Assembly: GCF_052102115.1 (NCBI RefSeq)
Contig: NZ_JBQDVP010000007.1
Location: 1,605 to 65,604, forward strand
Source of the DNA: Microbacterium sp.
Lineage (GTDB): Bacteria > Actinomycetota > Actinomycetes > Actinomycetales > Microbacteriaceae
Reading direction: 5' to 3'
Length of the DNA stretch: 64,000 nucleotides
The notes below the pieces were generated by a model. It was not told the DNA's origin. It did not search any database and was given only the letters and a program-made list of their open reading frames with translations. A program made the position numbers and the translations under genes. Below are positions 1 to 64,000 of this stretch, piece after piece (within the stretch, counting starts at the first letter, position 1; the number at the start of each line of letters is the position of its first letter).

Positions 1-303
1 GCGGCGATCGCGAGCCTCGAAGCCGAGGACGAACTGCTGCAGCGCGTCGCTGTGATCGTCGAGCGCCGCACGAGGCTGGGAGACGGCCTGCGGGCCCAGG
101 GTTGGGCCGTGCCGGACAGCCAATCGAACTTCGTCTGGCTGCCGACGGGCGACCGCACCGACGAGATCGCCCAGGTGTTCCACGCCGCCGACATCGTCGT
201 ACGACCGTTCTCGGGTGACGGCATGCGCATATCCGTCGGAGAGCATGAATCCGTGGATAAGGTCCTACGGGTCGCACAATCCGTTGTGGCACCCCTCCAG
301 TGA
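1..303 (+). CDS. Histidinol-phosphate/aromatic aminotransferase, C-terminal part (runs off window start)
   Basis: Frame 1 is open from base 1. The SQSNFVWL...VRPFSGDGMRISVG C-terminus is typical of HisC/Pat class I/II aminotransferases. Confidence 0.8.
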   Translation, partial: AAIASLEAEDELLQRVAVIVERRTRLGDGLRAQGWAVPDSQSNFVWLPTGDRTDEIAQVFHAADIVVRPFSGDGMRISVGEHESVDKVLRVAQSVVAPLQ

Positions 304-333
304 ATGACGGCTTGAAGCGGATAGCGTAGAACG

Positions 334-1479
334 GTGACCTCGTCAGAGACCGAATTCGTCCGCGTCCTGGAGGCGGACGGCCGTTACGCGCCGAACGCTG
401 CCGCCGAGCAGTATCTGCCGCTGATCGAAGCGATCAGCGATGCGGAGCTCGAACAGTTCTATCGCGACATGGTCGTCATCCGCGCCATCGACAACCAGGC
501 GACCAACCTGCAGCGCCAGGGGCAGCTCGCGCTCTGGCCCCCGAGCCTCGGACAGGAGGCCGCGCAGGTCGGCTCGGCCCGAGCCGCTCGCGCCCAGGAC
601 ACGCTCTTCCCGTCGTATCGCGAGCACGCCGTGACGCACATCCGCGGCGTCGATCCGCTGGGGATCATCAAGCTCATGCGCGGCGTCTCGCACGGTGGCT
701 GGGACCCGATCGACCCGGCCAACGGCAACACCCGCCTCTACACGCTCGTGCTCGGCTCGCAGACGCTGCACGCCACGGGCTACGCCATGGGCCTCACCCT
801 CGACGGACGATCCGGCACTGGCGACCCCGACCACGATGAGGCCGTGATCGTCTACTACGGCGACGGAGCCTCCAGTCAGGGAGATGTGCACGAGGCCATG
901 GTCTTCGCCGCCAGCTACCAGGCCCCCACGGTGTTCTTCCTGCAGAACAACCAGTGGGCGATCTCGGTGCCCGTCTCGACCCAGGCGCGTGCGCCGTTCG
1001 CCCAGCGGAGCAGTGGATACGGCATCCCGAGCGTCCGCGTCGATGGCAACGACGTGCTCGCCAGCTACGCGGTCTCGAAGGTCGCGCTCGACGAGGCGCG
1101 CTCGGGCCAGGGCCCCCGCGCGATCGAGGCGGAGACGTACCGGGTCGGCGCGCACACCACCAGCGACGACCCGACGAAGTACCGCACCAGCGACGAGGAG
1201 CAGTCCTGGGAGCAGCGCGACCCGATCACGCGCATGCGCGCGTTCCTCGAAGGCAGAGGCGCTGCCGGTTCTTTCTTCGACGAGGTGGATGCCGAGGGCG
1301 CAGCCGCCGCCGACGACCTGCGCGTACGCACCCTCGAACTCGGGCCCCCGCCGGCGAGCAAGCTCTTCGACCACGTCTACAGCGACCCGCACCCGCTGAT
1401 GGACGAGCAGCGCGCGTGGCGCGAACAGTACGAGGCATCGTTCGGCCCCGCATCCGGCAGTCAGGGAGGACAGGCATGA
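334..1479 (+). CDS. pdhA: 2-oxoacid (pyruvate/branched-chain) dehydrogenase E1 alpha subunit
   Basis: TPP-binding motif GDGASSQGD...NNQWAIS and the HTTSDDP phosphorylation loop are present. Confidence 0.92.
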   Translation: MTSSETEFVRVLEADGRYAPNAAAEQYLPLIEAISDAELEQFYRDMVVIRAIDNQATNLQRQGQLALWPPSLGQEAAQVGSARAARAQDTLFPSYREHAVTHIRGVDPLGIIKLMRGVSHGGWDPIDPANGNTRLYTLVLGSQTLHATGYAMGLTLDGRSGTGDPDHDEAVIVYYGDGASSQGDVHEAMVFAASYQAPTVFFLQNNQWAISVPVSTQARAPFAQRSSGYGIPSVRVDGNDVLASYAVSKVALDEARSGQGPRAIEAETYRVGAHTTSDDPTKYRTSDEEQSWEQRDPITRMRAFLEGRGAAGSFFDEVDAEGAAAADDLRVRTLELGPPPASKLFDHVYSDPHPLMDEQRAWREQYEASFGPASGSQGGQA

Positions 1480-2456
1480 CGCTCGAGACGATGCCGTTCG
1501 CGAAGGCACTGAACGCCGGGCTGCGAAAGGCCATGGAAAACGACCAGAAGGTCCTGCTCATGGGCGAGGACATCGGCAAGCTCGGAGGCGTGTTCCGCAT
1601 CACCGAGCACCTCGAGCGCGATTTCGGCGACAAGCGCGTGCTGGACACGCCGCTGGCGGAGTCCGGGATCGTCGGGACGGCGATCGGCCTGGCGATGGCG
1701 GGGTTCCGACCGGTCTGCGAGATCCAGTTTGACGGGTTCGTCTTCCCGGCGTTCGATCAGATCACCTCGCAGCTGGCGAAGATCACGAACCGGCACGAGG
1801 GCGCGGTGTCGATGCCGATCGTGATCCGCATCCCGTACGGCGGGCACATCGGGGCGATCGAGCACCACCAGGAGAGCCCGGAGGCGTACTTCGCGCACAC
1901 CCCTGGTCTGCGGGTGGTGTCGCCGTCGACGCCGAACGACGCGTACTGGATGATCCAGGAGGCGATCGGATCTAACGACCCCGTGATCTTCTTGGAGCCC
2001 AAGAGCAAGTACTGGCAGAAGGGCGAGGTCGAGTTCGACCAATCCGCCGCACCGCTGCACGCCTCGCGCGTCGTGCGCACCGGCACCGACATCACGCTCG
2101 TCGGGCACGGTGCGATGGTCACCACGCTGCTGCAGGCCGCCGCGCTCGCCGAGAACGAGGGGACGAGTTGCGAGGTCGTCGACGTGAGGTCGCTGTCGCC
2201 GGTCGAGTACGGGCCGATTCTCGATTCGGTTCGCAAGACCGGTCGGATGGTCTACGCGCAGGAGGCTCCTGCGCACGTCAGTGTCGGCAGCGAGATCGCC
2301 GCGACCGTCATGGAGCGGGCGTTCTACGCGTTGGAGGCCCCGGTCCTTCGGGTGTCGGGCTACGACGCGCCGTTCCCCCCGGCGAAGCTCGAGGGAACGT
2401 TCCTGCCCGATGCCGACCGCATCCTCGACGCTGTCGACCGATCGATGGCCTACTGA
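1476..2456 (+). CDS. pdhB: 2-oxoacid dehydrogenase E1 beta subunit
   Basis: Motifs GEDIGKLGGVFR, DTPLAESGIVG and EIQFDGF; ATGA overlap with the E1 alpha stop. Confidence 0.92.
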   Translation: MTLETMPFAKALNAGLRKAMENDQKVLLMGEDIGKLGGVFRITEHLERDFGDKRVLDTPLAESGIVGTAIGLAMAGFRPVCEIQFDGFVFPAFDQITSQLAKITNRHEGAVSMPIVIRIPYGGHIGAIEHHQESPEAYFAHTPGLRVVSPSTPNDAYWMIQEAIGSNDPVIFLEPKSKYWQKGEVEFDQSAAPLHASRVVRTGTDITLVGHGAMVTTLLQAAALAENEGTSCEVVDVRSLSPVEYGPILDSVRKTGRMVYAQEAPAHVSVGSEIAATVMERAFYALEAPVLRVSGYDAPFPPAKLEGTFLPDADRILDAVDRSMAY

Positions 2457-2465
2457 TTACCGGGT

Positions 2466-2544
2466 GGTCGAGCGAATGAACCCAGCGGGTCGTTGAGCGA
2501 ATGAAGCGAGACGAAACGCATTGAGCGAGCGCAGCGAGTCGAAA
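2466..2544 (+). repeat. Intergenic REP-like repeat unit (GGGTCGTTGAGCGA...GAGACGAAACG...TTGAGCGAGCGCAGCGAGTCGAAA)
   Basis: Same motif family recurs at 3936-4102 and 9291-9570. Confidence 0.8.
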
Positions 2545-2573
2545 TGACTCGCCCGAGCGAAGGGCACCACACA

Positions 2574-3917
2574 ATGAGCACGCAGAACTTCAACCTCCCC
2601 GACGTCGGCGAGGGCCTGACCGAGGCCGAGATCGTCACCTGGAAGGTCGCCCCCGGCGACACCGTGGCGATCAACGACGTGATCTGCGAGATCGAGACGG
2701 CCAAGTCGCTCGTCGAGCTGCCCTCCCCGCACGCGGGCGTCGTCGGCGACCTGCTGGTGAGCGAGGGGACGACCGTCGAGGTCGGATCGCCGATCATCAC
2801 CTTCGAATCGGATGCCGCAGCCCCCGCCGCAGCGACGCCCGCGGCCCCCGCAGCCGAGGAGGCCGGGGGAGCCGTGCTCGTCGGCTACGGAACCGGCGCC
2901 GGTGCGACGTCGCGACGCAGTCGCCCGGCCGTGCGCCCGGTGCGCTCTTCGGTCGGCGTGATCGCGAAGCCGCCGATCCGCAAGCTCGCCCGTGATCTCG
3001 GCGTCGACCTGTCGTCGGTGACCCCGAGCGGCGGCGACGGCGAGGTCACCCGCGACGACGTCATGAAGCACGCCTCGCAGGCGAGCGTTTTCCGCAACAT
3101 CGAGACGCCGGAGTGGGGTGCGGTGCGCGAGGAGATCGTGCCGGCACCGGCAAGCGCACCGGTCGGTCTCGCACGGGGTATCGCACCCACGCCGCGGCAG
3201 ACCGGGGCGGATGCTGAGCGCACGGAGTCGATCCCGGTCAAGGGCGTCCGCAAGGTCAGTGCGTCGGCGATGGTGCAGAGCGCGTACTCGGCCCCGCACG
3301 TCACTGTCTGGAAAGAGGTCGACGCGACGCGCACGATGGAGCTCGTCAAGCGCCTCAAGTCGTCGCCGGACTACGCCGACATCAAGGTCTCCCCACTGCT
3401 CATCGTCGCCCGCGCGGTGATCTGGGCCGTGCGCCGCAACCCGATGGTCAACGCTGCCTGGGTCGAGACCGACGACGGCGCCGAGATCGCCGTGCGCCAC
3501 TACGTCAACCTCGGCATCGCCGCGGCGACCCCGCGCGGGCTGCTCGTTCCGAACATCAAGGACGCGCAGGAACTCAGCATGAAAGACCTCGCCCGCGCCC
3601 TGAACCGCCTCACCCTCACGGCGCGCGACGGCAAGACGCCGCCGGCGGATCAGCAGGGCGGAACGTTCACGATCACCAACATCGGCGTATTCGGGATGGA
3701 TGCCGGAACTCCGATCATCAACCCGGGCGAAGCGGGCATCCTGGCGATGGGCACGATCAGCCAGAAGCCGTGGGTCGTCGATGGCGAGGTGCGCCCGCGA
3801 TACGTCACCACGGTCGCCGGGTCGTTCGACCACCGCGTCATCGACGGCGACGGCATGAGCCGCTTCATCGCCGACGTCGCCTCGATCCTCGAAGAGCCCG
3901 CACTGCTCGTCGACTGA
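2574..3917 (+). CDS. Dihydrolipoamide acyltransferase (E2)
   Basis: Lipoyl domain (ETAKS), E3-binding segment ([14 protein letters not shown]) and catalytic DHRVIDG. Confidence 0.92.
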
Positions 3918-3935
3918 GGTTCGGGTGACGCTGCT

Positions 3936-4102
3936 TTCGACTCGTCGCTTCGCTCCTCGCTCAAGCCGTTTCGGCTCGCTGCGCTCGCTCAACGCCCCGC
4001 GCATCCGCTCGCTTCGCTCGCTCAACGACCGCACCTGACCGGTCGTTGAGCGAAGGGCGAAGCCCGAAGTCGAAACGGGCTGAGCGAGCGCAGCGAGTCG
4101 AA
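3936..4102. repeat. BIME-like cluster of inverted REP-like units
   Basis: Reverse-oriented units (TTTCGACTCG...CGCTCAACGACC) are followed by a forward unit (GGTCGTTGAGCGA...GAGTCGAAGCC). Confidence 0.8.
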
Positions 4103-4127
4103 GCCGAGATCACCCGACCGCTCAGCG

Positions 4128-4142
4128 TGAGAATGGTTATCA
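4128..4142. promoter_or_regulatory. Putative Zur box
   Basis: TGAGAAT-G-GTTATCA is a 7-1-7 imperfect palindrome resembling the actinobacterial Zur consensus TGAAAAT-N-ATTTTCA. It lies just upstream of -10 TATTAT (4151-4156) of the Zn ABC operon. Confidence 0.7.
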
Positions 4143-4162
4143 TTAGCGTGTATTATCGGAGC

Positions 4163-5209
4163 ATGCAGAAACTCCGTGCCGCAGCGCTCCTGACCGCATC
4201 CGCCTTCGTGCTCGCCGGGTGCGCGTCGACAGCCGGCGCAGACAGTGACGGCGGCGATGACGGACTCATCCAGGTCACGGCATCCACGAACATCTACGGC
4301 TCGCTCGCCGAGCAGATCGGTGGCGACCGGGTCGAGGTAACCACGATCATCGATTCGGCCACGCAGGATCCGCACTCCTACGAGGCCACCGCGCGCGACC
4401 GGCTCGCGGTGCAGGACGTCGACCTCGTCATCGAGAACGGCGGCGGCTATGACGCGTTCATCGACACGCTGCTCGACGGCTCTGACGCGCATGTCCTCAC
4501 GGCGGCGGAGTTCTCGCACGACTTCCCCGGCAACGAGGGCCATGAGCATGAAGACGGCGAGGATGCCGAAACCCACGACCACACCGACGACGAAGCCCAC
4601 GCCGAGGAAGGCAGCGCCGACGATGAAGAGCACGACCACGACCACGAAGGCGAAGAGGGCCACGAAGGTCACGACCACATCGAGGGATTCAACGAGCACG
4701 TCTGGTTCGACCCGCACACGATGATCCACGTCGTCGAGGGCATCGCTGACGAGCTCGGAGAGATCGACCCCGACGGCGCCGCCGACTTCACTGCCGCCGC
4801 CGACGAGATCATCGCCGACCTCGAAGAGGCCGAAGCCGAGCTTGAGACCATCAAGACTGAGGCAGACGGCGCCGGTTTCTTCATGACCGAACCGCTGCCC
4901 GGCTACATCGCCGCAGCCGCCGGCCTCACCGATCTCACCCCTGAAGGCTTCGCCGAGGCAGTCGAGGAGGGCACCGATGTTGCCCCGGCCACACTCCTCG
5001 ACGCGCTCGATGTCATCGAGAGCGGGGACGCCGCCGTGCTGCTGACCAACGCGCAGACCGGCGGTGCCGAAACCGAACGTGTCGAAGAGGCGGCAGAGGC
5101 CGCCGGCATCCCTGTCGTAGCGTTCACCGAGCTCCTTGCGGACGGATCGTCGTACTCTGAATGGATGCACGACGCGATTCAGAACCTCGCTGACGCACTC
5201 GGTTCGTGA
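4163..5209 (+). CDS. znuA: Zn/Mn ABC transporter substrate-binding lipoprotein (ZnuA-like)
   Basis: Lipobox LAGC, DPHSYE and NEHVWFDP motifs, and a long His/Glu/Asp-rich loop. Confidence 0.85.
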   Translation: MQKLRAAALLTASAFVLAGCASTAGADSDGGDDGLIQVTASTNIYGSLAEQIGGDRVEVTTIIDSATQDPHSYEATARDRLAVQDVDLVIENGGGYDAFIDTLLDGSDAHVLTAAEFSHDFPGNEGHEHEDGEDAETHDHTDDEAHAEEGSADDEEHDHDHEGEEGHEGHDHIEGFNEHVWFDPHTMIHVVEGIADELGEIDPDGAADFTAAADEIIADLEEAEAELETIKTEADGAGFFMTEPLPGYIAAAAGLTDLTPEGFAEAVEEGTDVAPATLLDALDVIESGDAAVLLTNAQTGGAETERVEEAAEAAGIPVVAFTELLADGSSYSEWMHDAIQNLADALGS

Positions 5210-6030
5210 GTGCGGGCGGCGCCGCGCGCCCTCCCGTCCTCGAAATCGGCGGTGCCGCGCTCCGGCGCGGTGAGCACGAGCTGTGGTCCGGCCTGGACCT
5301 CGACGTCGAGCCCGGCGAGTTCATCGCGGTGCTCGGCCCATCGGGGTCGGGCAAGACCACGCTGCTGCGAGCCATCCTCGGCCTGCAGCCGCTCAGTGCC
5401 GGCAGCATCCGGGTCGCAGGTCAGCCCGTCCGGCGCGGTAATCCGCGGATCGGGTACATCCCGCAGCAGCGCCCCCTGCCGCCCGACACGAGCATGCGCG
5501 CTCGCGACGTCGTCGCCCTCGGCGTGAGCGGCACCCGCTTCGGGCTCCCGATCCCGCGCCGCGGCGACCGCGCCCGCGTGGACGCACTGCTCGAGGGAGT
5601 CGGGGCATCGGACTTCGCCGATCGCCGGGTCGGCATGCTGTCCGGCGGCGAGCAGCAGCGGCTGCGCGTCGGTCAGGCGCTGGCCGATGAGCCGACCCTG
5701 CTGCTGTGCGATGAGCCGTTGTCGAACCTCGACCTCGCCAACCAGCTCGGGGTGACCGAGATCATCGACCGGCAGCGTCGCGAGCGCGACGCCGCGGTGC
5801 TGTTCGTCACGCACGACATCAACCCGATCCTCGGCCGGGTCGACCGCATCCTGTACATCGCTGGCGGCCGATTCGTGCTCGGCACGCCCGACGAGGTGCT
5901 GCAGAGCCGGGTGCTCACCGATCTGTACGGCACGCCGGTGTTCGTGCTGCGCGCCGGCGACCGGCTGGTCGTCGTCGGCGCTCCGGATGCTGTGCCGCAC
6001 CACGATCATGACGACGAGGACATCGCATGA
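5206..6030 (+). CDS. Metal ABC transporter ATP-binding protein
   Basis: Walker A GPSGSGKT, signature LSGGEQQR, Walker B LLLCDEP. Confidence 0.9.
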   Translation: MSAGGAARPPVLEIGGAALRRGEHELWSGLDLDVEPGEFIAVLGPSGSGKTTLLRAILGLQPLSAGSIRVAGQPVRRGNPRIGYIPQQRPLPPDTSMRARDVVALGVSGTRFGLPIPRRGDRARVDALLEGVGASDFADRRVGMLSGGEQQRLRVGQALADEPTLLLCDEPLSNLDLANQLGVTEIIDRQRRERDAAVLFVTHDINPILGRVDRILYIAGGRFVLGTPDEVLQSRVLTDLYGTPVFVLRAGDRLVVVGAPDAVPHHDHDDEDIA

Positions 6031-6917
6031 TCGTCCCCCTGTTCGACTGGAGCGACGTGTTCTCCTTCCAGGACTACGGCGCGCTCGTCGCGCTGCTGTC
6101 GAACTCGATCATCGCCGGGGCCGTGCTCGGCATCGTGGGCGGCCTCGTCGGCGTCTTCGTGATGCAGCGCGATCTGGCCTTCGCCGTGCACGGGGTGAGC
6201 GAGCTCTCCTTCGCCGGAGCGGCCGCCGCCCTGCTGTTCGGCGGAAGTGTCGTCGTCGGCTCCCTCGGCGGAGCGCTGGTCGCGGCGATCCTCATCGGCA
6301 TCCTCGGCTCGAAGGCGCGCGATCGCAACTCGATCGTCGGCGTGCTCATGCCATTCGGCCTGGGCCTGGGCATCCTGTTCCTGTCGCTCTACGACGGGCG
6401 CAGCGCGAACCGCTTCAGCCTGCTCACCGGGCAGATCGTGTCGGTCTCCAGCCCCGATCTCGGCTGGCTGATCGGCATCAGCGTGGTCGTCCTGATCGGA
6501 CTGCTGCTGATGTGGAACCCGCTGCGCTTCGACTCGCTCGACGCCGTCGCGGCATCCGCTCGCGGCATCCCGACCCGGTTCGTGAGCCTGGCGTTCATGG
6601 TGCTGCTCGGCCTTATCGTCGCCGTCAGCGTCCACATCATCGGCGCGCTGCTCATCATGGCACTGCTGGTGACGCCGGCGGCCGCCGCGATGCGGCTGAC
6701 GGCGGGCCCGCTCGCGGTGCCGCTGCTGGCCGCGCTGTTCGGTTTCGTCTCGGCGGTCGGCGGAATCCTGCTCGCGCTCGCCGGCACCCTGCCGGTGAGC
6801 CCGTACATCACAACGATCTCGTTCCTCATCTACGTCGGATGCTGGGTTACGCAGCGCATACGGGGACGGGTGCGGCGGACCGCGGCTCCCAGGCCCGACA
6901 CACCGCTTGCGGCCTAG
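6027..6917 (+). CDS. Metal ABC transporter permease (ZnuB/ABC-3)
   Basis: Hydrophobic multi-TM protein with AFAVHGVSELSFAG and IIGALLIMALLVTPAAAA. Confidence 0.88.
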   Translation: MIVPLFDWSDVFSFQDYGALVALLSNSIIAGAVLGIVGGLVGVFVMQRDLAFAVHGVSELSFAGAAAALLFGGSVVVGSLGGALVAAILIGILGSKARDRNSIVGVLMPFGLGLGILFLSLYDGRSANRFSLLTGQIVSVSSPDLGWLIGISVVVLIGLLLMWNPLRFDSLDAVAASARGIPTRFVSLAFMVLLGLIVAVSVHIIGALLIMALLVTPAAAAMRLTAGPLAVPLLAALFGFVSAVGGILLALAGTLPVSPYITTISFLIYVGCWVTQRIRGRVRRTAAPRPDTPLAA

Positions 6918-6927
6918 AATCTAGGGC

Positions 6928-7338
6928 ATGGCTCAACGGAACACTTGGCAGCGCGAACGTGTGCGCGATGCGCTCGCCGACGCGCGCGGTTTCGTGAGCG
7001 CGCAGACCCTGCACGCCACCCTCCGCGACGAGAAGACCGGTATCGGTCTCGCCACGGTCTACCGCGCCCTGTCGGGGCTGGCGGCATCCGGCGACGCCGA
7101 CTCGCTGCAGAGCCCCGAGGGCGAGGCGCTGTACCGCGCCTGCACCACCGAGGGGCACCACCACCACCTGATCTGCCGCTCCTGCGGGCTGACCGTCGAG
7201 ATCGAGGCGAAGGACGTCGAGGCCTGGGCTCACCGCACCGCCGCCCTGCACGGCTTCAGCGCGGCCGAGCACGTCGTCGACATCTTCGGCCTGTGCACTC
7301 CGTGCACCAACCGACGCGCCGCCGAAGGGGACGCGTGA
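6928..7338 (+). CDS. zur: Fur-family regulator, likely Zur
   Basis: GLATVYRAL helix, HHHHLICRSC and CTPC zinc sites; sits inside the Zn ABC locus. Confidence 0.85.
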   Translation: MAQRNTWQRERVRDALADARGFVSAQTLHATLRDEKTGIGLATVYRALSGLAASGDADSLQSPEGEALYRACTTEGHHHHLICRSCGLTVEIEAKDVEAWAHRTAALHGFSAAEHVVDIFGLCTPCTNRRAAEGDA

Positions 7339-8381
7339 GCACGGCGACTGCGACGCATCGCCCGTCCGCAGGCTCTGGGCACGGCGCGCCGCCGCCGCGC
7401 CGCCGTTCGCCGTGGATCGGCGTCGGGATCGGTGTCGTCGTCATCGCCGTGCTGTTCCTCATCGACCGGTTCGCGCCGGCGCTGTTCACAGACGGACTGC
7501 CCACCCGCGCGCAGGACGGGCTCACGCTCGCGCTGAGCGTGCTCATCGAAGCTCTGCCGTTCGTCGTCCTCGGCGTCGTGCTCTCGATCGTCGTGCAGGT
7601 GTGGCTGCCCCCGGATCTCATCCACCGCTGGTTGCCGAAGGCCGGCTGGGCGCGTCGCGCGGTGCTGTCGCTGCTCGGCATGCTGATCCCCGTCTGCGAG
7701 TGCGGCAACGTCCCCTTCGCCCGCGGCCTGATGATGCGCGGCCTCGCACCCGCCGAGGCGATGACCTTCCTCGTCGCGGCCCCGATCGTGAACCCGATCG
7801 TGATCATCACTACGCACGCCGCCTTCGGCTTCGACGGCGGCATCCTCATCGCCCGCCTCGTCGGCGGATATCTGATCGCCAACCTCATCGGCTGGATCTA
7901 CAGCCGCCACCCTGACCCCGACGCCATGCTCACCCGGCAGTTCACCGCGACGTGCGAGCGGGTCACGCACGAGCACGGCACCCCGGCCCGCCGCAGCCTC
8001 ACGCAGTTCATCATCGAGCTGCGGGCGGTCATGCCGGCGCTGGTGATCGGTTCGGCGCTCGCCGGAGCCGTGCAGGTGCTCGTGCCGCGCGACATGCTCC
8101 TGGCGATCGGTTCGAATCCCGTCCTGTCGATCGTGGCGATGATGGCGCTGGCGATGACGGTCGCGATCTGCTCCAACGTCGACGCGTTCTTCGCGTTGTC
8201 GTTCGCATCGACGTTCTCGTCGGGCGCGCTGATCGCCTTCCTGCTGGTGGGCCCGCTCGTCGACATCAAGATGCTCGCGCTGCTGCGCACCACGTTCACC
8301 GCCCGCACCCTGGTCGGCATCGTCGCCGTGGTGCTGGCGAGCGCTTTCGCGATCGGGATCGGGGTGAACGTCTTTGGCTGA
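7335..8381 (+). CDS. Predicted permease (DUF318/ArsP-like family)
   Basis: PVCECGNVP and AICSNVDAF motifs, multiple TMs; GTGA overlap with the zur stop. Confidence 0.75.
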   Translation: MSTATATHRPSAGSGHGAPPPRRRSPWIGVGIGVVVIAVLFLIDRFAPALFTDGLPTRAQDGLTLALSVLIEALPFVVLGVVLSIVVQVWLPPDLIHRWLPKAGWARRAVLSLLGMLIPVCECGNVPFARGLMMRGLAPAEAMTFLVAAPIVNPIVIITTHAAFGFDGGILIARLVGGYLIANLIGWIYSRHPDPDAMLTRQFTATCERVTHEHGTPARRSLTQFIIELRAVMPALVIGSALAGAVQVLVPRDMLLAIGSNPVLSIVAMMALAMTVAICSNVDAFFALSFASTFSSGALIAFLLVGPLVDIKMLALLRTTFTARTLVGIVAVVLASAFAIGIGVNVFG

Positions 8382-9168
8382 GTCGCACACCACGTCGCTC
8401 TGGTCCGCTGTCGGCACGCGGTGGCTCGGCGTCGGCCTCGCCACGCTGATCGCCGTCGTCACCATCGGCCTGGGCATCACCGGGCAACTCACGCTGTTCA
8501 TCAGCCCCGAGTCGATCTGGTTCGCCTGCGCCGGAGCCGTCGTCGTGCTCGCCGGTGCGATCTGGTCGTTCACGCTGCCGCTGGGCGCGGAATCCGATCA
8601 TGGCCACGATCATGCGCCGGCGGAGGATGCTGAGGACGCCCCTCGACGCACCCTCACCGCGGTCGGCTCGATCTCGGCCGGCGTTGTCGCGACCGGTGTC
8701 GTCGCGGCCGCGCTCGTGCTGCCGCCGGCGTCGCTGTCGGTCGAGCTCGCGATGTCGCGAACGGATGCCGCGGGCTCGGGCACCCTGTTCGCCGGTGCAG
8801 ACACCCCCACGCTCGGGGTCGCCGACACGACGACGTTCGGGATCGGCGAGTGGTCGAGCGTGTTCGCGACCGCATCGCGCCCGGAGGCGTACGACGGGGC
8901 ACCCGTCACCCTGGTCGGGTTCGTGACGCCGGGAGAATCGGATGCTGTCAACCTCACCCGCATGATCATCACCCACTGCGTGATCGATGCGCAGCCCGCT
9001 GCGGTTCCGGTCGCGATGGATGCCGGAGAGTTCGGGGCTGACGTGACCAGCACCGGGCAGTGGATCGAGGTCACCGGTACGGTCACGGCGGATGACGACG
9101 GCTCGCTGCGCGTGCTGCCGACCTCGGTCGTCGCGGTCGACGAGCCCGGGGACCCGTATGAGTACTGA
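8374..9168 (+). CDS. TIGR03943/DUF1980-family membrane protein
   Basis: N-terminal TMs, then V(T)LVGFV...RMIITHCVIDAQP...WIEVTG and DPYEY; the usual partner of DUF318 permeases. Confidence 0.75.
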   Translation: MAESHTTSLWSAVGTRWLGVGLATLIAVVTIGLGITGQLTLFISPESIWFACAGAVVVLAGAIWSFTLPLGAESDHGHDHAPAEDAEDAPRRTLTAVGSISAGVVATGVVAAALVLPPASLSVELAMSRTDAAGSGTLFAGADTPTLGVADTTTFGIGEWSSVFATASRPEAYDGAPVTLVGFVTPGESDAVNLTRMIITHCVIDAQPAAVPVAMDAGEFGADVTSTGQWIEVTGTVTADDDGSLRVLPTSVVAVDEPGDPYEY

Positions 9169-10945
9169 GGACCACGGTGCGGGTGAGCAGCCACCGCGCA
9201 CCCGGGCAGAGGCCCGCGCAGCGCGCGAGGCCGCAGAGCGTGAAGCCGCAGAGCGTGAGCCCGCTGAGCGCGAGCCCGCTAAGGAGCCTCCCCGCGGGTC
9301 GTTGAGCGAGGAGCGCAGCGACGAGACGAAACGGGTTGAGCGAGCGCCAGCGAGTCGAAACCCCGAGCCGACACCCCCCGAGATCCCGCGTGCGCCGGAG
9401 GGGGAGCGGCTTCGACTCCCTCCGGTCGCTCAGCCCGTTTCGTCTGCGGCTGCTGCGCAGCCTCCGCTCAACGACCACGACGACGCTCCCGATCCCACCC
9501 GCGGGTCGTTGAGCGAGGAGCGCAGCGACGAGACGAAACGGGTTGAGCGAGCCGAAGGCGAGTCGAAGCCACCAGCCCCGAAGAACCGCCGCTTCCTGTA
9601 CACGATCCTCGCGGTCGTCGGTGTTCTCGTGGTCGTGGTGGCCGGGCTCAGCGTGGTCAGCCTCTTCCAGGGCCCTCGCGTATCCGAGGTGCAGGTCGAT
9701 GCCGCCGAGGCCATCCAGGTCTCGGGAAGCCGCGTCATCCTCACGGCGAATCAGTCCCTGCAGGAGATCGACGAGTCGCAGGTCTCCGTCGAACCCGCCG
9801 CGCCGTTCACCATCGACGCCGCCGGCCGCAACGTCGGCATCCGCTTCACCGTCCCCCTCGACGACGCGACCGATTACACGGTCCGCGTCGCGGGTGTCAC
9901 CGGCGAAGGCGGCGGTCCGACGTCCGATCTGTCGACGACCTTCACGACACCGGCATCCGAGATCTTCCTGCTGAATCGCACGGACGACGACGATTCGATC
10001 TTCCGCACCGACCTCAGCGGAGAGAAGGCCGTTCCCGTCTTCGCGCACCCGCGCATCAACGACTACCGTTCGACGTCGACCTCGCTGGTCGTCGCGGTCG
10101 AGGATGACGATGGTTCCCGCATCCTCGTCATGGATCACGAGGGTGAGAATGTGCGCGAGCTCCCCCTCCCCGGCGACGGGTTCGTCAGTTCTGTACAGGT
10201 GTCCGAGCGCGGCGGGCTGGTCGGCTACACCTATTCGGACAAGAAGATCACTGAGGACAGCGGGCGCGCCAGCGTGCTCGTGACCCAGCTGCTCAGCGGC
10301 GAGGGTGAGCCGCAGATCATCGAAGTGGGCGGAGAAGAGGCGAGTATCGCCGAGTGGCAGTTCGTGCCCGACTCGGCTGCCGTGCTGTTCATCGACTTCG
10401 ACGGTGCGCTGTCGTTGGATGATCGATCCGGCGACGCCGGTGCGCAGAGCATGGGACTCGCGGCACGGCTTCTCGGCGTCTCGCGCGGAACGTACACCGC
10501 CGTCGTCGAGCGGGCCGATCAGACGATCGTCGAGCTGAATCTGGCCGACGGGGCCGAGACGCCGCTGGCGGCATCCGACCCCGACTTCGGCCCGGCGACG
10601 GAGATCACGCCTTTCCCCGGTGGCACGCTGCGCCACGTCGTTGCTCGGGATGCGGGGGGCCTGCCCACCGGTCAGGCGACCATCCGCGTCGACGACGAGG
10701 GTGTCGCAGAGCCGCTGCTCGAGGTCGAATCCGGCAATGCGATCCTGCAGGCGTGCGCGTCGCCGAGCGGACAGTACGCGGCTGTCACTGTCGCCCCGAA
10801 CCTCGCCGACAACGCCTACGACAACCTGCTCGTGCCGCTGCCGAAGACGCTCGAGACGCACCTGTTCGATCTGCGGAGCGGCGAGGAGCTCGTCGCACTC
10901 ACCGGGTTCGACGCGTCGTGGTGTCAGATGGCGCCGTCGTTCTGA
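9158..10945 (+). CDS. Membrane-anchored hypothetical protein (Ig-like plus propeller-like extracellular region) with a REP-derived N-terminal tail
   Basis: Start overlaps the upstream stop (ATGAGTACTGA). One TM (ILAVVGVLVVVVAGLSVV); beta-rich C-terminal region. Confidence 0.6.
   Translation: MSTEDHGAGEQPPRTRAEARAAREAAEREAAEREPAEREPAKEPPRGSLSEERSDETKRVERAPASRNPEPTPPEIPRAPEGERLRLPPVAQPVSSAAAAQPPLNDHDDAPDPTRGSLSEERSDETKRVERAEGESKPPAPKNRRFLYTILAVVGVLVVVVAGLSVVSLFQGPRVSEVQVDAAEAIQVSGSRVILTANQSLQEIDESQVSVEPAAPFTIDAAGRNVGIRFTVPLDDATDYTVRVAGVTGEGGGPTSDLSTTFTTPASEIFLLNRTDDDDSIFRTDLSGEKAVPVFAHPRINDYRSTSTSLVVAVEDDDGSRILVMDHEGENVRELPLPGDGFVSSVQVSERGGLVGYTYSDKKITEDSGRASVLVTQLLSGEGEPQIIEVGGEEASIAEWQFVPDSAAVLFIDFDGALSLDDRSGDAGAQSMGLAARLLGVSRGTYTAVVERADQTIVELNLADGAETPLAASDPDFGPATEITPFPGGTLRHVVARDAGGLPTGQATIRVDDEGVAEPLLEVESGNAILQACASPSGQYAAVTVAPNLADNAYDNLLVPLPKTLETHLFDLRSGEELVALTGFDASWCQMAPSF
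9291..9570. repeat. REP-like array inside a CDS (forward, reverse, forward units)
   Basis: 55-nt identical direct repeat starting at 9291 and 9498, with an inverted degenerate unit at about 9409-9475 between them. Confidence 0.85.
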
Positions 10946-11601
10946 TGAAGCGGGCCGTCAGGGCCGACCTCGAGGCTCTGCCCCTCGAAGTGGCGCCGCG
11001 GCTCCTCGGAGCCCAACTGCGCACCGTCGTCGATGGCACCGAGGTGCGGCTGCGCATCACCGAGACTGAGGCGTATCACGGCCAGGGCACCGGCGACGTT
11101 CCCGACCCCGGCTCGCACGCGCGGATGGGGCGCACCGCTCGCAACGCCACGATGTGGGGCGAGCCGGGTCATCTGTACGTGTACCTCAGCCACGGCATCC
11201 ATTCGTGCGTGAACGTCGTGTGCGGGCCGGCAGGTACGGCCGGCGGTGTGCTGCTGCGCGCCGGTGAGGTTATCGACGGAGCGGATGCTGCGGCATCCCG
11301 CTCGGGTCGCGCCGGGCGCGACCTCGCTCGCGGACCGGGACGATTCGGGCAGGTGTCCGGGCTGCGGCATCCGCTGCATGACGGCATCGACGCCATTGCC
11401 GGATCAGAGTGGAACGGCGCGCGCGCCGAGCTGTGGTGGGGCACCGAAGAGGTCGTTGTCGTCTCCGGTCCGCGGGTCGGTGTCGCGGGGATTGCAGGGA
11501 CGGATGCCTTCCCCTGGCGCTTCTGGATCGAGGGCGACCCGACGGTGTCGGCGTTCCGCTGGGGACGCGGTGCTGCTGACGCCCAGGCCGTGCTAAACTG
11601 A
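10945..11601 (+). CDS. mpg: DNA-3-methyladenine glycosylase (MPG family)
   Basis: RITETEAY, GHLYVYLSHGIH.C.NVV, VLLRA, LARGPG, GPRVGV and PWRF motifs. Confidence 0.9.
   Translation: MKRAVRADLEALPLEVAPRLLGAQLRTVVDGTEVRLRITETEAYHGQGTGDVPDPGSHARMGRTARNATMWGEPGHLYVYLSHGIHSCVNVVCGPAGTAGGVLLRAGEVIDGADAAASRSGRAGRDLARGPGRFGQVSGLRHPLHDGIDAIAGSEWNGARAELWWGTEEVVVVSGPRVGVAGIAGTDAFPWRFWIEGDPTVSAFRWGRGAADAQAVLN
11594..11599 (+). promoter_or_regulatory. Putative -10 element (TAAACT) for the rpmB operon
   Basis: TGCTAAACT at the end of mpg, directly upstream of a structured leader. Confidence 0.5.
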
Positions 11602-11735
11602 CTCCTTGTCTGCGCACACTCCTGTGCGCAGTTCGTGTGCTGCTCGGTCCTTGAGTCTGACTTCGGGGCTGCGGCGCGCAGACAAGGGATCTTGGGTGAG
11701 GCCGTCCGGTCTCACGGTAATGAAGGAGTAATCAC

Positions 11736-11972
11736 ATGGCAGCAGTGTGCCAGGTGACTGGAGCAGTTCCCGGCTTCGGTCACAACATCTCGCACTCGCA
11801 CCGCCGGACGAAGCGCCGCTTCGACCCGAACGTGCAGAAGAAGACCTACTACGTGCCCTCGCTCGGTCGTAAGGTCACCCTGAACGTGTCCGCCAAGGGC
11901 ATCAAGGTGATCGACGCGCGCGGCATCGAGAAGGTCGTCGCGGACCTCCAGGCGAAGGGTGTGAAGCTCTAA
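11736..11972 (+). CDS. rpmB: 50S ribosomal protein L28 (non-zinc-ribbon type)
   Basis: [29 protein letters not shown]; only one Cys. Confidence 0.95.
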
Positions 11973-12142
11973 TGGCCAAGAAGGCTCAGGACGTACGTCC
12001 GATCATCAAGCTCCGTTCGACGGCGGGCACCGGTTACACCTACGTGACCAAGAAGAACCGTCGCAACACCCCCGACCGCATCGTGCTCAAGAAGTACGAC
12101 CCGGTAGTCCGCAAGCACGTCGAATTCCGAGAGGAGCGTTGA
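11972..12142 (+). CDS. rpmG: 50S ribosomal protein L33 (C- type); not in the ORF track
   Basis: Hand translation [56 protein letters not shown] (56 aa); TAATG overlap with rpmB. Confidence 0.95.
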
Positions 12143-12145
12143 TCC

Positions 12146-12451
12146 ATGGCTAAGAAGAGCAAGATCGCTCGCAACGAGCAGCGCAAGGTCATCGTCGAGC
12201 GCTACGCCGAGCGTCGCGCCGAGCTGAAGAAGACGCTCGTCGACCCGAACGCTACCGATGAGGCCCGCGAGGCCGCCCGCGTCGGCCTGCAGAAGCTTCC
12301 GCGCAACGCGTCGCCGGTGCGCGTGCGTTCGCGTGACGCCATCGACGGTCGCCCCCGTGGCATGCTGACCAAGTTCGGCGTCTCGCGCGTGCGCTTCCGC
12401 GACATGGCCCACCGCGGCGAACTGCCCGGTGTGACCAAGTCGAGCTGGTAA
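12146..12451 (+). CDS. rpsN: 30S ribosomal protein S14 (long, Cys-free type)
   Basis: [14 protein letters not shown]...[20 protein letters not shown]...PGVTKSSW. Confidence 0.95.
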
Positions 12452-12460
12452 GCATCGCTT

Positions 12461-12498
12461 GAAAGGGGCGAGGATCTTCGGATCCTCGCCCCTTTTCG
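12461..12498 (+). terminator. Intrinsic terminator after rpsN
   Basis: GAAAGGGGCGAGGATC-TTCG-GATCCTCGCCCCTTTTC hairpin with UUCG loop and T tail. Confidence 0.85.
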
Positions 12499-12822
12499 TG
12501 TGCCCGGGGCGTGCGCCCGCCGCGGCCTCGGGCGGAGTTCTCGCGCTGGGGAGGAGTTCTGGCGCAGCATCCTCCTCCCCACGCTGTGTTCTCCTCCCCA
12601 GCGGGTGAGCGACAACATCCGCAAGAGCGCGCGGCACACGCCCATTCCTGTGACTGGAGTGACTGATGTGACTCGACACGCCCAATAAAACCCCAAAACC
12701 CGCGAAATGACGCGGAAAAACAGGTGTCGGTTGGTACATTCGAGGCGGTCGATCGACCAACGGGCGGCATCCGTCACCCGAACCACGAATTATGCGACGT
12801 GAACCCGTCGCTGGAGGATGAC

Positions 12823-13110
12823 ATGGCTGACAAGTCCATCACCAAGACCGAGCTCGTCGCGAGCATCGCTTCCGCCACCGGCCAGAGCCAGGCCACCGTC
12901 TCGGGCGTCCTCGACTCGCTCTTCGGCACGGTGTCCGACGCAGTTGCCAAGGGCAGCAAGGTCTCGATCCCGGGCTGGATCTCGTTCGAGCAGGTCGACA
13001 CCGCCGCCCGCACGGGCCGCAACCCGCAGACCGGCGCCGAGATCAAGATCCCGGCCGGCAAGCGCGTCAAGGTGACCGCTGGCTCCAAGCTCAAGGCTGC
13101 CGTCAAGTAA
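12823..13110 (+). CDS. hup: HU family DNA-binding protein
   Basis: ITKTELVASIA...ARTGRNPQTGAEIKIPA; GGAGG RBS before ATG 12823. Confidence 0.93.
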   Translation: MADKSITKTELVASIASATGQSQATVSGVLDSLFGTVSDAVAKGSKVSIPGWISFEQVDTAARTGRNPQTGAEIKIPAGKRVKVTAGSKLKAAVK

Positions 13111-13123
13111 GACCGCTTCCTTT

Positions 13124-13157
13124 CACGAAGGCCGTCCCGCGAGGGGCGGCCTTCGTG
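13124..13157 (+). terminator. Hairpin terminator after hup
   Basis: CACGAAGGCCGTCCC-GCGA-GGGGCGGCCTTCGTG. Confidence 0.75.
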
Positions 13158-13219
13158 GTGCCAGGGGCTGGTTTCTGCGCCCGGTGAGAACCGGGACCGC
13201 GCGAGCTTAGGCTTGAGGG

Positions 13220-15274
13220 GTGAATCTCTCCGGCCCCGCGCGCGACACCACCCGCACCGCGCGCGAGGCGACGCCAGCGACGCCCGGCACGATGCCGGCA
13301 TCGTCGTACCGGGCCGCCGGCATCCTGATCCTGGCGACAACCGCGGCGATCGCGCTCGTCGCCTCTCTCGTGTTCGGGGGCGGCGCAGCGCCTCTGCTTG
13401 TGGGCGACCCGGGCGACTTCGTCCGCTGGAGCATCCCGATCGCGCGGCTGGTGAACAACCTCAGCGCCGCCGTCATGATCGGCCCGATGGTGTTGGCTCT
13501 GTTCGCCCTCCGCGCGGGCGAGAAGCCGTTCGACGTCGCGATGGATACGGCATCCATTGGCGCCGCTCTGTTCACGGTGTCATCCGCGGCCACCGGATTT
13601 CTGACGTTCCTCGGCGCATTCAACCCGCAGGTCAGCCTCGGCGAGCAGTTCGGCACCGATCTCGGCCGCTTCCTGCTCGCCCTCCCGCTCGGCCAGGCCT
13701 GGCTCATCACCACGATCATGGGCGCGGTCGTCACGATCCTCGCCTTCGCCTGGCGCAGCTGGACGCCCACTCTCCTCACGGCGATCATCGCCGTAGCCGC
13801 TCTCCTGCCGATGGCGCAGCAGGGGCACTCGGGCGAGCTCGCCGGACACGTCACCGCAGTGAACTCGATCCTGCTGCACACCGTCGGGGCCGCCGTCTGG
13901 CTCGGCGGGCTCGTGCTGCTGGTCATCCTGCACTTCATGAAGGGCGTTGATCCGCAGGCGCTCGTGCGCCGCTACTCGAGCATCGCGATCGCCGCGTTCT
14001 TCGTCGTCGCCGTCTCGGGCGTCGTGCGCTCGACGGTGGGGCTGGGCAGCTGGGAAGGGCTCTGGTCGCCCTACGGCCTCATCATCATCGCCAAGGCCGT
14101 GCTGCTCGGCGGCATGGGCCTTTTCGGCGCCTGGTACCGCACGCGGCTCATCCCGCGTCTGGACGGGGCGCGCGCGTCGAATTGGTTCTGGATGCTGGTG
14201 CTCGGCGAAGTCGCGCTGATGGGGCTCGCCTCCGGCGCCGCCGCAGCCCTCGCCCGCACACCGCCGCCGGTCGGGGAGACGGCCGCCGTGCGCCAGACGC
14301 CCGCCGAGATCCTCACCCGCTCGCCGCTGCCGCCCGAGTTCACGATCGACAAGTGGTTCACGGGGTGGGACTACGACATCCTCTGGGCGGTGGCCGCCGC
14401 ATTCGGCGCTTTCCTCTACCTCGCCGCCGTCTGGCGCCTGCACCGGCGCGGTGACCGCTGGCCGATCCACCGCACCGTGTTCTGGATGCTGGGCCTGCTG
14501 CTGCTGGTCTGGGTCACCTGCGGGCCGCTGAACATGTACCAGGAGTACCTGTTCAGCGTGCACATGCTGGGCCACATGATCCTGTCGATGGCGATACCGC
14601 TGCTGCTCGTCTCCGCGGCGCCGATCACGCTCGCGCTGCGCAGCATCCACAAGCGCGACGACGGCACGCGCGGCGGGCGCGAGTGGATCCTGTGGGCCGT
14701 CCAATCGCCGTTCTCTCGGGTCGTCACCCACCCGTTCGTCGCGGCCGGGATCTTCGTGGTCTCGCTGTGGGCGTTCTACTTCACCGACCTCGTCCGGTGG
14801 GCGATGTACGAGCACCTCGGGCACGAGTGGATGGTGATCCACTTCCTCATCTCGGGCTACCTGTTCGTGATGAGCCTGGTCGGCATCGACCCCGTGCCGT
14901 ACCGGCTGCCCTACCCGGGGCGTCTGATCACCCTCATCGCCGTCATGGCCATGCATGCGTTCTTCGGCCTGGCGATCATGATGCAGGAGGGGCTCATGGT
15001 CGCCGAGTGGTTCGGGGCGATGGGCCGCACCTGGGGTCCGACGCCGATGGAGGATCAGTACATCGGCGGCGGCATCGCCTGGTCGGTCGGCGAGATCCCG
15101 ACGCTCATCCTCGCGATCACGGTCGCCATCCAGTGGAGCCGCGACGACACGAAGGTGCAGCGCCGCACCGACCGCAACGCCGACCGAACCGGCGATGCGG
15201 AGCTCGAGGAGTACAACGCGAAGCTCGCGAAGATGGCAGAACGCGACAAGCGCGAAGCGGCGCGCGGCCGCTGA
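13220..15274 (+). CDS. Cytochrome c oxidase assembly protein (CopD-like + Caa3_CtaG fusion)
   Basis: GHS...H..GAAVWLGGL (CopD) followed by LFSVHMLGHM...H..FL.SGYLF...HAFFG...DQ..GG.IAW (CtaG). Confidence 0.85.
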   Translation: MNLSGPARDTTRTAREATPATPGTMPASSYRAAGILILATTAAIALVASLVFGGGAAPLLVGDPGDFVRWSIPIARLVNNLSAAVMIGPMVLALFALRAGEKPFDVAMDTASIGAALFTVSSAATGFLTFLGAFNPQVSLGEQFGTDLGRFLLALPLGQAWLITTIMGAVVTILAFAWRSWTPTLLTAIIAVAALLPMAQQGHSGELAGHVTAVNSILLHTVGAAVWLGGLVLLVILHFMKGVDPQALVRRYSSIAIAAFFVVAVSGVVRSTVGLGSWEGLWSPYGLIIIAKAVLLGGMGLFGAWYRTRLIPRLDGARASNWFWMLVLGEVALMGLASGAAAALARTPPPVGETAAVRQTPAEILTRSPLPPEFTIDKWFTGWDYDILWAVAAAFGAFLYLAAVWRLHRRGDRWPIHRTVFWMLGLLLLVWVTCGPLNMYQEYLFSVHMLGHMILSMAIPLLLVSAAPITLALRSIHKRDDGTRGGREWILWAVQSPFSRVVTHPFVAAGIFVVSLWAFYFTDLVRWAMYEHLGHEWMVIHFLISGYLFVMSLVGIDPVPYRLPYPGRLITLIAVMAMHAFFGLAIMMQEGLMVAEWFGAMGRTWGPTPMEDQYIGGGIAWSVGEIPTLILAITVAIQWSRDDTKVQRRTDRNADRTGDAELEEYNAKLAKMAERDKREAARGR

Positions 15275-15292
15275 GGGGCGCAGGCTGCGGCG

Positions 15293-16351
15293 TCAGCCCT
15301 CTGTCGGAGCGCCGACCCGGATCGACGCCGACCCGTCGGGGAGGATCGCGATCGTCCCGTCGACGCGGAACGGCACATCCTCGGACACGTGCTCGATCGA
15401 TCCGTCGTAGAGCGATTGGATGTCGACCTCGATGTGCGCCACCGCGTCGGTGGGCGGGATCTTCCACTGTCCGCCATCCGGCTCGACGGTGACGGCGGGC
15501 TGCTCGGTGATCGACCACACCGGCGGCTCGACGATGCGGTTCTGCACCTCGAGACCGAACGGGCACGCCGTGGGCTGCAGCACCTGCTGCGTGGTGCATT
15601 CGGTGAGGAACTCCTCGACGCGGGTCTGCACGACCGAGATGAACTCGTCGGTCGGCGCGGTCTGCACTTCGATCGGCGTCTGCGTGAGCGGCGAGTCGGC
15701 GAGGACGCTGACCCCTGGCGACGCCGAGATCGCGGTGCCGACGTTCACCGCGTAGAGACCGGGTGTGAACACGAGCATGGGCACGGGATCGGTTGCCGGC
15801 GACGCGGTCCCGGCCGCGGAAACCTGCGCCCGCTGGACCTCGAAGCCGTTCACCGCGAAGCTGTCGGCACCGAGCACGGTGAGCGAGACGGCGGCGAGGG
15901 GCGACTGCGCGAACCGCCAGTTCGGGGTCACTCCCGCCCACCCGGCCTGCTCGACCTCGAACGTGGTCGTGCCCTGGTGGGAGCCGGCGAGATACGAGAC
16001 CGTGACCGCGGTGACGTCGTCGGACGTCTCTTCGGAGACGACGTCGACGTCGGTCAGCGGTGCGAGGGCCGCCTCGCGGAGCAGCGCCTCGGATGCCGTC
16101 GCGTCGATGCCCGATTCCTCGAGGATGCTGCGATCGAGCGCCACCCCGGGCATGAGCAGGGCGTCGGCGGCTCGCCCGGTGGAGAGCATGTCCAGGTAGC
16201 GGGTGACGAACGCGGCGGGGCCGTAGAACTCCTTATACAGCCCCATCACGCTCGCCCCGAGCGCGGCGATCAGCAGAGCGCCGACGACCGCGAGCGCGGT
16301 CAGATCGACCCACAACCGGCGGCGCCGGGGCGTCGTCGAGCCCTGATCCAT
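15293..16351 (-). CDS. Conserved hypothetical single-TM membrane protein
   Basis: 352-aa ORF with N-terminal TM and genome-like codon usage; TAGACT -10 lies 6 nt before the ATG. Confidence 0.7.
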   Translation of the reverse strand: MDQGSTTPRRRRLWVDLTALAVVGALLIAALGASVMGLYKEFYGPAAFVTRYLDMLSTGRAADALLMPGVALDRSILEESGIDATASEALLREAALAPLTDVDVVSEETSDDVTAVTVSYLAGSHQGTTTFEVEQAGWAGVTPNWRFAQSPLAAVSLTVLGADSFAVNGFEVQRAQVSAAGTASPATDPVPMLVFTPGLYAVNVGTAISASPGVSVLADSPLTQTPIEVQTAPTDEFISVVQTRVEEFLTECTTQQVLQPTACPFGLEVQNRIVEPPVWSITEQPAVTVEPDGGQWKIPPTDAVAHIEVDIQSLYDGSIEHVSEDVPFRVDGTIAILPDGSASIRVGAPTEG

Positions 16352-16421
16352 GGGGCAAGTCTAGAAGGACGGGCTGTGACAGTGCCGAGCACGACGGCCC
16401 ATGCGACGTACCATGAGAGTC

Positions 16422-17813
16422 GTGTCTTTTCCCGCCCTCTCCGTCGAACAGCAGGAGCTGTTCCGGCTCATCGAGGACACCAGGGAGCACGTATTCATCA
16501 CCGGCCGCGCCGGAACCGGAAAATCCACGCTGCTGCAGTACTTCGCGTGGCACACCGAGAAGCAGATCGCGATCTGCGCGCCGACCGGCGTTGCCGCCCT
16601 CAACGTCGAGGGGCAGACGATCCACTCGCTGTTCCGGCTCCCGATCGGTCTCATCGCCGAGGGCGAGATCGAGCAGAACGACGCCACCCGCCGCATCCTC
16701 AACGCCATCGACACGCTCGTCATCGATGAGGTGTCGATGGTCAACGCCGACCTCATGGACGGCATGGACCGGGCGCTGCGCCAGGCGCGAGGCCGGCGGG
16801 CCGAGCCGTTCGGCGGGGTGCAGGTCGTCATGTTCGGCGACCCGTACCAGCTGGCACCGGTGCCCCCGCGCGGTGACGAGCTGCGCTACGTGCAGGATCA
16901 CTACCGCTCATTCTGGTTCTTCGACGCGAAGGTGTGGGCGGGCGCGACAATGGGCGACGCCGACGGCCTCATGGACCTCGGCAGGCACGGCGCACCGCTG
17001 CACGTGCGTGAGCTCGTGCAGATCCATCGGCAGTCCGACGACGGGTTCAAAGCCATGCTGAACGCCGTGCGCTATGGACGGGTGACCGCCGAGATCGCCG
17101 AGGTGCTCAACACTCAGGGGACGCGCACGCCGCCCGATCCCGAACCGGGTGAGATCCCGATGATCACCCTCGCCACGCGCAACGACATCGTCAACAACAT
17201 CAATCGGCGCCATCTCGCAGCTCTTCCGGGTAAGGAGCAGACAGCCCGCGCCGAGATCAACGGCGACTTCGGCCGGGGCGAGGGCAATTTTCCGGCCGAC
17301 TCCGACCTGAAGCTCAAGGTGGGGGCGCAGGTCATGTTCCTGCGCAACGACGTCTCGATGACGGGCGAACCGCCGCGGTGGGTCAACGGCACGATCGGCA
17401 CAGTCAAACGCATCCTCGGCGGTTCGGTGCGCGTCGAGATCGACGGCGAAGACGTCGACGTCGAGCCAGCGGTCTGGGAGAGGTTCCGCTATTCGTACGA
17501 CCAGAACACCAAGACGCTCAGCCGCGACGTCATCGCGGAGTTCACGCAGTTTCCCCTGCGGTTGGCGTGGGCGGTGACGATCCACAAGTCGCAGGGCAAG
17601 ACGTACGACCGTGCGATCATCGACCTCGGTGGCGGCGCCTTCGCCCCGGGGCAGACGTACGTGGCGCTGTCGCGGCTGACCGCGCTCGACGGCCTCTACC
17701 TGTCACGGCCACTGCGGCCCAGCGACATTCGCGTCGATCAGGACGTTCGCCGGTTCATGCGCGAGGCCTGGGAGGCGCGGCAGTCGTCGACGCCGCAAGT
17801 CTCCGGCAGCTGA
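16422..17813 (+). CDS. Pif1/RecD-like SF1B DNA helicase
   Basis: GRAGTGKS, APTGVAA, LVIDEVSM, GDPYQL and LAWAVTIHKSQG motifs. Start is uncertain (16401/16413/16422). Confidence 0.88.
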   Translation: MSFPALSVEQQELFRLIEDTREHVFITGRAGTGKSTLLQYFAWHTEKQIAICAPTGVAALNVEGQTIHSLFRLPIGLIAEGEIEQNDATRRILNAIDTLVIDEVSMVNADLMDGMDRALRQARGRRAEPFGGVQVVMFGDPYQLAPVPPRGDELRYVQDHYRSFWFFDAKVWAGATMGDADGLMDLGRHGAPLHVRELVQIHRQSDDGFKAMLNAVRYGRVTAEIAEVLNTQGTRTPPDPEPGEIPMITLATRNDIVNNINRRHLAALPGKEQTARAEINGDFGRGEGNFPADSDLKLKVGAQVMFLRNDVSMTGEPPRWVNGTIGTVKRILGGSVRVEIDGEDVDVEPAVWERFRYSYDQNTKTLSRDVIAEFTQFPLRLAWAVTIHKSQGKTYDRAIIDLGGGAFAPGQTYVALSRLTALDGLYLSRPLRPSDIRVDQDVRRFMREAWEARQSSTPQVSGS

Positions 17814-17821
17814 AACCGCCC

Positions 17822-18469
17822 TCAGGCCGCCACGCGCGCTCGGTCGAGGTCTTCGAACAGCTCGGTGTTGAACCGGTAGGCCAGCAGCACCTCGTCGATA
17901 ACGCGCTCGCGTTCTGCGTCATCCCAGGGAGCAGCATCCAACTGCTCGCGGTAGACGTCCTTGAATGCGCTCGGGTCGGCGATGTCGTCGAACAGATAGA
18001 AGCCGACACCGTTGGTCTCGAAGCCGAAGCGGCGCTGCATGATCCGGCCGATGAAGATGCCGCCGGAGAGGTCGCCCAGGTAGCGGGTGTAGTGGTGGGC
18101 GACGAAACCGCCTGACCAGGTGGCGCCGACCTCGTTGATGCGGGCGACGTAGCGCTCCGTCGTCGGCAGCGGAACGATCTGCTCACGCCAGTCAGGGCCG
18201 ACGAGGAACTCGAGGTCGGCCTCCAGGGCGGGCAGTCGGGTGAGCTTGTCACTGATGAAGACGGACGCCACCGGGTCGCGCCGCATGCGCTCGCCGGCGG
18301 ACTCGAGTGCCTCGTAGATGAAGTAGTGCTGGGCGACGAGGGAGATGTAGTCCTCGCGAGATCCTTCGCCCTTGAGCAGGTCCGCCATGAACCCGGCGTG
18401 CTCGCTGCGCGAGTGCGAGCTGGACGAGCGCTCACGGAGCGCGGCGGAGAAGGAGAGGATTTCAGCCAT
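17822..18469 (-). CDS. Heme oxygenase (biliverdin-producing)
   Basis: H..EH proximal helix, FVAHHYTRYLGDLSGG and AYRFN motifs. Confidence 0.9.
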   Translation of the reverse strand: MAEILSFSAALRERSSSSHSRSEHAGFMADLLKGEGSREDYISLVAQHYFIYEALESAGERMRRDPVASVFISDKLTRLPALEADLEFLVGPDWREQIVPLPTTERYVARINEVGATWSGGFVAHHYTRYLGDLSGGIFIGRIMQRRFGFETNGVGFYLFDDIADPSAFKDVYREQLDAAPWDDAERERVIDEVLLAYRFNTELFEDLDRARVAA

Positions 18470-18479
18470 GGCCCCAGTG

Positions 18480-18498
18480 TAAGGGGAACCTAACCTGA
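18480..18498. promoter_or_regulatory. Putative IdeR/DtxR iron box over the heme oxygenase promoter
   Basis: TAAGGGGAACCTAACCTGA matches TWAGGTWAGSCTWACCTWA at 15/19 and overlaps the -10 (TACACT, minus strand 18481-18476). Confidence 0.75.
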
Positions 18499-18518
18499 TC
18501 GGGAAGCCCCCCGATGCC

Positions 18519-18833
18519 TCAAGCGTGCGGGCGCGGCTCGATGCCGAGCCTCCCACAGGCCGCGTCATACAGCGCGACGACCTCGCGCCGCACCGCCGGA
18601 CGCTCGTCGATCGGGCCACCCGGCCACGGCACGCGCAGCTCCTCCGCGATGCCCGCGCGGGTGATCTGCCAGACGCCGCCGTCCCCGTCGAGGTCGGTCA
18701 TCACAGCATCCGTGATGGGCAGATCGGATGCCGTGGCGAACGCACGAGCAATGAGCAGGTTGTCGTCGACGTGGTCGTCATTCATGTGGTGGAGGATGGC
18801 CGCGACAACGTCGCTGTCGAAGATGTGGGGCAT
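18519..18833 (-). CDS. Stand-alone DUF2470 domain protein
   Basis: AILHHMNDDH...MTDLDGDG...RVPW...VRREVVAL pattern of DUF2470. Confidence 0.75.
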   Translation of the reverse strand: MPHIFDSDVVAAILHHMNDDHVDDNLLIARAFATASDLPITDAVMTDLDGDGGVWQITRAGIAEELRVPWPGGPIDERPAVRREVVALYDAACGRLGIEPRPHA

Positions 18834-18933
18834 GGTCTTTACTGTACGTCTGCCCGAAGCGGATCGAAGCACACGGTGTTTCGAGCGGAGCACCTTAGAA
18901 TCGGTGAGACCGATCACGCCGGGAGTCTTCTAC

Positions 18934-20217
18934 ATGCATCTTGTCTCGTCACGCCGTCTGCGCGCCGCCGCAGCGGGCGCCGTCGCGCTCGCCCTCGTGC
19001 TGACCGGGTGCTCATCGGATGGTTCATTCTCATATACCGCACCGGATCAGGTGGAGCAGGCGCTCCCGGAGGAGACGGCGGCTCAGCTTCAGGAATCCGT
19101 CGAGAACGCGATGGCCAAGACGGGTGCGACCGGTGCGATCGTCGGTGTCTGGGTGCCGTGGAGCGGTACCTGGGTGACCGGACTCGGCACGCAATCGGTG
19201 GAGGATCAGACCGCGGTCACCGCGGACATGACATTCCGGGTCGGCGATGTCACCCGCCTGATGACCTGCGACATCCTGTACGCGCTCGCCGATGACGATG
19301 TCGTCGAGCTCGACGGACCCGTGCCCGAGTACGTCTCCGGCGTCGCCCAGCTGGGCGACATCACTCTCCTGGATCTGTGCAACGGCACCGCCGGCATCGG
19401 ATCGTCCGAATCTGCAGTGCGCGGCGCCTGGGCCAACACTCCGAAGCGCGTGTGGGCACCGCTCGAACTGGCATCCTTCGGGCTGGGGCAGGACCGGACC
19501 GAACCGCACACGACGTACCGTGACTCCGATGCGAGCTACCTGCTTCTGGGTCTCGCGCTGGAGCGCGCGTCGGGCATGACCGCATCCGAACTCGTCGAGG
19601 AGTACATCTCAGACCCGCTGGATCTGGCGGCCACGTCGCTTCCCGGACCGGCCGCGGCAGCACCGGGCGACAACCCCCTCAGCGGCAACCGTCTGAAAGC
19701 GATCGACGGCGGCTACGACTGCACGGCGCAGGCCGACACCACCGTGCTCTCCTCCAGTACGGGATTCACCGATTCGGGTGCCGTGTCGACGATCGACGAC
19801 CTCGGTGCGTTCGTGCAGGCGACGGCACGCCAGGGTCTGCGGGAGGACGGGGCCGAGCCCGATCAGTTCGGTTCGCCCCTGCCCGCGTCGTCGAAAGCGC
19901 CGACCTGGTATCAGGCGACCGGCGGTGCCCGCTTGGTCGGCCCGCTTGTGGGCCAGCATGGGTGGACGCCGGGATACTCGACAGCGGCCTACGCCGACCC
20001 CGAGACCGGCTTCGCCGTCGCGGTCGTGCTGAACAACTCCGCGACCCGGGGCAGTTCCGCGGCCTATCTCGCCTGGGAGCTCGCGGCGATCGCGTCGAAG
20101 GCACCCGTCGCCGATGGGCAGACCGCGCCGGAGTTCGGGCTTCCGTTCACCGCGGAGCAGTACCGCGCATCCATCGACGGCCTCACGGTCTGCGCCACGC
20201 CGCTGCCGGCGGAGTGA
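18934..20217 (+). CDS. Beta-lactamase/serine-hydrolase-fold lipoprotein with substituted catalytic residues
   Basis: Lipobox LTGC; FRVGDVTR stands where FRIGSxxK is expected. Confidence 0.75.
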   Translation: MHLVSSRRLRAAAAGAVALALVLTGCSSDGSFSYTAPDQVEQALPEETAAQLQESVENAMAKTGATGAIVGVWVPWSGTWVTGLGTQSVEDQTAVTADMTFRVGDVTRLMTCDILYALADDDVVELDGPVPEYVSGVAQLGDITLLDLCNGTAGIGSSESAVRGAWANTPKRVWAPLELASFGLGQDRTEPHTTYRDSDASYLLLGLALERASGMTASELVEEYISDPLDLAATSLPGPAAAAPGDNPLSGNRLKAIDGGYDCTAQADTTVLSSSTGFTDSGAVSTIDDLGAFVQATARQGLREDGAEPDQFGSPLPASSKAPTWYQATGGARLVGPLVGQHGWTPGYSTAAYADPETGFAVAVVLNNSATRGSSAAYLAWELAAIASKAPVADGQTAPEFGLPFTAEQYRASIDGLTVCATPLPAE

Positions 20218-20247
20218 GCCCGGGGGACTCGCCTCTACTCTGGGGGC

Positions 20248-21084
20248 ATGTCCCAGACGGAGAAGTCTGACCGCGTCCGCCGGATCGTCGTCGCACTGAC
20301 GGTCGCCGGATCGCTGGTCGCCGCCCTGTTCGGCTCGGGGCTGTTCGGCGGCCAGGGAATAGCGGATGCTGCGGGCGGAGCGTTCGCCGCCGATGCCACG
20401 GTGCTCGCACCGGCGGGCTTCGCCTTCGCCATCTGGTCGGTCATCTACCTGGGCCTTCTGGCGTACGCGCTCTGGCAATTCGTGCCGGCGCAGGCGGCGA
20501 AGCCGCGACATCGGGCGGTCGGCTACGGCGTCGCAGCATCCGCTCTTCTGAACGCCGTGTGGATCGTGTGCGTGCTCGCGTGGCGGATCGCGGAATCGTT
20601 CGTGATCATCGTGGTCCTGCTGGCCGTGCTGCTGGCGACGTTCGTGCGGGCCTGTCGGCGGCCACGCCGCGGCACCGTCGCCGAGGCCGTGCTCATCGAC
20701 GGGGTCATCGGTCTGTATCTCGGGTGGGTGACGGTGGCCGCGGCGGCCAACCTCGCCGCCTGGCTCGCCGACATGGGAATCGCGGCATGGGCTCAGGCGC
20801 CCGGGGTCCCCGGGACGATCACGCTCGTGGGAGCCGGGATCATCGCTGTCCTCACCGCGTGGCGCAGCGGGCGGTGGGCGCCGGGCGCAGCGACCGCCTG
20901 GGGTCTGTCCTGGATCGCGGTCGGCCGATGGGCGGGCGGGCCCGAGGCGCCCGTCGTGGCCACCACGGCCGTCGTGCTCGCGATCATCGTGCTCGTGGTC
21001 ACGGCGTGGCGATTCCGAGAGAGGCTCGCGGCGGGTCAGGGCCGCCTGCCGACGTCATCCGCGGAATCCGGACCGAACGTCTGA
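20248..21084 (+). CDS. TspO/MBR-related tryptophan-rich membrane protein
   Basis: PAGFAFAIWSVIY, LNAVWI and LYLGWVTVA motifs. Confidence 0.65.
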   Translation: MSQTEKSDRVRRIVVALTVAGSLVAALFGSGLFGGQGIADAAGGAFAADATVLAPAGFAFAIWSVIYLGLLAYALWQFVPAQAAKPRHRAVGYGVAASALLNAVWIVCVLAWRIAESFVIIVVLLAVLLATFVRACRRPRRGTVAEAVLIDGVIGLYLGWVTVAAAANLAAWLADMGIAAWAQAPGVPGTITLVGAGIIAVLTAWRSGRWAPGAATAWGLSWIAVGRWAGGPEAPVVATTAVVLAIIVLVVTAWRFRERLAAGQGRLPTSSAESGPNV

Positions 21085-21219
21085 CGCCGTCGGGACCGGT
21101 GCTCGGCGGCGCAACCGGTCGATGCCAGGGATCGACAGACCCTGGTTAGGTCTGCGGGCTCGCGCGATCCTGAACTACGTAAGCGATGCACACGTAGACA
21201 GTTCGTAGAGGAGAAGAAG

Positions 21220-21975
21220 ATGTCGGATCTGGCTGGAAAGGTCGCGGTGGTCACAGGATCGGCCCGCGGCGTCGGCAAGGCGATCGCCCAGAGGTACGCA
21301 CGCCTGGGCGCGAGCGTCGTCGTCAACTACTCGAGCGACGAGCAGAATGCGCGCCGCACCGTCGAGGAGATCGAAGCGGCCGGGGGCGACGCGATCGCCG
21401 TGCAAGCGGACATCGCGACGCCGGCGGAGATCGACAGGCTGTTCGCAACCGCGGTCGAGACGTATGGAAGCCTCGACATCGTCGTGGCCAATGCCGGTCT
21501 CGAGATCGTCGATGAACCGGTGCTCGACGCGACGGAGGAGCAGTTCGATCGGTTGTTCGCGATCAACTCCAAGGGCGCGTTCTTCACGCTGCAGAAGGCG
21601 GCGAAGCTGCTGACAGACGGCGGCCGGCTCATCAACATCGGCTCGAGTTCGACGGTGAGCCCCGTACCCGGCACCGGTCTGTACTCGTCGAGCAAGACCG
21701 CCTCGCGCCAGCTCGTACGGGTGCTCGCCCTTGAGCTGGGCCCGCGGAACATCACGGTCAACACGATTCTCCCGACCGTGATCGCCGGGGCGGGTGTGTT
21801 CACACAGGTCACCGAGGGCGACGAATTCCATCAGGTCAACGCAGGGATGCGGCCGCTCGGCGGGCGACCCGGCACTCCGGAAGATGTCGCCGACGCCGCC
21901 GAGTACCTGGCCGGCGACCTCGCCGCCTGGGTCAGCGGACAGGCGCTGCTCGTCAGCGGCGGCGCAGTCCAATAG
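21220..21975 (+). CDS. Short-chain dehydrogenase/reductase
   Basis: [13 protein letters not shown] and YSSSK motifs. Confidence 0.85.
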
Positions 21976-22019
21976 CATCCGCGAGAACCTTGGTCGAGTC
22001 GAGAGTCAGGAGCGAGAAG

Positions 22020-22964
22020 ATGGCACGCAAGAAGGTCGATATCAGGATCCCGGATCTGTCGGGTAGGCGCGCCGTGGTCACCGGCGCGAGCGACGGGATG
22101 AGCCTGGGCATCGCCACCCGCCTGGCCCGCGCCGGCGCCCAGGTGATCATGCCGGTCCGCAATCTCCGCAAGGGAGACACCGCGATGGCGAAGATCGTGC
22201 AGGCCGTTCCAGGGGCCGACGTGTCGCTGCGCGACCTCGATCTCTCGTCACTGGCCTCCGTCGCCGCCCTCGGCGAGACCCTGCGTGATGAGGGTGTGCC
22301 GATTCACCTCCTCATCAACAACGCCGGTGTGATGACCCCGCCCGAACGGCAGGAGACTGCCGACGGACTCGAGCTGCAGTTCGGCTCGAATCACCTCGGG
22401 CACTTCGCGCTCGTGGCGCACCTGCTGCCGCTGCTCAAGGAGGGGCGTGCACGGGTGACCTCGCAGATCAGTGTCGCGGCGGACCAGAACTCCATCAACT
22501 GGGACGACCTGAACTGGGAGCGGTCGTACAACGGCGCGCGTGCGTACAGCCAGTCCAAGATCGCGTTCGGACTGTTCGGGCTCGAGCTGGATCGACGCAG
22601 CAAGGCCAACGGCTGGGGCATCAGCAGCAACCTGTCGCATCCCGGAGTGGCTCCGACCAATCTGCTGGCAGCCCGCCCGGAACTCGGCCGTTCTCGCGAG
22701 ACGCCGCGCCGCAGGCTCATCCGCACGCTGTCCGAGCGCGGCATCCTGTTCGGCACTGTCGAGACGGCGGGCATGCCCGACCTCATGGCGGCGACCGATC
22801 CGGCGGCGAAGCCGGGCGCGCTGTACGGGCCGAGCGGCCCCGGCCACCTCGGAGGGGCGCCTGCCGAGCAGAGACTGCACTCGCGTCTGCGCGGAGCCGA
22901 AGACGCCAAGCGCATCTGGGATGTCTCGGAGCGGTTGGCTCGGGTTGAGTTCCCGGCATCCTGA
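22020..22964 (+). CDS. SDR oxidoreductase (retinol-DH/WWOX-like)
   Basis: [25 protein letters not shown] and YSQSK motifs. Confidence 0.85.
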
Positions 22965-23287
22965 CGCGGGGGCGGGCCCTCAGCGGTTGGCGAGTCGGTA
23001 CCACAGGCCATAGGGCGCTCGGTCTGTGTCCATAGAGGGCCAGCGCGAACCCGGCGGGTCAGATCGCCTCGCGTGATGGTGACCAACGAAGTATGCGTCG
23101 ACGCGAGTTGACGGTGACCATTCCCATGGTGTGCGCTCGCCGCGCAGATTTGGCGGTATTCTGCGTGTCAGCCTGAAGCGACCGAGGTGACTCGCGGTGA
23201 CGTCCCCTGGAGTGGTGGAGATTCCGATCGGCTGGTCTGCGTCGTAGACGTGGGTGAGCCATCGTGCGATGGTCAGTGAGAACTGTC

Positions 23288-24261
23288 GCCGCGCACCGTG
23301 GATGATGCTCGGGGCGCTCGCCGGAGGCCTCGCACTCGTCGGCCTTGCGTTCGCGGACTCTCTCGTCGGCGTGATCATCGCATGGACGCTCGTGCAGGTG
23401 AGTTACAACTTCGCCCAGGGACCTCTCTCGGCCGTCATGCCCGATCGTGTGCCGCTGAGACGTCGCGGCACGTTCGCCGCGCTCTCCGGCATCGGGCTCA
23501 TGGTCGGCGCGCTGGGCGGCCAGATCGTCGGCTCCCTGTTCTTCAACAGTCTGACGGCGGGCTACATCGTCTTCGCGATGTTCGCCCTGGTCGTCCTGGC
23601 GCTGTTCGTTGTGGCGAACCCCGACTACCCCAGCACGAAGATCGAGCCCGAGCCGTTCCGCCTCAACGAGTTCCTCCGGACGTTCTGGGTGAGCCCCCTC
23701 AAGCATCCCGACTTCTTCTGGGCGTTCACCGGGCGGCTTCTGCTGTACACCGGATACTTCCTGGTCATCGGGTATCAGCTGTTCCTCCTCACCGACTACT
23801 TCGGCGTCGAGCATCCTGAGCAGGTCATCCCGCTGCTGGGTATCCTCAGTCTCGTCGGCATTCTCATCTCGACAGTCGTCTCCGGGCCGCTCTCCGATCG
23901 GATCGGCCGGCGCAAGCCCTTCGTCTTCGCCTCCGCGCTGGTCGTGACCCTCGCGCTGCTGCTGCCGTGGATGTGGCCCGACCTCACCGCGTGGATGATC
24001 ATGACCTTCGTCGCCGGATTCGGCTTCGGCATGTTCCAAGCGGTCGACACGGCACTCATGAGCGAGGTGCTGCCCTCGGCGAAGTCGTTCGCGAAGGATC
24101 TCGGCGTCGTCAACATCGCAGCGACGCTGCCGCAGACGCTCGCGCCAGGTCTCGCCGGCGCGATCGTGCTGCTCTTCGGCTACGCCGGCCTCTTCCCCGT
24201 CGCGATCATCCTCGGCATCCTGGGAGCATTGGCGGTCTGGCCGATCAAGCCCACGCGATGA
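23288..24261 (+). pseudogene. MFS transporter, apparently 5'-truncated
   Basis: Homology starts abruptly at RRAPW (the loop after TM2). The first TMs and a credible start are missing; the remainder (SDRIGRRK, D.ALMSEVLP, DLGVVNIA) is a normal MFS. Confidence 0.6.
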
Positions 24262-24328
24262 CTCGATCCGCACCGCCGATCACGACGAGCATCTCCTGAA
24301 AACACCACTCAACACAGTAAGGAACCCG

Positions 24329-26644
24329 ATGAGCATCCCCGATGTGACGGAACTGACCCTCGAAGAGAAGGCCTCGCTCACCAGCGGCGCGAGCTTCTGG
24401 TACACCAAGCCGATCGACCGCGCGGGCGTGCCGGCGATCATGATGACCGACGGACCGCACGGCCTGCGCAAGCAGCGCGAGGGCGGCGACCACCTCGGCA
24501 TCGGCGACAGCGTGCCGGCCACGTGCTTCCCGCCGGCGGTCGGTCTCGGCTCGTCGTGGGACATCGATCTCGTGCAGCGCGTCGGCGAGGCGCTCGGCAC
24601 CGAGACGTCGATCGAGAACGTCTCGGTGCTGCTCGGTCCCGGCGTCAACATCAAGCGGTCGCCGCTGTGCGGGCGCAACTTCGAGTACCTGTCGGAGGAT
24701 CCGATCGTCTCCGGTGCGCTCGGCGCCGCCCTCGTCAAGGGGATTCAGTCCCAGGGCGTCGGCGCCTCGCTCAAGCACTTCGCCGCGAACAACCAGGAGA
24801 ACGACCGGATGCGGTCCTCGTCCGACGTCGACCCGCGACCGCTGCGCGAGATCTACCTGCGCGGCTTCCAGCGAGTCGTCGAGGACGCACAGCCCTGGAC
24901 CGTGATGTGCTCGTACAACCGCATCAACGGGGTCTATGCCTCGGAGGATCCGTGGCTGCTCACGCAGGTACTGCGCGACGAGTGGGGCTTCGAGGGCCTC
25001 GTGGTCTCGGACTGGGGTGCCGTGAACGAGCGGGTGCCTGGTCTTTCCGCCGGCATGGACCTCGAGATGCCGGCTTCCGGCGGCGTCACAGACGCGCAGA
25101 TCGTCGCAGCGGTCGAGGACGGCTCACTCGACGAGGTCGTGGTGGATGCTGCGGCCGGCCGCGTGCTCGATCTCGTGGGCAAGGCGACCGAGGGAGCAGG
25201 CCGCGCCGCAGGCCCTCTCGACGTCGACGCGCATCATGCACTCGCCCGCGAGGCGGCCGGACGTTCGATCGTGCTGCTGAAGAACGACCCCCTTCGACAG
25301 GCGCAGGGAGCGGGAGCAAAGGAGGGACCGCTGCTGCCGCTCGCGAGGGACGCGAAGCTCGCCGTCATCGGCGAGTTCGCCGAGAAGCCGCGCTACCAGG
25401 GCGCAGGGTCGTCGATGATCAATCCGACCCGCCTCGACACCGCGCTCGACGAGATCCGCGCACTCGCCACCGGCGAAGTCGCATACGCTCGCGGCTTCAG
25501 CAACGCGCTCGAGGTCGCAGCAGACGAGGTCGCTGCGCTGCGCGATGAGGCCGTGGCCGCGGCATCCGCCGCCGATGTGGCCGTCGTGTTCGTCGGACTG
25601 CCGGCGCGGCTGGAGTCCGAGGGCTACGACCGCGACGACATCGACTTGCCGGCTGCACAGCTCGACCTGCTCGATGCCGTGCTTGCCGTCAACGCGAACA
25701 CGGTTGTGGTGCTCTCGAACGGCTCGGTCGTCGCGCTGCCGTTCGCCGGGCGCGTGCCGGCGATCCTCGAGGCGTGGCTACTAGGGCAGGCCGGGGGCGG
25801 TGGCACCGCCGACGTGCTGTTCGGCGAGGTCAACCCCTCGGCGAAGCTCACCGAGACCGTTCCCGCTCGTATCGAAGACACCCCGGCGTACCTCGACTTC
25901 CCCGGTGAGTTCTCCCACACCCGCTACGGCGAGGGGCTGTTCGTCGGGTACCGCTGGTACGACGCGCGCCGCCTCGACGTCGCGTTCCCCTTCGGCCACG
26001 GCCTGTCGTATACGACGTTCTCATATGCGGATGCCTCGGCCGCTGTAGCGGCGGACGGCGACATCGAGGTGACGGTCGCCGTCACGAACACCGGCGATCG
26101 TGCGGGCCGTGAAGTCGTGCAGGTGTACACGTCGCTGCCCGGCTCGACCGTTCAACGGGCGCCGCGAGAGCTCAAGGCGTTCGCGTCGGTCGCGCTCGAG
26201 CGGGGTGAGACTCGTGCGCTCACGCTGCGGGTGCGCCGCGAAGACCTCGCGTACTGGGATATCCGCGCCGATCGTTGGGTCGTCGAAGGCGGCGAGTACA
26301 CGCTGGATGTCGCCGCATCCAGCCGCGACATCCGCTCGTCCGTCGTTGTGACGGTCGACGGCGATGCGGTCACGCTGCCGCTGTCGCGCACGTCGTCGAT
26401 GGGTGAGGTGCTGCGTCACCCGGTCGCCGGTCCCATCGTGCAGGGTCTGATAACCCAGGCGATGGGCGACTTCGATCAGAGCGCGTCGTCGATCATGCCG
26501 GAGGGCGTCGACATGTCGAAGATGATGGAGTCGTTCCCCATCGGCCGCATCGGCATGATGGGCGCGCTCAGCGGCGACGGCGAAGGGGTGAGTGTCGAGA
26601 TGATCGACGGACTCATCGCGATGGCCAACGCTCCGCAGCAGTAG
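24329..26644 (+). CDS. Glycoside hydrolase family 3 beta-glucosidase with Fn3-like C-terminus
   Basis: TDGPHGLR, KHFAANNQE, VVSDWGA nucleophile and ESEGYDR motifs. Confidence 0.92.
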   Translation: MSIPDVTELTLEEKASLTSGASFWYTKPIDRAGVPAIMMTDGPHGLRKQREGGDHLGIGDSVPATCFPPAVGLGSSWDIDLVQRVGEALGTETSIENVSVLLGPGVNIKRSPLCGRNFEYLSEDPIVSGALGAALVKGIQSQGVGASLKHFAANNQENDRMRSSSDVDPRPLREIYLRGFQRVVEDAQPWTVMCSYNRINGVYASEDPWLLTQVLRDEWGFEGLVVSDWGAVNERVPGLSAGMDLEMPASGGVTDAQIVAAVEDGSLDEVVVDAAAGRVLDLVGKATEGAGRAAGPLDVDAHHALAREAAGRSIVLLKNDPLRQAQGAGAKEGPLLPLARDAKLAVIGEFAEKPRYQGAGSSMINPTRLDTALDEIRALATGEVAYARGFSNALEVAADEVAALRDEAVAAASAADVAVVFVGLPARLESEGYDRDDIDLPAAQLDLLDAVLAVNANTVVVLSNGSVVALPFAGRVPAILEAWLLGQAGGGGTADVLFGEVNPSAKLTETVPARIEDTPAYLDFPGEFSHTRYGEGLFVGYRWYDARRLDVAFPFGHGLSYTTFSYADASAAVAADGDIEVTVAVTNTGDRAGREVVQVYTSLPGSTVQRAPRELKAFASVALERGETRALTLRVRREDLAYWDIRADRWVVEGGEYTLDVAASSRDIRSSVVVTVDGDAVTLPLSRTSSMGEVLRHPVAGPIVQGLITQAMGDFDQSASSIMPEGVDMSKMMESFPIGRIGMMGALSGDGEGVSVEMIDGLIAMANAPQQ

Positions 26645-26677
26645 GGCCTCTTGGGATGGTGCGATCGACCGGCCGTG

Positions 26678-27769
26678 CTACCTGTCGCTCGGCTCGGTCG
26701 ATCGCACCTTCGCCGTGCTGCCTCTGACGATGAAGTCCACGTGCGGCAGGTCGATCTCAGGGGTTTCGCCGCCCTCGACTGTCGCGACGAGCAGTTCGGC
26801 CGCGGCCGTGCCCCACGTCACCACGTTCTCTTTCACCGTGGTGAGGGGAGGAGAGACGAATGCGGCCAATGGCACGTCATCGAATCCGACGATCGAGAGG
26901 TCTCGGGGAACACGCACGCCACGATCGGCCGCAGCCGCCATCCCTGCGATGGCCATCAGGTCGTTGCCGTAGACGATCGCCGTCGGGGGTTCGGGCAGAT
27001 CCAGAAGCTCGTGCGTCGCGCGTGCGCCGGCTGCGCCGCTGAAATCCGCCATGGCCAGCGGTCCCGCAGGCAGCCCGAGCTCGCTCAGCGCTTGTTCCCA
27101 CGATCGACGGCGCAGTTCGGAGTGCACATAGCCGGCCGCCCCGGTCACGTGGCCGATGCGCCGGTGGCCGAGGGCGAAGAGATGCTGAACCGCTCGTCGG
27201 ATGCCGACGCCGTCATCCATGCCGATCGAGTGCGCCGTCTCGCCCGCTGCGCGCGGTGACACGACGATCGCGGAGAGCCCGAGAGACGCGAGCAGTGCGG
27301 GCCTCGGGTCGTCGATCAGCAGATCGGTGAGAAAAACGCCCTCGAGCCGTGATTCGTCGGCGAACCTCTCGTAGGCGGCCTTCTCGGCGGCGGCATCGGC
27401 CACGACCTGCAGCAGCAGCGCGTACCCGTGCCGGGAGAGCCCGGCCTCGACGCCGGCGACGAACTGCGGAAAGAACGGATCGGTACTGAGCAACTCGGGT
27501 TCGCGGCGGATCACCAGGCCCACCGTCTGCGTCCTGCGTCTCGAGAGGGCGCGCGCACGGGCGCTGGGCCTCCAGCGCAGCTCGGCGGCCGCCTGAAGGA
27601 TCCGTTCGCGCGACTCGGCGCTCACCCCCGGCCTGTTGTTGAAGACGAACGACACCGCGCTCTTGGATACTCCGGCCCTGCTGGCGACGTCACCGATCGT
27701 CGGACGGCGTCCGGCAAGGTCCGCTGGCCGCGCCTCGTGGTCGGCTGCCTCGGTTTCGGAGGGGGTCAT
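26678..27769 (-). CDS. LacI family transcriptional regulator
   Basis: TIGDVASRAGVSKSAVS HTH; ND.MA.G and SIVGFDD motifs. Confidence 0.92.
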   Translation of the reverse strand: MTPSETEAADHEARPADLAGRRPTIGDVASRAGVSKSAVSFVFNNRPGVSAESRERILQAAAELRWRPSARARALSRRRTQTVGLVIRREPELLSTDPFFPQFVAGVEAGLSRHGYALLLQVVADAAAEKAAYERFADESRLEGVFLTDLLIDDPRPALLASLGLSAIVVSPRAAGETAHSIGMDDGVGIRRAVQHLFALGHRRIGHVTGAAGYVHSELRRRSWEQALSELGLPAGPLAMADFSGAAGARATHELLDLPEPPTAIVYGNDLMAIAGMAAAADRGVRVPRDLSIVGFDDVPLAAFVSPPLTTVKENVVTWGTAAAELLVATVEGGETPEIDLPHVDFIVRGSTAKVRSTEPSDR

Positions 27770-27866
27770 CCTTTCAGCATAGCTCCGGTCTAGAAACGGT
27801 TTAGTAACGATCGGAGGCAGGTCGTTCTTTGTTCTCTTGGGTGGCGGGTGCTTGGGCGGGCTTGGC

Positions 27867-27895
27867 TTGACTCTTTAACTGAACCGGTTTAGATT
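27867..27895 (+). promoter_or_regulatory. Sigma-70-type promoter with an overlapping LacI-type operator
   Basis: TTGACT-17 nt-TAGATT. Operator CTGAACCGGTTTAG (27879-27892) sits in the spacer; a second half-related site AAACGGTTTAG is near 27794-27804. Confidence 0.7.
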
Positions 27896-27982
27896 GTCCG
27901 TGCGTCACCAGGTCGAGCTCGTGGACCCGATGCGCGCCCTGCACATTCGACCGGACACGAGTCCGAAAGGGAGTTGGACACA

Positions 27983-29287
27983 ATGAGGCGTCACACACAC
28001 ATCGCATCGCTGGCAGCGCTGGGGCTGCTCGCCGTTCCACTGGCGGCATGCAGTTCGGGCAGCACAGACGGCGGAGGGTCCGGTGAGCTCACCAGCGGCC
28101 CCATCGAGATCTGGTACTCGACGAACGAGCAGGAGATCGCCTGGGGGGAGCAGGTGGTTGAAGCCTGGAACGCCGACCACCCCGATGAGCAGGTCACCGC
28201 GCAGGCGATCCCCGCCGGAAGCTCTTCTGAGGACGTCATCGCGGCCTCGATCACCGCGGGCAACACTCCGTGCCTCGTCTTCAACACCGCGCCCTCGGCC
28301 GTGCCGGCCTTCCAGAAGCAGGGCGGCCTGGTCAACCTGTCGAAGACATTCGACGACGCCGAGGACTACATCACCTCCCGCTCCGGTGGTGCGGCCGACG
28401 GTTTCCGCAGCGCGGACGGCGACCTCTATCAGCTGCCGTGGAAGACCAACCCGTTCATGCTGTACTACAACAAGGACGTGTTCGCCGAGGCAGGACTCGA
28501 CCCCGAGAACCCCGCGCTCGAAACGTACGACGACGTGCTCGCGGCGGCCAAGGCCATCAAGGAGTCCGGTGCGGCCGACTACGCCCTGTACCCGCCGGCG
28601 ACAGCGGACTACACGAACGTCAACTTCGACTTCTACCCGTTCTTCCTCGCCAACTCCGGTGGCACGCAGCTGATCGAGGACGGGGAGGCCGCGTTCGCCG
28701 GCGAAGCCGGCCTGGAGACGCTGGAGTTCTGGCAGACCCTCTATTCCGAGGGCTACTCCTCGGCCGAGGCGTACAGCGGAGACATGTGGGCGGGTCCGTT
28801 CGCCGACGGCGTCTCCGCCATGGGAGTGGCAGGTCCATGGGGCAAGGCGCAGTTCGACGGCAAGGTGGACTACGGCGTCGTCTCCCTGCCCACCTCCGAC
28901 GGCACCGCCGCGGACGAGACCTCGACGTTCGCGGACTCGAAGAACATCGGTCTGTACAGCTCCTGCGAGAACCAGCAGACCGCATGGGACTTCCTGAAGT
29001 TCGCCACGAACGACGACAACGACCTCGCCCTGCTCGAGGGCACGGGTCAGTTCCCCACGCGCACCGACGTCGACGAACTGGCGGCGGACTTCCTGGCGTC
29101 CGAGCCGTTCTTCGAACCGTTCTCCACCGGAGTCCCCCTCGCCGTGGACGTCCCGACGGTGGGCGGTCTCGCCGAGAAGCTGCAGGTGTTCCGTGACGCC
29201 TGGAGTCAGAACGTCCAGTCGGGATCAGGTGATCTGAAGGCGGCCTTCGAAGAGGCCGCGCAGTCAGTCGACGCGATCGCAGACTGA
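27983..29287 (+). CDS. Sugar ABC transporter substrate-binding lipoprotein
   Basis: Lipobox LAAC; YQLPW...LYYNKD motif. Confidence 0.9.
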   Translation: MRRHTHIASLAALGLLAVPLAACSSGSTDGGGSGELTSGPIEIWYSTNEQEIAWGEQVVEAWNADHPDEQVTAQAIPAGSSSEDVIAASITAGNTPCLVFNTAPSAVPAFQKQGGLVNLSKTFDDAEDYITSRSGGAADGFRSADGDLYQLPWKTNPFMLYYNKDVFAEAGLDPENPALETYDDVLAAAKAIKESGAADYALYPPATADYTNVNFDFYPFFLANSGGTQLIEDGEAAFAGEAGLETLEFWQTLYSEGYSSAEAYSGDMWAGPFADGVSAMGVAGPWGKAQFDGKVDYGVVSLPTSDGTAADETSTFADSKNIGLYSSCENQQTAWDFLKFATNDDNDLALLEGTGQFPTRTDVDELAADFLASEPFFEPFSTGVPLAVDVPTVGGLAEKLQVFRDAWSQNVQSGSGDLKAAFEEAAQSVDAIAD

Positions 29288-29306
29288 CGAGCCGAGGAGA
29301 TACGAG

Positions 29307-30269
29307 ATGAGCACCCTCAGGAATGAGGCTGTGCGCGTGCGGGGACGGGATGCGCGTGAGAGCACCCCGTCCCCGCGGCGCGGACGGCGCCTGCAGCGAT
29401 GGCTGGGGGAGAACCCGATCGGTCTGCTGCTGAGCAGCCCGTACATCCTGTTCGTCGTCGTGGTCTTCCTGGTCCCCTTCGGCTTCGGCGTCTGGATGTC
29501 GTTGCATGACTTCTTCTTCACCGCACCGGGCGTGCAGGTCGAGCATCCGTTCGTCGGATTCGACAACTTCGCCACCATCTTCACCGATCCGCTGGTGCGC
29601 CAGTCGTTCCTGAACCTGCTGGTCTTCCTCGTCATCAACGTGCCGCTGACGGTCGTGCTCGCGCTCGTGTTCGCCATGGGGCTGAACTCGGTCATCCACT
29701 GGAAGGGCTTCTTCCGGGTCTCGTACTACATCCCGTATGTGACGGCCTCGGTTGCCACCCTCACGGTGTGGATCTTCATGTTCAGCGGCAACGGCGTGGT
29801 GAACAAGTTCCTCGGTGATCTCGCCCCCGACCCGTCATGGCTCGCGAACCAGGGGCTGATCATGCCGTTGATCGCGGTGTACGTCACCTGGAAGAACCTG
29901 GGCTTCTTCATCCTGCTCTACCTCGCCGCTCTCCAGAACGTCCCCGCCGAACTGCATGAGGCGGCCGAGATGGATGGTGCCGGCATCTGGCAGCGCTTCC
30001 GCTCGGTGACGCTGCCCTCGGTTCGGCCGGTCACCTCGCTGGTCGTTCTGCTGTCGATCATCACGACCGGGCAGATCTTCACCGAGCCGTATCTGCTCAC
30101 CGGAGGCGGCCCCAACGGGGCCTCGATGACGCCCTCGCTGCTGATGTACCAGAAGGGGATTCAGCAGGGCCAGCCCGACATCGCAGCCGCGATCGGAATG
30201 GTTCTCGTGATCGTCGTGATGCTGTTGTCCCTCGCCTCCCGGCGCGTGACGGAAGGGAAGAACCGATGA
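29307..30269 (+). CDS. Sugar ABC transporter permease
   Basis: EAA motif (EAAEMDGAGIWQRFRSVTLP). Confidence 0.9.
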   Translation: MSTLRNEAVRVRGRDARESTPSPRRGRRLQRWLGENPIGLLLSSPYILFVVVVFLVPFGFGVWMSLHDFFFTAPGVQVEHPFVGFDNFATIFTDPLVRQSFLNLLVFLVINVPLTVVLALVFAMGLNSVIHWKGFFRVSYYIPYVTASVATLTVWIFMFSGNGVVNKFLGDLAPDPSWLANQGLIMPLIAVYVTWKNLGFFILLYLAALQNVPAELHEAAEMDGAGIWQRFRSVTLPSVRPVTSLVVLLSIITTGQIFTEPYLLTGGGPNGASMTPSLLMYQKGIQQGQPDIAAAIGMVLVIVVMLLSLASRRVTEGKNR

Positions 30270-31150
30270 GCGCCACCTCGGAGACCGTCCCCGCAGGGCG
30301 CGCCCGCTCCTCGTTCGGCGCCCGCGTCATGATCGGGCTGCGGTTCGCGTTGCTGGTGCTGGGGGCGATCATCTCGCTGCTGCCGTTCTACTACATGATC
30401 ATCGGCGCGCTGCAGAAGCAGCGTGACACGAGCTTTCTCGGCCTGCTCCCGCTGCCCGGCAATCTCACCCTCGACAACTTCGTCGATGTCAATGAGTCGC
30501 TGAATCTGCTGCAGTCCCTGGGGAACTCGCTGATCATGACGGCCGGCGTCATGGGCTGCACTCTCGTGTTCGGACTGCTCGTCGGATATGCGCTGTCGAT
30601 CCTGTCATTCCGCGGACAGGGGCTGGTATTCGCGCTCGTCCTGCTCGTGCAGGCGATCCCGTTCCAGTTGCTGATGGTGCCGCTGTACGTCATGGTCGTG
30701 CGGTACTTCGGGCTGGCGGACACATATGTCGGCATGATCCTCCCGTTCGCCGTCAATTCCGTCGCCGTGCTGATCTTCCGGCAGTACTTCATGCAGATCC
30801 CCAAGGAGATCTTCGACGCCGCGCGCATCGACGGAGCCGGAGAGTTCACCATCCTGCGCACCATCGCCGTGCCCCTGGTGCGCCCTGCGGTGCTCACCGC
30901 GATGCTCGTGACGTTCATCGGACCGTGGAACGAGTTCCTGTGGCCCTTCCTGGTGACCAAGGATGCCTCGATGCAGCCGCTCGCGGTGAGCCTGGCCAAC
31001 TTCTCCCAGGCCAACTCCACGTTCCAGGACAACCCGATGGGCGCCGTTCTCGCCGGGGCTTGCGTGCTCGCCATACCGGCGGTCGTGTTGTTCATCCTCT
31101 TCCAGCGCCACTTCACTTCGGCGAATCTAGGGTCGGCCGTCAAGGGCTGA
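30266..31150 (+). CDS. Sugar ABC transporter permease
   Basis: DAARIDGAGEF motif, WNEFLWP. Confidence 0.9.
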   Translation: MSATSETVPAGRARSSFGARVMIGLRFALLVLGAIISLLPFYYMIIGALQKQRDTSFLGLLPLPGNLTLDNFVDVNESLNLLQSLGNSLIMTAGVMGCTLVFGLLVGYALSILSFRGQGLVFALVLLVQAIPFQLLMVPLYVMVVRYFGLADTYVGMILPFAVNSVAVLIFRQYFMQIPKEIFDAARIDGAGEFTILRTIAVPLVRPAVLTAMLVTFIGPWNEFLWPFLVTKDASMQPLAVSLANFSQANSTFQDNPMGAVLAGACVLAIPAVVLFILFQRHFTSANLGSAVKG

Positions 31151-31192
31151 CCGCTGCGCCTCCACCCCTGAGATCCCACGAGGAAAGACTCT

Positions 31193-32272
31193 GTGAACGC
31201 AACAAAACTCTCTGTCGCCGTGCCCTACGACCTGCGTCGGATCGGCACGATCATGTCGCCCGAGCCCGGTGATCCGTTGGAGGTCGAAGGCGTTCTGAAT
31301 CCGGCGACCGCGTGGGGGAAGGATGGCGAGCTCTACCTCTTCCCGCGGATGGTGGCCGAGGGCAACGTCTCCAGGGTCGGCCGTGCCCGTGTCGTGATCG
31401 AGAACGGCGTGCCCGTCGGCGTCGAGCGGATGGGCGTGGTCCTCGAACCCGATGAGGGGTGGGAGCGCGGAGCTGCCAATGCGGGCGTCGAAGATCCCCG
31501 GATCACCTTTGTCGAGCCGCTCGGGCTGCATGTGATGACCTACATCGCGTACGGCCCGCTGGGCCCGAAACCCGCACTCGCGGTCTCCGAGGACACCGTC
31601 CACTGGCGCCGTCTCGGGCCGGTCCGCTTCGCATATCAGCCGGAGCTCGACACCGATCTGAATCTGTTCCCGAACAAGGACATCGTCTTCTTCCCCGAGG
31701 CGGTCACCGGACCGGACGGAAGACCGGCGCTCGCGGTGCTGCACCGTCCGATGTGGGATCTGGACTGGCTCCGCCCCGGCGAGGGCGCTCCGACCCCGGC
31801 GGGAATCGATGACGATCGCCCCGCGATCTGGATCGGATTCGTGGATCTCGACAGCGCTCTGCGCGACGTCGCATCCCTCGTGCTCGTCGAGAACTCATCG
31901 CAGCTGGCCGCATCCATGTTCCCCTACGAGGACTCGAAGATCGGCGGGGGGCCCGCCCCGTTGCGTGTTCCCGAGGGGTGGCTCGTGCTGCACCATGGGG
32001 TGACCGGCGCGAACACGAAGGGCTTCGAGCTCGCTTACGGTGCCCGCTACACGGCCGGAGCGATGCTGCTGGACGCGGATGACGTCAGTCGGGTCATCGC
32101 CCGCACTTCGGAGCCGTTGCTTGCGCCCGAGACCGACGATGAGATGACCGGCACCCTCGGGAACGTGGTCTTCCCCACCGCCATCGAGCAGATCGGCGAT
32201 CGGCGATTCGTCTTCTACGGGATGGCGGACTCGAAGATCGGCGTTGCGGAGCTGACACGCGTTGATGGGTGA
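31193..32272 (+). CDS. GH130 family glycosidase/mannoside phosphorylase
   Basis: LNP, GVEDPRIT, NKD, LHRP, KIG, HHG and VVFPT motifs of GH130. Confidence 0.8.
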   Translation: MNATKLSVAVPYDLRRIGTIMSPEPGDPLEVEGVLNPATAWGKDGELYLFPRMVAEGNVSRVGRARVVIENGVPVGVERMGVVLEPDEGWERGAANAGVEDPRITFVEPLGLHVMTYIAYGPLGPKPALAVSEDTVHWRRLGPVRFAYQPELDTDLNLFPNKDIVFFPEAVTGPDGRPALAVLHRPMWDLDWLRPGEGAPTPAGIDDDRPAIWIGFVDLDSALRDVASLVLVENSSQLAASMFPYEDSKIGGGPAPLRVPEGWLVLHHGVTGANTKGFELAYGARYTAGAMLLDADDVSRVIARTSEPLLAPETDDEMTGTLGNVVFPTAIEQIGDRRFVFYGMADSKIGVAELTRVDG

Positions 32273-33698
32273 TCTCTCGCACATCTTCAAGGCATACGAC
32301 ATCAGAGGCGTCGTGCCAGACCAGTTCGACGCGCTGCGTGCACGCGTCATCGGACAGGCCTTCGTCGAGACGGTCGTACGCAGCGTCGAGACGCGAACGA
32401 GTGTCGTGGTCGGCAGGGACATGCGCTCAACCGGTCCCGAGCTGGCCGCCGCTTTCGCCGAAGGCGCACGAGCGGCCGGTGCGGTCGTGCACGACGTCGG
32501 ACTGTGCTCGACCGATGAGCTCTACTTCGCCTCCGGCCATCTGCAAGCCGCGGGGGCGATGTTCACCGCGAGCCACAATCCCGCCGAGTACAACGGCATC
32601 AAACTGTGCCTGCCGGGTGCGCGTCCTGTCGGACAGGACACCGGGCTTCGCGACGTCGAGCAGCGCGCACAGGAACTCCTCGACGACCCGGCATCCATCG
32701 TCTCGGTGGGGGGATGCGAACCTGTGGACGTTCTCGGCGCCTACGCCGCGCACCTGCGCGGGCTCGTCGACCTGGCCGGTTCCCGTCCCCTGCGTGTCGT
32801 GGTGGATGCCGGCAACGGGATGGCCGGTCTCACGGTTCCCGCGGTCCTCGGGGATGCGGCGGGCCTGCCCGCGCTGCCGGTGGAGATCATCCCGCTCTTC
32901 TTCGAGCTCGACGGTCGGTTCCCGAATCACGAGGCCAACCCGATCGTGCCGGCGAACACTGCGGCCCTCCAGACCGAGGTCGTGCGCCGCGGCGCCGACC
33001 TGGGACTCGCGTTCGACGGCGACGCCGACCGGTGCTTCGTCATCGACGAGCGCGGTCACCGCGTCGATCCGTCCGTCCTGACCGCTCTCATCGGCCTGCG
33101 CGAGTCCCGTCGCGTGAGGGCGCACGGCGAGCAGCCTGTCGTCCTGCACAACCTGATCACGTCGCGGTTCGTGCCCGAGGTCCTCGCCCGCGACGGCGTC
33201 CGCACGGTCCGCACCCGTGTCGGACACTCTTTCATCAAGACGCTGATGGCGAGCGAGAACGCGGTCTTCGGCGGAGAGCACAGCGGGCACTACTACTTCC
33301 GCGATTTCTTCGGCGCTGATTCCGGGCTGCTCGCGGCGATGCACGTCCTGTCCGCGCTCGCCACGGACACCCGGCCCCTGTCCGTCGTCGCCGGAGAACT
33401 GGACCCGTACTCGCGGTCCGGCGAGATCGACCTGCCCGTGCAGGACGTCGAGGCCGCGCAGCGGGCTCTCATCGACGGCTTCCGCGCCGACGATCCCGCC
33501 TCCGGACTCGAGCTGGACACACTGGACGGAGTGATGATCTCGCACTGGGACGACGACATCGCCTCCGCAGACCGGTGGTGGCTCAGCATCCGGCCATCCA
33601 ATACCGAGCCGCTCCTGCGGCTGAACATCGAAGCGGCGTCGACCGAGGCCGTGCACGCGCGGCGAGAGAAGGCACTCGCAGCGTTGCGTCGACACTGA
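32265..33698 (+). CDS. Phosphomannomutase/phosphoglucomutase
   Basis: TASHNP phosphoserine, FDGDADR metal loop and GEHSGHY. Confidence 0.9.
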   Translation: MGDLSHIFKAYDIRGVVPDQFDALRARVIGQAFVETVVRSVETRTSVVVGRDMRSTGPELAAAFAEGARAAGAVVHDVGLCSTDELYFASGHLQAAGAMFTASHNPAEYNGIKLCLPGARPVGQDTGLRDVEQRAQELLDDPASIVSVGGCEPVDVLGAYAAHLRGLVDLAGSRPLRVVVDAGNGMAGLTVPAVLGDAAGLPALPVEIIPLFFELDGRFPNHEANPIVPANTAALQTEVVRRGADLGLAFDGDADRCFVIDERGHRVDPSVLTALIGLRESRRVRAHGEQPVVLHNLITSRFVPEVLARDGVRTVRTRVGHSFIKTLMASENAVFGGEHSGHYYFRDFFGADSGLLAAMHVLSALATDTRPLSVVAGELDPYSRSGEIDLPVQDVEAAQRALIDGFRADDPASGLELDTLDGVMISHWDDDIASADRWWLSIRPSNTEPLLRLNIEAASTEAVHARREKALAALRRH

Positions 33699-33770
33699 CG
33701 CGCAACCGGACGCACCGCTTCACGAGAGCGCCGTGCGTGCGCCCCATACAACGAAGTAAGGAGACACGAG

Positions 33771-36700
33771 ATGAGATCCAGCCCCTACGCGAGACGGCTC
33801 ACCGCCGGCATCGCCGCACTCGCCGTCGTCGGCGGCGGTGCGCTGATCGCGCCCACGGCGGCTCTGGCCGCGCCGGAGGAGGAGGTGAGCACTGCGTACC
33901 TCGCAGACGGATCAGAGGCGCAGCAGCGCTGGCTGTCGGTCCCGGACTCCCGCATCGTGCTCAACCCCTTCGATTCCGGCGGATCAGGAAGCGAACTCGA
34001 TCAGACCTCCGGCCCTGCCCTGCCGCTTCACCTCGGCTACTACGCGAACGACAAGGCGCTGCACCACAAGCGCCTGCTCGAGACGTATGCGACGTCCGGA
34101 GAGCGCCCCGACGGCGCGGCCTATCGCACCGCGTTCTCGGAATCGTTCGACGACGCGCAGGACTGGTCGTCTTCGGGCGTCGCCGCCGAGTCGGAGGGCG
34201 GCATCACCACCCTTGCGCTGGAGGGCGCGAATCAGTGGGGACACATCGCACGAACCGTGGATGTGGCCGACATCTCGGACACGCGATTGCTGACCGTCGA
34301 TGTGGCATCCCTCAGCGCGGACACGAGCTGGAACGTGAAGGTCGCCGACGGCGACGGAGAAGATCTGGCCGAACTCCAGCCGGACTCGACGGACACCGGA
34401 TCCGTCACTTTCGACCTTGCCGACGCCTATGACTGGACGAGCGGCCCGCATCGACTCACGATCAGGATCTATGCGGTCAACAAGTCCGGCGAGCCGGGCG
34501 GCACGGTCTCGTTGCGGTCGATCGCGCTGCACAACGACGGCGAACTGCCCTGGGCCGGGGCGTCGGACGCACTCGTGGACGACCTCGACGACGCGACGGA
34601 ATGGGCGACGGCCGAGAGCTCCGGGTACTCCGCGAGCATCTCCTCCGATGGTGCGCAGTCGACGGTGCGGCTGGGCGAGCACGACTTCGGTGCCGTCGAG
34701 CGGCGCTTCACGGTCGACCTGGCCAGCACTCGGCTGCTGAGCATCAGGGTGGCCGAGACCTCCGGCGAGTGGGCGCTCAAGCTCTCCACCGGCAGCGGCG
34801 ATGACGTCACGGTGCAGCCGGACACCTCTCAGACGGGCGTGCTCACCTACGATCTCGAGGCCGCGACGGGGTGGAGCGGCGAGCAGACGTTCACGGTGAA
34901 GCTGTTCCACATCGGCAGGGGAGGTCACACGACCTTCGATGATCTGGCCTTCCATTCCGGTTCGCCCTGGCTGCAGACGGCGAGCTCGTACGAGAACACC
35001 TGGCATCCGCAGGCGCTCGAATCGCTCGGCAGCTACGCCGAGGGCACGATCGGCACCGCTGATGTCTTCCATGACGAGGACTCGTTCTCGAGGACTGTGA
35101 CGGCCACGACCTCAGCGGCGCTCGCCGGAGCATACGAGGGTGCGGCCACCTGGGATCAGGACAGCGAGATGCTGACGGTCGTGCGAACGGACGAGACGTT
35201 CTCGCTCGCGCTGCCGGAGGGCGTCGACATCCGTTTCGGCGCATCCGTGGCGGAGCTCTCCACCGGTGGCGGGTCGTCCGAGCCTCTTGCCGGAAGCGGC
35301 GCGTGGGCCGCGTCGCTGCCCGACGACTCCGGCACCGCGTCGATCGGACTCGGGTTCGCCGTCAATGATCAGCGGGTCACGGATGACGCCGTCGCCGCGT
35401 CGCAGCAGCGTGCCGCGGCCGCTGCGCAGGACCCGGCGGGCGACCGCGACGAGTGGACCTCGTTCTGGGATCGCTATCTGGCGTCCGTGCCTCAGGTGCA
35501 GGACTTCTCGGTCCAGCGCGTCGCCGATGGGGGTGTGACCGGCGACGAGATGCGCCACTTCTGGTTCAAAGCCTGGGTCAATCTCGAGATGAACGTGCTT
35601 CCGGCGACGCCGGAGACCGGGAACGAGTACGCGCAACTGGGCACGGGCAAGCCATCCATGTGGATGAACGGCACCCCGGGGACGAAGAACGTCGCCAGCT
35701 GGGATTCCCTGCTGGGGATGCAGCAGCTGGTGTACGTGGACCCCGAGAACGCCTGGGCGTCCTTCCAGGGCATGATGGCGCTGGTCGAGGACGGTCCCGA
35801 TGCGACCGAACCGAGCGACGAGGAGTACGGCACGCGAGGCGAGCTCGGCGGTGAGTCGTTGCCGTCGCGGAAGGCGCAGACGGCGTGGATCCTCTACTCG
35901 GTCACCGGAGATCGCGAGAAGCTCGAGGGCATCTACGACGCCCTCGCGCTGCACCTGAACTGGGAGCGCTACAACATGCGGTGGGTGCTCGGTGAGAACA
36001 ACCACTTCGACGAGCGCGACAGCGAGTTCGTCACCTCGCTCGCCTACGATCTCGAGTTCGCGATCAAGATCGCCGACCTGCTCGGTCGCGATGCGGATGT
36101 CGAGCGGTACGAGTCGATCATCTCGGAGATCAGTGCGAGTTACGCGGACTGGTTCTTCCCCACCGGGGCGGATGCCGACGGCAAGGTCTGGGACACGGTT
36201 CAGAAGGTGTATCTGGATGCGTCGCGCGACGAGGTGCCCTTCGGGGACGACACCGAGGGAAGTCCGTTCCGCAACGAGGACGGCCAGTGGGTTCGTCCGG
36301 GGTTCTCGTTCTACACCTCGACGGCCTTCGTCATGGATCAGCTCGACGAGCACTCGATGGTCAAGGTGATGGACCGCTTCCTCTCCGACTACGACGAGAC
36401 CGAGCAGCTCGCAGGGCTGGGGGACTTCGCCGTCAAGGCGCCGGACATCCAGCTGATCGCGTACGGTCTGCTCGACATGGAGCCCGTCTCCGGTTCGTCC
36501 GAGCCGGAGCTGCGCGACCGCGCCTCGGTGCTGGTCAACGCCATCATCCGTGACATGGTGCGCAGCGGGTGGTTCGCCGAGGTCTACTACGCAGGCGGAG
36601 AACCGGGGGATTCCGTGGGGGCACGAGGCGTTCGTCCATCGCTGTTCGGGATCTCGAACTACATCGACTTCGTCATGATGGCCAACGGGGTTCGCACCGA

Positions 36701-37142
36701 CGCCGGAGACCCGACGTTCGTCCGGCTCGACGGCGCGACGGGCGGGGTCAGCGGCCTGACCTATCTCGGTGAGTCGCTCGATGTCGATATCGACGGGTCC
36801 TCGATCCGGTTCGCCGGCGATGCGGCGGTCGACGTCTGCGACGCCATCGACGCGCCCGTCGGGAAGTCCGTCACGTGGGCCGATTGCGCCGACGACTCGG
36901 ACGGCTCCGACGGCACGGACGGCACAGGTGGTTCGGATGATTCGGATTCCGGATCCACCGGCGGCGAGGACGGTTCCGCATCCGCGGATGACGATGGAGC
37001 GCTGGCGACCACCGGTGCTGACACGTCCGGCATCCTGCTCGCCGTCTTCATCGCTCTCGCTCTCGCCGCAGCGGGGACGGCCCTCGTGCGGCGGCGAAGC
37101 GCCGCAGTGACCGGCGGATCCGCGGGGTCGCAGGACGACTGA
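33771..37142 (+). CDS. Large secreted, sortase-anchored putative (alpha/alpha)6 glycoside hydrolase with two tandem beta-sandwich repeats
   Basis: Signal peptide, two ~135-aa repeats ending in PW, WDS and FAEVY motifs, acidic linker, then LATTG + TM + RRR. Confidence 0.6.
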   Translation: MRSSPYARRLTAGIAALAVVGGGALIAPTAALAAPEEEVSTAYLADGSEAQQRWLSVPDSRIVLNPFDSGGSGSELDQTSGPALPLHLGYYANDKALHHKRLLETYATSGERPDGAAYRTAFSESFDDAQDWSSSGVAAESEGGITTLALEGANQWGHIARTVDVADISDTRLLTVDVASLSADTSWNVKVADGDGEDLAELQPDSTDTGSVTFDLADAYDWTSGPHRLTIRIYAVNKSGEPGGTVSLRSIALHNDGELPWAGASDALVDDLDDATEWATAESSGYSASISSDGAQSTVRLGEHDFGAVERRFTVDLASTRLLSIRVAETSGEWALKLSTGSGDDVTVQPDTSQTGVLTYDLEAATGWSGEQTFTVKLFHIGRGGHTTFDDLAFHSGSPWLQTASSYENTWHPQALESLGSYAEGTIGTADVFHDEDSFSRTVTATTSAALAGAYEGAATWDQDSEMLTVVRTDETFSLALPEGVDIRFGASVAELSTGGGSSEPLAGSGAWAASLPDDSGTASIGLGFAVNDQRVTDDAVAASQQRAAAAAQDPAGDRDEWTSFWDRYLASVPQVQDFSVQRVADGGVTGDEMRHFWFKAWVNLEMNVLPATPETGNEYAQLGTGKPSMWMNGTPGTKNVASWDSLLGMQQLVYVDPENAWASFQGMMALVEDGPDATEPSDEEYGTRGELGGESLPSRKAQTAWILYSVTGDREKLEGIYDALALHLNWERYNMRWVLGENNHFDERDSEFVTSLAYDLEFAIKIADLLGRDADVERYESIISEISASYADWFFPTGADADGKVWDTVQKVYLDASRDEVPFGDDTEGSPFRNEDGQWVRPGFSFYTSTAFVMDQLDEHSMVKVMDRFLSDYDETEQLAGLGDFAVKAPDIQLIAYGLLDMEPVSGSSEPELRDRASVLVNAIIRDMVRSGWFAEVYYAGGEPGDSVGARGVRPSLFGISNYIDFVMMANGVRTDAGDPTFVRLDGATGGVSGLTYLGESLDVDIDGSSIRFAGDAAVDVCDAIDAPVGKSVTWADCADDSDGSDGTDGTGGSDDSDSGSTGGEDGSASADDDGALATTGADTSGILLAVFIALALAAAGTALVRRRSAAVTGGSAGSQDD

Positions 37143-37153
37143 ACGGTCTGATC

Positions 37154-37195
37154 CGCAGTGCGGGGCCGGTGCTGATGCGCCGGCCCCGCACTGCG
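37154..37195. terminator. Bidirectional hairpin between convergent genes
   Basis: 16-bp perfect stem CGCAGTGCGGGGCCGG / CCGGCCCCGCACTGCG. Confidence 0.75.
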
Positions 37196-37208
37196 TTCGG
37201 GCAGACCG

Positions 37209-37562
37209 CTACAGCGTGCTGAGCATCGCCTCGATCGCACGTCGCGCCTGGGCGGTGCGATCGGAATCGCGGTCGAAGTCGCTGAGGAACACGTTGCCCA
37301 TGGCCGCGGTGAGAATGCCCTCGGCCGCCCACGCGCACTGCTCGGGGGATGCTGCGGCATGAGCCTGGCCCACAAGCGTCACGATCCTCGCTCGGGTGGC
37401 GCGGTGCGCTTCGGCGAGCACTGCCGCGATTCGCGGGTTGGTCCGTGCGATCTCGACGAGTCCGAGCACGATGGCGTCCTCATCGCTCGACTCCGTGAAT
37501 GCGCCGCCGAAGAAGTAGTCGAGCGCCTTGTCGAGCGACGAGACGTCTGCGGGAATGATGGA
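37209..37562 (-). pseudogene. TetR-like regulator, C-terminal fragment only
   Basis: Helical C-terminal domain (EIARTNPRIAAVL...AEGILTAAMG) with no HTH; abuts DUF1016 sequence at ~37563. Confidence 0.55.
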
Positions 37563-37563
37563 C

Positions 37564-37993
37564 GGAGGCCTGGCCGGACGAGGACGCAATTGTCCAACGG
37601 CCCGTTGGACAATTGCCGTGGGGGCACGTGATCGAGCTGCTCGACAAACTGGACGACCAAGAGTTGCGCGACTGGTACGCCGCGAAGGACGTTCATCACG
37701 GTTGGACCAGATCGGTACTCCAGCACCAGATCACCACTCGCTTACACGAGCGGGAGGCAGCTGCACCGAGCAATTTCGCTGGTGCGCTCGACCAACTCGA
37801 TTCCGAGCAGGCTCAGGAGATCACCAAGGACCCGTATGCACTGCAGTTCCTCGCAGTCGACAGCAATGCCTCCGAACGAGAACTCGAGCAACGCATGCTC
37901 GATCGGATCCTCGACACCATGCGCGAACTCGGACCAGGCCTGGCGTTCGTTGGGCGCCAGGTGCATTTCGATGTCGACGGCGACGACTTCTTC
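37564..37993 (+). pseudogene. YhcG/DUF1016 PDDEXK nuclease, middle fragment (5' deleted, 3' interrupted)
   Basis: EAWPDEDAIVQRPVGQLPWGH...WTRSVL.HQI...KDPYALQFL...ERELE...ELG.G.AFVGRQ...DDFF. Confidence 0.85.
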
Positions 37994-37995
37994 GC

Positions 37996-38024
37996 CGATT
38001 GTTCCGATTCTCGGATTATTCCGA
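37996..38024 (+). repeat. Left terminal inverted repeat CGATTGTTCCGATTCTCGGATTATTCCGA
   Basis: Exact reverse complement of 60957-60985 (29/29). Confidence 0.95.
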
Positions 38025-38215
38025 TCGCAGCGTGAACTGCCCTCGCCGGCGTGGCGAGTCAATCGACGGGCTCGGGATAACGAGCTGCTGTCGTTCGCGA
38101 GCGGAGCCCCGAGTGGCTATGCGTCCTCGCCCCTCGTACCCAGGACGAATACAGGGTGATGCCGCGCTCCGTTTGCAGTCGTCATCCGGCCTGGGCGTGA
38201 CCATCTCGGTCCTGC

Positions 38216-38507
38216 CGAGGTGTCTCAAAACCAACGATGAGTACATTCATCTGGCGCGTAGGATCCGCCCGGATGGCGGGGATCGATAAGGAGGTCGGCT
38301 ACCGATTCCTGCGTGACCGGTACCTCGAGCTGCGTCGTAGCGGCCTGAGCACCGGTGACGCGGTCGATGCGCTCGGGTTCCGTTCGAGTCGCGTGCCGGA
38401 CTGAGAAGCGTTGGTCGGGCGTGATGATCGCCATCATCTGCGGGTCGATCCATCACGAGAGCAGGTGTTCTGGGCAGCGTTCGAGTCCGGGGCGGACTGG
38501 TCCCAAG
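38216..38507 (+). mobile_element. Probable IS30-family left-end remnant (truncated N-terminal HTH region with a stop/frameshift)
   Basis: ARMAGIDKEVGYRFLR HTH-like segment. REQVFWAAFESGADWSQA resembles RVQFWVAIAAGKKTREA of the intact IS30 transposase at 61499-62896. Confidence 0.45.
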
Positions 38508-39303
38508 CGCCTCGACATCGGTTCGTACCCGCCTATGCAGTCGCGCCCGTGGATCGAGGAGCACGACAAGATGTTCCGCTGGTACGACTACTGGATCAAG
38601 GGCATCGACAACGGGATCATGGACGAGCCCGCGCTCAATGTTTTCGTAGAGGGAACGCGCGAGGTCGTCGGCGGCGCGCAGTGGCCGCCGAAGGACGTCG
38701 AGTACCGCTCGCTGTACCTGCGCCCGCGCGGCAAGCTGTCGACGGAGCCGGAGTCGATGACCGCGGAGCACGTCGCTGCGGACGGCTTCTACCAGGCGCC
38801 GCTCACGGTGACCGACAAGGTCGAGAAGCTCATCTGGTCGACGCCCGTGTTCGAAGAGGCGACCGAGCTGATCGGCACCGGCGCGGCGCACGTGTTCGCC
38901 GAGATCGACCAGGACGACACGAATTTCATCCTGCGGCTGTGGGACGAGGCCCCGAAGGCAAGCGCCAGCTGCTGACCACCGGTTTCTCAAGGCGTCGCAC
39001 CGCGAACTCGACACCGAACGCACCGCCGAGGGCAACCCGTGCCACCCGCAAACGCGCGCGGTGCCGGTCGAGCCTGGTGCGATCGAGGGGTACGTGCTGC
39101 GGGTCTACCCGTTCGCGGCGGTGTTGCTGCCCGGCCACCGGCTGACCGTCGAGCTGTCGAACAACGAGCCCTTCGTAGACGAGCACAACTCGCTGCTGCC
39201 GCCCGACGCGTTCCACCTGCCCGTTGGGCGACCGGTGACCCACAAGGTGTACCGTGACGCGCGGCATCCGTCTCGCCTCGTGCTGCCGTTCACAAAGGGC
39301 TGA
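38505..39303 (+). pseudogene. CocE/NonD-family hydrolase, C-terminal fragment with two frameshifts
   Basis: RWYDYWIKGIDNG...WPP...D.DDTNFILRL, then after shifts near 38953 and 38985 LKASHRELD...PVEPG...GHRL.VELS...PSRLVLP. Confidence 0.75.
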
Positions 39304-39333
39304 GTCCCCGCTTCTTTGAATTGTCTCGCGAAA

Positions 39334-39351
39334 CATGTATGGTGATACATG
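39334..39351. promoter_or_regulatory. Putative PadR operator CATGTAT-GGTG-ATACATG
   Basis: 7-4-7 perfect palindrome containing ATGT-N8-ACAT, upstream of the SDR operon. Confidence 0.7.
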
Positions 39352-39386
39352 GTTTGATCGTGAGATCCGATGCGAGGAGTTGTCGA

Positions 39387-40127
39387 ATGCCGGAGAACGA
39401 AGCCAAGGTCGCGTTGATCGTCGGTGGGACCGGCGGAATCGGTGGTGAGACTGCGCGCCGATTGTCGGCAGCGGGCTGGCGCACCGTCATCACGGGTTCC
39501 CGTGAGCAGGCCGCGGGCGATGCGATCGCCGCCGACCTGCCCGGGTCTCACTACGTGCGCGCCGATATGGGTGATGCGGCGTCATCGTCGGTCGTCGTCG
39601 ACGCCGCGGTGGCGGCGTTCGGCCGCCTCGACGCGCTCGTGTACACCGCCGGTGCCACGGCGAAGATCCCGCATTCCGATCTCGCCGCCGTTACCGACGA
39701 CGTGTGGGAGCGCATCCTCACGCACAACATCGTCGCCATCTGGCGCACGATCCTCGCGGCCCAGCCGCACCTGCGCGCCAACGGCGACGGGGCGATCGTC
39801 GTCACGGGCGCGCTGGCGGGCGTTCACGTCGGCGGCAGCAGCATCCCCTATGCGGTCAGCAAGGCGGGCCTGCACCACCTGGTGAAGCTGCTCGGGCCCG
39901 TGCTCGCCCCGGAGGTGCGGATCAACGCCGTCGCCCCAGGCCTGGTCGAGACGCCCTGGACGAGCGATCCGGCGTGGGAGCCGCTCTACCAGTTCTGGCG
40001 CGAGAAGGCGCCGCTGGCCCGCGTCGGCGAGCCCGAGGACGTCGCAGAGGTCGTCCAGTCGCTCATCGAGTGGAAGTACGTCACCGGACGCACGATCGTC
40101 GTCGACGGTGGATTCTCGCTGGTCTGA
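39387..40127 (+). CDS. Short-chain dehydrogenase/reductase
   Basis: VGGTGGIG, YAVSK and NAVAPG motifs. Confidence 0.85.
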   Translation: MPENEAKVALIVGGTGGIGGETARRLSAAGWRTVITGSREQAAGDAIAADLPGSHYVRADMGDAASSSVVVDAAVAAFGRLDALVYTAGATAKIPHSDLAAVTDDVWERILTHNIVAIWRTILAAQPHLRANGDGAIVVTGALAGVHVGGSSIPYAVSKAGLHHLVKLLGPVLAPEVRINAVAPGLVETPWTSDPAWEPLYQFWREKAPLARVGEPEDVAEVVQSLIEWKYVTGRTIVVDGGFSLV

Positions 40128-40150
40128 ATCGAAGAAGGAGCACAACCCAG

Positions 40151-40684
40151 ATGGCCGAACACAACGTCACCCTCTCGGGCGCGGCGCCCGCGCCGACGAC
40201 CAGGAGGTTCCGCCGGCTCGTCACCGGTCTGGACGAGAGCGGCAAGGCCGTCTTCGTCTCAGACGGCGAGAGCCCCTCGGTGCAGGTCGTCGCGAACACG
40301 CCGACGTTCGTCGTCACGAACTTCTGGCAGCACGCCGAGGTGCCCGTCGACAACAACGCCCCGCTCGACGACGGCGTGAGCGGACCGGTGAGCCTCAACC
40401 CTCCCGCCGGCGGATCGGTCTTCCGCATCGTCGAGTTCCCGCCGGACTCGGACTGGTCGGATCGGCCGGACGGCCCGTCCGACCAGGTGCACGCGACACC
40501 GTCGCTCGACTACGCGCTCGTGATCGAGGGCGACGTCTGGGCCGTGCTCGACGGTGAGGAGCGCGAGATGCACCCCGGAGACGTGCTGATCCAGCGGGGC
40601 ACGCGCCACGCCTGGTCCAACCGCACCCAGAAAGCCGCACTCGTCGCCTTCACGCTCATCGGCGGCACCGCCGTCCAGGACTGA
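40151..40684 (+). CDS. Cupin domain protein
   Basis: RRLVTGLDESGKAV N-terminus; VHATPSLDYALV.EG and IQRGTRHAWSN cupin motifs. Confidence 0.8.
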   Translation: MAEHNVTLSGAAPAPTTRRFRRLVTGLDESGKAVFVSDGESPSVQVVANTPTFVVTNFWQHAEVPVDNNAPLDDGVSGPVSLNPPAGGSVFRIVEFPPDSDWSDRPDGPSDQVHATPSLDYALVIEGDVWAVLDGEEREMHPGDVLIQRGTRHAWSNRTQKAALVAFTLIGGTAVQD

Positions 40685-40704
40685 ACCCCGAAAGGAATCG
40701 CATC

Positions 40705-41634
40705 ATGGCCACAATCATCGGCAACATCAGCAGCTCCCACTCTCCGTTGTGGAACCTCAAGCCCGATCCCGAGCCGGGCAACCCCGGTGCGGAGTTCGTG
40801 TCGTACATCGCGAAGGCCCGTGAGATCGTCGAACGGCTCGCGCCCGACGCGATCGTGATCTTCGGCCCCGACCACGCGCGCGGCGTCTTCTACGATCTGC
40901 TCCCCGCCTTCAGCATTGGCGTGGAACGCGTCGTGGGCGCCGGCGACTACTTCACCCCCGACGGCGAGCTGCCGGTCGCGACGCAGCTGGGCATGGACAT
41001 CTTCCAAGGCGTGACCGCCCGCGGCTTCGACCCCGCGATCTCGCTCGACCTGAGGATCGACCACGGGCTCACCCAGGTGTACCAGCGACTGAACCCCGCC
41101 ATCGACATCCCGATCGTGCCGATCATCGTGAACTCCGGCACCTCGCCGCTGCCGACCTTCGCCCGCAGTTACGCGTTCGGCCAGGCCGTCGGCGCAGCCA
41201 TCGCCCAGAGCGACCTCGACGCCCGCGTCCTCGTCATCGGCTCGGGCGGCCTGTCGCACTGGCCGAACTCGATCGATGCCTTCGACACGTCGATCACTCC
41301 GGAGTGGCGCGACTTCCTGATCCACGGGCGCAACCAGGTCGAGGAGCGCGAGGCAGGACGCCAGGCCACCGCCCTCAAGCTCGCCGAGGGCGAAGCGTCC
41401 GGTGAGGTCAACGAGGAGTGGGATCGCGACATCCTGGAGCGGATCCAGGCCGACCCGAGCGTGCTCGGCCGCCTCGACGAGGAGAATATCGAGGTCACCG
41501 CGGGCCCCGGCGCGGGCGAGCTGCGCACGTGGGCGGCCGCCGCCGGCGCCTGGGGCGGATCCATCGCGTGGACCGGGTACGAGCCCGTGCACCGCTGGAT
41601 CACCGGCATGGGCGTCGTGTCGAGCGAGCAGTAG
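40705..41634 (+). CDS. LigB-superfamily extradiol dioxygenase (MhpB-like)
   Basis: SHSP, FGPDH, IDHG, GSGGLSH and ELRTW motifs. Confidence 0.82.
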   Translation: MATIIGNISSSHSPLWNLKPDPEPGNPGAEFVSYIAKAREIVERLAPDAIVIFGPDHARGVFYDLLPAFSIGVERVVGAGDYFTPDGELPVATQLGMDIFQGVTARGFDPAISLDLRIDHGLTQVYQRLNPAIDIPIVPIIVNSGTSPLPTFARSYAFGQAVGAAIAQSDLDARVLVIGSGGLSHWPNSIDAFDTSITPEWRDFLIHGRNQVEEREAGRQATALKLAEGEASGEVNEEWDRDILERIQADPSVLGRLDEENIEVTAGPGAGELRTWAAAAGAWGGSIAWTGYEPVHRWITGMGVVSSEQ

Positions 41635-41642
41635 GGGTCACG

Positions 41643-42506
41643 ATGCCGACCCTGGGAACGACCGAATACCGCACGCCCGCATTCTTCGGCCTCGAGGACC
41701 GATGGATCGAGACCGCGCCGGGTGAGACGACGCACTACCACGAGGCGGGGGAGGGGCTGCCCGTCGTCTTCCTGCACGGATCCGGCACCGGGGTCTCCGC
41801 CGCAGCCAACTGGTGGCGGACCCTTCCCGCGGTGAGCGGTCGGGTGCGGGCGATCGCCCCCGATCTGATCGGGTGGGGAGCCACCGTGCAGCCCGACACC
41901 GCCGCTTTCGGCATCCGGGAGTGGGGGGAGCACGCGCTCCGCCTGCTCGACGCCCTAGGGATCGAGCAGGCCTGGTTCGCGGGCAACTCGCTCGGAGGCT
42001 GGATCGCGCTGCAACTCGCACTCGACCATCCCGACCGGCTGCGGGGGATCGTGTCGATGGGCACCGGTGGTGCGATCGTCAAGACCGCCGCGATCGCGCA
42101 GCACCTCGATCCCGACATCTCGACCGAAGGCCTCAGGAACGCCTTCGGCAAGTTCGTCACCGACCCGTCGATGCTCGAGGACGACATGATCGCGGCCAGG
42201 CAGCAGATCGCCGAGTACGAGGTGAGCACCGGCCGGCTCGCCCGGGTCATGGCGGCGCGCGAACGGGATCGCCATGACCTGCCGCTGCGCCCCGAGCAGT
42301 TGGCGCGGCTGGCGTTGCCGGTGCTGCTCGTCCACGGCAAGCAGGATGTGGTGATCCCCGCCGAACGCACGTGGGAGCTCGCCGGGCAGATCCCGACCGC
42401 CGATGCGCTGGTGCTCAACGGCTGCGGGCACTGGTCGATGATCGAGCGCGCGAACGTGTTCAACCGCGCGCTCGTGGACTTCGTGACCGGCGCATGGCAG
42501 TGCTGA
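41643..42506 (+). CDS. Meta-cleavage product hydrolase (MhpC/BphD-like alpha/beta hydrolase)
   Basis: HGSGTG, GNSLGG nucleophile, HGKQD and CGHW motifs. Confidence 0.82.
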   Translation: MPTLGTTEYRTPAFFGLEDRWIETAPGETTHYHEAGEGLPVVFLHGSGTGVSAAANWWRTLPAVSGRVRAIAPDLIGWGATVQPDTAAFGIREWGEHALRLLDALGIEQAWFAGNSLGGWIALQLALDHPDRLRGIVSMGTGGAIVKTAAIAQHLDPDISTEGLRNAFGKFVTDPSMLEDDMIAARQQIAEYEVSTGRLARVMAARERDRHDLPLRPEQLARLALPVLLVHGKQDVVIPAERTWELAGQIPTADALVLNGCGHWSMIERANVFNRALVDFVTGAWQC

Positions 42507-42538
42507 GCCGCGCCGCGCGGCTGCCCTAGGATCCGAGC

Positions 42539-43228
42539 ATGTCTCTCGAGCACGTCATTCTCGGCTGGCTGAGCACCGGGCCGGGGTCGGGGTACGATCT
42601 CGTGCGCGCGATGGATTTCGGCGTCAACTGGTTCTGGTCGGCACCGCACAGTCAGATCTACCCGAAGCTGAGAGACCTCGAAGAGCGCGGTCTCGTCGAG
42701 TCGGCTCCGACCGTCGTCGGCGAACGACTGGAGAAGCGCATCTACTCGATCACCGAGGAGGGCCGCCGCGCGGTCGACTCCTGGGCGGGCGGGCCGCCGT
42801 CGTACCCGGCCAATCGCGACGTCGAGCGGATCAAGCTCATCTTCGGAGACACCGGAGACCTCAAGGCACTGCGCGTCCATTTCGAACGGCACCACGAGCA
42901 CTACCGGCAGCGCCGCGACGCCATGCGCGCCTTCCTCGACGAAGTCGACGGCCGCCGCCATCGGCGTATCGAGCACCGGATCGCCAGCCGACCCACCGAG
43001 GCGCACGGCGAACTGACCCTGGCCGTTCGCGAACTCGCCTATCGCGGCGACATCGCCCGTGCCGAGAACGAGATGTCGTGGGCCCGTGATGCCCTGGAAT
43101 GGCTGGATCGCTTCGAGGAGAAATGGGGCGTATTGAACGGTGTTCTCCCGCTGGATGGATCAGCGACACCGCCTTCGGAGACAACGGTGGCGATGATGCC
43201 GCGGATCTCTCCGGATCCGTTCCATTGA
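42539..43228 (+). CDS. PadR family regulator
   Basis: LEHVILGWL...SGYDL...HSQIYPKL..LE...YSITEEG. Confidence 0.88.
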   Translation: MSLEHVILGWLSTGPGSGYDLVRAMDFGVNWFWSAPHSQIYPKLRDLEERGLVESAPTVVGERLEKRIYSITEEGRRAVDSWAGGPPSYPANRDVERIKLIFGDTGDLKALRVHFERHHEHYRQRRDAMRAFLDEVDGRRHRRIEHRIASRPTEAHGELTLAVRELAYRGDIARAENEMSWARDALEWLDRFEEKWGVLNGVLPLDGSATPPSETTVAMMPRISPDPFH

Positions 43229-43234
43229 ATGGAA
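43220..43234. promoter_or_regulatory. Putative IclR operator TTCCATTGAATGGAA
   Basis: 7-1-7 palindrome upstream of mhpF; near-identical copy at 46771-46785. Confidence 0.65.
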
Positions 43235-43306
43235 TCCCGTAGCCAGTCGCTTGAAAGCCGTCGTTACAGTCATCCCAAACGCACGTCGAGCGCGAGAGGG
43301 AAACGC

Positions 43307-44254
43307 ATGGCGAAGACGAAGGTCGCGATCATCGGATCGGGGAACATCGGCACGGATCTCATGTTCAAGGTGATGCGCCTGAGCGAGGTCCTCGAGATGG
43401 GGGCGATGGTCGGCATCGATCCCGACTCGGACGGGCTGGCGCGGGCCGCACGGCTCGGCATCCCCACGACCGCTCAAGGTGTGGAAGGCCTCATCGGTCT
43501 GCCAGGGTTCGACGAGATCGAGATCGTCTTCGACGCCACCAGCGCAGGCGCGCACCGGCGCAACGCCGCGGCGCTCGAGCCGTACGGCAAGCTCATGGTG
43601 GACCTGACCCCGGCCGCCATCGGTCCGTACGTGGTGCCCGTGGCCAACCTCGACGAGCACCTGGATGCGACGAACGTGAACATGGTCACGTGCGGCGGCC
43701 AGGCGACGATCCCGATCGTGAGCGCGGTCAGCTCGGTCGTCCCGGTCCACTACGCCGAGATCGTCGCCTCGATCGCGTCGAAGTCGGCCGGACCGGGCAC
43801 GCGTGCGAACATCGACGAGTTCACCGAGACCACCTCGGCCGCGATCGAGCAGGTCGGCGGCGCTGCACGAGGCAAAGCCATCATCATCCTCAACCCGGCG
43901 GAGCCGCCGATGATCATGCGCGACACCGTGCTCCTCATCACCGACCGCCTGAGCGACCAGGAGCGTGGCGAGGTCGAAGCCGCGGTCGAGGCCCGGGTTG
44001 CGGCCGTGGCCGAGTACGTTCCGGGCTACCGCCTGAAGCAGGTCGTGCAGTTCAGCGACCAGGACTCCACAGTCGATCTGCTCGTGCCCGAAGCTCAGCG
44101 CACCGGCGCGTACACGAAGATCTCGGTCTTCCTCGAGGTCGAAGGCGCTGCCATGTATCTTCCGGCGTACGCCGGAAACCTCGACATCATGACCTCCGCC
44201 GCGGTGCGTACCGCCGAGCGGATGGTCTCCACGCGGAAGGCGGTCGTCGCATGA
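43307..44254 (+). CDS. mhpF: Acetaldehyde dehydrogenase (acylating)
   Basis: [34 protein letters not shown] and YAGNLDIMT motifs. Confidence 0.93.
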
Positions 44255-45255
44255 CGAAGATCTACCTGCAGGACGTCACCCTGCGCGACGGGATGCACGC
44301 GATCTCGCATCGCATCGAGCCTGCCAAGGCGGCTGAGATCGCCCGGGCTCTCGACGCGGCGGGCGTCGACGCGATCGAAGTCGCCCACGGCGACGGGCTG
44401 GCCGGATCCAGCCTGACGTACGGTGCCGGCTCGAACACCAACTGGGAGTGGATCGAGGCGGTCGCGGCCGCCGTCGAGAAGGCGGTCCTCACCACGTTGC
44501 TCCTTCCTGGCATCGGCACGATCTCCGACCTCCGCCGCGCGTACGACCTCGGGATCCGGTCGGTGCGGGTCGCCACGCACTGCACCGAAGCGGATGTCTC
44601 GCAGCAACACATCGAGACCGCCAAGTCGTGGGGCATGGACGTCTCGGGCTTTCTCATGATGTCGCACCTGAACGATCCGGCCGGCCTGGCGGCACAGGCC
44701 AAGCTGATGGAGTCCTACGGCGCGGACTGCGTCTACGTCACCGACTCGGCGGGCCGGCTCACCATGGACGGCGTGCGCGAGCGCGTCCGTGCCTACCGGG
44801 ACGTGCTGGACCCGAAGACCCAGATCGGGATCCATGCCCACCAGAACCTGTCGCTCGCGGTGGCGAACTCCGTGATCGCTGTCGAAGCCGGCGCGACCCG
44901 GGTGGACGCCTCGCTCGCCGGTCACGGCGCCGGCGCGGGCAACACGCCGATCGAGCCGTTCGTCGCCGTCGCGAAGCTGACGGGGTGGGATGTCGCGGCC
45001 GACGTCTTCGCACTGCAGGACGCGGCGGACGACCTCGTGCGCCCGCTGCACGACCGTCCGGTGCAGGTCGACCGCGAGACCCTCACGCTCGGCTACGCCG
45101 GCGTGTACTCGAGCTTCCTGCGTCACGCCGAGCGCGTCGGCGCGCAGTACGGCCTCGACGCGCGCGATCTGCTCGTGACCGTCGGCGAGCGGAAGCTCAT
45201 CGGCGGGCAGGAGGACATGATCGAAGACATCGCGCTGGACGCCTCCCGCGCCTGA
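44251..45255 (+). CDS. mhpE: 4-hydroxy-2-oxovalerate aldolase
   Basis: [31 protein letters not shown] and GGQEDMI motifs; ATGA-coupled to mhpF. Confidence 0.93.
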
Positions 45256-45281
45256 CCTTCGGCGCCGAGCGCCTCCTCGGA

Positions 45282-45926
45282 TCAGTCGGTGAGATACCGG
45301 TAGATCCGGGGAAGGAGCTCGTCGGCCCGCTCGGCCCACCAGTCGATCTCGTCCTGCGGCAGCGGCCGGGGGGTTCCGGCGGCCAGCGCATCGAGCGCGA
45401 GGCGCGCGCTGCGTTCGAGCACCCACATCCGTGCGACCGCCTGTGCCGCATCCGTTCCCACGGTGACCGCCCCATTGCCGCGGAGGATGATCGCGCCAGA
45501 AGCGCCCGCGGCCTCGGCCAGCGCGTCTGCCGTGGCGCGGTCGCGCACCAGGCGCGAGCTCTCATGGATGTGCACGCCGTGCAGCATCGCGCCGTGGCCG
45601 CCGAGGACGGGCAGTGCGATGCCCAGGGCGCTGAATGCTGCGACCGCACGTGGCTGTGCGCGCACGATCGATCCGACCTCGGGCCGCGCGGCGGCCAGCG
45701 CAAGGTGCATCCATCCCTCCAGCGGCACGCCCGCGGGCAGCTCGTCGCTCGCGACGTCCACCCTGACCGGCGGGGCTTCGCCGGCCCGGCCGAGGGGCAC
45801 CGGTGGAGTGATCAGCAGGGAGCGTTCCCCCGCGCGGACGGACACGTGTCCGAATGCGTCGCTCAAGCCGGCCGCGGCCACGGCCGAGGCGGCCGTGCGC
45901 AGCTGTGTGGTCAGATCGTCGTTCAT
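45282..45926 (-). CDS. Class II aldolase/adducin-family protein
   Basis: FGHVSVR, E.WMH, ILRGNG motifs; some His ligands appear replaced (AQP, GNG). Confidence 0.7.
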   Translation of the reverse strand: MNDDLTTQLRTAASAVAAAGLSDAFGHVSVRAGERSLLITPPVPLGRAGEAPPVRVDVASDELPAGVPLEGWMHLALAAARPEVGSIVRAQPRAVAAFSALGIALPVLGGHGAMLHGVHIHESSRLVRDRATADALAEAAGASGAIILRGNGAVTVGTDAAQAVARMWVLERSARLALDALAAGTPRPLPQDEIDWWAERADELLPRIYRYLTD

Positions 45927-45983
45927 ACGCCTCCATCGTCCGGGCTAGGGTAACCGGAAACGCCGGAACCGCCGAGACGGATG

Positions 45984-46742
45984 TCAATCAGCGGAACCGA
46001 GTTGCGGAAGGCGTCGCACCTCGTCGCTGAGGGCCGTGGCCATGCCGCGCACCATCGGGATCGAACGGTCGACGTCGAGTCGCTCGCTCCAGCCCGAGAC
46101 CGAGATCGCGGCGACCGGGCTGCTTCGCCCGCTGCCGATGATCGGTGCCGCCACGCACGAGATTCCCGGCCCGGACTCCTCGATCTCGGTCGCGTAGCCC
46201 TTGCCGTGGATCTCGGCGAGGTCCTGCCGCAGCCGGGCTGCATCCGTGATCGTGTTGGGCCCGATCTTCCAGAGACCGCGCGCCTCCACCTGGTCGAGCA
46301 CCTCGGGCGGAGAGAAGGCGAGCAGGGCCTTGCCGACACCGGTGGCGAATGCCGGCAGCCGGCCTCCCACCCGGGACGGAAGACGCGGCGAGGTGGACGA
46401 GTGCAGGATCTCGATGTACACCACGGTCGTCTCCTCGAGCACCGCGAGGTGCACCGTGTTGCCGGTCGCGCGCCGCAGCTCCGCCATTCGGGGCAGCGCG
46501 AGCAGCCGCAGGCTCCGCGGCCGGGCGGCTTGCTGTCCGAGCTCGAAGATGCGGATGCCGAGCGAGAGCGACGAGCCGTGGCGTTCGAGCCAGCCGTAGT
46601 CGACGAGTTCGTTGGTGATGCGGGATGCCGTCGATTTGGCGAGCCCGGTGAGGCGCGAGATCTCGCCGAGGGTGATGGCGGGCGTGCCGTCGCTGAAGCA
46701 GTCGAGCACCATGCTCACGCGGCCGATCATCGAGTCCGGCAT
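45984..46742 (-). CDS. IclR family regulator
   Basis: ITLGEISRLTGLAKSTASR HTH; ATGVGKALLA and ISCVAAPI motifs. Start could be GTG 46790. Confidence 0.9.
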   Translation of the reverse strand: MPDSMIGRVSMVLDCFSDGTPAITLGEISRLTGLAKSTASRITNELVDYGWLERHGSSLSLGIRIFELGQQAARPRSLRLLALPRMAELRRATGNTVHLAVLEETTVVYIEILHSSTSPRLPSRVGGRLPAFATGVGKALLAFSPPEVLDQVEARGLWKIGPNTITDAARLRQDLAEIHGKGYATEIEESGPGISCVAAPIIGSGRSSPVAAISVSGWSERLDVDRSIPMVRGMATALSDEVRRLPQLGSAD

Positions 46743-46770
46743 GTCCTTCGAAGGGGTTATGGCGCCGGCG

Positions 46771-46785
46771 TTCCATTCAGTGGAA
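46771..46785. promoter_or_regulatory. Putative IclR operator TTCCATTCAGTGGAA
   Basis: Lies between the divergent iclR and mhpD-like genes; matches 43220-43234. Confidence 0.65.
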
Positions 46786-46857
46786 TCCACGTTGCCAGTG
46801 TCGTTCGTCGGGCGCCTAATAGTCAAACCAGCAAGTCCGAAAGACGACGAGGTCACA

Positions 46858-47649
46858 TTGTCCAACCAGCCGATTAACGCACTCGTGACGGCGCTGTCCG
46901 GCGCCTACACCACAGGCGCGCCGATCGAGCCGCTGAGCGCCACGACGCCCGGCCTCACGGTCGACGACGCCTACGCGATCCAGCTGGCTCAGGTCGCCGC
47001 CTGGCAGGCGGAGGGCCGCCGGATCCGCGGGCACAAGGTGGGTCTGACCGCACTCGCGATGCAGCGCCAGCTCGGTGTGGATCAGCCCGACTACGGGCAC
47101 CTGTTCGACGACATGTTCTTCCTCGACTCGGCGCCGATCCCGGCAGGCCGGTTCATCGCCCCGCGCGTCGAGCCCGAGTTCGCATTCGTGCTCTCGCGCC
47201 CCCTGGCCGGGCCGGGCATCACGATCGCCGACGCCATCAGGGCGGTCGACTGCGTGCTCGGGTCGATCGAGATCATCGACTCGCGCATCGCCGACTGGAA
47301 GATCGGCCTGGTCGACACGATCGCCGACAACGCCTCCAGCGGCGGCGTGGTGCTCGGTAGCCGCCCGATGCGGCTCGATGAGCTCAACCTCGTGACCGCC
47401 GGCTGCACGCTCACCAAGAACGGCGTCGTCGTCGGAACCGGAGCGGGAGGCGCCGTCCTCGGCTCGCCGCTGAACGCTCTGGTCTGGCTCGCGAATCGGC
47501 TCGGCGACCTCGGCACGCAGCTCGACGAAGGCGCCGTCGTCCTGCCCGGTTCGATCTGCGCCGCCGTCCCGGTGGCGGCCGGCGATTCGGTCACCGCGGA
47601 CTTCGGCCCGCTCGGCACCGTCACCGCACGATTCACGGAGGAGGGCTAG
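46858..47649 (+). CDS. mhpD: 2-keto-4-pentenoate hydratase
   Basis: DAYAIQ, GHKVGLT, PRVEPE, EIIDSRI and ADNASSG motifs; TTG start after GAGG. Confidence 0.85.
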   Translation: MSNQPINALVTALSGAYTTGAPIEPLSATTPGLTVDDAYAIQLAQVAAWQAEGRRIRGHKVGLTALAMQRQLGVDQPDYGHLFDDMFFLDSAPIPAGRFIAPRVEPEFAFVLSRPLAGPGITIADAIRAVDCVLGSIEIIDSRIADWKIGLVDTIADNASSGGVVLGSRPMRLDELNLVTAGCTLTKNGVVVGTGAGGAVLGSPLNALVWLANRLGDLGTQLDEGAVVLPGSICAAVPVAAGDSVTADFGPLGTVTARFTEEG

Positions 47650-47652
47650 ACC

Positions 47653-48438
47653 GTGGCTTTCGATCAGATCGTCGACCGTCTGCTGGCAGCCGAGACCGAC
47701 CGCACCGACGTCGTCTCTTTCGCGGAGGAGTTCCCGCACTTCACCCCCGAGGACGCCTACCGCGCGCAGCACGCGCTCATCGAGCGCAAGGTCGCCGGCG
47801 GCGAGCGGATCATCGGCGTCAAGCTCGGTCTCACCTCGCGCGCGAAGCAGCAGCGCATGGGGATTTCGTCTCCGCTGACCGCCGTGGTCACCGACGCGAT
47901 GCACCTCGACCCCGGTGTGCCGATCCCGTACGACAGGCTCATCCACCCGCGCGTCGAGCCCGAGATCGTGTTCGTCCTCGGCTCCGACCTCACCGGGCCG
48001 GGAGTGACTCCCGAGACCGCGCTTCGTGCCGTGGCATCGGTGCACGCCGGGCTCGAGGTCATCGACAGCCGCTACCGCGACTTCAAGTTCTCGCTCGCCG
48101 ACGTGATCGCAGACAACGCGTCGAGCAGCTACTTCGCGGTCGGCGGCACCGCAGTGGGTGTGGCGGGGCTCGATCTGGCGAACGAAGCCTGCGTGCTCCG
48201 TGTCAACGGGCAGGTCGTGGACTCCGCTACGGGTGCCGCCGTGCAGGGGCATCCCGCAGCTGCTCTTTCGCTCGCCGCCAACGCGCTCGGCGCGCGGGGC
48301 ATTTCGATTCCTGCGGGATCGATCGTGCTCACCGGAGGCCTCACGGATGCCGTCCCGATCGCACCGGGTGACAGCGTCACCGTGGAGTTCACGACGCTCG
48401 GCAGCGTCACCGTGAGCGTTCACGGAGGTGACGCATGA
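47653..48438 (+). CDS. 4-oxalocrotonate decarboxylase (DmpH/XylI-like)
   Basis: GVKLGLTSRAKQQRMG, HPRVEPE, EVIDSRY.DFKF and GAAVQGHPA motifs. Confidence 0.8.
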   Translation: MAFDQIVDRLLAAETDRTDVVSFAEEFPHFTPEDAYRAQHALIERKVAGGERIIGVKLGLTSRAKQQRMGISSPLTAVVTDAMHLDPGVPIPYDRLIHPRVEPEIVFVLGSDLTGPGVTPETALRAVASVHAGLEVIDSRYRDFKFSLADVIADNASSSYFAVGGTAVGVAGLDLANEACVLRVNGQVVDSATGAAVQGHPAAALSLAANALGARGISIPAGSIVLTGGLTDAVPIAPGDSVTVEFTTLGSVTVSVHGGDA

Positions 48439-49250
48439 GCACGGTGTCGATCACGACGGTTCCGGATGCCGCGAAGAAGAGGTTCTTCGACTCGCGACCG
48501 GTTCAAGGCATCACGGGCGTCGTCGTCCTCATCCTGGTGATGGAGATCCTCTCGCGTACCGGAGTGATCCCCACGACCGTGCTCCCTCCCGTCTCGGAGG
48601 TCCTCGCGCAGATCCCGGTCCTTCTCGTAGACCCCGCGTTCCTCGTCGACATCGGTTCCACGATGCAGGCGTGGGCGATCGGTCTGGCCATCGCGGTGCT
48701 GGTCGGGGTGCCCGCCGGATTGCTCCTGGGGTCGTTCCGGCTCCTCTACGAGGGCTCCCGCGGCGTGATCGAGATGCTTCGCCCGATTCCTTCGGTCGCA
48801 CTCATTCCTCTTGCGGTCCTCGTCCTCGGGCTGAGCACCGAGATGAAGGTGGCGCTGGTCGTCTACGCCTCGATCTGGCCGATCCTGTTCAACACGCTGT
48901 ACGGCGTGCGTGACATCGAACCGGTGACCAAAGAGACGGCACGCACGTTCCGCACCTCCCCCGGTGAGCTGATCGGCCGCGTCCTGCTCCCGGCGGCGGC
49001 GCCCTTCGCGTTCACCGGCGTGCGCATCTCGGCTTCGATCGCGCTCATCGTGACCATCAGCGCGGAGTTGCTCGCAGGCACGCCGACGGGTATCGGCTCG
49101 TTCATCATGCGCATCTCGGCCGCGGGCGGTGACACCGCCGTCGTCCTGGCAGCCACGATCATCGCGGGCGTGATCGGAGTGCTGGTCAACGTGGTGCTCC
49201 AGTTCATCGAACGGCGGACGTTCCGCTGGCGGGAGGCATCCAACTCATGA
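48435..49250 (+). CDS. NitT/TauT-type ABC permease
   Basis: LRPIPSVALIP and IWPILFNT motifs, EAA-like loop. Confidence 0.88.
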   Translation: MSTVSITTVPDAAKKRFFDSRPVQGITGVVVLILVMEILSRTGVIPTTVLPPVSEVLAQIPVLLVDPAFLVDIGSTMQAWAIGLAIAVLVGVPAGLLLGSFRLLYEGSRGVIEMLRPIPSVALIPLAVLVLGLSTEMKVALVVYASIWPILFNTLYGVRDIEPVTKETARTFRTSPGELIGRVLLPAAAPFAFTGVRISASIALIVTISAELLAGTPTGIGSFIMRISAAGGDTAVVLAATIIAGVIGVLVNVVLQFIERRTFRWREASNS

Positions 49251-50127
49251 CGATCATCGATGGGCAGAACAGCCCCGCCACGATGCGCGATGACTCGACG
49301 GCCGAGAAGGCTCGCGATCGCGCCGCACGCAGGGCCGAACGTCGCGCCGGCGCGAAGTCGCTCTCGCTGAGCCTCGGTGTGCTCCTGGCACTTCTCGTAC
49401 TCTGGCAGATCGTCGCCACCGTCTGGCCGTCGACGTACTGGCCGCCGCCGCTGAAGATCCTGCAGCGCATGGCCGAGCTGTGGCTTCCGAGCCTGGAACA
49501 GCCCGTGCCCCCGGGCCTCACGTCGGACGTGATCCCCAGCCTGTTGCGCATGGGTGCGGGCTTCGGGCTCGCCGTGGTGTTCGGGATCGTCCTGGGCATG
49601 GCACTCGGACTCTCTCGACGATTCGAGGGATACACCGACTGGATCCTGCAGTTCTTCCGCGCGATCCCGCCGCCCACGCTCTTTCCCGTCTTCCTGCTGC
49701 TGTTCGGAGTGAGTGACACCATGCGCGTCATGCTCATCGCCTTCGGCACGGTGTGGCCGATCCTTCTCAACACGATCGAGGGCGTGCGGTCCATCCCGCC
49801 GCTGACCTTCGAGTCCTCGTCGGTGTTCCGCATCCGATGGATGGATCGTCTTTTCGGCATCATCCTGCCGGCGGCCGCTCCCAAGATCCTCGCGGGCGTT
49901 CGCACCAGTCTCGGACTCGCGATCATCCTCATGGTGATCTCGGAGATGATGGCGACGACCAACGGCATCGGCTTCCAGCTCATCCAAGCCCAGCGGACGT
50001 TCCTCACGCTCGACATGTGGGCGGCGATCGCGCTGCTGGGCCTCATCGGTTACGTCCTGAACCTCATTCTTACGTACGTCGAGCGCCGCATCCTCACGTG
50101 GCAGCGTCTCGGTGGAAAGGAGACCTC

Positions 50128-50131
<4 letters not shown>
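49247..50131 (+). CDS. NitT/TauT-type ABC permease
   Basis: [15 protein letters not shown] and MVISEM motifs. Confidence 0.88.
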
Positions 50132-50961
<830 letters not shown>

Positions 50962-50970
50962 GGCGCAGGC

Positions 50971-51765
50971 ATGGATCTCGGCCTGCACGGCGCGCGTGTG
51001 GTCGTCACCGGCTCCTCCAGCGGGATCGGTTGGCAGACCGTTCGCGCGTTCATCGAGGAGGGTGCCGACGTCATCGGCGTCGACCGCACTCTGCCTCGCG
51101 ATGCCTCCGAGCTGGGCGCCGACGCCGAGTTCGCCGCGTTAGTGGTGGATCTCGTCGTGGATGAGGCGCCTGCGGCGGTTGCGGCGGCGGTGGCGGAGCG
51201 ATGGGGCGAGTTCGACGTCCTCGTCAACTGCGCGGGGGTCGCCCCCACGCGCGCGTCCGCCGTGGGCGTGGACGAGGCCGGGTGGGCGCACACTCTCGCG
51301 GCCAATCTGCTGGCCCCGGTGCGTCTCGTATCGGCCCTCGCGCCGATGCTCGCCGACGACATCGGTGTGGTCGTGAACATCGCATCCACGTCCGCCAGAG
51401 CACCCGAGCCGGCGATGGTGGACTATGCGGCGTCGAAGGCCGCGCTGGTCGCGTACACGAATGCCATCGCACAGGAACTCGGGCCTGGCGGCATCCGCGC
51501 AGTCGTGGTCAGTCCCGGCCCCACCCGCACCGAGCTGTGGGACGCCCCCGGCGGGTTCGTCGACGCGATCGCGAACGGCTACGGCATGTCACGCGAGGCA
51601 GCCGTGGATCACCACATCCGAAACATCCGTCGCATCCCGCTCGGGCGTCCCGGTGACGCGCGAGAGATCGCCGATTCCATCGTCTTCCTGGCCTCGCGAC
51701 GCTCGCGATTCACCACCGGCAGCGCGCTCGCCGTCCATGGGGGAATGGCGACGCATCCGGCGTGA
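50971..51765 (+). CDS. Short-chain dehydrogenase/reductase
   Basis: TGSSSGIG, LVNCAG and YAASK motifs. Confidence 0.85.
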   Translation: MDLGLHGARVVVTGSSSGIGWQTVRAFIEEGADVIGVDRTLPRDASELGADAEFAALVVDLVVDEAPAAVAAAVAERWGEFDVLVNCAGVAPTRASAVGVDEAGWAHTLAANLLAPVRLVSALAPMLADDIGVVVNIASTSARAPEPAMVDYAASKAALVAYTNAIAQELGPGGIRAVVVSPGPTRTELWDAPGGFVDAIANGYGMSREAAVDHHIRNIRRIPLGRPGDAREIADSIVFLASRRSRFTTGSALAVHGGMATHPA

Positions 51766-51831
51766 GCGTCCACAGACACCACCTCACCACCCGAACTCCG
51801 TCATCGTGACGGCACAGCAAGAGGAGAATCA

Positions 51832-52830
51832 ATGAAAGGCACCACAATCCGGTCACGCTTCGCGATCCTGGGCGCCGTCGCGGCGCTCGCGCTCACGTTG
51901 AGCGCCTGCGGATCGTCGACCGAACCCGCCGCCACGACCGAGCCGAGCGCCGGTGGTGGCGCCCCCGAGGTGACCGAGCTCACCGTGGGCATCGTCCCCG
52001 TCGTCGATCACGCGGGGATCTTCCAGGCCGTCAACGAGGGTTACTTCGAAGAAGAAGGCCTCACCGTCACAGTCCAGCCCGCGGCGAGCGGCGGAGCCCT
52101 CGGGCCTGCGCTGCTCGCGGGCGACCTCCAGGCGTCCTTCGCGACGTGGCCGTCGTGGTTCCTCGCGAACGAGAACGCCGCGCCGCTGCGCTTCGTGGGC
52201 CTCGGCGTCTCGGGTACCGAAGGAACGGCGGGAATCTACTCCGCTCCGGACTCCGACATCACCGAGCCCGCCGACCTCGAAGGCAAGACCATCGCCGTCA
52301 ACAGCCTGAAGAACACGGGCGAGCTGACGATCCGTGCGGTGCTGGACGCCGAGGGCGTCGATACGACGACGGTCACGTTCACCGAGCTCCCCTTCCCCGA
52401 CATGATCGGCGCGGTCACGCAGGGCAACGTCGATGCGATCTGGCTCGTCGAGCCGTTCGCGACAGGCGGCGACGATGCCGGTCTGGTGAAGGTCGCGCCC
52501 AGTTACACCGGCCCAACCGCCGACATCCCCGTTTCTGGAGTCGCCATGCTCGCGTCGTTCGTCGAGCAGAACCCGAACACGGCTGCGGCCTTCGCGCGGG
52601 CGCTGGCCAAGGGCAACGCCGACATCGCGGCCGACCCCGAACTGGCGCGGGAGATCCTCCTGGCCGCACCGTTCAACCAGAAGCCCGAGGTCGTGGAGGC
52701 GATGAACCTTCCCGCGTGGGTCGAGGGCTATCCGACGGCCGAAGGGCTCGAGATCTGGAACGAGCTGATGGTCGAATACGATCTGCTTCCCGCAGCCGTC
52801 GACCTCTCGGGCGTCGTCTTCCAGCCCTGA
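51832..52830 (+). CDS. ABC substrate-binding lipoprotein (NMT1/SsuA-like)
   Basis: Lipobox LSAC; DLEGKTIAV and VDAIWLVEPF motifs. Confidence 0.85.
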   Translation: MKGTTIRSRFAILGAVAALALTLSACGSSTEPAATTEPSAGGGAPEVTELTVGIVPVVDHAGIFQAVNEGYFEEEGLTVTVQPAASGGALGPALLAGDLQASFATWPSWFLANENAAPLRFVGLGVSGTEGTAGIYSAPDSDITEPADLEGKTIAVNSLKNTGELTIRAVLDAEGVDTTTVTFTELPFPDMIGAVTQGNVDAIWLVEPFATGGDDAGLVKVAPSYTGPTADIPVSGVAMLASFVEQNPNTAAAFARALAKGNADIAADPELAREILLAAPFNQKPEVVEAMNLPAWVEGYPTAEGLEIWNELMVEYDLLPAAVDLSGVVFQP

Positions 52831-52837
52831 CAACGAC

Positions 52838-52878
52838 GTGTGTCCGGGGCGGCACCGCGCCGCCCCGGACACACTTTT
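52838..52878 (+). terminator. Intrinsic terminator-like hairpin between the SBP and ALDH genes
   Basis: GTGTGTCCGGGGCGGC / GCCGCCCCGGACACAC followed by TTTT. Confidence 0.7.
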
Positions 52879-52915
52879 CCGCACGATAGAGTCCGCACGA
52901 TAGAGAAGGAATCCC

Positions 52916-54349
52916 ATGACAGAGCGTTATGGCCACATCATCGATGGCCACGAGGTCGAGTCGACACTCGGCCACCAGTTCCAGAGCATCGATCCCTATG
53001 ACCAGAAGCCGTGGGCCGAAGTGGCATTCGGCGGCGCTCCCGATGTCGACCGCGCGGTGGCCGCAGCCCGGCACGCGTTCGACGAGGGTCCCTGGCCGCG
53101 CATGACGCACGAAGAGCGACGCTCGCTGATCCACCGGTTCGCGGATCTCATCATCGAGAACGGCGCAGAGCTCGCCCTCGCCGACACGCGCGACATGGGC
53201 AAGCCCTACGCGCAGGCGCTCGGCAACGACGTGCCCCGGACGGCCGCCAACTTCCGCTTCTTCGCCGATCACGCCGCGCTCGCCACCGGTGACGTGTATC
53301 CGCGCGACGATCGCCACCACCTGTACTCCAGCTACGACCCGGCGGGCGTCGTCGCGGCGATCGCGCCGTGGAACTTCCCCATGATGCTCGAGAGCTGGAA
53401 GGTCGCCCCCGCCCTGGCGTGGGGCAACACCGTCGTGCTCAAGCCCGCCGAGGACTCCCCGGCGTCGGCCACGATCCTCGCGCGGCTCGCGCTCGAAGCC
53501 GGCATTCCGGCGGGCGTCTTCAACGTCGTGCATGGCTACGGCCCGGACTCCGCAGGTCAGGCCCTGACCGAGAGCCCCTTCATCGACCGCATCACCTTCA
53601 CGGGCGAGTCCAACACGGGGCGCGTCATCGCCGCTGCGGCGGCGAAGAACCTCGTGCCGGTCAGCCTCGAGCTCGGCGGTAAGGGCGCCAACATCGTGTT
53701 CGACGACGCCGACATCGACAACGCGGTGGAGTGGTCGATCAATGCCGCGTTCACCAACACCGGTCAGGTGTGTCTGGCGGGTTCGCGGCTGTACGTGCAG
53801 CGCGGCATCCTGCCCGAGTTCAAGCGGCGTTTCGTCGCCGCCGCCGAAGCGATGGTCGTGGGCGACCCCAAGGACGATTCCACCCAGATCGGTCCACTGT
53901 CGTCGGACGAGCACTACACCAAGGTGCGTCGCTACTTCGATAGCATCGAGCAGGCCGGCGGTTCGATCGACACCGGTCGGCTCGGCGACGGCTGGACCAT
54001 CACGCCCACGGTCATCTCGGGTCTGTCCGAAGAAGCCCCGCACCTTCGCGAAGAGATCTTCGGTCCCATCGTGTCGATGACCCCGTTCGACACCGTCGAC
54101 GAGGCGGTGCGGCTCGTGAACGCGTCGCCCTTCGGCCTGAACGCGATGATGTTCACCGAGAACCTGTCGACGGCCCACAAGGTCGCCGGCCGCCTCCGCG
54201 TCGGCACAGTGTGGGTGAACTGCTTCTTCATCCGCGACCTGCGCGCTCCGTTCGGCGGTGCGGGCGATTCGGGTGTCGGGCGAGAAGGCGGCAACTTCAG
54301 CCGCGAGTTCTTCACCGAGCCCAAGGCCGTCGTCATGCAGCTGAACTGA
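52916..54349 (+). CDS. 2-hydroxymuconic semialdehyde dehydrogenase-like aldehyde dehydrogenase
   Basis: RTAANFRFFAD, PWNFP, FTGES.TG, ELGGK, GQVCLAGSR and IRDLRAPFGG motifs. Confidence 0.82.
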   Translation: MTERYGHIIDGHEVESTLGHQFQSIDPYDQKPWAEVAFGGAPDVDRAVAAARHAFDEGPWPRMTHEERRSLIHRFADLIIENGAELALADTRDMGKPYAQALGNDVPRTAANFRFFADHAALATGDVYPRDDRHHLYSSYDPAGVVAAIAPWNFPMMLESWKVAPALAWGNTVVLKPAEDSPASATILARLALEAGIPAGVFNVVHGYGPDSAGQALTESPFIDRITFTGESNTGRVIAAAAAKNLVPVSLELGGKGANIVFDDADIDNAVEWSINAAFTNTGQVCLAGSRLYVQRGILPEFKRRFVAAAEAMVVGDPKDDSTQIGPLSSDEHYTKVRRYFDSIEQAGGSIDTGRLGDGWTITPTVISGLSEEAPHLREEIFGPIVSMTPFDTVDEAVRLVNASPFGLNAMMFTENLSTAHKVAGRLRVGTVWVNCFFIRDLRAPFGGAGDSGVGREGGNFSREFFTEPKAVVMQLN

Positions 54350-54377
54350 TCCACCCGACCTCGCAAGGAGAAACGAC

Positions 54378-54575
54378 ATGCCGCTCATCACCGTAAACAT
54401 CGCCGAGGGTCGTTCCGAGGCGGACATCCGCAAGCTCATGGCCGCGCTGCACACCGCGGCGCACGAGTCGATCGGCGCACCGGAGCCGAGCATCCGCGTG
54501 ATCGTGAACGAGGTCGCCACGGACCGGTGGCTGAGCGGCGGGCAGACGCTCGCCGAGAAGGCTGCCCGCAGCTGA
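54378..54575 (+). CDS. 4-oxalocrotonate tautomerase family protein
   Basis: 65 aa with catalytic Pro1 (MPLITV) and GRS motif. Confidence 0.85.
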   Translation: MPLITVNIAEGRSEADIRKLMAALHTAAHESIGAPEPSIRVIVNEVATDRWLSGGQTLAEKAARS

Positions 54576-54601
54576 CCAGACGCCTGCGCGGGCGGGCCGC
54601 C

Positions 54602-55564
54602 TCACACTTCGAGCGACGCCTCCAGGGGTGGGGTGGCCCACGAGTGGAACGTGGCCGGCACCGGGGTGCCCCACGCCGTGCCGCGACCGTCGGCCTCGGT
54701 GGTCCACGTCACCGGCTCCCAGTCCGGCTGGAAGATGTGGATGCCGTCGGTGAAGATCTCGACGCGGTTGCCGCCTGGCTCGATGACGTACACGAAGAAG
54801 CCCTGCGTGCGCGAGTGCTTCGCCGGGCCGAACTCGACCGGAGTGCCCAGCTGGAGGAACATGTCCGCTGCGCGGATCACGTCCATGTGACTCTCGACCG
54901 CGTAGGCGAGGTGGTGCAGGCGTCCCTCTGTGGGCGAGGGCTCCCTTGTCAGCGCGAGGTCGTGCGCCTTCGTCATGACACTCAGCCACGCGCCGACCTC
55001 GTCGCCGCCGGCCGGAGTCAGCCGTTCGCGCAGCTTGAAGCCGAGCGTCTCTTGCTGAAACGCGCTCGCCGCTGCCACATCGGGCACCAGCACGTTGATG
55101 TGGTCGATGTGCGCGGCCGCCGCCCCGTGCGGAATGAACCGTTGTGCCTGGTTCGGCAGGTAGGGCTCCTCGCCGGGCGGGGCCACGTACTTCTCGGTCT
55201 CGAAGTAGACCTCCTGCACGTGGCCGCCGATGCCGGCGAACCTGTAGGCGGCGCCGTGGCCGAGATCGCCGTCGTGCCATTCGCCCTCGATGCCGCGCGC
55301 CTCCAGAGCGTCCACGGGGCGCTGGAGCGCCTGCGGACTCGTCGTGCGCCATGCCATGTGGCCCAGGCCCGGGTGCGTGGTCGCGGTCAGCCGCAGGGAC
55401 GTGAGAACGTCGTCGTTCCAGGCACGCAGGTACACGGCATCCTTCGTCTCACCGACGGGGAACAGTCCGTAGGTGTCGGTGAAGAATCGTGCGCTCGCCT
55501 CGAGATCCGGCGTCAGCAACTCGACGTGGCCGAGCTGGGCCACGTCGTAGATGGGCTCGGACAT
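54602..55564 (-). CDS. Catechol 2,3-dioxygenase (VOC type I)
   Basis: LGHVEL, IDHINV, AHDLAL, LHHLAY, GPAKH and EPGGNRVEIF motifs. Confidence 0.88.
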   Translation of the reverse strand: MSEPIYDVAQLGHVELLTPDLEASARFFTDTYGLFPVGETKDAVYLRAWNDDVLTSLRLTATTHPGLGHMAWRTTSPQALQRPVDALEARGIEGEWHDGDLGHGAAYRFAGIGGHVQEVYFETEKYVAPPGEEPYLPNQAQRFIPHGAAAAHIDHINVLVPDVAAASAFQQETLGFKLRERLTPAGGDEVGAWLSVMTKAHDLALTREPSPTEGRLHHLAYAVESHMDVIRAADMFLQLGTPVEFGPAKHSRTQGFFVYVIEPGGNRVEIFTDGIHIFQPDWEPVTWTTEADGRGTAWGTPVPATFHSWATPPLEASLEV

Positions 55565-55565
55565 G

Positions 55566-56507
55566 TCAGACGCGTGTCTGCGCCGCTTCGGTCAGCGCCT
55601 GAACGGCCGCGGCATCCGCGTCGTTGTCGGCGGTGAGGATCTGACGCTGAGTCGACGGCTTCTGCGAGCTGCCGCCCCACATGTCGATCGCACCGAACAT
55701 CGTCGGATCGAAGGTGCGGGGGATCCAGGCGTCGTCGTCGTGAATCAGCCGCACGTTCCACGAGTACTCGTACGTGAAGCCCTCGGGACCCTTGAAGTAG
55801 AGGAAGACGGCGCCCGACTGCGGGTGGCGGCCGGGCCCCTGCTCGATCTCGACGTCGTGCTCCTTGAGGAAGTTCCAGTTGCGGAAGATCGCGTCGATCT
55901 CGTCGACCTGGAAGTTCATGTGGCAGAGGCCCGGCTCATCGCCCTGGAAGACCGCCAGAGTGTGGTGCACCGGGTTGAAGCGCATGAGCGCTGCGTTGTT
56001 CTGCACCCAGTCCGACACCTTGATGTTGAAGTTTTCGGTCCAGAACTCCGCCGCCTTGTAGATGTCTTTCGCGTCGACGCACAAGTGCCCGAACTCGGTG
56101 ATACCGCTCGATGCGCGCGTCAGCTCCAGGAACGACGGGTCGTGCATCTGCCCGATCACGAGGTCGAACTTGTTGCCCCAGGGGTCATCGAATGAGATGA
56201 AGTCCGTCACGCGGCGGCTGCGCGCTTCTTCGTCGGTGCCGCGATGCACGCGGATGCCGATGGATTCGAGGTGTTTGGCGGCATTGTGCAGCGCCTTGTC
56301 GTCGCGCAGGACGAGGCCGCTCGAGAGCACTCCGCTCTCGCCCTCGACGAACGCGAGGCAGTGCTGACGCTTGTCGGCGCGCAGGTAGTGGACACCGTCG
56401 TCGGCGCCCTGATACTTCATTCCGACGATGTCGCGGGCGAAGCCGACGGCGGTATCGACGTCCTTCGCGCCGCTTCGGACATAGCCGATGTCAACGAGTT
56501 CGATCAT
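55566..56507 (-). CDS. BphC-like VOC extradiol dioxygenase
   Basis: FGHL, HHTLA, CHMNFQV, GPGRH and FTYEYSW ligand pattern. Confidence 0.78.
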   Translation of the reverse strand: MIELVDIGYVRSGAKDVDTAVGFARDIVGMKYQGADDGVHYLRADKRQHCLAFVEGESGVLSSGLVLRDDKALHNAAKHLESIGIRVHRGTDEEARSRRVTDFISFDDPWGNKFDLVIGQMHDPSFLELTRASSGITEFGHLCVDAKDIYKAAEFWTENFNIKVSDWVQNNAALMRFNPVHHTLAVFQGDEPGLCHMNFQVDEIDAIFRNWNFLKEHDVEIEQGPGRHPQSGAVFLYFKGPEGFTYEYSWNVRLIHDDDAWIPRTFDPTMFGAIDMWGGSSQKPSTQRQILTADNDADAAAVQALTEAAQTRV

Positions 56508-56546
56508 TTCAATTGCTCCTTCGTCGGAGGTGGCGTACTTTCAGTA

Positions 56547-56564
56547 TAGGTATACATATACATA
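56547..56564. promoter_or_regulatory. Second putative PadR operator TAGGTAT-ACAT-ATACATA
   Basis: Same 7-4-7 geometry and half-sites as 39334-39351; lies between the divergent dioxygenase and padR genes. Confidence 0.65.
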
Positions 56565-56592
56565 TGTCACAAGTGATACTAGGGTGGCACTC

Positions 56593-57162
56593 GTGTCCCT
56601 GCGCTTCGCGATTCTCGGCATCCTCGAGGCCACGCCCATGACGGGGTACGAGCTGGGTCAGCGGTTCGCCTCGAGTGCACGATGGGTGTGGTCGGCTCCC
56701 CGGAGCCAGATCTATCCGCTGCTGGCCAAGCTCGAAGCCGACGGGCTCATCGCGGGGGAGCACGCCATCGTCGATGGGCGTGCCCAGCGCCGCTATGGCA
56801 TCACCGGCGACGGATGCCGCGAACTGCGCCGGTGGGTGAGCGAAGCGCACGACCTGCCGCCGGTGCGCGACCCGATGCTGCTGCACGCACTGTTCCTTGA
56901 CATCGTCGGCGTCTCCGAAGCCGAGGAGGTGCTCCGAGGCGAATGGGCGGCCGAGCGCGCGCGGATCGTCGAGTGGGAGGCACACCGCGATGCGCTCGCA
57001 GCGGGGAAGACGCCGGTGATCCGGGCCCGGCTGCGCAATCGCGATCCGAGCGAGCACGAGCGGATCACCCGCATCAAGGCCGCGGCCTTCAACGGTCTGG
57101 TCGAGACCGGTCGTGCGCGGCTGCGGTGGCTAGAGTCGATGATCGAAGCGGTCCGCGACTGA
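56593..57162 (+). CDS. PadR family regulator
   Basis: LRFAILGIL...TGYEL...RSQIYPLL.KLE...YGITGDG. Confidence 0.88.
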   Translation: MSLRFAILGILEATPMTGYELGQRFASSARWVWSAPRSQIYPLLAKLEADGLIAGEHAIVDGRAQRRYGITGDGCRELRRWVSEAHDLPPVRDPMLLHALFLDIVGVSEAEEVLRGEWAAERARIVEWEAHRDALAAGKTPVIRARLRNRDPSEHERITRIKAAAFNGLVETGRARLRWLESMIEAVRD

Positions 57163-57218
57163 CGTCCCCGGCGCCGAGCCAGCCGTGCCGGATCGGGCCG
57201 AAGCCTTGTTGCGCCGGG

Positions 57219-57597
57219 TCAGGCAGGGGCGCGCCAGAGGCTGCGGCGCTCGATGAACTCCGCCGTCATGGTCGAGGCGTGCTCTTCGGGCGCCTGCGCG
57301 TCGAGCATGCGGATCGCCATCGTGACGCCGAGCTCGCCCAGCCGTTCGAGCGGTGGTCGGATCGTGGTGAGCGCCGGCATCATGAAGTCCGCACCGAACA
57401 CATCGTCGTTGCCGCAGACGCTCAGCTCGTCCGGAACCGAGACGCCGAGCCGCTGGAGTTCGAGGATCAGCCCGATGGCGCGGAGGTCGTTGAACGCGAC
57501 CACCAGCGTCGCACGCGAGGCGAGCACCGGCGCGGCCGCCTCCCGCCCGCCGTCCAGCCCAAACGGGAAGGCTCCGAGCGTCTCGATCCGCAGCCCG
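57219..57597 (-). pseudogene. LacI-family regulator, C-terminal fragment
   Basis: VVAFNDLRAIG, SVCGNDD and LTTIRPP motifs; no HTH; begins immediately after the ritC stop. Confidence 0.8.
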
Positions 57598-58626
57598 TCA
57601 GGTAGTGAGTCCGCAGAGTCGCCGGATGATGTCGTCTCGGTCGTGCCACATCGGTACGGCCGGTGGACTGGCGGTGCCGACGGTGGTCTTGGCGAGAGCT
57701 CGACGTTTCATCTCGGTGTCGGCGTGGGCGTAGATGAGTGTGGTCTCGGGATCCGTGTGCCCGAGCCATTCGGTGATCAGCGCCAGGGGCATGCCCGCTT
57801 GGTAGAGGTGCATGGCACGGGAGTGGCGCAGCATGTGGGGGTGTACCTTCTCCGGGATCTCCGTGCAGCTCTCGCGGGCGGTGCTGGCATGATGGCGAAC
57901 GAATCGGCCGACGTTGTCGTCGGACATGCGTGTCTTGCGGTGACCGTGGATGGTGAAGAACAACGGCTGGTCAGCGGTGGGATCGTGGTGGAACACCTCG
58001 GTGTAGCGGCGATAGTGGGCAGCGGTCTCGCTGGTGATAGGTAGCCGCCGCGGTTTCGCACCCTTCCCGACCAGGTCGACGGTGAGTCGCCTGAGATCGA
58101 TATCGCCGACGGTCAGGGCGAGCATCTCAGCGTCGCGGGCCGCGACGTCATACATCAAGATCATGAAGAACTGGTCGCGAAGGCCGGTCTTCGTGGCGTG
58201 ATCGGGCGCGGCAAGCAGCGCCGTGACGGCGCCGGTCGTCAGATAGTGGACGGATGGGGTCGCTGTGGTCTTCAGCTGCGGGACGCCGTTGACGTCAGCC
58301 AGGTGGATGGCGAGGATCGGTTCGGCGGTAGCGGCGTAGCGGAAGAAGGACCGGATGCAGGCGAGCCGTTGGTTGTAGGTCGTCGCGGTCCACGAACGCG
58401 TTGCCCTCATGTGGTCGAGGAATTCGATGATGCAGGCCCGGTTAATGATGGAGAACGTCACGTGCTCGAGTGGGACCCCGCGGGTCTCCGCGACGTATCC
58501 CAGGAGCATATTCCAGGTGTGGCGGCACGCGGTGATCGTGTGCGGGCTGACTCCGCGTTGCCGAGGCATGAAAACGGTGAACCACTCGCGCAGGTGCCGG
58601 TAGAAGTCGTCGGTGGGATTGGTCAT
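57598..58626 (-). CDS. Tyrosine recombinase, third gene of the RIT trio (RitC-like)
   Basis: AAR.AE, GKG.K.R, HPHMLRHS and WLGH....TLIY catalytic residues are intact. Confidence 0.9.
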   Translation of the reverse strand: MTNPTDDFYRHLREWFTVFMPRQRGVSPHTITACRHTWNMLLGYVAETRGVPLEHVTFSIINRACIIEFLDHMRATRSWTATTYNQRLACIRSFFRYAATAEPILAIHLADVNGVPQLKTTATPSVHYLTTGAVTALLAAPDHATKTGLRDQFFMILMYDVAARDAEMLALTVGDIDLRRLTVDLVGKGAKPRRLPITSETAAHYRRYTEVFHHDPTADQPLFFTIHGHRKTRMSDDNVGRFVRHHASTARESCTEIPEKVHPHMLRHSRAMHLYQAGMPLALITEWLGHTDPETTLIYAHADTEMKRRALAKTTVGTASPPAVPMWHDRDDIIRRLCGLTT

Positions 58627-59561
58627 GATGTCACTTCCGGGATGATGCCCGCCGCGCTCGTCAGGCCGGTTGCGGCCAGGCGCTCGGGAAGCAGATGGAT
58701 GTAGTAGGCAGTGGTCGAGTAGGTGTTGTGACCCATGTAGGCCGACAGGTACGGCAGCCAGACATTGAGGTCGCGGCCCTCCTCGACCCATCGCGTCAGG
58801 GTGCGTGTGGCGTAGTTGTGGCGCAGCGTGTACGGCGTGGAACCGGGTGCGACGCCGCCCGCACGATCACGGCAGCGGTGATAGTGGGCCGTGATCCAGC
58901 GGCCCGGGTAGGGCTGTTCTGGGTGGTCCTCGAAGAAGAACTCCCGGCCGGGCCGGCGCAGATCGGCGAGCTCGTCAAACCGGGCCAACAGGTCGGCCAT
59001 GCCGGTGTCCACCGGGACACGGCGGTCCTTGTTCCGTTTCGACTGCTCGATCGTCACGATGGCGCCGCCGAGGTCGACGTTCCGGCGGCGGAGCAGTCGG
59101 GCTTCTTGGGGCCGCAGCCCGCAGCCCAGCATCAGTCGGAAGAGCACCGGGATCGTGTACTCACGGAATGGGCTGGTCCCGGAGGGGGTGACCAAGTCGG
59201 TAGCTCCGAAGAAGGCGGCCAGTTCGCTGTCACTGAAGATGTGGGGCAGGTTCCTGGTGGGCTGTCGGATCCACTGCGCGGGCAGCACGAATGCTTCCAC
59301 GCCGACCAGGTGCAGGTACCTGCCGAACTCGCGAATCGCGTGGCCCTTGTACGCAGGCCATTCAACCCTCGCGCCTTCTTGACACCAGGCGGTGACCAGT
59401 TCCCGGGTCAGGATCGGCTCGCCAGGCGGGTGTGCGACGCAATACCGGTCGAAGCTGAGCATCGGATACGCGAGTGTGCGGCGGGAGTAGCCGAGAGCTG
59501 TGCGCCACTGGAGCATCGCCTCGATGTGAGTGGCGAAGCCGCTGCTGAACGTGATGGTCAT
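58623..59561 (-). CDS. Tyrosine recombinase, second gene of the RIT trio (RitB-like)
   Basis: CGLRPQE, SK.NKDR, YTLRHNYA and LSAYMGH....TAYY motifs; ATGA overlaps on both sides. Confidence 0.9.
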   Translation of the reverse strand: MTITFSSGFATHIEAMLQWRTALGYSRRTLAYPMLSFDRYCVAHPPGEPILTRELVTAWCQEGARVEWPAYKGHAIREFGRYLHLVGVEAFVLPAQWIRQPTRNLPHIFSDSELAAFFGATDLVTPSGTSPFREYTIPVLFRLMLGCGLRPQEARLLRRRNVDLGGAIVTIEQSKRNKDRRVPVDTGMADLLARFDELADLRRPGREFFFEDHPEQPYPGRWITAHYHRCRDRAGGVAPGSTPYTLRHNYATRTLTRWVEEGRDLNVWLPYLSAYMGHNTYSTTAYYIHLLPERLAATGLTSAAGIIPEVTS

Positions 59562-60780
59562 CGCGGGGCGCCCTTCGCTAGGGCGAAGCTGTCGAGAGGG
59601 AGGGCGCAGTCACGGAGGAATTCGTCGGCCAGCGCGATGTAGCGTCGAGAGGAGTCAATGCTGGCGTGACCGAGCACCTGCGCCGTCAGCGCCAGCTCGG
59701 CTCCGGACTCGATCAGGCGGGTGCCCGTCGTGCGCCGCAGCGCGTGGGACGTCTTACCGTCATGTGCGCGGTGCGACACGCCTTGGCAAGCCACCGGCGC
59801 ATGATGAGAGCCCCCGTTGGCCCGGTCAGCTTCGTGAACGGCGCGTAGAGACGGACGAATACCTCGGGCGCATCGCTATCGGGTCTTCCGTGCAGGAGCC
59901 AGTCCGCGATCGCGTTGCCGGCGTCCGCCGACAGTGGCAGTGTCAACGGCGCCGAGGTCTTATTCTGCACCAGGCGGATCTCATCGTTGTGCCAGTCGAT
60001 CTGGTTGAGCCGGAGTGACACGATGTCGCAGCAGCGAAGCCCGGTCGACAGCGCCAACCGGACCATCGCGTAGTCCCTCTTCCCGCGGGGGGTTGCGGTC
60101 TCGATCGCGCTGACGAGCCGGTCAGCCTCCTCGGGGGTGAAGCAGGGTAGCGCACGCGTCCGTCTCGGCCCGACCCGCGCCAGCAGGGCATCGACCTTCA
60201 ATTCGGTCAGCCGCTGATGGTTCAGGAACTGGAGGAACCGCTTGATGGCCCACACCGTGTTTCCCATGCCCGATGCGTGACGCGGCCTCGCTTCGACGAG
60301 AAATGCTCGGACATCGTCGACAGAGACCGATTCGAGCGAACGGCCGACGCGGTCCAGATAACCCATGAATCCGCGGGCTTCACTGACCACATCGCGCACC
60401 GAGCCAGGCGCGAGTTCCTTCTGCACGTGCTGAGCGAAGCCGCTGAGAACCACCGTGGCAGACGCGCTCAGGCTCGATGCTGGCCTTCGTCGTTTCCATA
60501 CGACCGCGCCGGTCCGCTGGAACTCCAGCATCAGCCGGGCAATCTTCTCCAAGTTCGATCGCAGCCCAGCGTGGATCTCACCTCGGCGCACTCGATCATC
60601 CATTGCCGCGAGGAACTCCTCCACGGCCCGCTCGGTCAGCTGATCGATTCCTCGGCTGTGCGAGAACCGCATCACGGTCCAGCAGCAGCTCCGGTAGTAC
60701 CGGATCGAGCCGGGCGCCAGGCCGATGCGCGTGGCCTCTGCCAACACGCCCTCGGCAACCCAAGATGGTTCGTCATTCAC
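59558..60780 (-). pseudogene. Tyrosine recombinase, first gene of the RIT trio (RitA-like), frameshifted
   Basis: TGLRCCDI and QNKT are in one frame, while SHALRRT and VLGH....RRY are in another; shift near 59779-59790. Confidence 0.8.
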
Positions 60781-60956
60781 GACCCAACCTCCTGTCGGAC
60801 GGCGTCGCGGCCGCTCCAAAGACGGTCGCGACACGCACCACAATCCCGCGGAAAGGTGCCGACGACTACCCGTTCCGTCGGCTTCTGAGGCGCATGCGGA
60901 TTATTCCGAGCCAGACAGGTGGCTGCACCATGCCCCAGGAGCCCGTCAGGCAGTCG

Positions 60957-60985
60957 TCGGAATAATCCGAGAATCGGAACAATCG
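60957..60985 (-). repeat. Right terminal inverted repeat
   Basis: TCGGAATAATCCGAGAATCGGAACAATCG, exact complement of the left IR. Confidence 0.95.
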
Positions 60986-61014
60986 ACATTATGCCGAGGT
61001 CGGCATAACGTCGA
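60983..61014. repeat. Palindrome TCGAC-A-TTATGCCGA-GG-TCGGCATAA-C-GTCGA outside the right IR
   Basis: 14 of 15 arm positions are complementary; core motif resembles the IR motifs. Confidence 0.9.
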
Positions 61015-61360
61015 CCTGCTGTTCTTCCACGTCGAGCAGTTGAGGTACGTCGTGATCGAGCTTAAGGTCAGCAAGTTTGAGCCACGTGACGCCGGACAGA
61101 TCGGGTTCTATGTTGCGCTCGTCGACGACCGCCTCCGGATCACCGAGAAGCACCAGCCAACCATCGGGATCCTGCTCGTCGCCGACAAGAACGACACTGT
61201 CGTCCGTTACGCGCTCGCTGGCGCTGCCCAGCCGGTCGCGGTGAGCAGGTACGAGCTCACTCCGGAAACGCAGAAGGCGCTGCCGGATGAAGAGACGATC
61301 ACGCGGGCGTTCGAGGACGAGCTCGCGCTTGAGGCCTCTGCCGATGATGACGACGACTGA
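61010..61360 (+). pseudogene. YhcG/DUF1016 nuclease, C-terminal fragment
   Basis: VDLLFFH...YVVIELK...F.PRDAGQIGFY...PTIGILL...VRYAL; continues the 37564-37993 fragment. Confidence 0.88.
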
Positions 61361-61364
61361 GCTA

Positions 61365-61491
61365 TGAACCGTCCCAGGTTCTGTGCCGCTTCTATGCGGG
61401 GAGCGGCTCTCGGGTGAGGGCCGCGTAGTAGGTCGCCTCGTATTCGTCGGGGCTGACCATGCCGAGGCTACCGTGGAGCCTGCGGTTGTTG
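61365..61491 (-). mobile_element. IS3-family right-end stub
   Basis: TGAACCGTCCCAGG terminus; minus-strand NNRRLHGSLGMVSPDEYEATYY is an IS3 transposase C-terminus. Confidence 0.75.
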
Positions 61492-62942
61492 GCCGTATTC
61501 AACCGGTCGTCGCAACGATTGTTTGTTGGGTCGATCGTAGTAGCTCTTCGAAGGCCTCGGCGGGGGTGCGCCAGTCGAGGATTTCTCTCGGGCGGTTGTT
61601 GATCGCGTCCGCGACGGCGGTGATCTCTGCCGCGTTCCACCGGGAGAGATCTGTGCCCTTGGGGAAGTACTGGCGTAGGAGTCCGTTGAGGTGCTCGTTG
61701 CTGCCGCGCTGCCGGGGGCTTTTCGGATCGGCGAAATAGACCGGCAGCCCGATCTCAGTCGTAAGCAATCGGTGCGCGGAGAGCTCTTTGCCGCGATCCC
61801 AGGTCAGCGAACGACGTAATGCCGCCGGTAGCGTGGAGAACGTCGCAGTGAGGGCGTTCTTCGTCGTGATCGCTCCATACCCCGTCAGCGCCGGGCCATT
61901 TTTCCGTGGTGGGATGATCCCGTATCCGGCCTGACGTGGAAGATGAACGAGCATCGCGAATCGAGTGGTCCGATCCACGAGCGTGGCGATCGCGGAGCGC
62001 TTCAACCCGATGATGAGGTCTCCTTCCCAATGCCCTGCAGTTTTGCGATCCGTTGCCTCCTTCGGACGCTTCGATAGCACCGTGTCCTCGGTGACGTGAG
62101 CCCACGCCTGCTGCCTGGTCCGTGCCCTTGGCATGCGCTTGGTTCGTCCTCGACGTAGATGCCAGGACCGATGCCGCTCCAGTCCTCCGCGCGCTTCGAC
62201 GTAGAGGGCCTGATAGATCGCTTCGTGCGAGATCCGCATCGAAGGATCGCCGGGGAAATCGATCGGTAGCCGCTTGGCGATCTGCCGTGGACTCCACGCC
62301 GTCACCCACTCCCGATCCCCGCGATGCGGTTTGTTCTTCCCATCCCAGGCAGGCCCGACCGGCCCGATCCGTGTGCCGTCCGCAGCGAAGAGGCTGCCGC
62401 TGAGCTTGTCCTGGACGTAAGTGCGCAGCGCATCGTGGGCGACGAGCTTCGCGGTCTTCGGCCTGCGTGCACGACGCTCCGCATGCCACTGCGCCGTCGA
62501 CGCCTTGTACTCGAGCCGATACGTACGCGTGGACGCATTGCGCCGCAACTCCCGCGAGATCGTCGATGGCGCACGCCCCAAGCGTCCGGCGATCTCACGC
62601 ACGCCAGCTCCTTGCGCACGCCACAGCGCGATGTTCTCACGTTCTGACGGCGACAGATATCGACCAGACACGGTGGGAGGCAATTGTGGATTCACTCCAC
62701 CAGCGTCGCGGAACCACCGGTGCGCGACCGGTTCCGAAACACCCGCAGCCGCCCCCGCCTCGCGTGTCTTCTTCCCCGCAGCGATCGCCACCCAAAACTG
62801 CACCCGATCCTGCCGCCACGCGACGCTCGGCCGACCAGGAGACACGATCTGCCCTCGATATGCCCGGACCTGCTTCTGCTTGTCCCACACGCTCATCCGA
62901 TACCCCGATTCGCCGGTGTTGCGACGACCGGTTGAATACGGC
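61492..62942 (-). mobile_element. IS30-family insertion sequence (~1.45 kb)
   Basis: Perfect 25-bp IRs (61492-61516 / 62918-62942) enclosing a transposase. Confidence 0.92.
61499..62896 (-). CDS. IS30 transposase
   Basis: HTH (GRAPSTISRELRRN), ISHEAIYQALY, WEGDLI, TWDRGKE and QRGSNEHLNGLLRQYFPK (DDE). Confidence 0.92.
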   Translation of the reverse strand: MSVWDKQKQVRAYRGQIVSPGRPSVAWRQDRVQFWVAIAAGKKTREAGAAAGVSEPVAHRWFRDAGGVNPQLPPTVSGRYLSPSERENIALWRAQGAGVREIAGRLGRAPSTISRELRRNASTRTYRLEYKASTAQWHAERRARRPKTAKLVAHDALRTYVQDKLSGSLFAADGTRIGPVGPAWDGKNKPHRGDREWVTAWSPRQIAKRLPIDFPGDPSMRISHEAIYQALYVEARGGLERHRSWHLRRGRTKRMPRARTRQQAWAHVTEDTVLSKRPKEATDRKTAGHWEGDLIIGLKRSAIATLVDRTTRFAMLVHLPRQAGYGIIPPRKNGPALTGYGAITTKNALTATFSTLPAALRRSLTWDRGKELSAHRLLTTEIGLPVYFADPKSPRQRGSNEHLNGLLRQYFPKGTDLSRWNAAEITAVADAINNRPREILDWRTPAEAFEELLRSTQQTIVATTG

Positions 62943-63328
62943 TGAGCCACCAGCTGCAGGGGCCGCGCGCCGGGCTCATCAATGAGGAGTGGGACAACGC
63001 ATTCCTCGACCATCTCATCGAAGACCCGCTGGGGCTGACCGAGTGGCAGCACATGGAGTACGTCGATGAGGCAGGTTCCGAGGGGATCGAACTCGTGGAC
63101 TGGCTGATCGCGCGCGGCGCAATGGATGACCAGTTCGGCGGTGAGGACCCCTCGACGGATCACCGGTTCTATCACGTGCCGGCATCCAACACTGCTGTCG
63201 GCCATCTCGTCATGAGCAACCCGGTCGGCAAGACGGACTTCATCGCAGACGACGCGGACGTCGCTGAGCCCGCAGGCCAGGCGTCCGCCCCCGAGCCCGC
63301 GGAGACCGCGGCCGTGGCGAACGCCTGA
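62943..63328 (+). pseudogene. ligB: Protocatechuate 4,5-dioxygenase beta subunit, 5'-truncated
   Basis: SHQLQGPRAGLINEEWD...EAGSEGIEL..WL.ARGA...YHVPASNTAVGH begins right at the IS30 end. Confidence 0.85.
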
Positions 63329-63361
63329 CATCCTGATACCGGACTGCGAAAGGAACAGCGA

Positions 63362-64000
63362 ATGAGCGACAAGATCCGCATCGCCGTCGTCGGCGCCAAC
63401 GGCGCCTTCGGCATGAAGCACCTCGACGGCCTTCAGAACATCGAGGACGCCGAGGTGACGGTCGTGGCCGCCACCTCGCAGGGGAAGGCGGATGCGGTCG
63501 CGGCGCAGTACGGCGTCCCGAACGCGGTTGTCGGTCTCGAGGGCGTTCTCGAGCGTGACGACGTGGATGCCGTGATCCTCGCCACCCCGACAGGGCTCCA
63601 CGCCTCGCAGACGCAGGCTGTGCTCGCCGCCGGCAAGCACGTGCAGGTCGAGATTCCGTTGGCCGATTCGCTGGCGGATGCCGAGGCCACCCTCGCTGCG
63701 GCGGACGCGGCTGAAGCGGCGAACCTGGTCGCGATGGTCGGGCACACGCGCCGGTTCAACCCCTCGCACCAGCTCGTGCACGACAGGATCACCGCGGGCG
63801 AGTTCAACGTGCAGCAGATGGACGTGCAGACGTACTTCTTCCGCCGCACGAACACCAACGCCAAGGGCGAGGCGCGGTCGTGGACCGACCACTTGCTGTG
63901 GCACCACGCCGCGCACACCGTCGACCTGTTCGCCTACCAGGCGGGCAAGATCGTCGAGGCGCACGCCGTCCAGGGTCCGATCCACCCCGAGCTACGGATC
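63362..64000 (+). CDS. ligC: 4-carboxy-2-hydroxymuconate-6-semialdehyde dehydrogenase (Gfo/Idh/MocA), runs off the window end
   Basis: KHVQVEIPLAD, GHTRRFNPSHQ, MDVQTYFFRR and SWTDHLLWHHAAHTVDLF motifs. Confidence 0.88.
   Translation, partial: MSDKIRIAVVGANGAFGMKHLDGLQNIEDAEVTVVAATSQGKADAVAAQYGVPNAVVGLEGVLERDDVDAVILATPTGLHASQTQAVLAAGKHVQVEIPLADSLADAEATLAAADAAEAANLVAMVGHTRRFNPSHQLVHDRITAGEFNVQQMDVQTYFFRRTNTNAKGEARSWTDHLLWHHAAHTVDLFAYQAGKIVEAHAVQGPIHPELRI

Follow-up and report, generated by a model that had tools for sequence, protein, structure and literature searches.

Probable site-specific integration of a cargo-bearing RIT element into a YhcG/DUF1016 gene of Microbacterium sp.

Introduction

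The 64,000-nt stretch of Microbacterium sp. DNA analyzed here (the window) contains a YhcG/DUF1016 gene in two pieces with 23,016 bp between them, which raises the question of what inserted there and whether it chose that site. Three recombinase genes lie at one end of the insert, as in the RIT (recombinase in trio, ritABC) elements first described in Cupriavidus metallidurans CH34 (Van Houdt 2009; Van Houdt et al. 2012, PMC3414803; Ricker et al. 2013, Plasmid 70:226), whose mobility and target specificity are given as untested in the literature (PMC10214605 table, 2023; PMC5737581). RITs are widespread, yet more than 15 years on there is still no description of how they move, how they choose a target or why they need three recombinases.

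Results

Deletion of 37994-61009 restored the YhcG/DUF1016 frame, joining 37613-37993 to 61010-61360 as FDVDGDDFF/VDLLFFHVEQLRYVVIELK (the slash marks the break here and below). The sequence-only reading had placed the insertion exactly in the motif DDFF/VDLLFFH, and the rejoined frame, the Pfam profile and intact homologues confirmed this. The break falls between YhcG_C profile positions 60 and 61 (...DGDDFF/VDLLFFH...), where the left piece closes and the right piece opens; both score above the Pfam cut-off and together they cover YhcG_C 1-149/157 (Table 1). Across the site, the intact paralogue on contig C91 of this genome reads DGDEFFVDLLFFHVEQLRYVV, and in the relatives G009 and G035 YhcG is uninterrupted, with zero extra bases. 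The element sits just before the first catalytic Asp codon of the predicted nuclease. What points to a knock-out of defence by the insertion is the PADLOC candidate family PDC-S02, which the rejoined protein matches at 1.6e-92 with a coverage of only 109-352/357. This copy has also lost its 5' end, up to near 37563, and with it about the first 108 residues, which weakens the earlier suggestion that the insertion inactivated a defence gene. A TetR C-terminal fragment (minus strand) abuts the truncated end, and homology to the YhcG of the genome G511 begins at 37563.

Table 1. Positions of the YhcG pieces, the element ends, the cargo and the recombinase genes in the window.
Feature	Position	Strand	Basis
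YhcG left (N-terminal-side) piece, ends ...DGDDFF	37563..37993	+	Pfam DUF1016_N 81-137/137, YhcG_C 1-60/157
Left 6-bp exchange region CGCCGA, middle triplet GCC (O1)	37993..37998	+	sequence
Left terminal inverted repeat (ritC-distal end)	37996..38035	+	repeat search
Box1 of left repeat, TTGTTCCGA	37999-38007	+	box scan
Box2 of left repeat, TTATTCCGA	38016-38024	+	box scan
Box3 of left end, TTATCCCGA, inverted, 47 nt inward of box2	38072..38080	-	box scan
Cargo, ~19.5 kb, between ritC and far end	38100..57594		Pfam + NCBIfam
ritC, intact, 342 aa, start MTNPTD	57598..58626	-	Pfam Phage_integrase 1.1e-27
ritB, intact, 312 aa	58623..59561	-	Pfam Phage_integrase 2e-16
ritA pseudogene	59558..60785	-	DNA alignment with L022, L023, L024; Pfam integrase only 3-100/172
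Box3 of right end, TTATTCCGA, 47 nt inward of box2	60901..60909	+	box scan
Right terminal inverted repeat (ritA-proximal); box2 60957-60965, box1 60974-60982	60946..60985	-	repeat search, box scan
6-bp spacer TCGACA, intact unused core site between box1 and palindrome; triplet O3	60983..60988	+	sequence
22-bp palindrome ATTATGCCGA-GG-TCGGCATAAC, two inverted boxes (60989-60997, 61000-61008)	60988..61009	+	sequence
Right 6-bp exchange region CGTCGA, middle triplet GTC (O2)	61009..61014	+	sequence, junction comparison
YhcG right (C-terminal) piece, VDLLFFHVEQLRYVVIELK..., to stop codon	61010..61360	+	Pfam YhcG_C 61-149/157, 6.3e-27

The three genes at the right end of the element, ritA, ritB and ritC, are co-oriented, all match Pfam Phage_integrase and overlap by 4 nt (ATGA) at both ritA/ritB and ritB/ritC; their best NCBIfam matches were XerC, XerD and XerA, all under the respective cut-offs. 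RitC is 91% identical to RitC of the related element L022, and RitB 85-91% identical to its counterparts in L022, L023 and L024. Genes on pHG1 of C. necator (7 places), on the EbN1 plasmid of A. aromaticum (3 places) and on S. herbicidovorans plasmids also match RitB, at ~30% identity with a coverage of at least 90%, including 30% over 97%, in agreement, at the level of the replicon, with the published RIT carriers (PMC3414803; PMC5737581). A RitA with two sequential core-binding domains is a RIT trait (PMC8138268), and RitA here gave two separate SAM-like N-terminal matches, at 37-81 (below the Pfam cut-off) and 140-210. Complete catalytic motifs in all three proteins, another RIT hallmark, are found in the intact ritB and ritC and are missing from ritA, where a 4-nt deletion between 59783 and 59782 precedes the catalytic block, leaves HxxR, LGH and RRY out of frame and leads to a stop at 59713. 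Because ritA is frameshifted, the window copy is probably now unable to move by itself.

The terminal inverted repeats (40 nt, 88% complementary) are confined to the element: a 28-mer taken from them was found at the two end positions only in the whole 3.2-Mb genome. The 64-kb window has 8 copies of the box TTRTBCCGA, every one at the element ends, against a chance expectation of 1.27 and with a count of 8 reached in 0/100 shuffles, and the spacing of box3 at the left end mirrors that at the right. The gap between the right repeat and the resumed YhcG is occupied by a 22-bp palindrome, which belongs to the element and not to YhcG, since it is absent from intact YhcG genes and adjoins one inverted repeat in every related RIT. 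It lies on the DLLFF (right-half) side of the target in 11/11 cases, whichever way the trio points, and the layout of the intact unused core (box1, spacer, palindrome) is identical in all relatives. As for the junctions, the 4/5 repeat described earlier is real (GCCGA at 37994-37998, GTCGA at 61010-61014) and is consistent with a dif-like core in which 6 bp, C-NNC-GA, form the exchange region. The idea that such bases are coupling sequences of tyrosine recombinases agrees with this, since the triplet in the middle of these 6 bp is variable and appears to be carried over: it is GTC, ATC, TGC or CTC at the left position in relatives, and O1/O3 are GCC/GTC in the window versus GTC/GCC in G511.

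The cargo is loaded with genes for aromatic degradation, of meta-cleavage type, and for ABC transporters. It comprises a PepX_C fragment, an SDR, a LigB-type dioxygenase, an alpha/beta hydrolase, PadR, acetaldehyde dehydrogenase, a DmpG-type aldolase, a class II aldolase, IclR, two FAA-hydrolase-family genes, two ABC permeases with an ATPase and an NMT1-type binding protein, an SDR, an aldehyde dehydrogenase, two VOC/BphC-type extradiol dioxygenases, PadR and a LacI C-terminal fragment. Relatives match the element backbone at 86-91% identity, while the cargo is unrelated to theirs: no homology links it with that of L022, L023 or L024, and it had no close match among plasmids or 150 genomes of the genus. 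The window, L022 and L023 have about 100 nt of the distal arm in common. Gene fragments at both cargo borders (PepX_C, 38355-38975; LacI C-terminal, 57219-57515) and differing breakpoints past ritC (+4 nt in the window, about +30 nt in L022 and L023) show that the cargo came in by illegitimate events, which could have followed integration.

These borders bear on the alternative that survives best, namely that an ordinary 3.5-kb RIT entered YhcG and was joined later, through illegitimate or RIT-mediated recombination, by the 19.5-kb catabolic segment, which settled between ritC and the distal arm. The 23 kb would then never have moved whole, and cargo would be a misnomer for the window copy. 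The truncated border genes and the divergent breakpoint favor such a history, as do the equal GC content of cargo and host flanks (0.675 vs 0.677) and the lack of a second copy of the 23-kb unit in the same genome, in plasmids or in the 150 genomes of the genus. However, the elements of the window, G511 and L023 were independently inserted and each carries different cargo in the same ritC-distal bay with intact element ends, which is how a transposing cargo bay is expected to look, and neither a further mobile element nor a second target site has left a trace at the cargo borders. We therefore regard the two-step history, and with it the corollary that the 23 kb never traveled as one, as a serious but somewhat improbable account; the target-site conclusion holds whether or not it is true.

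The breaks of split DUF1016 genes and of related RITs, when collected, clustered at one codon. RITs with GATT(G/A)TTCCGA ends and a readable flank all lie at YhcG 60/61 except one (G567), the set being the window, G511/L022, L023, L024, L173, L174, L175, L041, L068, L119, L131 and L142; L076, with a related end type, occupies the same site. The relatives with the former end type come from three genomes, three Rhodococcus plasmids (pRWAY03, pRHL1 and the JS3073 plasmid) and five metagenome contigs, with the trio in both orientations. In the contigs L041, L068, L119, L131, L142 and L076 the Pfam match ends at 60/61 and starts again at 61. YhcG itself is carried by only 43/401 Microbacteriaceae genomes, and RIT-associated splits at 60-62 were found among these 401 in the window and Agrococcus only.

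A single ancient insertion, followed by vertical descent of an already split YhcG, would give the same codon without target choice. The window and G511 do belong to one genus, and their elements share an orientation and lie in YhcG genes that look orthologous (78-85% amino acid identity), but synonymous-site identity (third-position identity at conserved fourfold codons) is far higher in the rit genes (0.78-0.87) than in the flanking YhcG halves (0.40-0.53). Within these ranges, values of 0.82-0.87 against 0.45-0.53 bear on this alternative. This gap, which refutes common descent in practice, indicates that the insertions into YhcG are independent. Furthermore, the O1/O3 triplets of the two differ, the remaining hosts come from other genera and orders and have YhcG flanks of only 50-70% identity, plasmids carry some of the copies, the trio is found in either orientation and YhcG is intact in most relatives, so that we give vertical descent very little credence. 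Least credible of all is that contigs were misjoined at short repeats, or that a random insertion happened to fall in a conserved motif: the window comes from a 123-contig draft, where an error across 40-nt repeats is conceivable, and the G511 assembly breaks exactly at these repeats, but identical architecture is seen in complete plasmids and other assemblies, the junctions are base-exact with box geometry mirrored between the ends, and more than 10 further insertions share the codon.

The G567 element lies in an AhpD-like CxxC gene, at GCSFC/LDLHYF, where the site DNA equals the YhcG site at 24/33 bases. This exception, an unrelated gene that mimics the YhcG site, indicates that recognition acts on DNA and not on the gene. 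Sister RIT clades with other terminal bases are found at TYW/YL or HDLR/H codons of tyrosine-recombinase genes, or in transposase genes, and specificity for the YhcG codon is a property of this RIT clade and not of all RITs. The proposal that the GTCGAC codons of DUF1016 are a specific RIT target and landing pad accordingly stood for this clade; it did not extend to RITs in general, nor to recognition of the gene itself.

Discussion

Taken as a whole, these data make it very probable that the insert is a RIT element with large cargo, integrated site-specifically by tyrosine recombinases into a DNA word of YhcG. The word would be GAY GAN TTC TWC NNC / GAY CTG CTN TTC TTC CAC, which in high-GC actinobacteria comes mostly from the conserved YhcG/DUF1016 codons for DDFFx/DLLFFH. 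The sequences show the exact split, the boxes and repeats, recurrence at one codon of independent targets, both trio orientations, variable triplets and differing cargo in one bay; a circular intermediate, the exact cleavage points, the roles of the recombinases and any movement of the 23 kb as a unit are inferred. In the circular form, the 22-bp palindrome would be flanked by both inverted-repeat ends, creating two dif-like cores of box-spacer-box type (TCGGMAYAA-NNNNNN-TTRTKCCGA), one of which would swap strands with the target over the 6 bp C-NNC-GA. On opening of the circle, box1 of one inverted repeat would join the left half of the target, and the palindrome, with the other repeat behind it, the right half. 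Either core may be usable, or the integrated element may invert, which would explain both trio orientations with the palindrome always on the DLLFF side. Within the exchange region a mismatch of the middle triplet would be tolerated, with the target supplying one copy and the element the other; this would account for GCC at the left and GTC at the right. The cargo occupies the short ritC-distal spacer, a bay that in the closest relatives is filled by cargo unrelated to it. The target half-sites have no clear similarity to the element boxes, and the model leaves recombinase binding to the target unexplained.

Among known systems, RITs share with the window element three adjacent, co-oriented, Xer-like tyrosine recombinase genes with short overlaps (4-8 bp; 4 nt in the window), terminal inverted repeats (about 28-40 bp; 40 nt in the window) and a palindrome at one end. 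Published RITs are ~3.5 kb with the trio only and no cargo described, as are in size the relatives L025, L027, L173 and L174 (3.5 kb), whereas the window element measures 23,016 bp with 19.5 kb of catabolic cargo, resides in an Actinomycetota host and has a defined target codon and a frameshifted ritA. GInts (2017, PMC5385486) also have three tyrosine-recombinase-like genes at the island end, tens of kb of cargo and site specificity, but they need a fourth gene, ginD, and RIT-type inverted repeats with a palindrome are not described for them; judged by gene content, the window element is not a GInt, as only a LacI fragment follows ritC and the canonical 3.5-kb relatives have three genes between the repeats. 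Tn554 family/SE elements likewise combine several tyrosine recombinases, site specificity and the lack of a true target duplication, and their circular intermediate takes along about six bases that flanked them at the site they left, which resembles O1, O2 and O3. They use only two recombinases, one of them unusually long, together with TnpC/Srap, lack long terminal inverted repeats and insert at other targets; the window element, with three recombinases, clear inverted repeats and no fourth conserved gene, falls outside them. The XerC/D-dif system, on whose kind of site some elements draw, has inverted arms ...CATAA / TTATG... around a 6-bp center, like the cores proposed here, but in the window the YhcG target is without dif-like arms and the three recombinases are encoded by the element. 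Lastly, conjugative transposons of the Tn916/CTnDOT type, with their coupling sequences, tolerate heterology in the exchange region and carry mismatched bases between sites, but use a single integrase with arm-type sites and Xis, no trio and a far looser target choice.

The comparison of sites indicates that the RIT class chooses its target precisely. The locus and its relatives give a 30-bp target and a recombination-site model with two dif-like cores, a 6-bp exchange region and a tolerated variable triplet, and strains with an intact trio among the relatives, such as Microbacterium sp. Gd 4-13, M. flavescens JCM 3877 and R. jostii RHA1, make an integration assay straightforward. A broader reading, to which we give even odds, is that RITs as a class are homing elements, each clade using a single short DNA word, at which a mobile-DNA or defence gene encodes a conserved catalytic motif, with the ends and spacer co-varying with the target codon, O1-O3 recording earlier sites and the ritC-distal spacer serving as a cargo bay. 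The targets of the clades would be the PD-(D/E)xK Asp in YhcG, TYW/YL beside the catalytic Tyr, HDLR/H and transposase motifs, and the first bases of the inverted repeats (GAT, TAT, CAT) and the 6-bp spacer of the dif-like core would co-vary with them. If so, tens of kb (here a complete meta-cleavage pathway) would be moved while the nuclease of a rival element or of the host is disabled. That the preferred codons encode catalytic motifs of nucleases, recombinases and transposases suggests that mobile elements compete with one another here, or that candidate defence genes are being inactivated (YhcG being PADLOC PDC-S02). RITs may be unrecognized vehicles of catabolic genes in actinobacteria, given the evidence from this locus and its relatives that they can enclose 6-20 kb of cargo.

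Insertion point and identity of the element

The left YhcG frame in the window (...LPWGHVIELL...FDVDGDDFF) has its last base at 37993, and the right frame resumes at 61010 as VDLLFFHVEQLRYVVIELK and runs to a stop at 61360; when joined, the two pieces form a single open frame. The Pfam YhcG_C profile is divided between the two: positions 1-60 close the left piece, which has DUF1016_N farther left, and positions 61-149 open the right one. An uninterrupted second YhcG on contig C91 of the same genome reads DGDEFFVDLLFFHVEQLRYVV, and the YhcG genes of two relatives (G009 and G035) align continuously through the insertion site without added bases. The gene is therefore split with codon precision by an insert of 23,016 bp, confirming that the element lies precisely within DDFF^VDLLFFH (the caret marks the break) of a YhcG/DUF1016 gene, as the sequence-only reading had claimed. 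The 4/5 junction repeat that it described is also present (GCCGA at 37994-37998, GTCGA at 61010-61014). A search of 60 relatives with the junction DNA returned intact YhcG genes only and no orthologous occupied site, and no solved structure with a sequence relation to YhcG was found.

By its gene content, homology and ends, the insert is classed as a RIT, an element with a recombinase trio (ritA, ritB and ritC). The top NCBIfam matches of the recombinases are XerC, XerD and XerA, all under the cut-offs, and RitB has full-length matches to genes on C. necator pHG1, an A. aromaticum EbN1 plasmid and S. herbicidovorans plasmids. Both ritB and ritC are intact. In the assembled sequence, ritA has lost 4 nt between 59783 and 59782, which shifts the HxxR, LGH and RRY block into another frame. 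The 64-kb window has eight copies of the 9-bp box TTRTBCCGA, all of them at the element ends, against 1.27 by chance (0 of 100 shuffles reach eight). At each end, box2 lies 17 nt inward of box1 and an inverted box3 lies 47 nt past box2. A 28-mer of the inverted repeat (IR) found only the two element ends in the 3.2-Mb genome, and no second copy. RITs are described in the literature as ~3.5 kb long, with a 28-34 bp inverted repeat plus a palindrome and mobility not demonstrated (PMC5737581), and a 2023 table marks both their target specificity and their movement 'not tested' (PMC10214605). The window element differs from described RITs in its size, cargo, defined target and broken ritA, and we found no link between RITs and DUF1016 in the literature.

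Features of the element and its surroundings in the window
Feature	Position	Size	Remarks
TetR-family C-terminal fragment	37209-37589		minus strand; abuts YhcG
Perfect palindrome CAATTGTCCAACGG/CCCGTTGGACAATTG	~37588-37616		in the YhcG frame, just past the TetR/YhcG junction
Inverted repeats	37996-38035 and 60946-60985	40 nt	88% complementary
Cargo	~38100-57594	19.5 kb	rest of the insert
Three tyrosine recombinase genes	beside right end		minus strand; ATGA overlaps
Element palindrome	60988-61009	22 bp	remaining two boxes; between right repeat and resumed YhcG
IS30-type transposase	61499-62700		minus strand; HTH_38 + rve; directly downstream of split YhcG

The window YhcG has in addition lost its 5' end: the first ~108 residues are missing, and near 37563 the gene adjoins the minus-strand TetR fragment. 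The two truncated genes were thus brought together by a separate deletion or rearrangement near 37563. The IS30-type transposase beside the split YhcG indicates that the target gene lies in a patch of mobile DNA.

Relatives at the same YhcG codon

A scan for RitB relatives gave three close elements (85-91% amino acid identity) in Microbacterium sp. Gd 4-13, M. flavescens JCM 3877 and Agrococcus sp. KRD186. The repeats of the latter two are flanked by split YhcG halves at the same position as in the window, and in Gd 4-13 the element forms its own contig and two further contigs end in one YhcG half each. We rejected this contig-sized element as a sign of multiple copies, since only one split YhcG, lying at contig ends, was found in Gd 4-13 and the contig break is thus an assembly effect of the IRs. 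Furthermore, 3.5-kb RITs on three Rhodococcus plasmids (pRWAY03, RHA1 pRHL1 and a JS3073 plasmid; RitB 62-63% identical) sit at FFV^DLLFFH or FYI^DLLFFN of YhcG. The recombinase trio is intact in Gd 4-13, M. flavescens, Agrococcus and pRHL1. A metagenome scan by IR pattern gave at least 120 matching stretches; among the matches listed, the GATTGTTCCGA end type is present on at least five contigs, and all five are flanked by YhcG sequence that ends at profile position 60/61 or begins at 61. The low-GC metagenome contig L076, whose end type is related, has the same YhcG position. YhcG is present in only 43 of the 401 Microbacteriaceae genomes surveyed, and RIT-associated breaks at 60-62 were found there in the window and Agrococcus only. 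The DUF1016 genes split by RITs of this end type do therefore break at one place, YhcG position 60/61, in genomes, plasmids and metagenome contigs alike, which answers the check proposed with the original observation.

A YhcG break after the same Phe in another genome (G067) was not counted, being an in-frame internal deletion without a RIT; it starts past that Phe (GDDF^LICGSRNDH; 8090-8110 of locus L033, contig C1), has no RIT nearby and may be a coincidence or a scar. At both of its ends (2568 and 6067 of locus L175), the RIT on the Rhodococcus sp. JS3073 plasmid has a palindrome together with the C-terminal half of YhcG (IDLLFFHVEQ and LDLLFFHLAC), a layout that would be expected from recombination between two copies in different YhcG genes.

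Measured as third-position identity at conserved fourfold codons, the rit genes of the window and Gd 4-13 share 0.82-0.87 and the flanking YhcG halves 0.45-0.53; the corresponding figures for the window and M. flavescens are 0.78-0.84 and 0.40-0.41. Rit identity so far above that of the flanks implies that the elements are much younger than the divergence of the host genes, and by this comparison the insertions are independent. The hosts span two orders, chromosomes as well as plasmids, and both element orientations are seen.

Junction structure and a proposed mechanism

In all cases, the left junction reads target-left, NNN, GA-TTGTTCCGA (box1), and the right junction palindrome, NNN, GA(C/T), target-right, with the target words TTCTWC and CTGCTNTTCTTC flanking C-NNC-GA. 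All 11 cases have the palindrome on the DLLFF side, and its neighbour is the ritA-proximal repeat in the window, Gd 4-13, M. flavescens and pRHL1 and the ritC-side repeat in Agrococcus, pRWAY03 and a further Microbacterium, G567. Box1, a 6-bp spacer and the palindrome box make up a dif-shaped site (...CATAA, 6 bp, TTATG...). We propose a circular form with the palindrome between the two repeats; it would hold two dif-like cores, either of which could exchange with the target over C-NNC-GA. Heterology-tolerant exchange would carry triplets over from earlier sites, as in Tn554, SEs and Tn916, and the middle triplets vary in the pattern that such carry-over would give. To that extent, the sequences are consistent with the proposal that the junction repeat is a tyrosine-recombinase coupling sequence. 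The idea that the YhcG target mimics the boxes was dropped, as half-sites compared by eye in core register had no convincing similarity.

Middle triplets and cargo of individual elements (O1, left exchange region; O2, right exchange region; O3, unused core between right repeat and palindrome)
Element	O1	O2	O3	Cargo size	Cargo content
Window	GCC	GTC	GTC	19.5 kb	catabolic cluster
Gd 4-13	GTC	GTC	GCC	5.8 kb	hydrolase + TetR
M. flavescens				6.6 kb	cupin, SulP, phosphoketolase
Agrococcus	CTC	GTC	ATC		
L142 (metagenome locus)		GTC	TGC		

DNA-level recognition and the targets of other clades

The G567 element, whose RitC is 65% identical to that of the window and whose box1 is identical, joins LDLHYFMAHDH... 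on its palindrome side. This flank fragment has no Pfam match; the gene was identified via intact homologues bearing the GCSFC motif (...GCSFC^LDFNYF...) and is presumably 'AhpD-like'. The site GGCTGCAGCTTCTGC CTC GAC CTGCACTACTTC, its upstream half supplied by the intact homologues as the contig stops short of it, matches the YhcG site GGCGACGACTTCTTC GTC GAC CTGCTGTTCTTC at 24 of 33 positions. Recognition thus acts at the DNA level and not on the gene. The suggestion that the GTCGAC codons of DUF1016 are a specific RIT target holds for the GATTGTTCCGA end type in YhcG and not for RITs at large, since sister clades insert elsewhere; the one exception, G567, occupies a mimic gene.

Repeats beginning TATTACTCCGA occur in at least 68 elements. 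Among the matches listed, all 31 readable plain-side flanks (away from the palindrome) end in T(Y/F)(W/Y), 30 of them in a GHxxPxxTYW context, the 31st being a transposase-like mimic (KTYW^YLRE) on metagenome locus L064; the 35 palindrome-side flanks begin (W/R)Y(L/I), mostly followed by xAxPEL. The site hit by this type surrounds the catalytic Tyr in the recombinase gene of another RIT, and of the 66 readable flanks listed two (L064) lie in the mimic and one is a further outlier. These RITs (L025, L026, L172 and dozens of the metagenome loci in L036-L151) are almost always nested at LGHxxPxxTYW^YLxAxPELL. The L064 element is a TATTAC-class RIT (2083-5606) that interrupts a gene resembling DDE transposases at KTYW^YLREMG, where the DNA imitates the site normally hit in recombinase genes, a parallel to the AhpD-like mimic of G567.

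Additionally, repeats beginning CATAAT, CATCAT or CATAAC are mostly at HDLR^H(A/S)F of tyrosine-recombinase genes (L105, L153, L063, L092, L097, L154 and others), the His codon CAT being common to this target and the first three repeat bases, and one RIT (L027) is in a DDE transposase gene. Across types, the first three repeat bases GAT, TAT and CAT track the target codon (GAC/GAT Asp, TAC Tyr and CAT His, respectively). The RitC tree separates a window clade (100/99), a Rhodococcus clade (100/100) and a TYW^YL clade (100/99), whose mutual order is not resolved. A low-GC clade (GATTATTCCGATTTCCGG) splits a protein without a Pfam match at ...FDIIFYVRMKDGISQVIVNL^(V)EAQKNEP... (plain side in L073, L135 and L121, palindrome side in L099), and the interrupted motif looks like a D...ExQ/K nuclease motif.

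Cargo

The window cargo holds catabolic genes of the meta-cleavage type, including one LigB-type and two VOC-type extradiol dioxygenases, a hydrolase, a DmpF/DmpG-like pair, hydratase-family genes and dehydrogenases, together with an ABC transporter and regulators of the PadR and IclR types. Within 39321-57162, the extradiol dioxygenases number three and the PadR regulators two, both lower branches of meta-cleavage are represented along with an ABC importer, and no ring-hydroxylating oxygenase was seen. The cargo has the GC content of the flanks, and 150 genomes of the genus and 72,556 plasmids offered no source closer than ~75% (dmpFG).

The window, Gd 4-13 and M. flavescens elements have in common a 3.4-kb backbone (89-91% nucleotide identity) and ~100-150 nt of the distal arm, and the DNA in between is unrelated. 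The window cargo is bordered by gene fragments on both sides (PepX_C and LacI), and the breakpoint past ritC lies at +4 nt in the window and at ~+30 nt in the other two. These differing breakpoints show that cargo capture was illegitimate and happened repeatedly. It is conceivable, if somewhat doubtful, that the origin had two steps, in which the 23 kb did not move as a unit and the cargo was filled in after integration.

All these data confirm the original observation and, with the refinements described here, support its interpretation, giving RIT biology a concrete, testable target and a site model.

Follow-up and report, generated by a model that had tools for sequence, protein, structure and literature searches.

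The locus presented here raises the question whether a recombinase-in-trio (RIT) element can enclose a large block of metabolic genes between its own ends and move it as a unit. RITs are spread over many phyla, and we know of no experimental demonstration of their movement. [quoted passage not shown] In the sources consulted, a RIT consists of three genes and inverted repeats (IRs), its termini being IRs of about 29 nt accompanied by a flanking palindrome (PMC3414803), and its target specificity is given as untested (PMC3414803, PMC10214605). Metabolic cargo in RITs is not described in PMC3414803 or PMC10214605; an earlier account of longer RITs may exist. A preliminary description of the window, i.e. 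the entire 64,000-nucleotide stretch of Microbacterium sp. DNA that was analysed, had nevertheless proposed a cargo-carrying RIT of about 23 kb. The coordinates of the relevant features are collected in Table 1.

Table 1. Features of the RIT element, its cargo and its target gene (window positions; strand. = not oriented)
Feature	Position	Strand	Evidence and remarks
YhcG/DUF1016 5' half	37613..37995	+	Pfam DUF1016_N 92-137, YhcG_C 1-62/157
attL crossover region GCCGAT	37994..37999	.	CGA common to attR region GTCGAC; read from sequence
Distal (ritC-side) RIT end, complete	37996..38093	+	IR boxes at 37999, 38016; 47-nt spacer; inverted inner box 38072-38080
Cargo, 19.5 kb	38094..57597	.	Pfam and NCBIfam; between ritC stop and distal inner box
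CocE/NonD-type hydrolase remnant, left cargo edge	38355..39303	+	PepX_C 1-124 (38355-38975), 146-216 (39061-39303)
LigB-type extradiol dioxygenase	40705-41634	+	Resembles MhpB, below equivalog cut-off
Meta-cleavage-product hydrolase	41631-42506	+	Resembles HsaD/BphD, below equivalog cut-off
Acetaldehyde dehydrogenase (acetylating) and 4-hydroxy-2-oxovalerate aldolase	43229..45255	+	TIGR03215 446 bits, TIGR03217 535 bits, each passing its cut-off
2-oxopent-4-enoate hydratase-like and 4-oxalocrotonate decarboxylase-like	46870..48438	+	DmpE/HpaH, DmpH models below cut-off; Pfam FAA_hydrolase
ABC transporter (two permeases, ATPase), SDR, NMT1-type binding protein	48435..52830	+	
2-hydroxymuconic-semialdehyde dehydrogenase-like	52916-54349	+	
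4-OT-type tautomerase	54378-54575	+	Pfam Tautomerase on identical gene in L101
Two VOC-type extradiol dioxygenases	54602..56507	-	One catechol 2,3-dioxygenase-like, the other a distant BphC relative
LacI-family regulator C-terminal fragment	57219..57596	-	Peripla_BP_3 77-166/167; proximal cargo junction
ritC, intact, 342 aa	57598..58626	-	Phage_integrase 3-171/172
ritB, intact, 312 aa	58623..59561	-	Phage_integrase; ATGA overlap at either end
ritA, pseudogene	59558..60780	-	Phage_integrase 3-100/172 only; open part ends at 59713
ritA-side end, complete	60901..60985	-	Inner box 60901-60909; 47-nt spacer; IR with two boxes 60957-60985
Perfect 20-nt palindrome, two inverted boxes	60989..61008	.	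TTATGCCGA-GG-TCGGCATAA; between IR and YhcG 3' half
YhcG 3' half	61012..61360	+	YhcG_C 60-149/157; join in frame

The whole unit extends from 37996 to 61011 (23,016 bp) and comprises about 20 cargo genes, whereas a canonical RIT measures about 3.5 kb and holds no other genes. Over 40 nt, 88% of the positions in the two arms (37996-38035 and 60946-60985) are complementary, and the outer 29 nt are perfectly so, in agreement with the preliminary description. This 29-mer occurs in the 3.23-Mb, 123-contig genome only at 37996-38024 and 60957-60985, even when up to six substitutions are tolerated. Both ends are complete, each displaying three TTRTNCCGA boxes and a 47-nt spacer in a common layout: a 29-nt terminal IR with two boxes, the spacer and one inverted inner box. 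The box motif has eight matches in the window, all of them at the two element ends and arranged symmetrically as 3+3(+2), for a chance expectation of about 1.5; eight matches were reached in none of 100 shuffles. The termini are of the RIT type, as the perfect 29-nt IR is identical in sequence to that of the relatives and is accompanied by the palindrome. At the distal end, 11 nt past the inner box are common to the two closest relatives, L001 and L002, and blastn homology extends to 38093/38092.

The element splits a YhcG/DUF1016 gene. Upon joining of the flanks (37613-37995 and 61012-61360), a single in-frame YhcG_C match (1-148/157) is obtained, and the two halves display similar identity to the same homologues. 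The interrupted gene is itself N-terminally truncated and adjoins a TetR fragment (37209-37589). Intact YhcG sites found elsewhere read TTCTTTGTCGACCTCCTG and TTCTATGTCGATCTTCTG; insertion takes place in the codons D-F-F-[AVI]|D-L-L-F-F, with the core GYCGAY. The same codons are occupied by L002-L005, L007-L009, L020, L024, L036, L057 and L087/L088, and canonical relatives from three phyla insert there. This RIT subfamily is site-specific for a conserved YhcG/DUF1016 codon block across these three phyla. The palindrome is located on the YhcG-3' side in 11 YhcG-inserted elements (10 relatives and the window element), in either orientation of the trio. Such a one-sided position regardless of trio direction fits a near-symmetric circular joint or an inversion between the IRs.

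The recombinase genes ritA, ritB and ritC are located on the minus strand, and each overlaps the next by ATGA (59561-59558 and 58626-58623); ritA starts 177 nt downstream of the inner edge of the perfect IR, close to the 180 bp initially estimated. RIT genes typically overlap by 4-8 bp and RIT termini measure about 28-34 bp, ranges that include the values of the window element. A Phage_integrase match was obtained with Pfam for all three proteins. Their A-B-C order is that of at least 30 homologous trios, and tblastn searches with the window proteins as queries returned collinear RitA, RitB and RitC homologues in canonical 3.5-kb loci, the set used for the orthology comparison. The window RitC is 93% identical to that of L001, 88% to that of L002 and 72-73% to those of canonical Burkholderiaceae RITs; in the RitC tree it falls within the RIT family and forms with L001 and L002 a well-supported clade (95/92). 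No other Rit homologue exceeding 32% identity was found in the genome. The catalytic R...HxxR...Y set is intact in RitB (LRHNYAT...YYIH) and RitC (LRHSRAM...LIYAH) and is not in RitA. Alignment with three close homologues (L001, L002 and L003) reveals in ritA a 4-bp deletion near 59782, because of which the HxxR motif and the catalytic Tyr are out of frame. The frameshift is real, being present in contigs from four independent metagenome runs, which show no indel against the window. It had been overlooked in the first reading, made from the sequence only.

The far IR is situated 19,574 nt past the ritC stop, which agrees with the 19.6 kb first reported. The intervening cargo is a meta-cleavage set that also holds two SDRs, a cupin protein and regulators of the IclR and PadR types. 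Every function of a meta-cleavage lower pathway is represented, namely a dioxygenase, a hydrolase, the dehydrogenase-tautomerase-decarboxylase branch, a hydratase, an aldolase and an acylating acetaldehyde dehydrogenase. The preliminary description went too far in speaking of pollutant catabolism: the cargo contains no ring-hydroxylating oxygenase, and equivalog cut-offs are passed only by the aldolase and the acetaldehyde dehydrogenase, the remaining enzymes being family-level matches. No transposase or integrase gene was detected within the cargo with Pfam and NCBIfam, and a 55-aa ORF at 38247-38405 has no Pfam match. Both cargo edges consist of gene remnants. The CocE/NonD remnant is N-terminally truncated and frameshifted, and the LacI fragment is fused straight to the ritC stop, its frame being open up to that stop; the missing parts of these two pseudogenes are found nowhere in this genome. 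A LigB fragment to the right of the island (63053-63328) was considered as kin of the cargo LigB and discarded, the two being unrelated. The GC content of the island equals that of its flanks. The cargo cluster, whose presence at the same position in relatives without IRs or RIT would have spoken against the preliminary description, is missing from 40 relatives (24 genomes of the same genus and 16 of the same order), where only dmpFG-like genes with 71-77% identity were matched. A megablast comparison of the whole element with a plasmid collection likewise returned only dmpFG-like genes (72-78%) and distant rit genes.

Both cargo-free and other cargo-bearing versions, which the preliminary description had proposed to look for, were found. 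In 25 of the 35 IR-bounded relatives the family IRs lie about 3.5 kb apart (units of 3.42-3.55 kb), with the distal IR 80-115 nt past ritC and the three genes only between the ends. These canonical relatives, which belong to the Actinomycetota, Pseudomonadota, Thermomicrobiota and Lentisphaerota, possess downstream of their trios the same IR as the window element and not a different one. The closest relatives L001 and L002 (9.3 and 10.1 kb) hold unrelated cargo at the cargo point of the window: in all three elements the cargo starts less than about 25 nt from the ritC stop and ends at a common GAC(A/C)GCAGCTC and the inner box. Comparison of the L001 and L002 cargo with the window using tblastx yielded nothing but high-GC noise. 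The box motif is present on either side of the cargo in L001 and L002, and the proximal junction of the window lacks the degenerate box that both of them retain. A metagenome scan for the common distal junction motif GCAGCTCRTTATCCCGAGCC produced two chance matches, devoid of Rit, YhcG or IR.

Contig C16 of Microbacterium sp. Gd 4-13 spans IR to IR and shares at each end a 77-nt exact overlap with two different contigs; the flanks of one pair together make up a YhcG gene, those of the second pair a P-type ATPase gene. According to assembly-graph logic rather than reads, the 9.3-kb L001 would be a collapsed repeat representing two whole copies at two targets and, as their flanks belong to two different genes, would therefore have moved whole. 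L091, a fourth Microbacterium RIT of 18.1 kb, splits one CMD-like gene and displays a GC content of 0.61-0.63 throughout vs 0.68-0.72 in its flanks. RITs can moreover be multi-copy and nest within each other.

As the likely explanation, the segment 37996-61011 belongs to the RIT family, encloses its cargo within its two ends and is inserted at a specific site of a YhcG/DUF1016 gene; the anatomy, the family membership and the target site are shown by the observations above. The cargo-carrying RIT initially proposed is upheld by the family IR, the complete ends, the split YhcG target and the existence of the cargo-bearing L001, L002 and L091. The 23-kb unit would have arrived as a unit, presumably by way of a circular intermediate. 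In the proposed mechanism, the Rit recombinases would circularize the element by linking its two ends, the joint consisting of one IR, some 3 nt, the palindrome, another 3 nt or so and the second IR; one side of the circle palindrome would then recombine with the target core, and anything located between the two end-sets would travel passively. The predicted circle joint of the Gd 4-13 element reads ritA-IR, GC, GTTATTCCGAGGTCTGCATAAC, GT, distal IR. That of the window element would connect 60985, the palindrome and 37996, with GACTTCTTCGCCGACCTGCTG as the predicted empty site.

The arrival of the cargo can also be placed after that of the element: a 3.5-kb RIT would have entered YhcG, the 19.5 kb would have been added later by unrelated recombination and the 23-kb unit would never have moved. 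The flanks look alike under both histories, and the truncated genes at the cargo edges, the disappearance of the ritC-proximal box, the uniform GC across island and flanks and the single location in all contigs agree with such growth in situ. However, there is no local donor, as the genome lacks the other halves of LacI and CocE/NonD and the relatives lack the cluster. Three sister elements moreover have their cargo at one nucleotide-level position and share the sequence of the distal junction, which suggests that a cargo-bearing architecture was inherited, and one of these sisters, L001, exists, by the assembly graph, as two whole copies. Growth in situ is considered unlikely, while still deserving some weight.

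Multi-copy and nested RITs, together with the box motif on both sides of the cargo in L001 and L002, would be compatible with a composite origin in which two RITs in two YhcG paralogues flanked the region, deletions having removed one inner IR and the trio of the other element. Such a scheme requires at least two precise deletions and is highly improbable: remnants of a second trio or of another inner IR are not seen, the window boxes are all at the two ends, the genome is free of further Rit homologues above 32% identity and the YhcG halves fit together into a single gene, both being about equally identical to a shared set of homologues. As for a left IR unconnected to the trio, with the cluster as ordinary chromosome, the large distance between the arms is the only observation in its favor. 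The left arm has all three boxes of a family end, set apart by the family's 47 nt, and abuts the matching target half, and the observed number of boxes was never attained by shuffling. A chance repeat is refuted by the family IR, the YhcG rejoining and the box statistics, and its probability is negligible.

IR scans detected the RIT in only 2 of 401 family genomes and in about 3 of 301 genus genomes; these family-wide and genus-wide scans returned no further copy of this cargo, the carriers being too few. All contigs with an identical RitC (23/23) and all those with an identical LigB (23/23) display one context at one fixed site, and neither a second copy, an empty site nor a circle junction of the 23-kb element was seen in public contigs. 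The gene fragments at the edges and the loss of the proximal box imply that later deletions took place. Because of its frameshifted ritA, the window element is probably a non-autonomous relic in this genome; the frameshift, the one fixed site and the lack of a second copy or empty site indicate that it is probably immobile now. The window copy is a decayed, fixed example of a cargo RIT. Movement as one unit is shown for the sister L001, with its two copies at two targets; for the window element, a single copy at one site with ritA frameshifted, it is presumed.

The common position of the cargo allows a more speculative reading, in which the inner box next to ritC would be an attI-like capture site at which circular DNA of foreign origin is inserted by the Rit recombinases. 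A capture site would explain the unrelated cargo at one position in three sisters and the flanking boxes of L001 and L002. These observations match equally well a single insertion in an ancestor, after which the cargo was replaced, and the capture site is put forward tentatively, as a rather doubtful proposal. If true, RITs would serve as platforms for gene capture, and lineages would exchange their cargo.

Compared with known systems, the window element resembles RITs in its three overlapping tyrosine-recombinase genes in A-B-C order, its terminal IR of about 29 nt and its flanking palindrome, and differs from them in its size (23 kb vs about 3.5 kb), in the 19.5 kb of metabolic cargo inside its ends and in its ritA pseudogene. 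The GInts described in 2017 (PMC5385486) similarly combine clustered tyrosine-recombinase-like genes at one island end with variable cargo and site-specific insertion. They are set apart by their description, as they need four genes (ginABCD), the fourth being no recombinase, and belong to a different protein family; the accessible sections of that source make no mention of a RIT-type terminal IR. Neither the window element nor the canonical relatives contain a fourth conserved gene, and in the window element ritC is directly followed by the LacI fragment. SEs (PMC10214605, PMC9345347) and Tn554 are likewise multi-recombinase integrative elements with cargo and target specificity. SEs are strand-biased circularizing integrative elements, found in Gammaproteobacteria only, whose circle is copied out with 6 bp of flank (PMC10214605, PMC9345347); their intA-tfp-intB arrangement and a further gene set them apart by description, as does tnpABC for Tn554. 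The class 1 integron platform offers an analogy only: sister elements carry unrelated cargo in one and the same place beside their recombinase genes, but the window element has no cassettes or attC, and its multi-gene cargo has truncated edge genes. Integron-like capture at the inner box would be speculation by analogy.

The closest relatives carry other loads at the same spot, which indicates that this RIT type can move ordinary metabolic genes. The two L001 copies at two targets and the 18-kb GC-distinct insertion support the view that a RIT remains able to transpose as a whole when its ends enclose 6-19.5 kb of metabolic genes. Cargo RITs, if confirmed, matter for the annotation of catabolic and other islands in Actinobacteria, and RITs would then rank alongside GInts, SEs and Tn554 among the multi-recombinase carriers of adaptive genes.

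The repeat search returned a single long inverted pair in the window (37996-38035 and 60946-60985), 88% complementary over 40 nt and perfect over the outer 29 nt of its arms, the 29-mer being present at two sites only in the 3.23-Mb draft genome even with 6 substitutions allowed. The trio of tyrosine recombinase genes that defines a recombinase-in-trio (RIT) element is coupled by ATGA overlaps and adjoins the right inverted repeat (IR), with 177 nt between the IR end and the ritA start; the far arm lies 19,574 nt past the ritC stop. The IR pair, coupled trio, distant second IR and intervening catabolic genes noticed in the preliminary description are thereby confirmed by coordinates and profile matches. 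Eight copies of the motif TTRTNCCGA (box) occur in the 64-kb window, all at the two ends of the element, versus about 1.5 expected by chance, and none of 100 shuffles reached this number. Three are located at each end with an identical 47-nt spacing and two form a palindrome (60989-61008). At the far end, box, spacer and IR occupy 38093-37996 and do not directly follow ritC. Both ends are therefore complete RIT ends, as shown by the box layout and by the family-type box, spacer and IR at the far end. The cargo (38094-57597) fills the interval from the ritC stop to the inner box of the far end.

Recombinase and cargo genes of the window element
Feature	Coordinates	Strand	Profile
ritA	60780-59558	minus	Phage_integrase
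ritB	59561-58623	minus	Phage_integrase
ritC	58626-57598	minus	Phage_integrase
LigB-type dioxygenase and two VOC extradiol dioxygenases	within 38094-57597		
Meta-cleavage-product hydrolase	within 38094-57597		
Hydratase, decarboxylase, tautomerase	within 38094-57597		
Semialdehyde dehydrogenase	within 38094-57597		
Acylating acetaldehyde dehydrogenase and 4-hydroxy-2-oxovalerate aldolase	within 38094-57597		
Two SDRs and cupin protein	within 38094-57597		
ABC importer	within 38094-57597		
IclR and PadR regulators	within 38094-57597		

A RitC search yielded 80 loci. A different IR downstream of ritC in homologous trios had been considered an argument against the proposed reading; the same IR was found to bracket 3.42-3.55 kb in 25 of the 35 relatives with both ends located, its distal copy lying 80-115 nt after ritC. 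These relatives are drawn from Actinomycetota, Burkholderiaceae, Thermomicrobiales and Lentisphaerota, and the canonical order is ritC stop, 2-8 nt, box GTTATCCCGA, spacer and IR. The window element is a RIT by its genes, proteins and ends; it departs from the description of RITs as compact and without cargo, and from the criterion of three active recombinases.

The flanks were identified by profile search as the two halves of one YhcG/DUF1016 gene (YhcG_C positions 1-62 on the left, 60-149 on the right). Joining 37995 to 61012 keeps the frame and gives a protein that matches YhcG_C in one piece (1-148/157), which sets the limits of the element at 37996-61011 (23,016 bp). YhcG genes are split at the same codons, D-F-[FY]-x/D-L-L-F (slash, split), in related loci L002-L005, L007-L009, L020, L024, L036 and L057 and in the Gd 4-13 copy described below, and are found without insertion in the window's own genome (TTCTTTGTCGACCTCCTG, contig C91) and in the same-genus genome G409 (TTCTATGTCGATCTTCTG). 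Two inverted boxes form a palindrome between an IR and the YhcG 3' half in each of the 11 examined elements inserted in YhcG; the trio has one orientation in seven of these and the reverse in four. The circular joint may be near-symmetric (IR, palindrome, IR), which would allow crossover on either side of the palindrome. Alternatively, the segment between the IRs may have been inverted after insertion; the constant palindrome side and both trio orientations fit either model. In the literature consulted, RIT target specificity is listed as untested and the mechanism is given as unknown (PMC10214605, PMC5737581, PMC3414803). At 37209-37620, the window YhcG gene also lacks the N-terminal two thirds of DUF1016_N and abuts an opposite-strand TetR C-terminal fragment, so that an older deletion predates or accompanies the RIT insertion. 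Another same-genus YhcG copy (L098, G409:C11:142675-143241) lacks query residues 91-133, exactly around the RIT target, and this gap could be the scar of an imprecise loss.

Other RIT insertions were also encountered. Nested RITs are present in L014 (6444-13321), L017 (6422-13341) and L025 (573-5277), where a 3.5-kb RIT of IR type GTATTACTCCGA lies within one of the rit genes of another, more distant RIT. Further insertions of this type (L010-L012, L016, L018, L019) split a '...TYW/YLS...' motif that resembles the part of a tyrosine recombinase around its catalytic Tyr, and recombinase genes may be the target of this subfamily. In L026 (10888-14971), ritC is interrupted by a 4-kb insert that encodes a tyrosine recombinase of its own and a protein of 815 aa without Pfam match.

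The window element forms one well-supported clade of the RitC tree with L001 (Microbacterium sp. Gd 4-13, 93% identical) and L002 (M. flavescens, 88%), which measure 9.3 and 10.1 kb from IR to IR. The three cargos are mutually unrelated: that of L001 comprises hydrolases, a TetR regulator and an NAD-binding protein, and that of L002 a cupin protein, a SulP permease and a phosphoketolase. All three start just after ritC and end at a common GAC(A/C)GCAGCTC, next to which the inner box begins. The Gd 4-13 contig (9,309 bp) runs exactly from IR to IR and shares 77-nt overlaps with two different contigs at each end; one pair of flanks rebuilds a YhcG gene and the other a P-type ATPase gene, the palindrome of the latter copy lying at the other end of the unit from that of the YhcG copy. 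These overlaps are the signature of a collapsed two-copy repeat, implying that the whole cargo-bearing unit has transposed. An 18.1-kb RIT in Microbacterium sp. USTB-Y (L091, 1163-19285) belongs to a separate RitC clade and splits a CMD-like gene at TTCTGC-CTCGAC-CTGCAC. Its 14.6-kb cargo, on the ritA side, encodes an amidase, amidohydrolases, an enoyl-CoA hydratase, an acyl-CoA synthetase (CoA-ligase) and an Opp-type transporter. The GC content of the whole unit is 0.61-0.63 throughout versus 0.68-0.72 in the flanks, about 8 points lower. Given these two clades, cargo-bearing RITs are a recurrent state in Microbacterium, having arisen at least twice.

Among the cargo genes of the window element, only the aldolase and the acetaldehyde dehydrogenase passed equivalog cut-offs, and no ring-hydroxylating enzyme is encoded between the IRs. 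GC is uniform across the island region, and the DNA around it is ordinary chromosomal sequence containing IS debris. At either edge, the cargo ends in a pseudogene fragment: part of a CocE/NonD gene at 38355-39303 and, joined to the ritC stop, the C-terminal portion of a LacI gene. The missing parts of both edge genes were found nowhere in the genome, and the catabolic cluster is absent from 24 genomes of the same genus and from 16 of the same order. These observations favour import of the cargo as an already assembled block, gain in situ being less likely. In metagenome contigs L112 and L115 (corresponding to window 41631-42506), the ORFs called for the meta-cleavage hydrolase gene are split or shortened, which suggests ongoing cargo decay in some food-metagenome variants of the island. 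A 91-aa ORF at 63053-63328, matching the LigB dioxygenase profile over no more than its final 47 positions, was rejected as a relative of the cargo LigB and is an unrelated truncated extradiol dioxygenase. At 61383-63000, immediately beyond the YhcG 3' half on its right, an IS3-type transposase is left as a C-terminal remnant, which is split by a 1,451-bp element. This element has perfect 25-bp IRs (61492-61516 and 62918-62942), and its ORFs have no Pfam match.

The reading frame of HxxR and the catalytic Tyr is lost in ritA through a 4-bp deletion relative to L001, L002 and the related locus L003. The frameshift is real, since four independent food-fermentation metagenome runs gave contigs that display no indel at this site. 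The same neighbours are observed in 23/23 contigs encoding an identical RitC and in 23/23 encoding an identical LigB; neither a second copy nor an empty site or joint was found. The window copy is probably immobile and matters mainly for what its lineage reveals. Sequence near-identical to 57400-61100 (0.9-0.99 of sampled words) occurs in runs of five or more independent studies of food or food-fermentation metagenomes, and the host lineage is therefore widespread in this habitat.

The earlier proposal of a cargo-carrying RIT is supported by the family IR and ends, the YhcG target and the position of the cargo at the same point in L001 and L002. No description of an IR-bounded cargo RIT was found in the searchable literature, a coverage that does not extend to Ricker et al. 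2013. GInts, SEs and Tn554 resemble the window element in combining several recombinases at one end with cargo and are functional analogues, but belong to different families and possess a fourth gene (PMC5385486, PMC10214605).

What the first reader, a model, noticed from the sequence alone, without database searches (positions are those of the whole stretch)
39387..57162. Meta-cleavage cargo with three extradiol dioxygenases and both lower branches but no ring-activating oxygenase
Seen in sequence: one LigB-type and two VOC-type dioxygenases, a hydrolytic branch (C-C hydrolase), an oxalocrotonate branch (ALDH, 4-OT, decarboxylase), hydratase, aldolase, acylating ALDH, a NitT/TauT importer, two SDRs, a cupin and a class II aldolase-like protein. 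No Rieske or flavin hydroxylase lies inside the IRs. Established knowledge: multiple extradiol enzymes are typical of pathways that cleave two rings in succession. Inference: the substrate is an already di-hydroxylated or bicyclic aromatic taken up by ABC transport, via an uncharacterised pathway.
Basis: partly seen in the sequence, partly recalled or inferred. Interest (0 to 1): 0.6.

Follow-up and report, generated by a model that had tools for sequence, protein, structure and literature searches.

The report
Mosaic catechol-acid breakdown island on RIT
A mobile element in a food-fermentation actinobacterium carries a complete, intact gene set for importing and breaking down aromatic acids that already bear two hydroxyl groups (most likely 2,3-dihydroxybenzoate and relatives); it is stitched together from two known kinds of module, so it is a new arrangement and not a new pathway for two-ring compounds.

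Summary
All listed genes are present and intact at 39387-57162, inside a 23-kb IR-bounded recombinase-in-trio (RIT) element. No Rieske or flavin hydroxylase lies within it.

The cargo is a mosaic of two modules.
- Module I: two VOC dioxygenases, a class II aldolase-like decarboxylase, ALDH, 4-OT, decarboxylase, hydratase, a NitT/TauT ABC importer and PadR. It recurs as one unit in two other genera of the family. It matches the known 2,3-dihydroxybenzoate (dhb) / p-cumate (cmt) meta-cleavage logic, in which a CmtC/DhbA-type dioxygenase is paired with a CmtD/DhbB-type decarboxylase.
- Module II: SDR, cupin and an MhpB-like LigB. This trio is conserved in Geodermatophilus. Here it is joined to a CumD-like C-C hydrolase and DmpFG.

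Both modules converge on 2-hydroxypentadienoate.

The 98.75%-complete genome has no Rieske oxygenase alpha subunit, HpaB, P450 or intradiol dioxygenase. Its three flavin monooxygenases sit in unrelated contexts. Import of pre-dihydroxylated substrates is therefore supported. The two-rings-in-succession reading is not supported.

The cargo is near-identical in food and food-fermentation metagenomes of at least four studies. The scan has noted cargo-bearing RITs on other DNA before.

Verdict: a new variant of a known kind, of moderate interest. The substrates remain inferred.

The parts
39335..39350 (+). PadR-type palindrome ATGT-N8-ACAT (within CATGTAT-GGTG-ATACATG), 37 bp upstream of the SDR1 start; putative operator of operon 1
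   Evidence: Sequence read. The pattern occurs twice in the window against 0.25 expected. The regulator assignment is inferred.
39387..40127 (+). SDR1, a short-chain dehydrogenase; first gene of the conserved SDR-cupin-LigB trio
   Evidence: Pfam adh_short_C2 1.4e-44. 52% identical orthologue in the same position in G. ruber. ATG at 39387 preceded by GAGGAG.
40151..40684 (+). 177-aa monocupin of unknown function; second gene of the trio
   Evidence: Frame with GC3 0.79. Cupin_2 3.3e-7. PDB 3es1 and 8x0u are uncharacterised cupins. 60% identical orthologue in G. ruber.
40705..41634 (+). LigB-type (class III) extradiol dioxygenase, MhpB-like; diverged clade
   Evidence: PF02900 9.7e-37. NCBIfam 3-carboxyethylcatechol 2,3-dioxygenase 200 bits, below the 291 cut-off. 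PDB 8k04 MhpB 143 bits with catalytic His motifs kept. Nearest relative 82%, in Nocardia.
41631..42506 (+). Meta-cleavage-product C-C hydrolase, CumD/CmtE-like; its start overlaps the LigB stop by 4 bp
   Evidence: Abhydrolase_1. Best PDB hits are CumD 2d0d/1iun at 160 bits, against BphD 92-119 bits and MhpC 78 bits.
42539..43228 (+). PadR-family regulator 1
   Evidence: PF03551 and Vir_act_alpha_C.
43229..44254 (+). Acetaldehyde dehydrogenase (acetylating), DmpF/MhpF type
   Evidence: TIGR03215 446 bits, above the 282 cut-off.
44251..45255 (+). 4-hydroxy-2-oxovalerate aldolase, DmpG/MhpE type
   Evidence: TIGR03217 535 bits, above the 286 cut-off.
45282..45926 (-). Class II aldolase-fold protein; probable CmtD/DhbB-type decarboxylase of the carboxylated ring-fission product
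   Evidence: PF00596. Relatives are named HCOMODA/2-hydroxy-3-carboxymuconic semialdehyde decarboxylase by JGI and lie on the same contigs as VOC2 relatives. Adjacent to VOC2 in G106, G644 and G211. Keeps all 44 family-invariant columns.
45984..46865 (-). IclR-family regulator
   Evidence: IclR_C and HTH_IclR. 49-53% orthologues sit beside catechol meta-cleavage operons in G065 and G113.
46858..47649 (+). 2-oxopent-4-enoate (2-hydroxypentadienoate) hydratase, MhpD/DmpE/HpaH family
   Evidence: NCBIfam HpaH 270 bits and DmpE 259 bits, both below cut-off. 58-60% orthologues in G106 and G644.
47653..48438 (+). 4-oxalocrotonate (2-oxo-3-hexenedioate) decarboxylase, DmpH type
   Evidence: TIGR03218 264 bits, the best hit but below the 350 cut-off. 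67-68% orthologues in G106 and G644.
48435..50961 (+). ABC importer: two BPD_transp_1 permeases (48435-49250, 49247-50131) and an ATPase (50128-50961)
   Evidence: Pfam. Syntenic orthologues at 55-78% in G106 and G644.
50971..51765 (+). SDR2, inserted between ATPase and SBP. Absent from the G106 and G644 modules; G106 has a BBE-type FAD oxidase elsewhere in the module
   Evidence: adh_short_C2 1.8e-49. NCBIfam best PRK06523 192 bits; 2,3-dihydro-2,3-DHB dehydrogenase models 136-141 bits, all below cut-off..
51832..52830 (+). NMT1/SsuA-family (NitT/TauT) substrate-binding protein with signal peptide; ligand unknown
   Evidence: PF09084 4e-28. SsuA_fam 75 bits. Best species-representative relative 40%. 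Plasmid relatives at most 36%. PDB at most 48 bits. 50-51% syntenic orthologues in G106 and G644.
52916..54349 (+). NAD-dependent aldehyde dehydrogenase; probable 2-hydroxymuconic semialdehyde dehydrogenase
   Evidence: TIGR03216 507 bits is the best hit, below the 693 cut-off; HpaE 487 bits. 75-76% orthologues in G106 and G644.
54378..54575 (+). 4-oxalocrotonate tautomerase (65 aa)
   Evidence: PF01361 4e-13. NF002571 51 bits against a cut-off of 55.
54602..55564 (-). VOC1, a type I extradiol dioxygenase of the catechol 2,3-dioxygenase family
   Evidence: TIGR03211 280 bits against a cut-off of 320. PDB 9wgj 306 bits over the full length with metal ligands kept. 72-73% orthologues in G644 (inside module I) and G065 (catechol meta operon).
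55566..56507 (-). VOC2, a type I extradiol dioxygenase of the CmtC/DhbA (2,3-dihydroxy-p-cumate / 2,3-dihydroxybenzoate 3,4-dioxygenase) group
   Evidence: Relatives are named so by JGI. Only 127 bits to the BphC model. All BphC catalytic positions conserved. 66-67% orthologues beside the decarboxylase in G106 and G644.
56508..56592 (.). Divergent VOC2/PadR2 intergenic region with an AT-rich repeat block, including ATGTCACAAGTGATAC at 56564-56579
   Evidence: It shares half-site letters with the 39335 site, but the spacing differs.
56593..57162 (+). PadR-family regulator 2 (probable GTG start at 56593), divergent from the VOC operon as in G106 and G644
   Evidence: PF03551. 49-52% orthologues in the same divergent position. 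Start read.
37996..60985 (.). The carrier: an IR-bounded RIT-type element. IRs at 37996-38035 and 60946-60985; ritC 57598-58791, ritB 58623-59561 and ritA 59713-60843, all on the - strand. It also holds gene fragments (PepX_C 38355-38975; LacI C-terminus 57219-57527).
   Evidence: The flanks are consecutive halves of one DUF1016-like gene. Contigs from other studies span the same left junction.

Best explanation
The cargo is a working funnel for catechols that arrive already dihydroxylated. It is assembled from two modules that exist separately in other actinobacteria.

Module I (45282-45926 plus 46858-57162): the NitT/TauT-type ABC system imports an aromatic acid.
- VOC2 (CmtC/DhbA-type) cleaves a 3-carboxycatechol such as 2,3-dihydroxybenzoate next to the carboxyl group.
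- The class II aldolase-fold protein (CmtD/DhbB-type) removes that carboxyl, giving 2-hydroxymuconic semialdehyde.
- VOC1 (catechol 2,3-dioxygenase type) makes the same intermediate from catechol.
- ALDH, 4-OT and the decarboxylase then take it to 2-hydroxypentadienoate.

Module II (39387-45255): SDR-cupin-LigB (MhpB-like) opens a second class of 3-substituted catechol. The CumD-like hydrolase handles ring-fission products that are ketones, whether from LigB or from alkyl-substituted substrates of the VOC enzymes. This again yields 2-hydroxypentadienoate.

The single hydratase and DmpG/DmpF finish to pyruvate and acetyl-CoA. The two PadR proteins and the IclR protein presumably regulate the operons.

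Shown: gene content, intactness, module synteny, absence of oxygenases, and mobility context. Inferred: the substrates, the order of steps, and the regulation.
For: (1) All eight enzyme types of the dhb route described for P. reinekei MT1 are present. These are a type I dioxygenase, a class II aldolase-family decarboxylase, HMS dehydrogenase, tautomerase, decarboxylase, hydratase, aldolase and acetaldehyde DH (PMC6362003).

(2) Relatives of VOC2 and of the aldolase-like protein carry the CmtC/DhbA and CmtD/DhbB names. They share contigs in Microbacterium, Rhodococcus and Georgenia, and are adjacent in G106, G644 and G211.

(3) Module I is syntenic in three genera, with the same importer. The SDR-cupin-LigB trio is syntenic in G. 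ruber, next to a different importer and without an oxygenase.

(4) In G106 and G644 the pair is linked to ALDH, 4-OT and the decarboxylase. These can only process an aldehyde product, as expected from 2,3-DHB. In G155 and G211 it is linked to a hydrolase instead.

(5) The own genome has no PF00848, HpaB, P450 or intradiol dioxygenase. Its flavin monooxygenases lie in an hpa cluster, in a type III PKS operon, or alone among regulators.

(6) Catalytic residues are intact. The cargo is kept with 0-3 differences per 20 kb in metagenomes of four studies.
Against: - No reference DhbA/DhbB or CmtC/CmtD sequence could be fetched, so clade membership rests on automatic names and gene context, not on a tree.
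- None of the three dioxygenases, the ALDH, the hydratase or the decarboxylase reaches its NCBIfam equivalog cut-off.
- The SBP has no informative relative.
- The roles of the two SDRs and the cupin are unexplained. An SDR here, or a BBE-type oxidase in G106 and G211, recurring with VOC2 hints at an oxidation step before ring cleavage that the model does not account for.
- The source of catechol for VOC1 is unknown.
- The orphan flavin monooxygenase on C63 cannot be excluded as a feeder.
- The hydrolase's partner (LigB or the VOC enzymes) is ambiguous.
Confidence: 0.6

Rival explanations
1. One reading: one uncharacterised pathway for a bicyclic or two-ring aromatic, whose rings are cleaved in succession by different extradiol enzymes.
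For: Three extradiol dioxygenases and both lower branches lie in one 18-kb stretch. The hydrolase is of the type that acts on substituted ring-fission products.
Against: - The enzymes segregate into modules found apart in other genomes.
- After a first ring is removed, a second ring needs a new dihydroxylation. The genome has no Rieske alpha subunit, HpaB or P450, and no fitting flavin hydroxylase.
- The hydrolase is nearest to CumD (small alkyl groups), not BphD or HsaD.
Confidence: 0.06
2. Ordinary lower pathways for simple monohydroxy aromatics (salicylate, phenol, 3-hydroxyphenylpropionate), with the hydroxylase encoded elsewhere in the genome.
For: Three FAD_binding_3 proteins exist on other contigs. 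One belongs to the phenol 2-monooxygenase family at 934 bits. The C63 enzyme has weak similarity to salicylate monooxygenase. Such split arrangements are common.
Against: - The C1 enzyme lies beside a complete native hpa (homoprotocatechuate) cluster with its own VOC dioxygenase.
- The C5 enzyme lies in a type III PKS-methyltransferase operon, which looks biosynthetic.
- The C63 enzyme has no catabolic neighbours.
- Related modules in G106, G644, G155, G211 and G. ruber also lack hydroxylases and carry their own importers.
Confidence: 0.14
3. A cmt-type lower pathway for alkyl-substituted 2,3-dihydroxybenzoates (2,3-dihydroxy-p-cumate or -p-toluate), or products of partial oxidation by other community members. 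The SDRs would act as dihydrodiol dehydrogenases on imported dihydrodiols.
For: - VOC2 and the decarboxylase carry the combined CmtC/DhbA and CmtD/DhbB names.
- The hydrolase's best solved relative, CumD, cleaves 2-hydroxy-6-oxo-7-methylocta-2,4-dienoate. From memory (unverified), this is the substrate of CmtE.
- G155 and G211 pair VOC2 with a hydrolase and an SDR.
- SDR2 has moderate similarity to 2,3-dihydro-2,3-DHB dehydrogenases.
Against: - Module I in three genera is tied to ALDH, 4-OT and the decarboxylase, which cannot use the ketone product of 4-alkyl substrates.
- The hydrolase belongs to the other operon.
- The SDR scores are unspecific.
- This rival overlaps with the best explanation and does not exclude it.
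Confidence: 0.15
4. Non-functional hitch-hiking DNA: a scrambled remnant captured by the mobile element, not a working pathway.
For: The element also holds gene fragments (PepX_C and LacI C-terminus). The decarboxylase gene has been moved away from VOC2, compared with G106 and G644.
Against: - All 21 cargo genes are open and full-length with catalytic residues kept.
- Tight or overlapping gene junctions are preserved.
- The set is biochemically complete.
- The sequence is nearly invariant in populations sampled in four studies.
Confidence: 0.05

Closest known systems
dhb cluster of Pseudomonas reinekei MT1 (2,3-dihydroxybenzoate meta-cleavage; Marin, Plumeier & Pieper 2012, as summarised in PMC6362003)
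   Same: It has a type I extradiol dioxygenase and a class II aldolase-family decarboxylase. These are followed by HMS dehydrogenase, 4-OT, 4-OD, hydratase, aldolase, acetaldehyde DH and an MCP hydrolase. No ring-hydroxylating oxygenase is needed, because the substrate is a natural catechol.
   Different: - Actinobacterial, with proteins far from the proteobacterial models (below the equivalog cut-offs).
- A second VOC enzyme (catechol 2,3-dioxygenase type) lies inside the same module.
- A dedicated NitT/TauT-type ABC importer.
- PadR and IclR regulators.
- An added SDR-cupin-LigB block.
- Carried by a RIT element.
- Activity not tested.
cmt (p-cumate) pathway of Pseudomonas putida F1, lower part CmtC-CmtH (from memory; names seen)
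   Same: The CmtC-like dioxygenase and CmtD-like decarboxylase pair. A hydrolase whose nearest solved relative (CumD) cleaves the same compound as CmtE. Then hydratase, aldolase and acetaldehyde DH.
   Different: No CmtA Rieske dioxygenase anywhere in the genome. The oxalocrotonate branch is present, which cmt lacks. The hydrolase sits in the LigB operon.
mhp pathway of E. coli (MhpA-F; 3-hydroxyphenylpropionate)
   Same: A LigB-type dioxygenase (MhpB-like; PDB 8k04 143 bits) directly followed by a C-C hydrolase, with hydratase, aldolase and acetaldehyde DH present.
   Different: No MhpA. LigB is below the MhpB equivalog cut-offs. The hydrolase is nearer to CumD (160 bits) than to MhpC (78 bits). 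The conserved SDR and cupin partners have no mhp counterpart.
Classical catechol meta-cleavage operons (dmp, xyl)
   Same: Both the hydrolytic and the oxalocrotonate branches are present, chosen by whether the ring-fission product is a ketone or an aldehyde. Also has DmpFG, DmpE, DmpH and DmpI types, and a catechol 2,3-dioxygenase-family enzyme (VOC1).
   Different: No upstream phenol or toluate oxygenase. Has an extra carboxy-catechol entry (VOC2 plus decarboxylase) and a LigB entry. The gene order is scrambled over four operons.
RIT (recombinase in trio) elements (Van Houdt 2012, PMC3414803; PMC10214605)
   Same: Three tandem, partly overlapping tyrosine recombinase genes, terminal inverted repeats, and insertion within a gene.
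   Different: Canonical RITs are about 3.5 kb and carry nothing. This one spans 22,990 bp with about 19.5 kb of cargo between ritC and the distal IR.

Membership tests
dhb-type 2,3-dihydroxybenzoate meta-cleavage cluster | Type I extradiol dioxygenase of the DhbA/CmtC/OpaC group | tested here: inconclusive
   VOC fold with all catalytic residues. Relatives carry the KO-style name cmtC/dhbA. No reference sequence was available for a tree. Only 127 bits to the BphC model.
dhb-type 2,3-dihydroxybenzoate meta-cleavage cluster | Class II aldolase-family decarboxylase (DhbB) partnered with the dioxygenase | tested here: met
   PF00596. Relatives are named HCOMODA/2-hydroxy-3-carboxymuconic semialdehyde decarboxylase. 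Adjacent to VOC2 orthologues in G106, G644 and G211. In the window it lies 9.6 kb from VOC2.
dhb-type 2,3-dihydroxybenzoate meta-cleavage cluster | Complete oxalocrotonate branch plus hydratase, aldolase and acetaldehyde DH | tested here: met
   DmpF and DmpG are above their equivalog cut-offs. ALDH, 4-OT, decarboxylase and hydratase have these families as best hits but score below cut-off.
dhb-type 2,3-dihydroxybenzoate meta-cleavage cluster | 3,4-cleavage of 2,3-DHB and decarboxylation to 2-hydroxymuconic semialdehyde | not testable with these tools
   Needs enzyme assays.
cmt (p-cumate) pathway | Rieske p-cumate 2,3-dioxygenase CmtA | tested here: not met
   No PF00848 match in the 98.75%-complete genome. 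Only three small Rieske-domain hits, on other contigs.
mhp (3-hydroxyphenylpropionate) pathway | MhpA flavin hydroxylase | tested here: not met
   None in the element. The genome's three FAD_binding_3 proteins score far below the MhpA equivalog cut-offs and lie in unrelated contexts.
mhp (3-hydroxyphenylpropionate) pathway | MhpB-equivalog dioxygenase and MhpC-type hydrolase | tested here: not met
   LigB scores 200 bits against a cut-off of 291. The hydrolase scores 78 bits to MhpC but 160 bits to CumD.
Catechol 2,3-dioxygenase (TIGR03211 equivalog) | Score above the curated cut-off | tested here: not met
   VOC1 scores 280 bits against a cut-off of 320. It is nevertheless the best family, with a 306-bit full-length match to PDB 9wgj.
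NitT/TauT ABC importer | NMT1/SsuA-fold SBP with two BPD_transp_1 permeases and one ATPase | tested here: met
   The ligand class is not inferable.
RIT element | Three tandem tyrosine recombinases between terminal inverted repeats, inserted as a unit | tested here: met
   The flanking halves of one DUF1016-like gene are contiguous in reading. The length of 23 kb departs from the canonical 3.5 kb (PMC3414803).

The most novel reading that the evidence does not exclude
The island lets a food-fermentation actinobacterium import and burn catecholate compounds made by its neighbours. An example is 2,3-dihydroxybenzoate released from catecholate siderophores. It would do this through a previously unrecognised ligand class for NitT/TauT binding proteins. 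In addition, the conserved SDR-cupin-LigB trio would define an uncharacterised route that makes or opens a catechol from a non-aromatic or unusual precursor without any oxygenase-type hydroxylase.
Probability: 0.15. Interest if true: 0.7.

Novelty: new variant of a known kind. Interest (0 to 1): 0.45.

Why it matters
If the model holds, there are four consequences.

1. It gives a first actinobacterial example of the dhb-type route. In the literature I could search, this route is characterised only in Pseudomonas.
2. It assigns a testable aromatic-acid ligand to a branch of the NitT/TauT binding proteins.
3. It shows how a bacterium with no ring-hydroxylating oxygenase at all can still live on aromatic rings that others have already hydroxylated.
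4. It offers a clean case of a recombinase-in-trio element moving a complete 19.5-kb metabolic trait in a food-associated community.

The SDR-cupin-LigB trio is a small, conserved, uncharacterised unit and is worth an enzymologist's attention.

Tried and rejected
The contexts of the closest VOC2 relatives (P0002, P0007) and of the 82% Nocardia LigB could not be read.
- The primary dhb paper (PMC3416551) is not held. No DhbA/DhbB or CmtC/CmtD reference sequence could be obtained, so no phylogeny of the dioxygenases was built.
- A megablast of the whole cargo against plasmids found only generic dmpFG at about 75% identity.
- SBP relatives among the species genomes (40% at best) sit in other contexts. 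Plasmid SBPs (36% at best, with no RHA1 phthalate-transporter hit) and PDB (48 bits at best) say nothing about the ligand.
- PDB codes 9wgj, 8x0u and 3es1 have no paper in the library. The cupin stays unassigned.
- The PF02332 (diiron phenol hydroxylase) search is uninformative, because its control rang nowhere.
- 'One shared PadR operator' is only half borne out. The site at 39335 is ATGT-N8-ACAT, while the site at 56564 has a different spacing.
- No RNA holder was listed among the sequencing runs, so there is no evidence on expression.
- The short-sided 'joints' in the contig laying (sides of 20-31 letters) were judged to come from other organisms' ABC and ALDH genes.
- Considered and rejected: SDRs as proven dihydrodiol dehydrogenases (their scores are unspecific); the C1 hydroxylase as a feeder (it belongs to the hpa cluster).

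Full report
**Observation.**
The window is 65-70% G+C, so I called genes by third-position GC and named them with Pfam and NCBIfam. The genes form four transcription units:

- Unit 1 (+): SDR1, a 177-aa cupin (40151-40684, recovered by frame analysis; Cupin_2), LigB, an alpha/beta C-C hydrolase, PadR1, acetylating acetaldehyde dehydrogenase and 4-hydroxy-2-oxovalerate aldolase.
- Unit 2 (-): IclR and a class II aldolase-like protein.
- Unit 3 (+): hydratase, decarboxylase, two permeases, ATPase, SDR2, an NMT1/SsuA-type binding protein, ALDH and 4-OT.
- Unit 4 (-): VOC2 and VOC1, with PadR2 divergent from them.

Only DmpF and DmpG pass their NCBIfam equivalog cut-offs. The dioxygenases, ALDH, hydratase and decarboxylase have the expected families as best hits but score below cut-off, so these are diverged members. 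All three dioxygenases keep the catalytic positions of their solved relatives. The aldolase-like protein keeps every column that is invariant in its family.

**Carrier.**
A 40-nt inverted repeat pair lies at 37996-38035 and 60946-60985. Its 23-nt core occurs exactly twice in the window, and there is no third copy next to ritC. Three tandem tyrosine recombinase genes lie at 57598-60843. The reading frames just outside the two IRs are consecutive parts of one DUF1016-type gene, so the whole 22,990 bp is a single insertion and the catabolic genes are true cargo. Canonical RIT elements are about 3.5 kb with no cargo (PMC3414803; PMC10214605). This aspect is the subject of another finding on the same window (e1-5265959), and the scan has met cargo-bearing RITs on other DNA, so I did not pursue it further.

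**No oxygenase.**
The whole genome (3.23 Mb, 98.75% complete) has none of the following:

- Rieske oxygenase alpha subunit;
- HpaB;
- P450;
- intradiol dioxygenase.

It has only three small Rieske-domain hits, all on other contigs. The diiron phenol hydroxylase search is uninformative, because its control rang nowhere.

Three FAD_binding_3 proteins exist, and none looks like a feeder:

- The phenol 2-monooxygenase-family enzyme on contig C1 lies beside a complete native homoprotocatechuate cluster. HpaD and HpaE are above their equivalog cut-offs, and HpaG, HpaH, HpaI and an MFS transporter are also present.
- The C5 enzyme lies in a type III polyketide synthase-methyltransferase-monooxygenase operon. 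I recall this arrangement, unverified, from the SrsABC phenolic-lipid biosynthesis genes.
- The C63 enzyme stands among TetR and LysR regulators.

The C63 orphan cannot be excluded.

**Modules.**
A DNA search of 150 genomes of the family, followed by protein searches, gave these counts:

- VOC2 orthologues occur in only 2 of 400 genomes of the family and in none of 6 of the same genus.
- VOC2 orthologues occur in 2 of 120 genomes sampled across the class.
- LigB has no orthologue in 300 class genomes.

In G644 the order is PadR, then divergently the aldolase-like protein, VOC2 and 4-OT, then convergently VOC1, ALDH, SBP, ATPase, two permeases, decarboxylase and hydratase, at 49-78% identity. 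G106 has the same unit, with a BBE-type FAD oxidase in VOC1's place and an IS30-like transposase nearby. The two VOC enzymes, the decarboxylase, the oxalocrotonate branch and this ABC importer therefore form one conserved module.

In G155 and G211 the VOC2/decarboxylase pair sits instead with a C-C hydrolase, hydratase, DmpFG, GntR, AtaL-like proteins, FAA-family hydrolases and again a BBE oxidase. No Rieske protein is present.

Separately, Geodermatophilus ruber has SDR (52%), cupin (60%) and LigB (60%) in the same order. They lie beside a GntR regulator, a Liv-type ABC importer and FAA-family hydrolases, and again no oxygenase.

G065 and G113 show VOC1 relatives in ordinary IclR-controlled catechol meta-cleavage operons.

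The window's cargo is thus a mosaic: module I (rearranged, with SDR2 inserted) plus the SDR-cupin-LigB trio, a hydrolase and DmpFG.

**Chemistry.**
PMC6362003 describes the dhb route of P. reinekei MT1. DhbA, a type I extradiol enzyme, cleaves 2,3-dihydroxybenzoate. DhbB, a class II aldolase-family protein, decarboxylates the product to 2-hydroxymuconic semialdehyde. The usual enzymes follow.

Relatives of VOC2 are named '2,3-dihydroxy-p-cumate/2,3-dihydroxybenzoate 3,4-dioxygenase' by JGI. Relatives of the aldolase-like protein are named 'HCOMODA/2-hydroxy-3-carboxy-muconic semialdehyde decarboxylase'. The two sets share contigs in several actinobacterial genera, judging by matching contig lengths. 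These are automatic names, but the conserved adjacency is independent support.

The linkage of the pair to ALDH, 4-OT and the decarboxylase in G106, G644 and the window argues for a substrate whose decarboxylated ring-fission product is an aldehyde. That means unsubstituted 2,3-DHB and not p-cumate-derived diols. This follows from established knowledge of the meta pathway's two branches.

The hydrolase is nearest to CumD (160 bits), against 92-119 bits for BphD, 122 for CarC and DxnB2, and 78 for MhpC. It would therefore take ketone products with small substituents, whether from LigB or from alkyl-substituted substrates of the VOC enzymes. This explains 'both lower branches' in the classical way.

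LigB is MhpB-like (143 bits to 8k04; relatives named MhpB; nearest relative 82%, in a Nocardia), but it falls below the MhpB equivalog cut-offs.

All routes meet at 2-hydroxypentadienoate, which is served by the one hydratase and by DmpG/DmpF.

**What remains unexplained.**
- The roles of SDR1, SDR2 and the cupin.
- The recurring oxidoreductase near VOC2: an SDR here, a BBE oxidase in G106 and G211.
- The source of catechol for VOC1.
- The ligand of the binding protein.

**Regulation.**
A perfect ATGT-N8-ACAT palindrome lies 37 bp upstream of SDR1. The VOC2/PadR2 intergenic region has a related AT-rich block with a different spacing. A shared PadR regulon is plausible but not shown.

**Population evidence.**
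Sampled words of 47000-56500 are held by 20 runs from 8 studies, mostly food and food-fermentation metagenomes, plus one abattoir metagenome. Contigs from four of these studies tile 37500-57400 with 0-3 differences at even depth. In three of them (X3, X8 and X14) a contig crosses the same left junction. The complete mosaic is therefore maintained in nature. However, this is one insertion in one lineage, not repeated transposition.

**Comparison and verdict.**
The core works like the dhb and cmt lower pathways and the classical dmp/xyl lower pathway. It differs from them in these ways:

- it comes from an actinobacterium and its proteins are diverged;
- it has a second VOC enzyme inside the module;
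- it has a dedicated NitT/TauT-type importer;
- it is controlled by PadR and IclR regulators;
- it has an added SDR-cupin-LigB block;
- it is carried by a RIT element.

No characterised actinobacterial counterpart was found in the library or among annotated plasmids.

I rate it a new variant of a known kind, of moderate interest. The inference of a pre-dihydroxylated, imported substrate is supported. The two-ring inference is not supported.

Noticed in passing
window 62939-64324: Only the C-terminal third of a second LigB-family gene survives (PF02900 positions 178-268). It begins right at the right IR of the IS30-like element. A Gfo/Idh/MocA plus OxRdtase_C oxidoreductase (LigC-like) follows it. 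This looks like the remnant of an older protocatechuate-4,5-type cluster cut by mobile DNA.
   Followed up: partly
window 61492-62942: An IS30-like element (HTH_38 plus rve transposase) bounded by perfect 25-nt inverted repeats. It lies between the DUF1016 3' half and the LigB fragment.
   Followed up: no
window 38036-39320 and 57219-57527: The RIT cargo also holds gene fragments: a PepX_C-only ORF (38355-38975), an 80-aa ORF with no family (39061-39303), and the C-terminal 102 aa of a LacI-type regulator abutting ritC. They probably mark the edges of the DNA that was captured.
   Followed up: no
G000 contig C1:70001-86200 (L110): A native homoprotocatechuate pathway (HpaG-like, HpaE, HpaD, HpaH, HpaI) with an MFS transporter and a phenol 2-monooxygenase-family flavoprotein. 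It is the genome's only other ring-cleavage system.
   Followed up: partly
G000 contig C5 (L119:5484-8460): A type III polyketide synthase, a methyltransferase and an FAD monooxygenase in a row. I recall this arrangement, unverified, from the SrsABC alkylresorcinol/alkylquinone genes.
   Followed up: no
L100:14751-16103 (G106) and L109:11576-13039 (G211): A BBE-type FAD-linked oxidase recurs next to the VOC2/decarboxylase pair in two unrelated genomes, together with AtaL-like (PF08982) proteins in G155 and G211. This hints at an oxidation step upstream of ring cleavage that no described dhb or cmt pathway has.
   Followed up: partly
window 39335-39350 and 56564-56579: A PadR-type ATGT-N8-ACAT palindrome lies before SDR1. 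A related but differently spaced site lies in the VOC2/PadR2 intergenic region.
   Followed up: partly
window 47000-56500 in public runs: The cargo is near-identical in food, food-fermentation and abattoir metagenomes from several studies between 2021 and 2025. The host is therefore a recurrent member of such communities.
   Followed up: partly

Follow-up and report, generated by a model that had tools for sequence, protein, structure and literature searches.

RIT elements are common in many bacterial phyla. To our knowledge, nobody has shown since their description in 2009 how they move, what it is that they recognize, or for what reason three recombinases are required. They consist of three adjacent genes for Xer-like tyrosine recombinases in the order A-B-C, with short overlaps (4 to 8 bp) and inverted repeats (IRs) of about 28 to 34 bp (Van Houdt 2009, 2012, PMC3414803). 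Their target specificity and mode of movement are listed as "not tested" in the table of a 2023 review, according to which no transposition has been reproduced (PMC10214605). In the RIT literature covered, Ricker 2013 apart, a palindrome has not been assigned any role.

The window, i.e., the whole 64-kb stretch of DNA that was analyzed, contains an element of about 23 kb that shares with RITs the A-B-C gene order and the terminal IRs, but differs from their usual size of 3.5 kb in carrying about 19.5 kb of aromatic meta-cleavage cargo, and also has a frameshifted ritA. The left IR, at the ritC-distal end (37999-38035, plus strand), contains the box TTGTTCCGA at 37999-38007 and, after an 8-nt gap, the box TTATTCCGA at 38016-38024; the right IR, at the ritA-proximal end (60946-60982, minus strand), has its boxes at 60974-60982 and 60957-60965. 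The two ends pair over 40 nt (37996-38035 with 60946-60985) at 88% identity, 22.9 kb apart, and have an exact 26-nt core, TTGTTCCGATTCTCGGATTATTCCGA, that was found at both element ends and nowhere else in the 3.2-Mb genome. Each end therefore reads box-8-box, and an inner inverted box follows 47 nt further in: TTATTCCGA on the right (60901-60909, plus strand), about 120 nt upstream of the ritA start, and its mirror on the left, the degenerate TCGGGATAA (38072-38080, minus strand), a sixth box that an earlier sequence-only reading of this DNA had not listed. An inner inverted box is present at +45 to +75 in most related ends, and the right one, whose conserved counterpart at +45 to +47 in ritA-proximal ends of related elements is TCGGAATAA, presumably serves as an accessory site or operator. 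The 40-nt IR with its exact core, together with a palindrome at one end (described below), fits the definition of RIT ends, and the 23-kb element can be classed as an ordinary RIT, set apart by an unusually large cargo and a broken ritA.

The cargo (38081-57597) lies between the IRs, within a split DUF1016 gene. Pfam scans of this region identified one LigB-type and two VOC-type extradiol dioxygenases, a C-C hydrolase, acetaldehyde and aldehyde dehydrogenases, FAA-family hydrolases, an ABC transporter, and three regulators, two of the PadR and one of the IclR family. Different cargo accompanies a common ritABC in the related elements of Microbacterium sp. Gd 4-13 (L007) and M. flavescens (L011). 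The edges of the cargo in the window are gene fragments, namely a piece of a PepX_C domain (38355-38975) and the C-terminal half of a LacI-type regulator adjoining ritC (57219-57527), which suggests cargo capture by rearrangement.

The three rit open reading frames are adjacent on the minus strand in the order ritA-ritB-ritC, and the Pfam Phage_integrase domain is present in all of them: ritC (57598-58626, 342 aa, E value of 1e-27), ritB (58623-59561, 312 aa, E value of 2e-16), and ritA (59558-60780). Their products are all Xer-like, that of ritC being XerC/XerD-like, with scores below the specific family cutoffs, and the trio is collinear with and 76 to 91% identical in nucleotide sequence to those of L007, L011, and L013 (Arthrobacter sp. 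ISL-30). HxxR and Tyr stretches are visible by eye in RitB, as LRHNYATR and a C-terminal Tyr stretch in its translation, and in RitC. The genes ritB and ritC overlap by 4 nt (58623-58626). Between 59781 and 59782, ritA has lost 4 nt that are present in L007; its open frame runs from 60780 and ends at 59713, and a shifted tail follows in which the stretch HALRRT...GH...RRY lies out of frame, down to an ATGA overlap with ritB. This overlap exists only in the frame lost by the deletion and is intact in L007 and L009, where RitA is 408 to 410 aa long. The catalytic R..HxxR..Y signature is consequently found in fewer than all three Rit proteins, RitA having lost it by the frameshift, which is also why the domain matches of RitA end halfway (only 3-100 of 172 in the Pfam integrase profile and 9-190 of 290 in the XerD profile). 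RitA has been described as having two N-terminal core-binding domains (Smyshlyaev 2021, PMC8138268); here, SAM_1 was matched at residues 140-210 above the cutoff and SAM_4 at 37-81 below it (20 bits versus 27). A sequencing error is an unlikely source of the 4-nt gap. The frameshift probably renders this copy immobile, and the window copy is probably a RIT by descent that is now inactive. The element is single-copy in its genome despite an unoccupied DUF1016 target on contig C91, and it is probably a fixed island now.

The sequence-only reading had reported five boxes of the form TTRTKCCGA at the right end of the element, and rereading the sequence directly placed all of them at the same positions. 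Besides the inner box at 60901-60909, they are the two boxes of the right IR, TCGGAATAA (60957-60965, minus strand) and the outer box TCGGAACAA (60974-60982, minus strand), followed by TTATGCCGA (60989-60997, plus strand) and TCGGCATAA (61000-61008, minus strand). The last two are the halves, nearer to and farther from the IR, respectively, of a 20-bp palindrome, TTATGCCGA-GG-TCGGCATAA (60989-61008), which we call P and which was delimited from the sequence and by comparison with related ends. The motif TTRTKCCGA has seven matches in the window against a mean of 0.66 in dinucleotide-preserving shuffles, and seven were reached in none of 100 shuffles; the two remaining matches (37999 and 38016, plus strand) make up the left IR. 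P itself occurs a single time in the 3.2-Mb genome. The outer IR box, a 6-nt spacer, and the inner half of P form TCGGAACAA-TCGACA-TTATGCCGA (60974-60997), an inverted box pair that had been described as a complete core-type junction. The box pair and its 6-bp spacer are as described, and this 9-6-9 geometry of two inverted arms is constant in the 27 related ends presented below; as a recombination site, it is a candidate. We consider the boxes to be probable recombinase-binding sites at the ritA-proximal end of a cargo-carrying RIT. A scan for sigma-70 promoters around the boxes gave no match, and a weak terminator-like match overlaps P.

The interrupted gene belongs to the DUF1016/YhcG family. 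Its left, N-side fragment (37616-37999, plus strand) matches the DUF1016_N profile at 93-137 and the YhcG_C profile at 1-62, ends with ...GDDFF-AD, and is already without its own 5' part; its right, C-side fragment (61010-61360, plus strand) starts with VDLLFFHVEQLRYVVIELK, begins VD-LLFFHVEQLRYVVIELK in translation, and matches YhcG_C at 61-149 (E value of 6e-27). On the Pfam YhcG_C profile, the two halves meet and overlap by 2 codons, and the junction reads ...FF-[A/V]D-LLFFH...ELK, so that the flanks together make one YhcG_C domain and P lies outside both halves, as had been claimed. The family motif of the YhcG PD-(D/E)xK nucleases is E-D-ExK (PMC1189080); the element is inserted at the Asp codon of this motif, and going by the motif, this Asp would be the catalytic one. 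The 5 nt adjoining the left IR, which we call F1, are GCCGA (Ala-Asp codons, 37994-37998, plus strand) and would be part of the 6-nt exchange region of an attL-like junction. Across 30 N-side ends, F1 varies but can always be read as an [ILVAC]-Asp codon pair. On the other side, the 6 nt from P to the rest of DUF1016 are CGTCGA (61009-61014, plus strand), which contain the 5-mer F3, GTCGA (Val-Asp), and constitute an attR-like junction.

That the palindrome might be a normal part of intact DUF1016 alleles, a possibility that the sequence-only reading had raised against itself, was not borne out by a search of four such alleles. P is missing from three alleles of relatives, L016 (TTCTAC-ATCGAC-CTTCTG), L017 (TTCATC-ATCGAC-CTGCTG), and L018 (GTC-GTCGAC-CTGCTC), and from the second, unoccupied DUF1016 gene that the genome of the window has on contig C91 (L082 1650-1720, TTCTTT-GTCGAC-CTCCTGTTCTTCCAC). 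With P in place, the DUF1016 frame would run into a TAA. Among 60 relatives, there was no orthologous empty site for this DUF1016 gene, the best matches being paralogues of 74 to 78% identity. Inspection of the DUF1016 target arms for a box-like sequence in register with the core found none, CTGTTCTTC being the only one and 4 nt out of register, which counts against the model presented below. Two further features of these genes were observed. Where the 5' part of the window gene is missing, a near-perfect palindrome, AATTGTCCAACGG-C-CCGTTGGACAATT (37586-37616), lies upstream of a divergent minus-strand open reading frame. A DUF1016 paralogue of the same genus (L015, G009:C11, about 1480-1500) is without about 40 codons spanning the RIT target (...VSERE/HVEQLRYVV..., the slash marking the gap), which may reflect an old imprecise loss or an unrelated deletion.

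To compare P across related elements, we collected about 40 loci by a RitA-based genome search and an exact scan of metagenomes for the IR pattern, most of them metagenome contigs, and oriented each IR from outside to inside before parsing the ends. The P-bearing ends (n = 27, 20 distinct flanks) come from Actinomycetota and Burkholderiales and read flank-6 nt-P-6 nt-IR, the spacing between P and IR being 6 nt in all 27. Twenty-five of them (18 flanks) adjoin the C side of DUF1016, xDLLF[FY][HN]; L013 and L072, the remaining two, are at non-DUF1016 sites, of which that of L013 resembles the DUF1016 site and that of L072 belongs to a second copy in the genome of Microbacterium sp. Gd 4-13 (G062). 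The N-side ends (n = 30, 23 flanks) read flank-IR, nearly all with a DUF1016 N-side (...DDFY-xD), and none of the 30 has P. P was accordingly present at every DUF1016 C-side junction examined in this RIT lineage, as a comparison of homologous ends, a check suggested by the sequence-only reading, made clear. Only one end of an element has P, and in all DUF1016 targets this is the end on the C-terminal side of the gene. The IR that adjoins it varies: it is the ritA-proximal one in L009, L011, L013, and the window and the ritC-distal one in L008 and L010, and the overall split is about 13 to 10-12. The sequence of P tracks the lineage of the element. Judged by these comparisons, P is a conserved part of the element.

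The association extends beyond this lineage. The pattern TTATKCCGA-nn-TCGGMATAA was found in 9 of 401 Actinomycetes genomes and its reversed control in none. At each of these sites in the 401 genomes, P is separated by 6 nt from the box-8-box array of one RIT lineage or another, whose boxes often match the halves of P exactly, and Rit homologues lie within 1.5 kb of these sites where the contigs allow; a solo P was not found in the 401 genomes. The layout box-8-box-6-P-6-flank also occurs in other RIT lineages with other targets. A BLAST search of the element end against plasmids gave only three weak matches, two of them informative: this grammar recurs on the Agrobacterium plasmids pAt12D1 and pAvCG412, where another gene is the target and annotated tyrosine recombinase genes lie alongside (pAt12D1 has three, and the PLSDB table gives two for pAvCG412). 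Since P is found at the ends of other RIT lineages and in other targets, it is a general part of RIT ends.

Of the two options offered by the sequence-only reading, a scar of an earlier RIT and an obligatory accessory site of the system, these comparisons support the second: P is constant at C-side junctions and, together with the adjoining IR box, makes up an intact second core-type site. From the same comparisons, we infer a course of events that includes a circle, the position of the crossover, the assignment of Rit proteins to boxes, and the carry-over of spacers. Excision would occur by tyrosine-recombinase exchange between the left-IR junction and the junction beyond P, giving a circle, or an equivalent folded form, with the joint IR-6 nt-P-6 nt-IR. 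This joint would be a long palindrome with two mirror-image, dif-like cores (box-6-box). Integration would follow when one core, whichever of the two, crosses over within its 6-nt spacer with the DUF1016 target C-NNCGA; the core used would be split into both junctions, and the unused core would be left intact beside P, as TCGGAACAA-TCGACA-TTATGCCGA in the window. The bases that vary in the spacers would be inherited from targets visited before, in the manner of coupling sequences. With a crossover possible in either core, ritABC could run in either direction, and P would nonetheless always end up on the same target side. Taken as a whole, this model, in which P belongs to the element, sits at the circle joint, and permits integration through either core at the catalytic Asp codon of DUF1016, is in our estimation probably correct.

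Two pairs of loci are informative in this regard. L064 (with L030) and L063 have C-side flanks that are 100% identical over 286 nt and represent one metagenomic locus in two states. From the flank inward, L064 reads G-TCGCA-G-CTATTCCGA-AC-TCGGAATAG-C-GTCGA up to IR_b, and L063 reads G-TCGAC-G-CTATTCCGA-GT-TCGGAATAG-C-TGCGA up to IR_a, i.e., the 32-nt module of spacer, P, and spacer is an exact reverse complement and has the opposite IR attached. The second pair is in G062, which has two copies of a 9.3-kb cargo RIT (contigs C9, C14, C16, C17, and C19, L066-L072), one in DUF1016 and one elsewhere. The halves of P are unequal in this element (TTATGCAGA and TTATTCCGA), and each keeps its own neighboring IR in both copies, the breakpoint being on opposite sides of P. 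Both pairs are as expected if the integrated forms are two linearizations of one circle, IR_b-6-P-6-IR_a. The non-DUF1016 copy is at a site that is only partly target-like, and the presence of two copies in one isolate is evidence for cargo RITs transposing as a unit. L008 and L042 were considered as a third two-state pair and dropped, since their flanks resemble each other close to the junction but not beyond it, with 34% ungapped identity over 306 nt.

The spacers themselves point in the same direction. F1, F2 (the corresponding 5-mer in the intact core), and F3 share one set of 5-mers (GTCGA, ATCGA, CTCGA, GCCGA, TGCGA, CTGGA, and ATTGA). These read as codon pairs for [Ile/Leu/Val/Ala/Cys]-Asp, and they include variants at synonymous third positions; this holds for F2 too, although F2 does not code for protein. 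Of 13 complete elements, 7 have identical F1 and F3, and in the other 6 the two are different, as they are in the window (GCCGA versus GTCGA). Such a mismatch would fit a heteroduplex-tolerant exchange with carry-over of the previous target.

Several loci do not follow from a crossover in either core alone. L009 and L032 have element ends identical over 300 nt and flanks that are 88% identical, and a different IR adjoins P in each, yet the center of P is CC in both, not flipped; an additional inversion between the two cores, or an inversion in situ, is needed for this pair. In L010 compared with L060/L061, the center dinucleotide of P disagrees with the orientation of the unequal halves, which makes this dinucleotide a weak marker, and P of L048 is flipped relative to that of L060/L061. 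The element can also invert relative to P, as recombination between two inverted cores would bring about. L027 has two different DUF1016 N-sides, one at each end, and the contig of L040 starts inside the half of P beside one IR, with P also present at the other IR. The two resemble the reciprocal outcomes that recombination between a pair of inverted copies would give. L040 was also considered as a circle joint and rejected in that role, with only 14 nt visible and the reciprocal recombination fitting equally well. Neither a circle joint nor an empty site left by excision was seen.

Among the alternatives to a double-stranded circle, a single-stranded form, in which IR-6-P-6-IR folds into one hairpin with a single core and is completed by replication, fits all the data just as well. 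As single-stranded DNA, P and its spacers form a stable fold (-12.1 to -13.9 kcal/mol, z of about -6), mismatched spacers would give a bubble in the exchange region, and the center of P flips independently of the halves in some lineages, as hairpin loops can. Exonuclease-protected RIT DNA without detectable circle junctions has also been reported, and hairpins were proposed (Nielsen 2017, PMC5737581). However, the halves of P are sometimes non-complementary (TTATGCAGA/TCGGAATAA and TTATTCCGA/TCGGCATAA), which indicates a constraint on each half-site rather than on pairing, and we regard this form as unlikely.

Another explanation makes P an element-borne architectural or regulatory accessory site outside the crossover and attributes the two orientations of ritABC to inversion in situ between the IRs. 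The inverted element beside an unflipped P in L009/L032 would be accounted for in this way, and both orientations are found surprisingly often at identical or near-identical loci (L037/L049 and L010/L027). A plain IR-by-IR inversion, however, cannot flip P and swap the spacers, as in L063 versus L064 and the G062 copies, and it leaves unexplained both the likeness of the spacers to a former target codon pair and the constant C-side position of P. We hold it to be distinctly unlikely.

The scar option, by which P would be what is left of an older RIT after reduction to its two outer boxes, the present element having integrated beside it later, draws on the fact that the IR boxes themselves are TTATGCCGA in L073, L079, L080, and L084, where P looks like outer boxes placed head to head, and such an origin of P may lie in deep evolutionary time. 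As an account of the present loci, we reject it as highly improbable: P is at 27 of 27 P-type ends with a fixed spacing and never alone in the 401 genomes searched, follows the lineage of the element in its sequence, and goes with the element rather than the flank in its orientation (L063/L064 and the G062 copies), besides being at non-DUF1016 sites (L013 and L072) and at the ends of other RIT lineages. Equally improbable is that P is native to the target, as a DUF1016 hairpin or terminator or a host site sought by the element, for which the terminator-like match and the constant target side could be cited but which is contradicted by the four intact alleles without P, by the stop codon that would enter the reading frame, and by the presence of P beside RIT ends in unrelated targets.

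The preferred reading, a circle joint with two usable cores, has partial counterparts in other site-specific systems. With Xer recombination at dif, and with the CTX phage and other IMEX that integrate there, it shares simple Xer-like recombinases and a core in which a 6-nt spacer separates two inverted arms; the inner arm bases, CATAA-N6-TTATG, resemble dif. The hairpin form would parallel the single-strand integration of CTX phage at dif, and also integron attC sites. Unlike dif systems, the RIT here encodes its own three recombinases and has two mirror-image cores around a palindrome and a protein-coding target. End junctions that can be unequal (6 of 13 elements here) and a retained spacer that looks like a former target recall Tn916, CTnDOT, Tn554, and SE elements, the carry-over here being proposed from comparisons. 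The circle of those elements, however, contains one junction site, and their ends are free of a palindrome. A 6-bp carry-over is described for Tn554 and SE elements (PMC10214605). GInt and SE elements likewise have several recombinase genes that move a cargo island site-specifically, but differ by description in having four conserved genes, including a non-recombinase gene, another host range, and another end structure.

Whether RITs as a class move via a two-fold symmetric joint, IR-6-P-6-IR, with a near-universal P, either core usable, and the spacers rewritten at each target, is in our view an even call. If they do, the orientation of insertion would be random with P always on the same side of the target, the unused spacer would be a readable fossil of the previous insertion site, and RITs would carry tens of kilobases and home to catalytic-motif codons in nuclease genes. 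The main value of the comparison is the evidence that it brings on RIT recombination. It yields an explicit proposal, cheap to test, of an attP-like joint, a 6-nt exchange region, and two interchangeable crossover sites, with a defined target in DUF1016, namely C-NNCGA where the Asp codon precedes LLF[FY]H. It also shows that RITs can carry large cargo, such as the 19.5-kb aromatic-degradation cluster and the 9.3-kb element, which matters for the spread of catabolic genes, and a self-contained, site-specific, cargo-tolerant system of this kind could find practical use.

Individual ends showed some further variation. In L026 (2290-2331), a 17-bp tandem duplication within the IR (TTCCCGGATTATTCCGA twice) has created an extra box. 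The minus-strand end of L028/L035 belongs to a complete element that has DUF1016 on one side and, on the other, a non-DUF1016 flank without P that reads ...GCTAAAGAGAAC-ATCGA up to the IR. In L081 (1521-2760), an inserted IS1595-like element separates P of a RIT from the IR, and the end of this IS, AGGGCTATCCATC, also adjoins P in a second genome (L075 100-148); since the same IS end is beside P in two genomes, this IS may target the RIT core.
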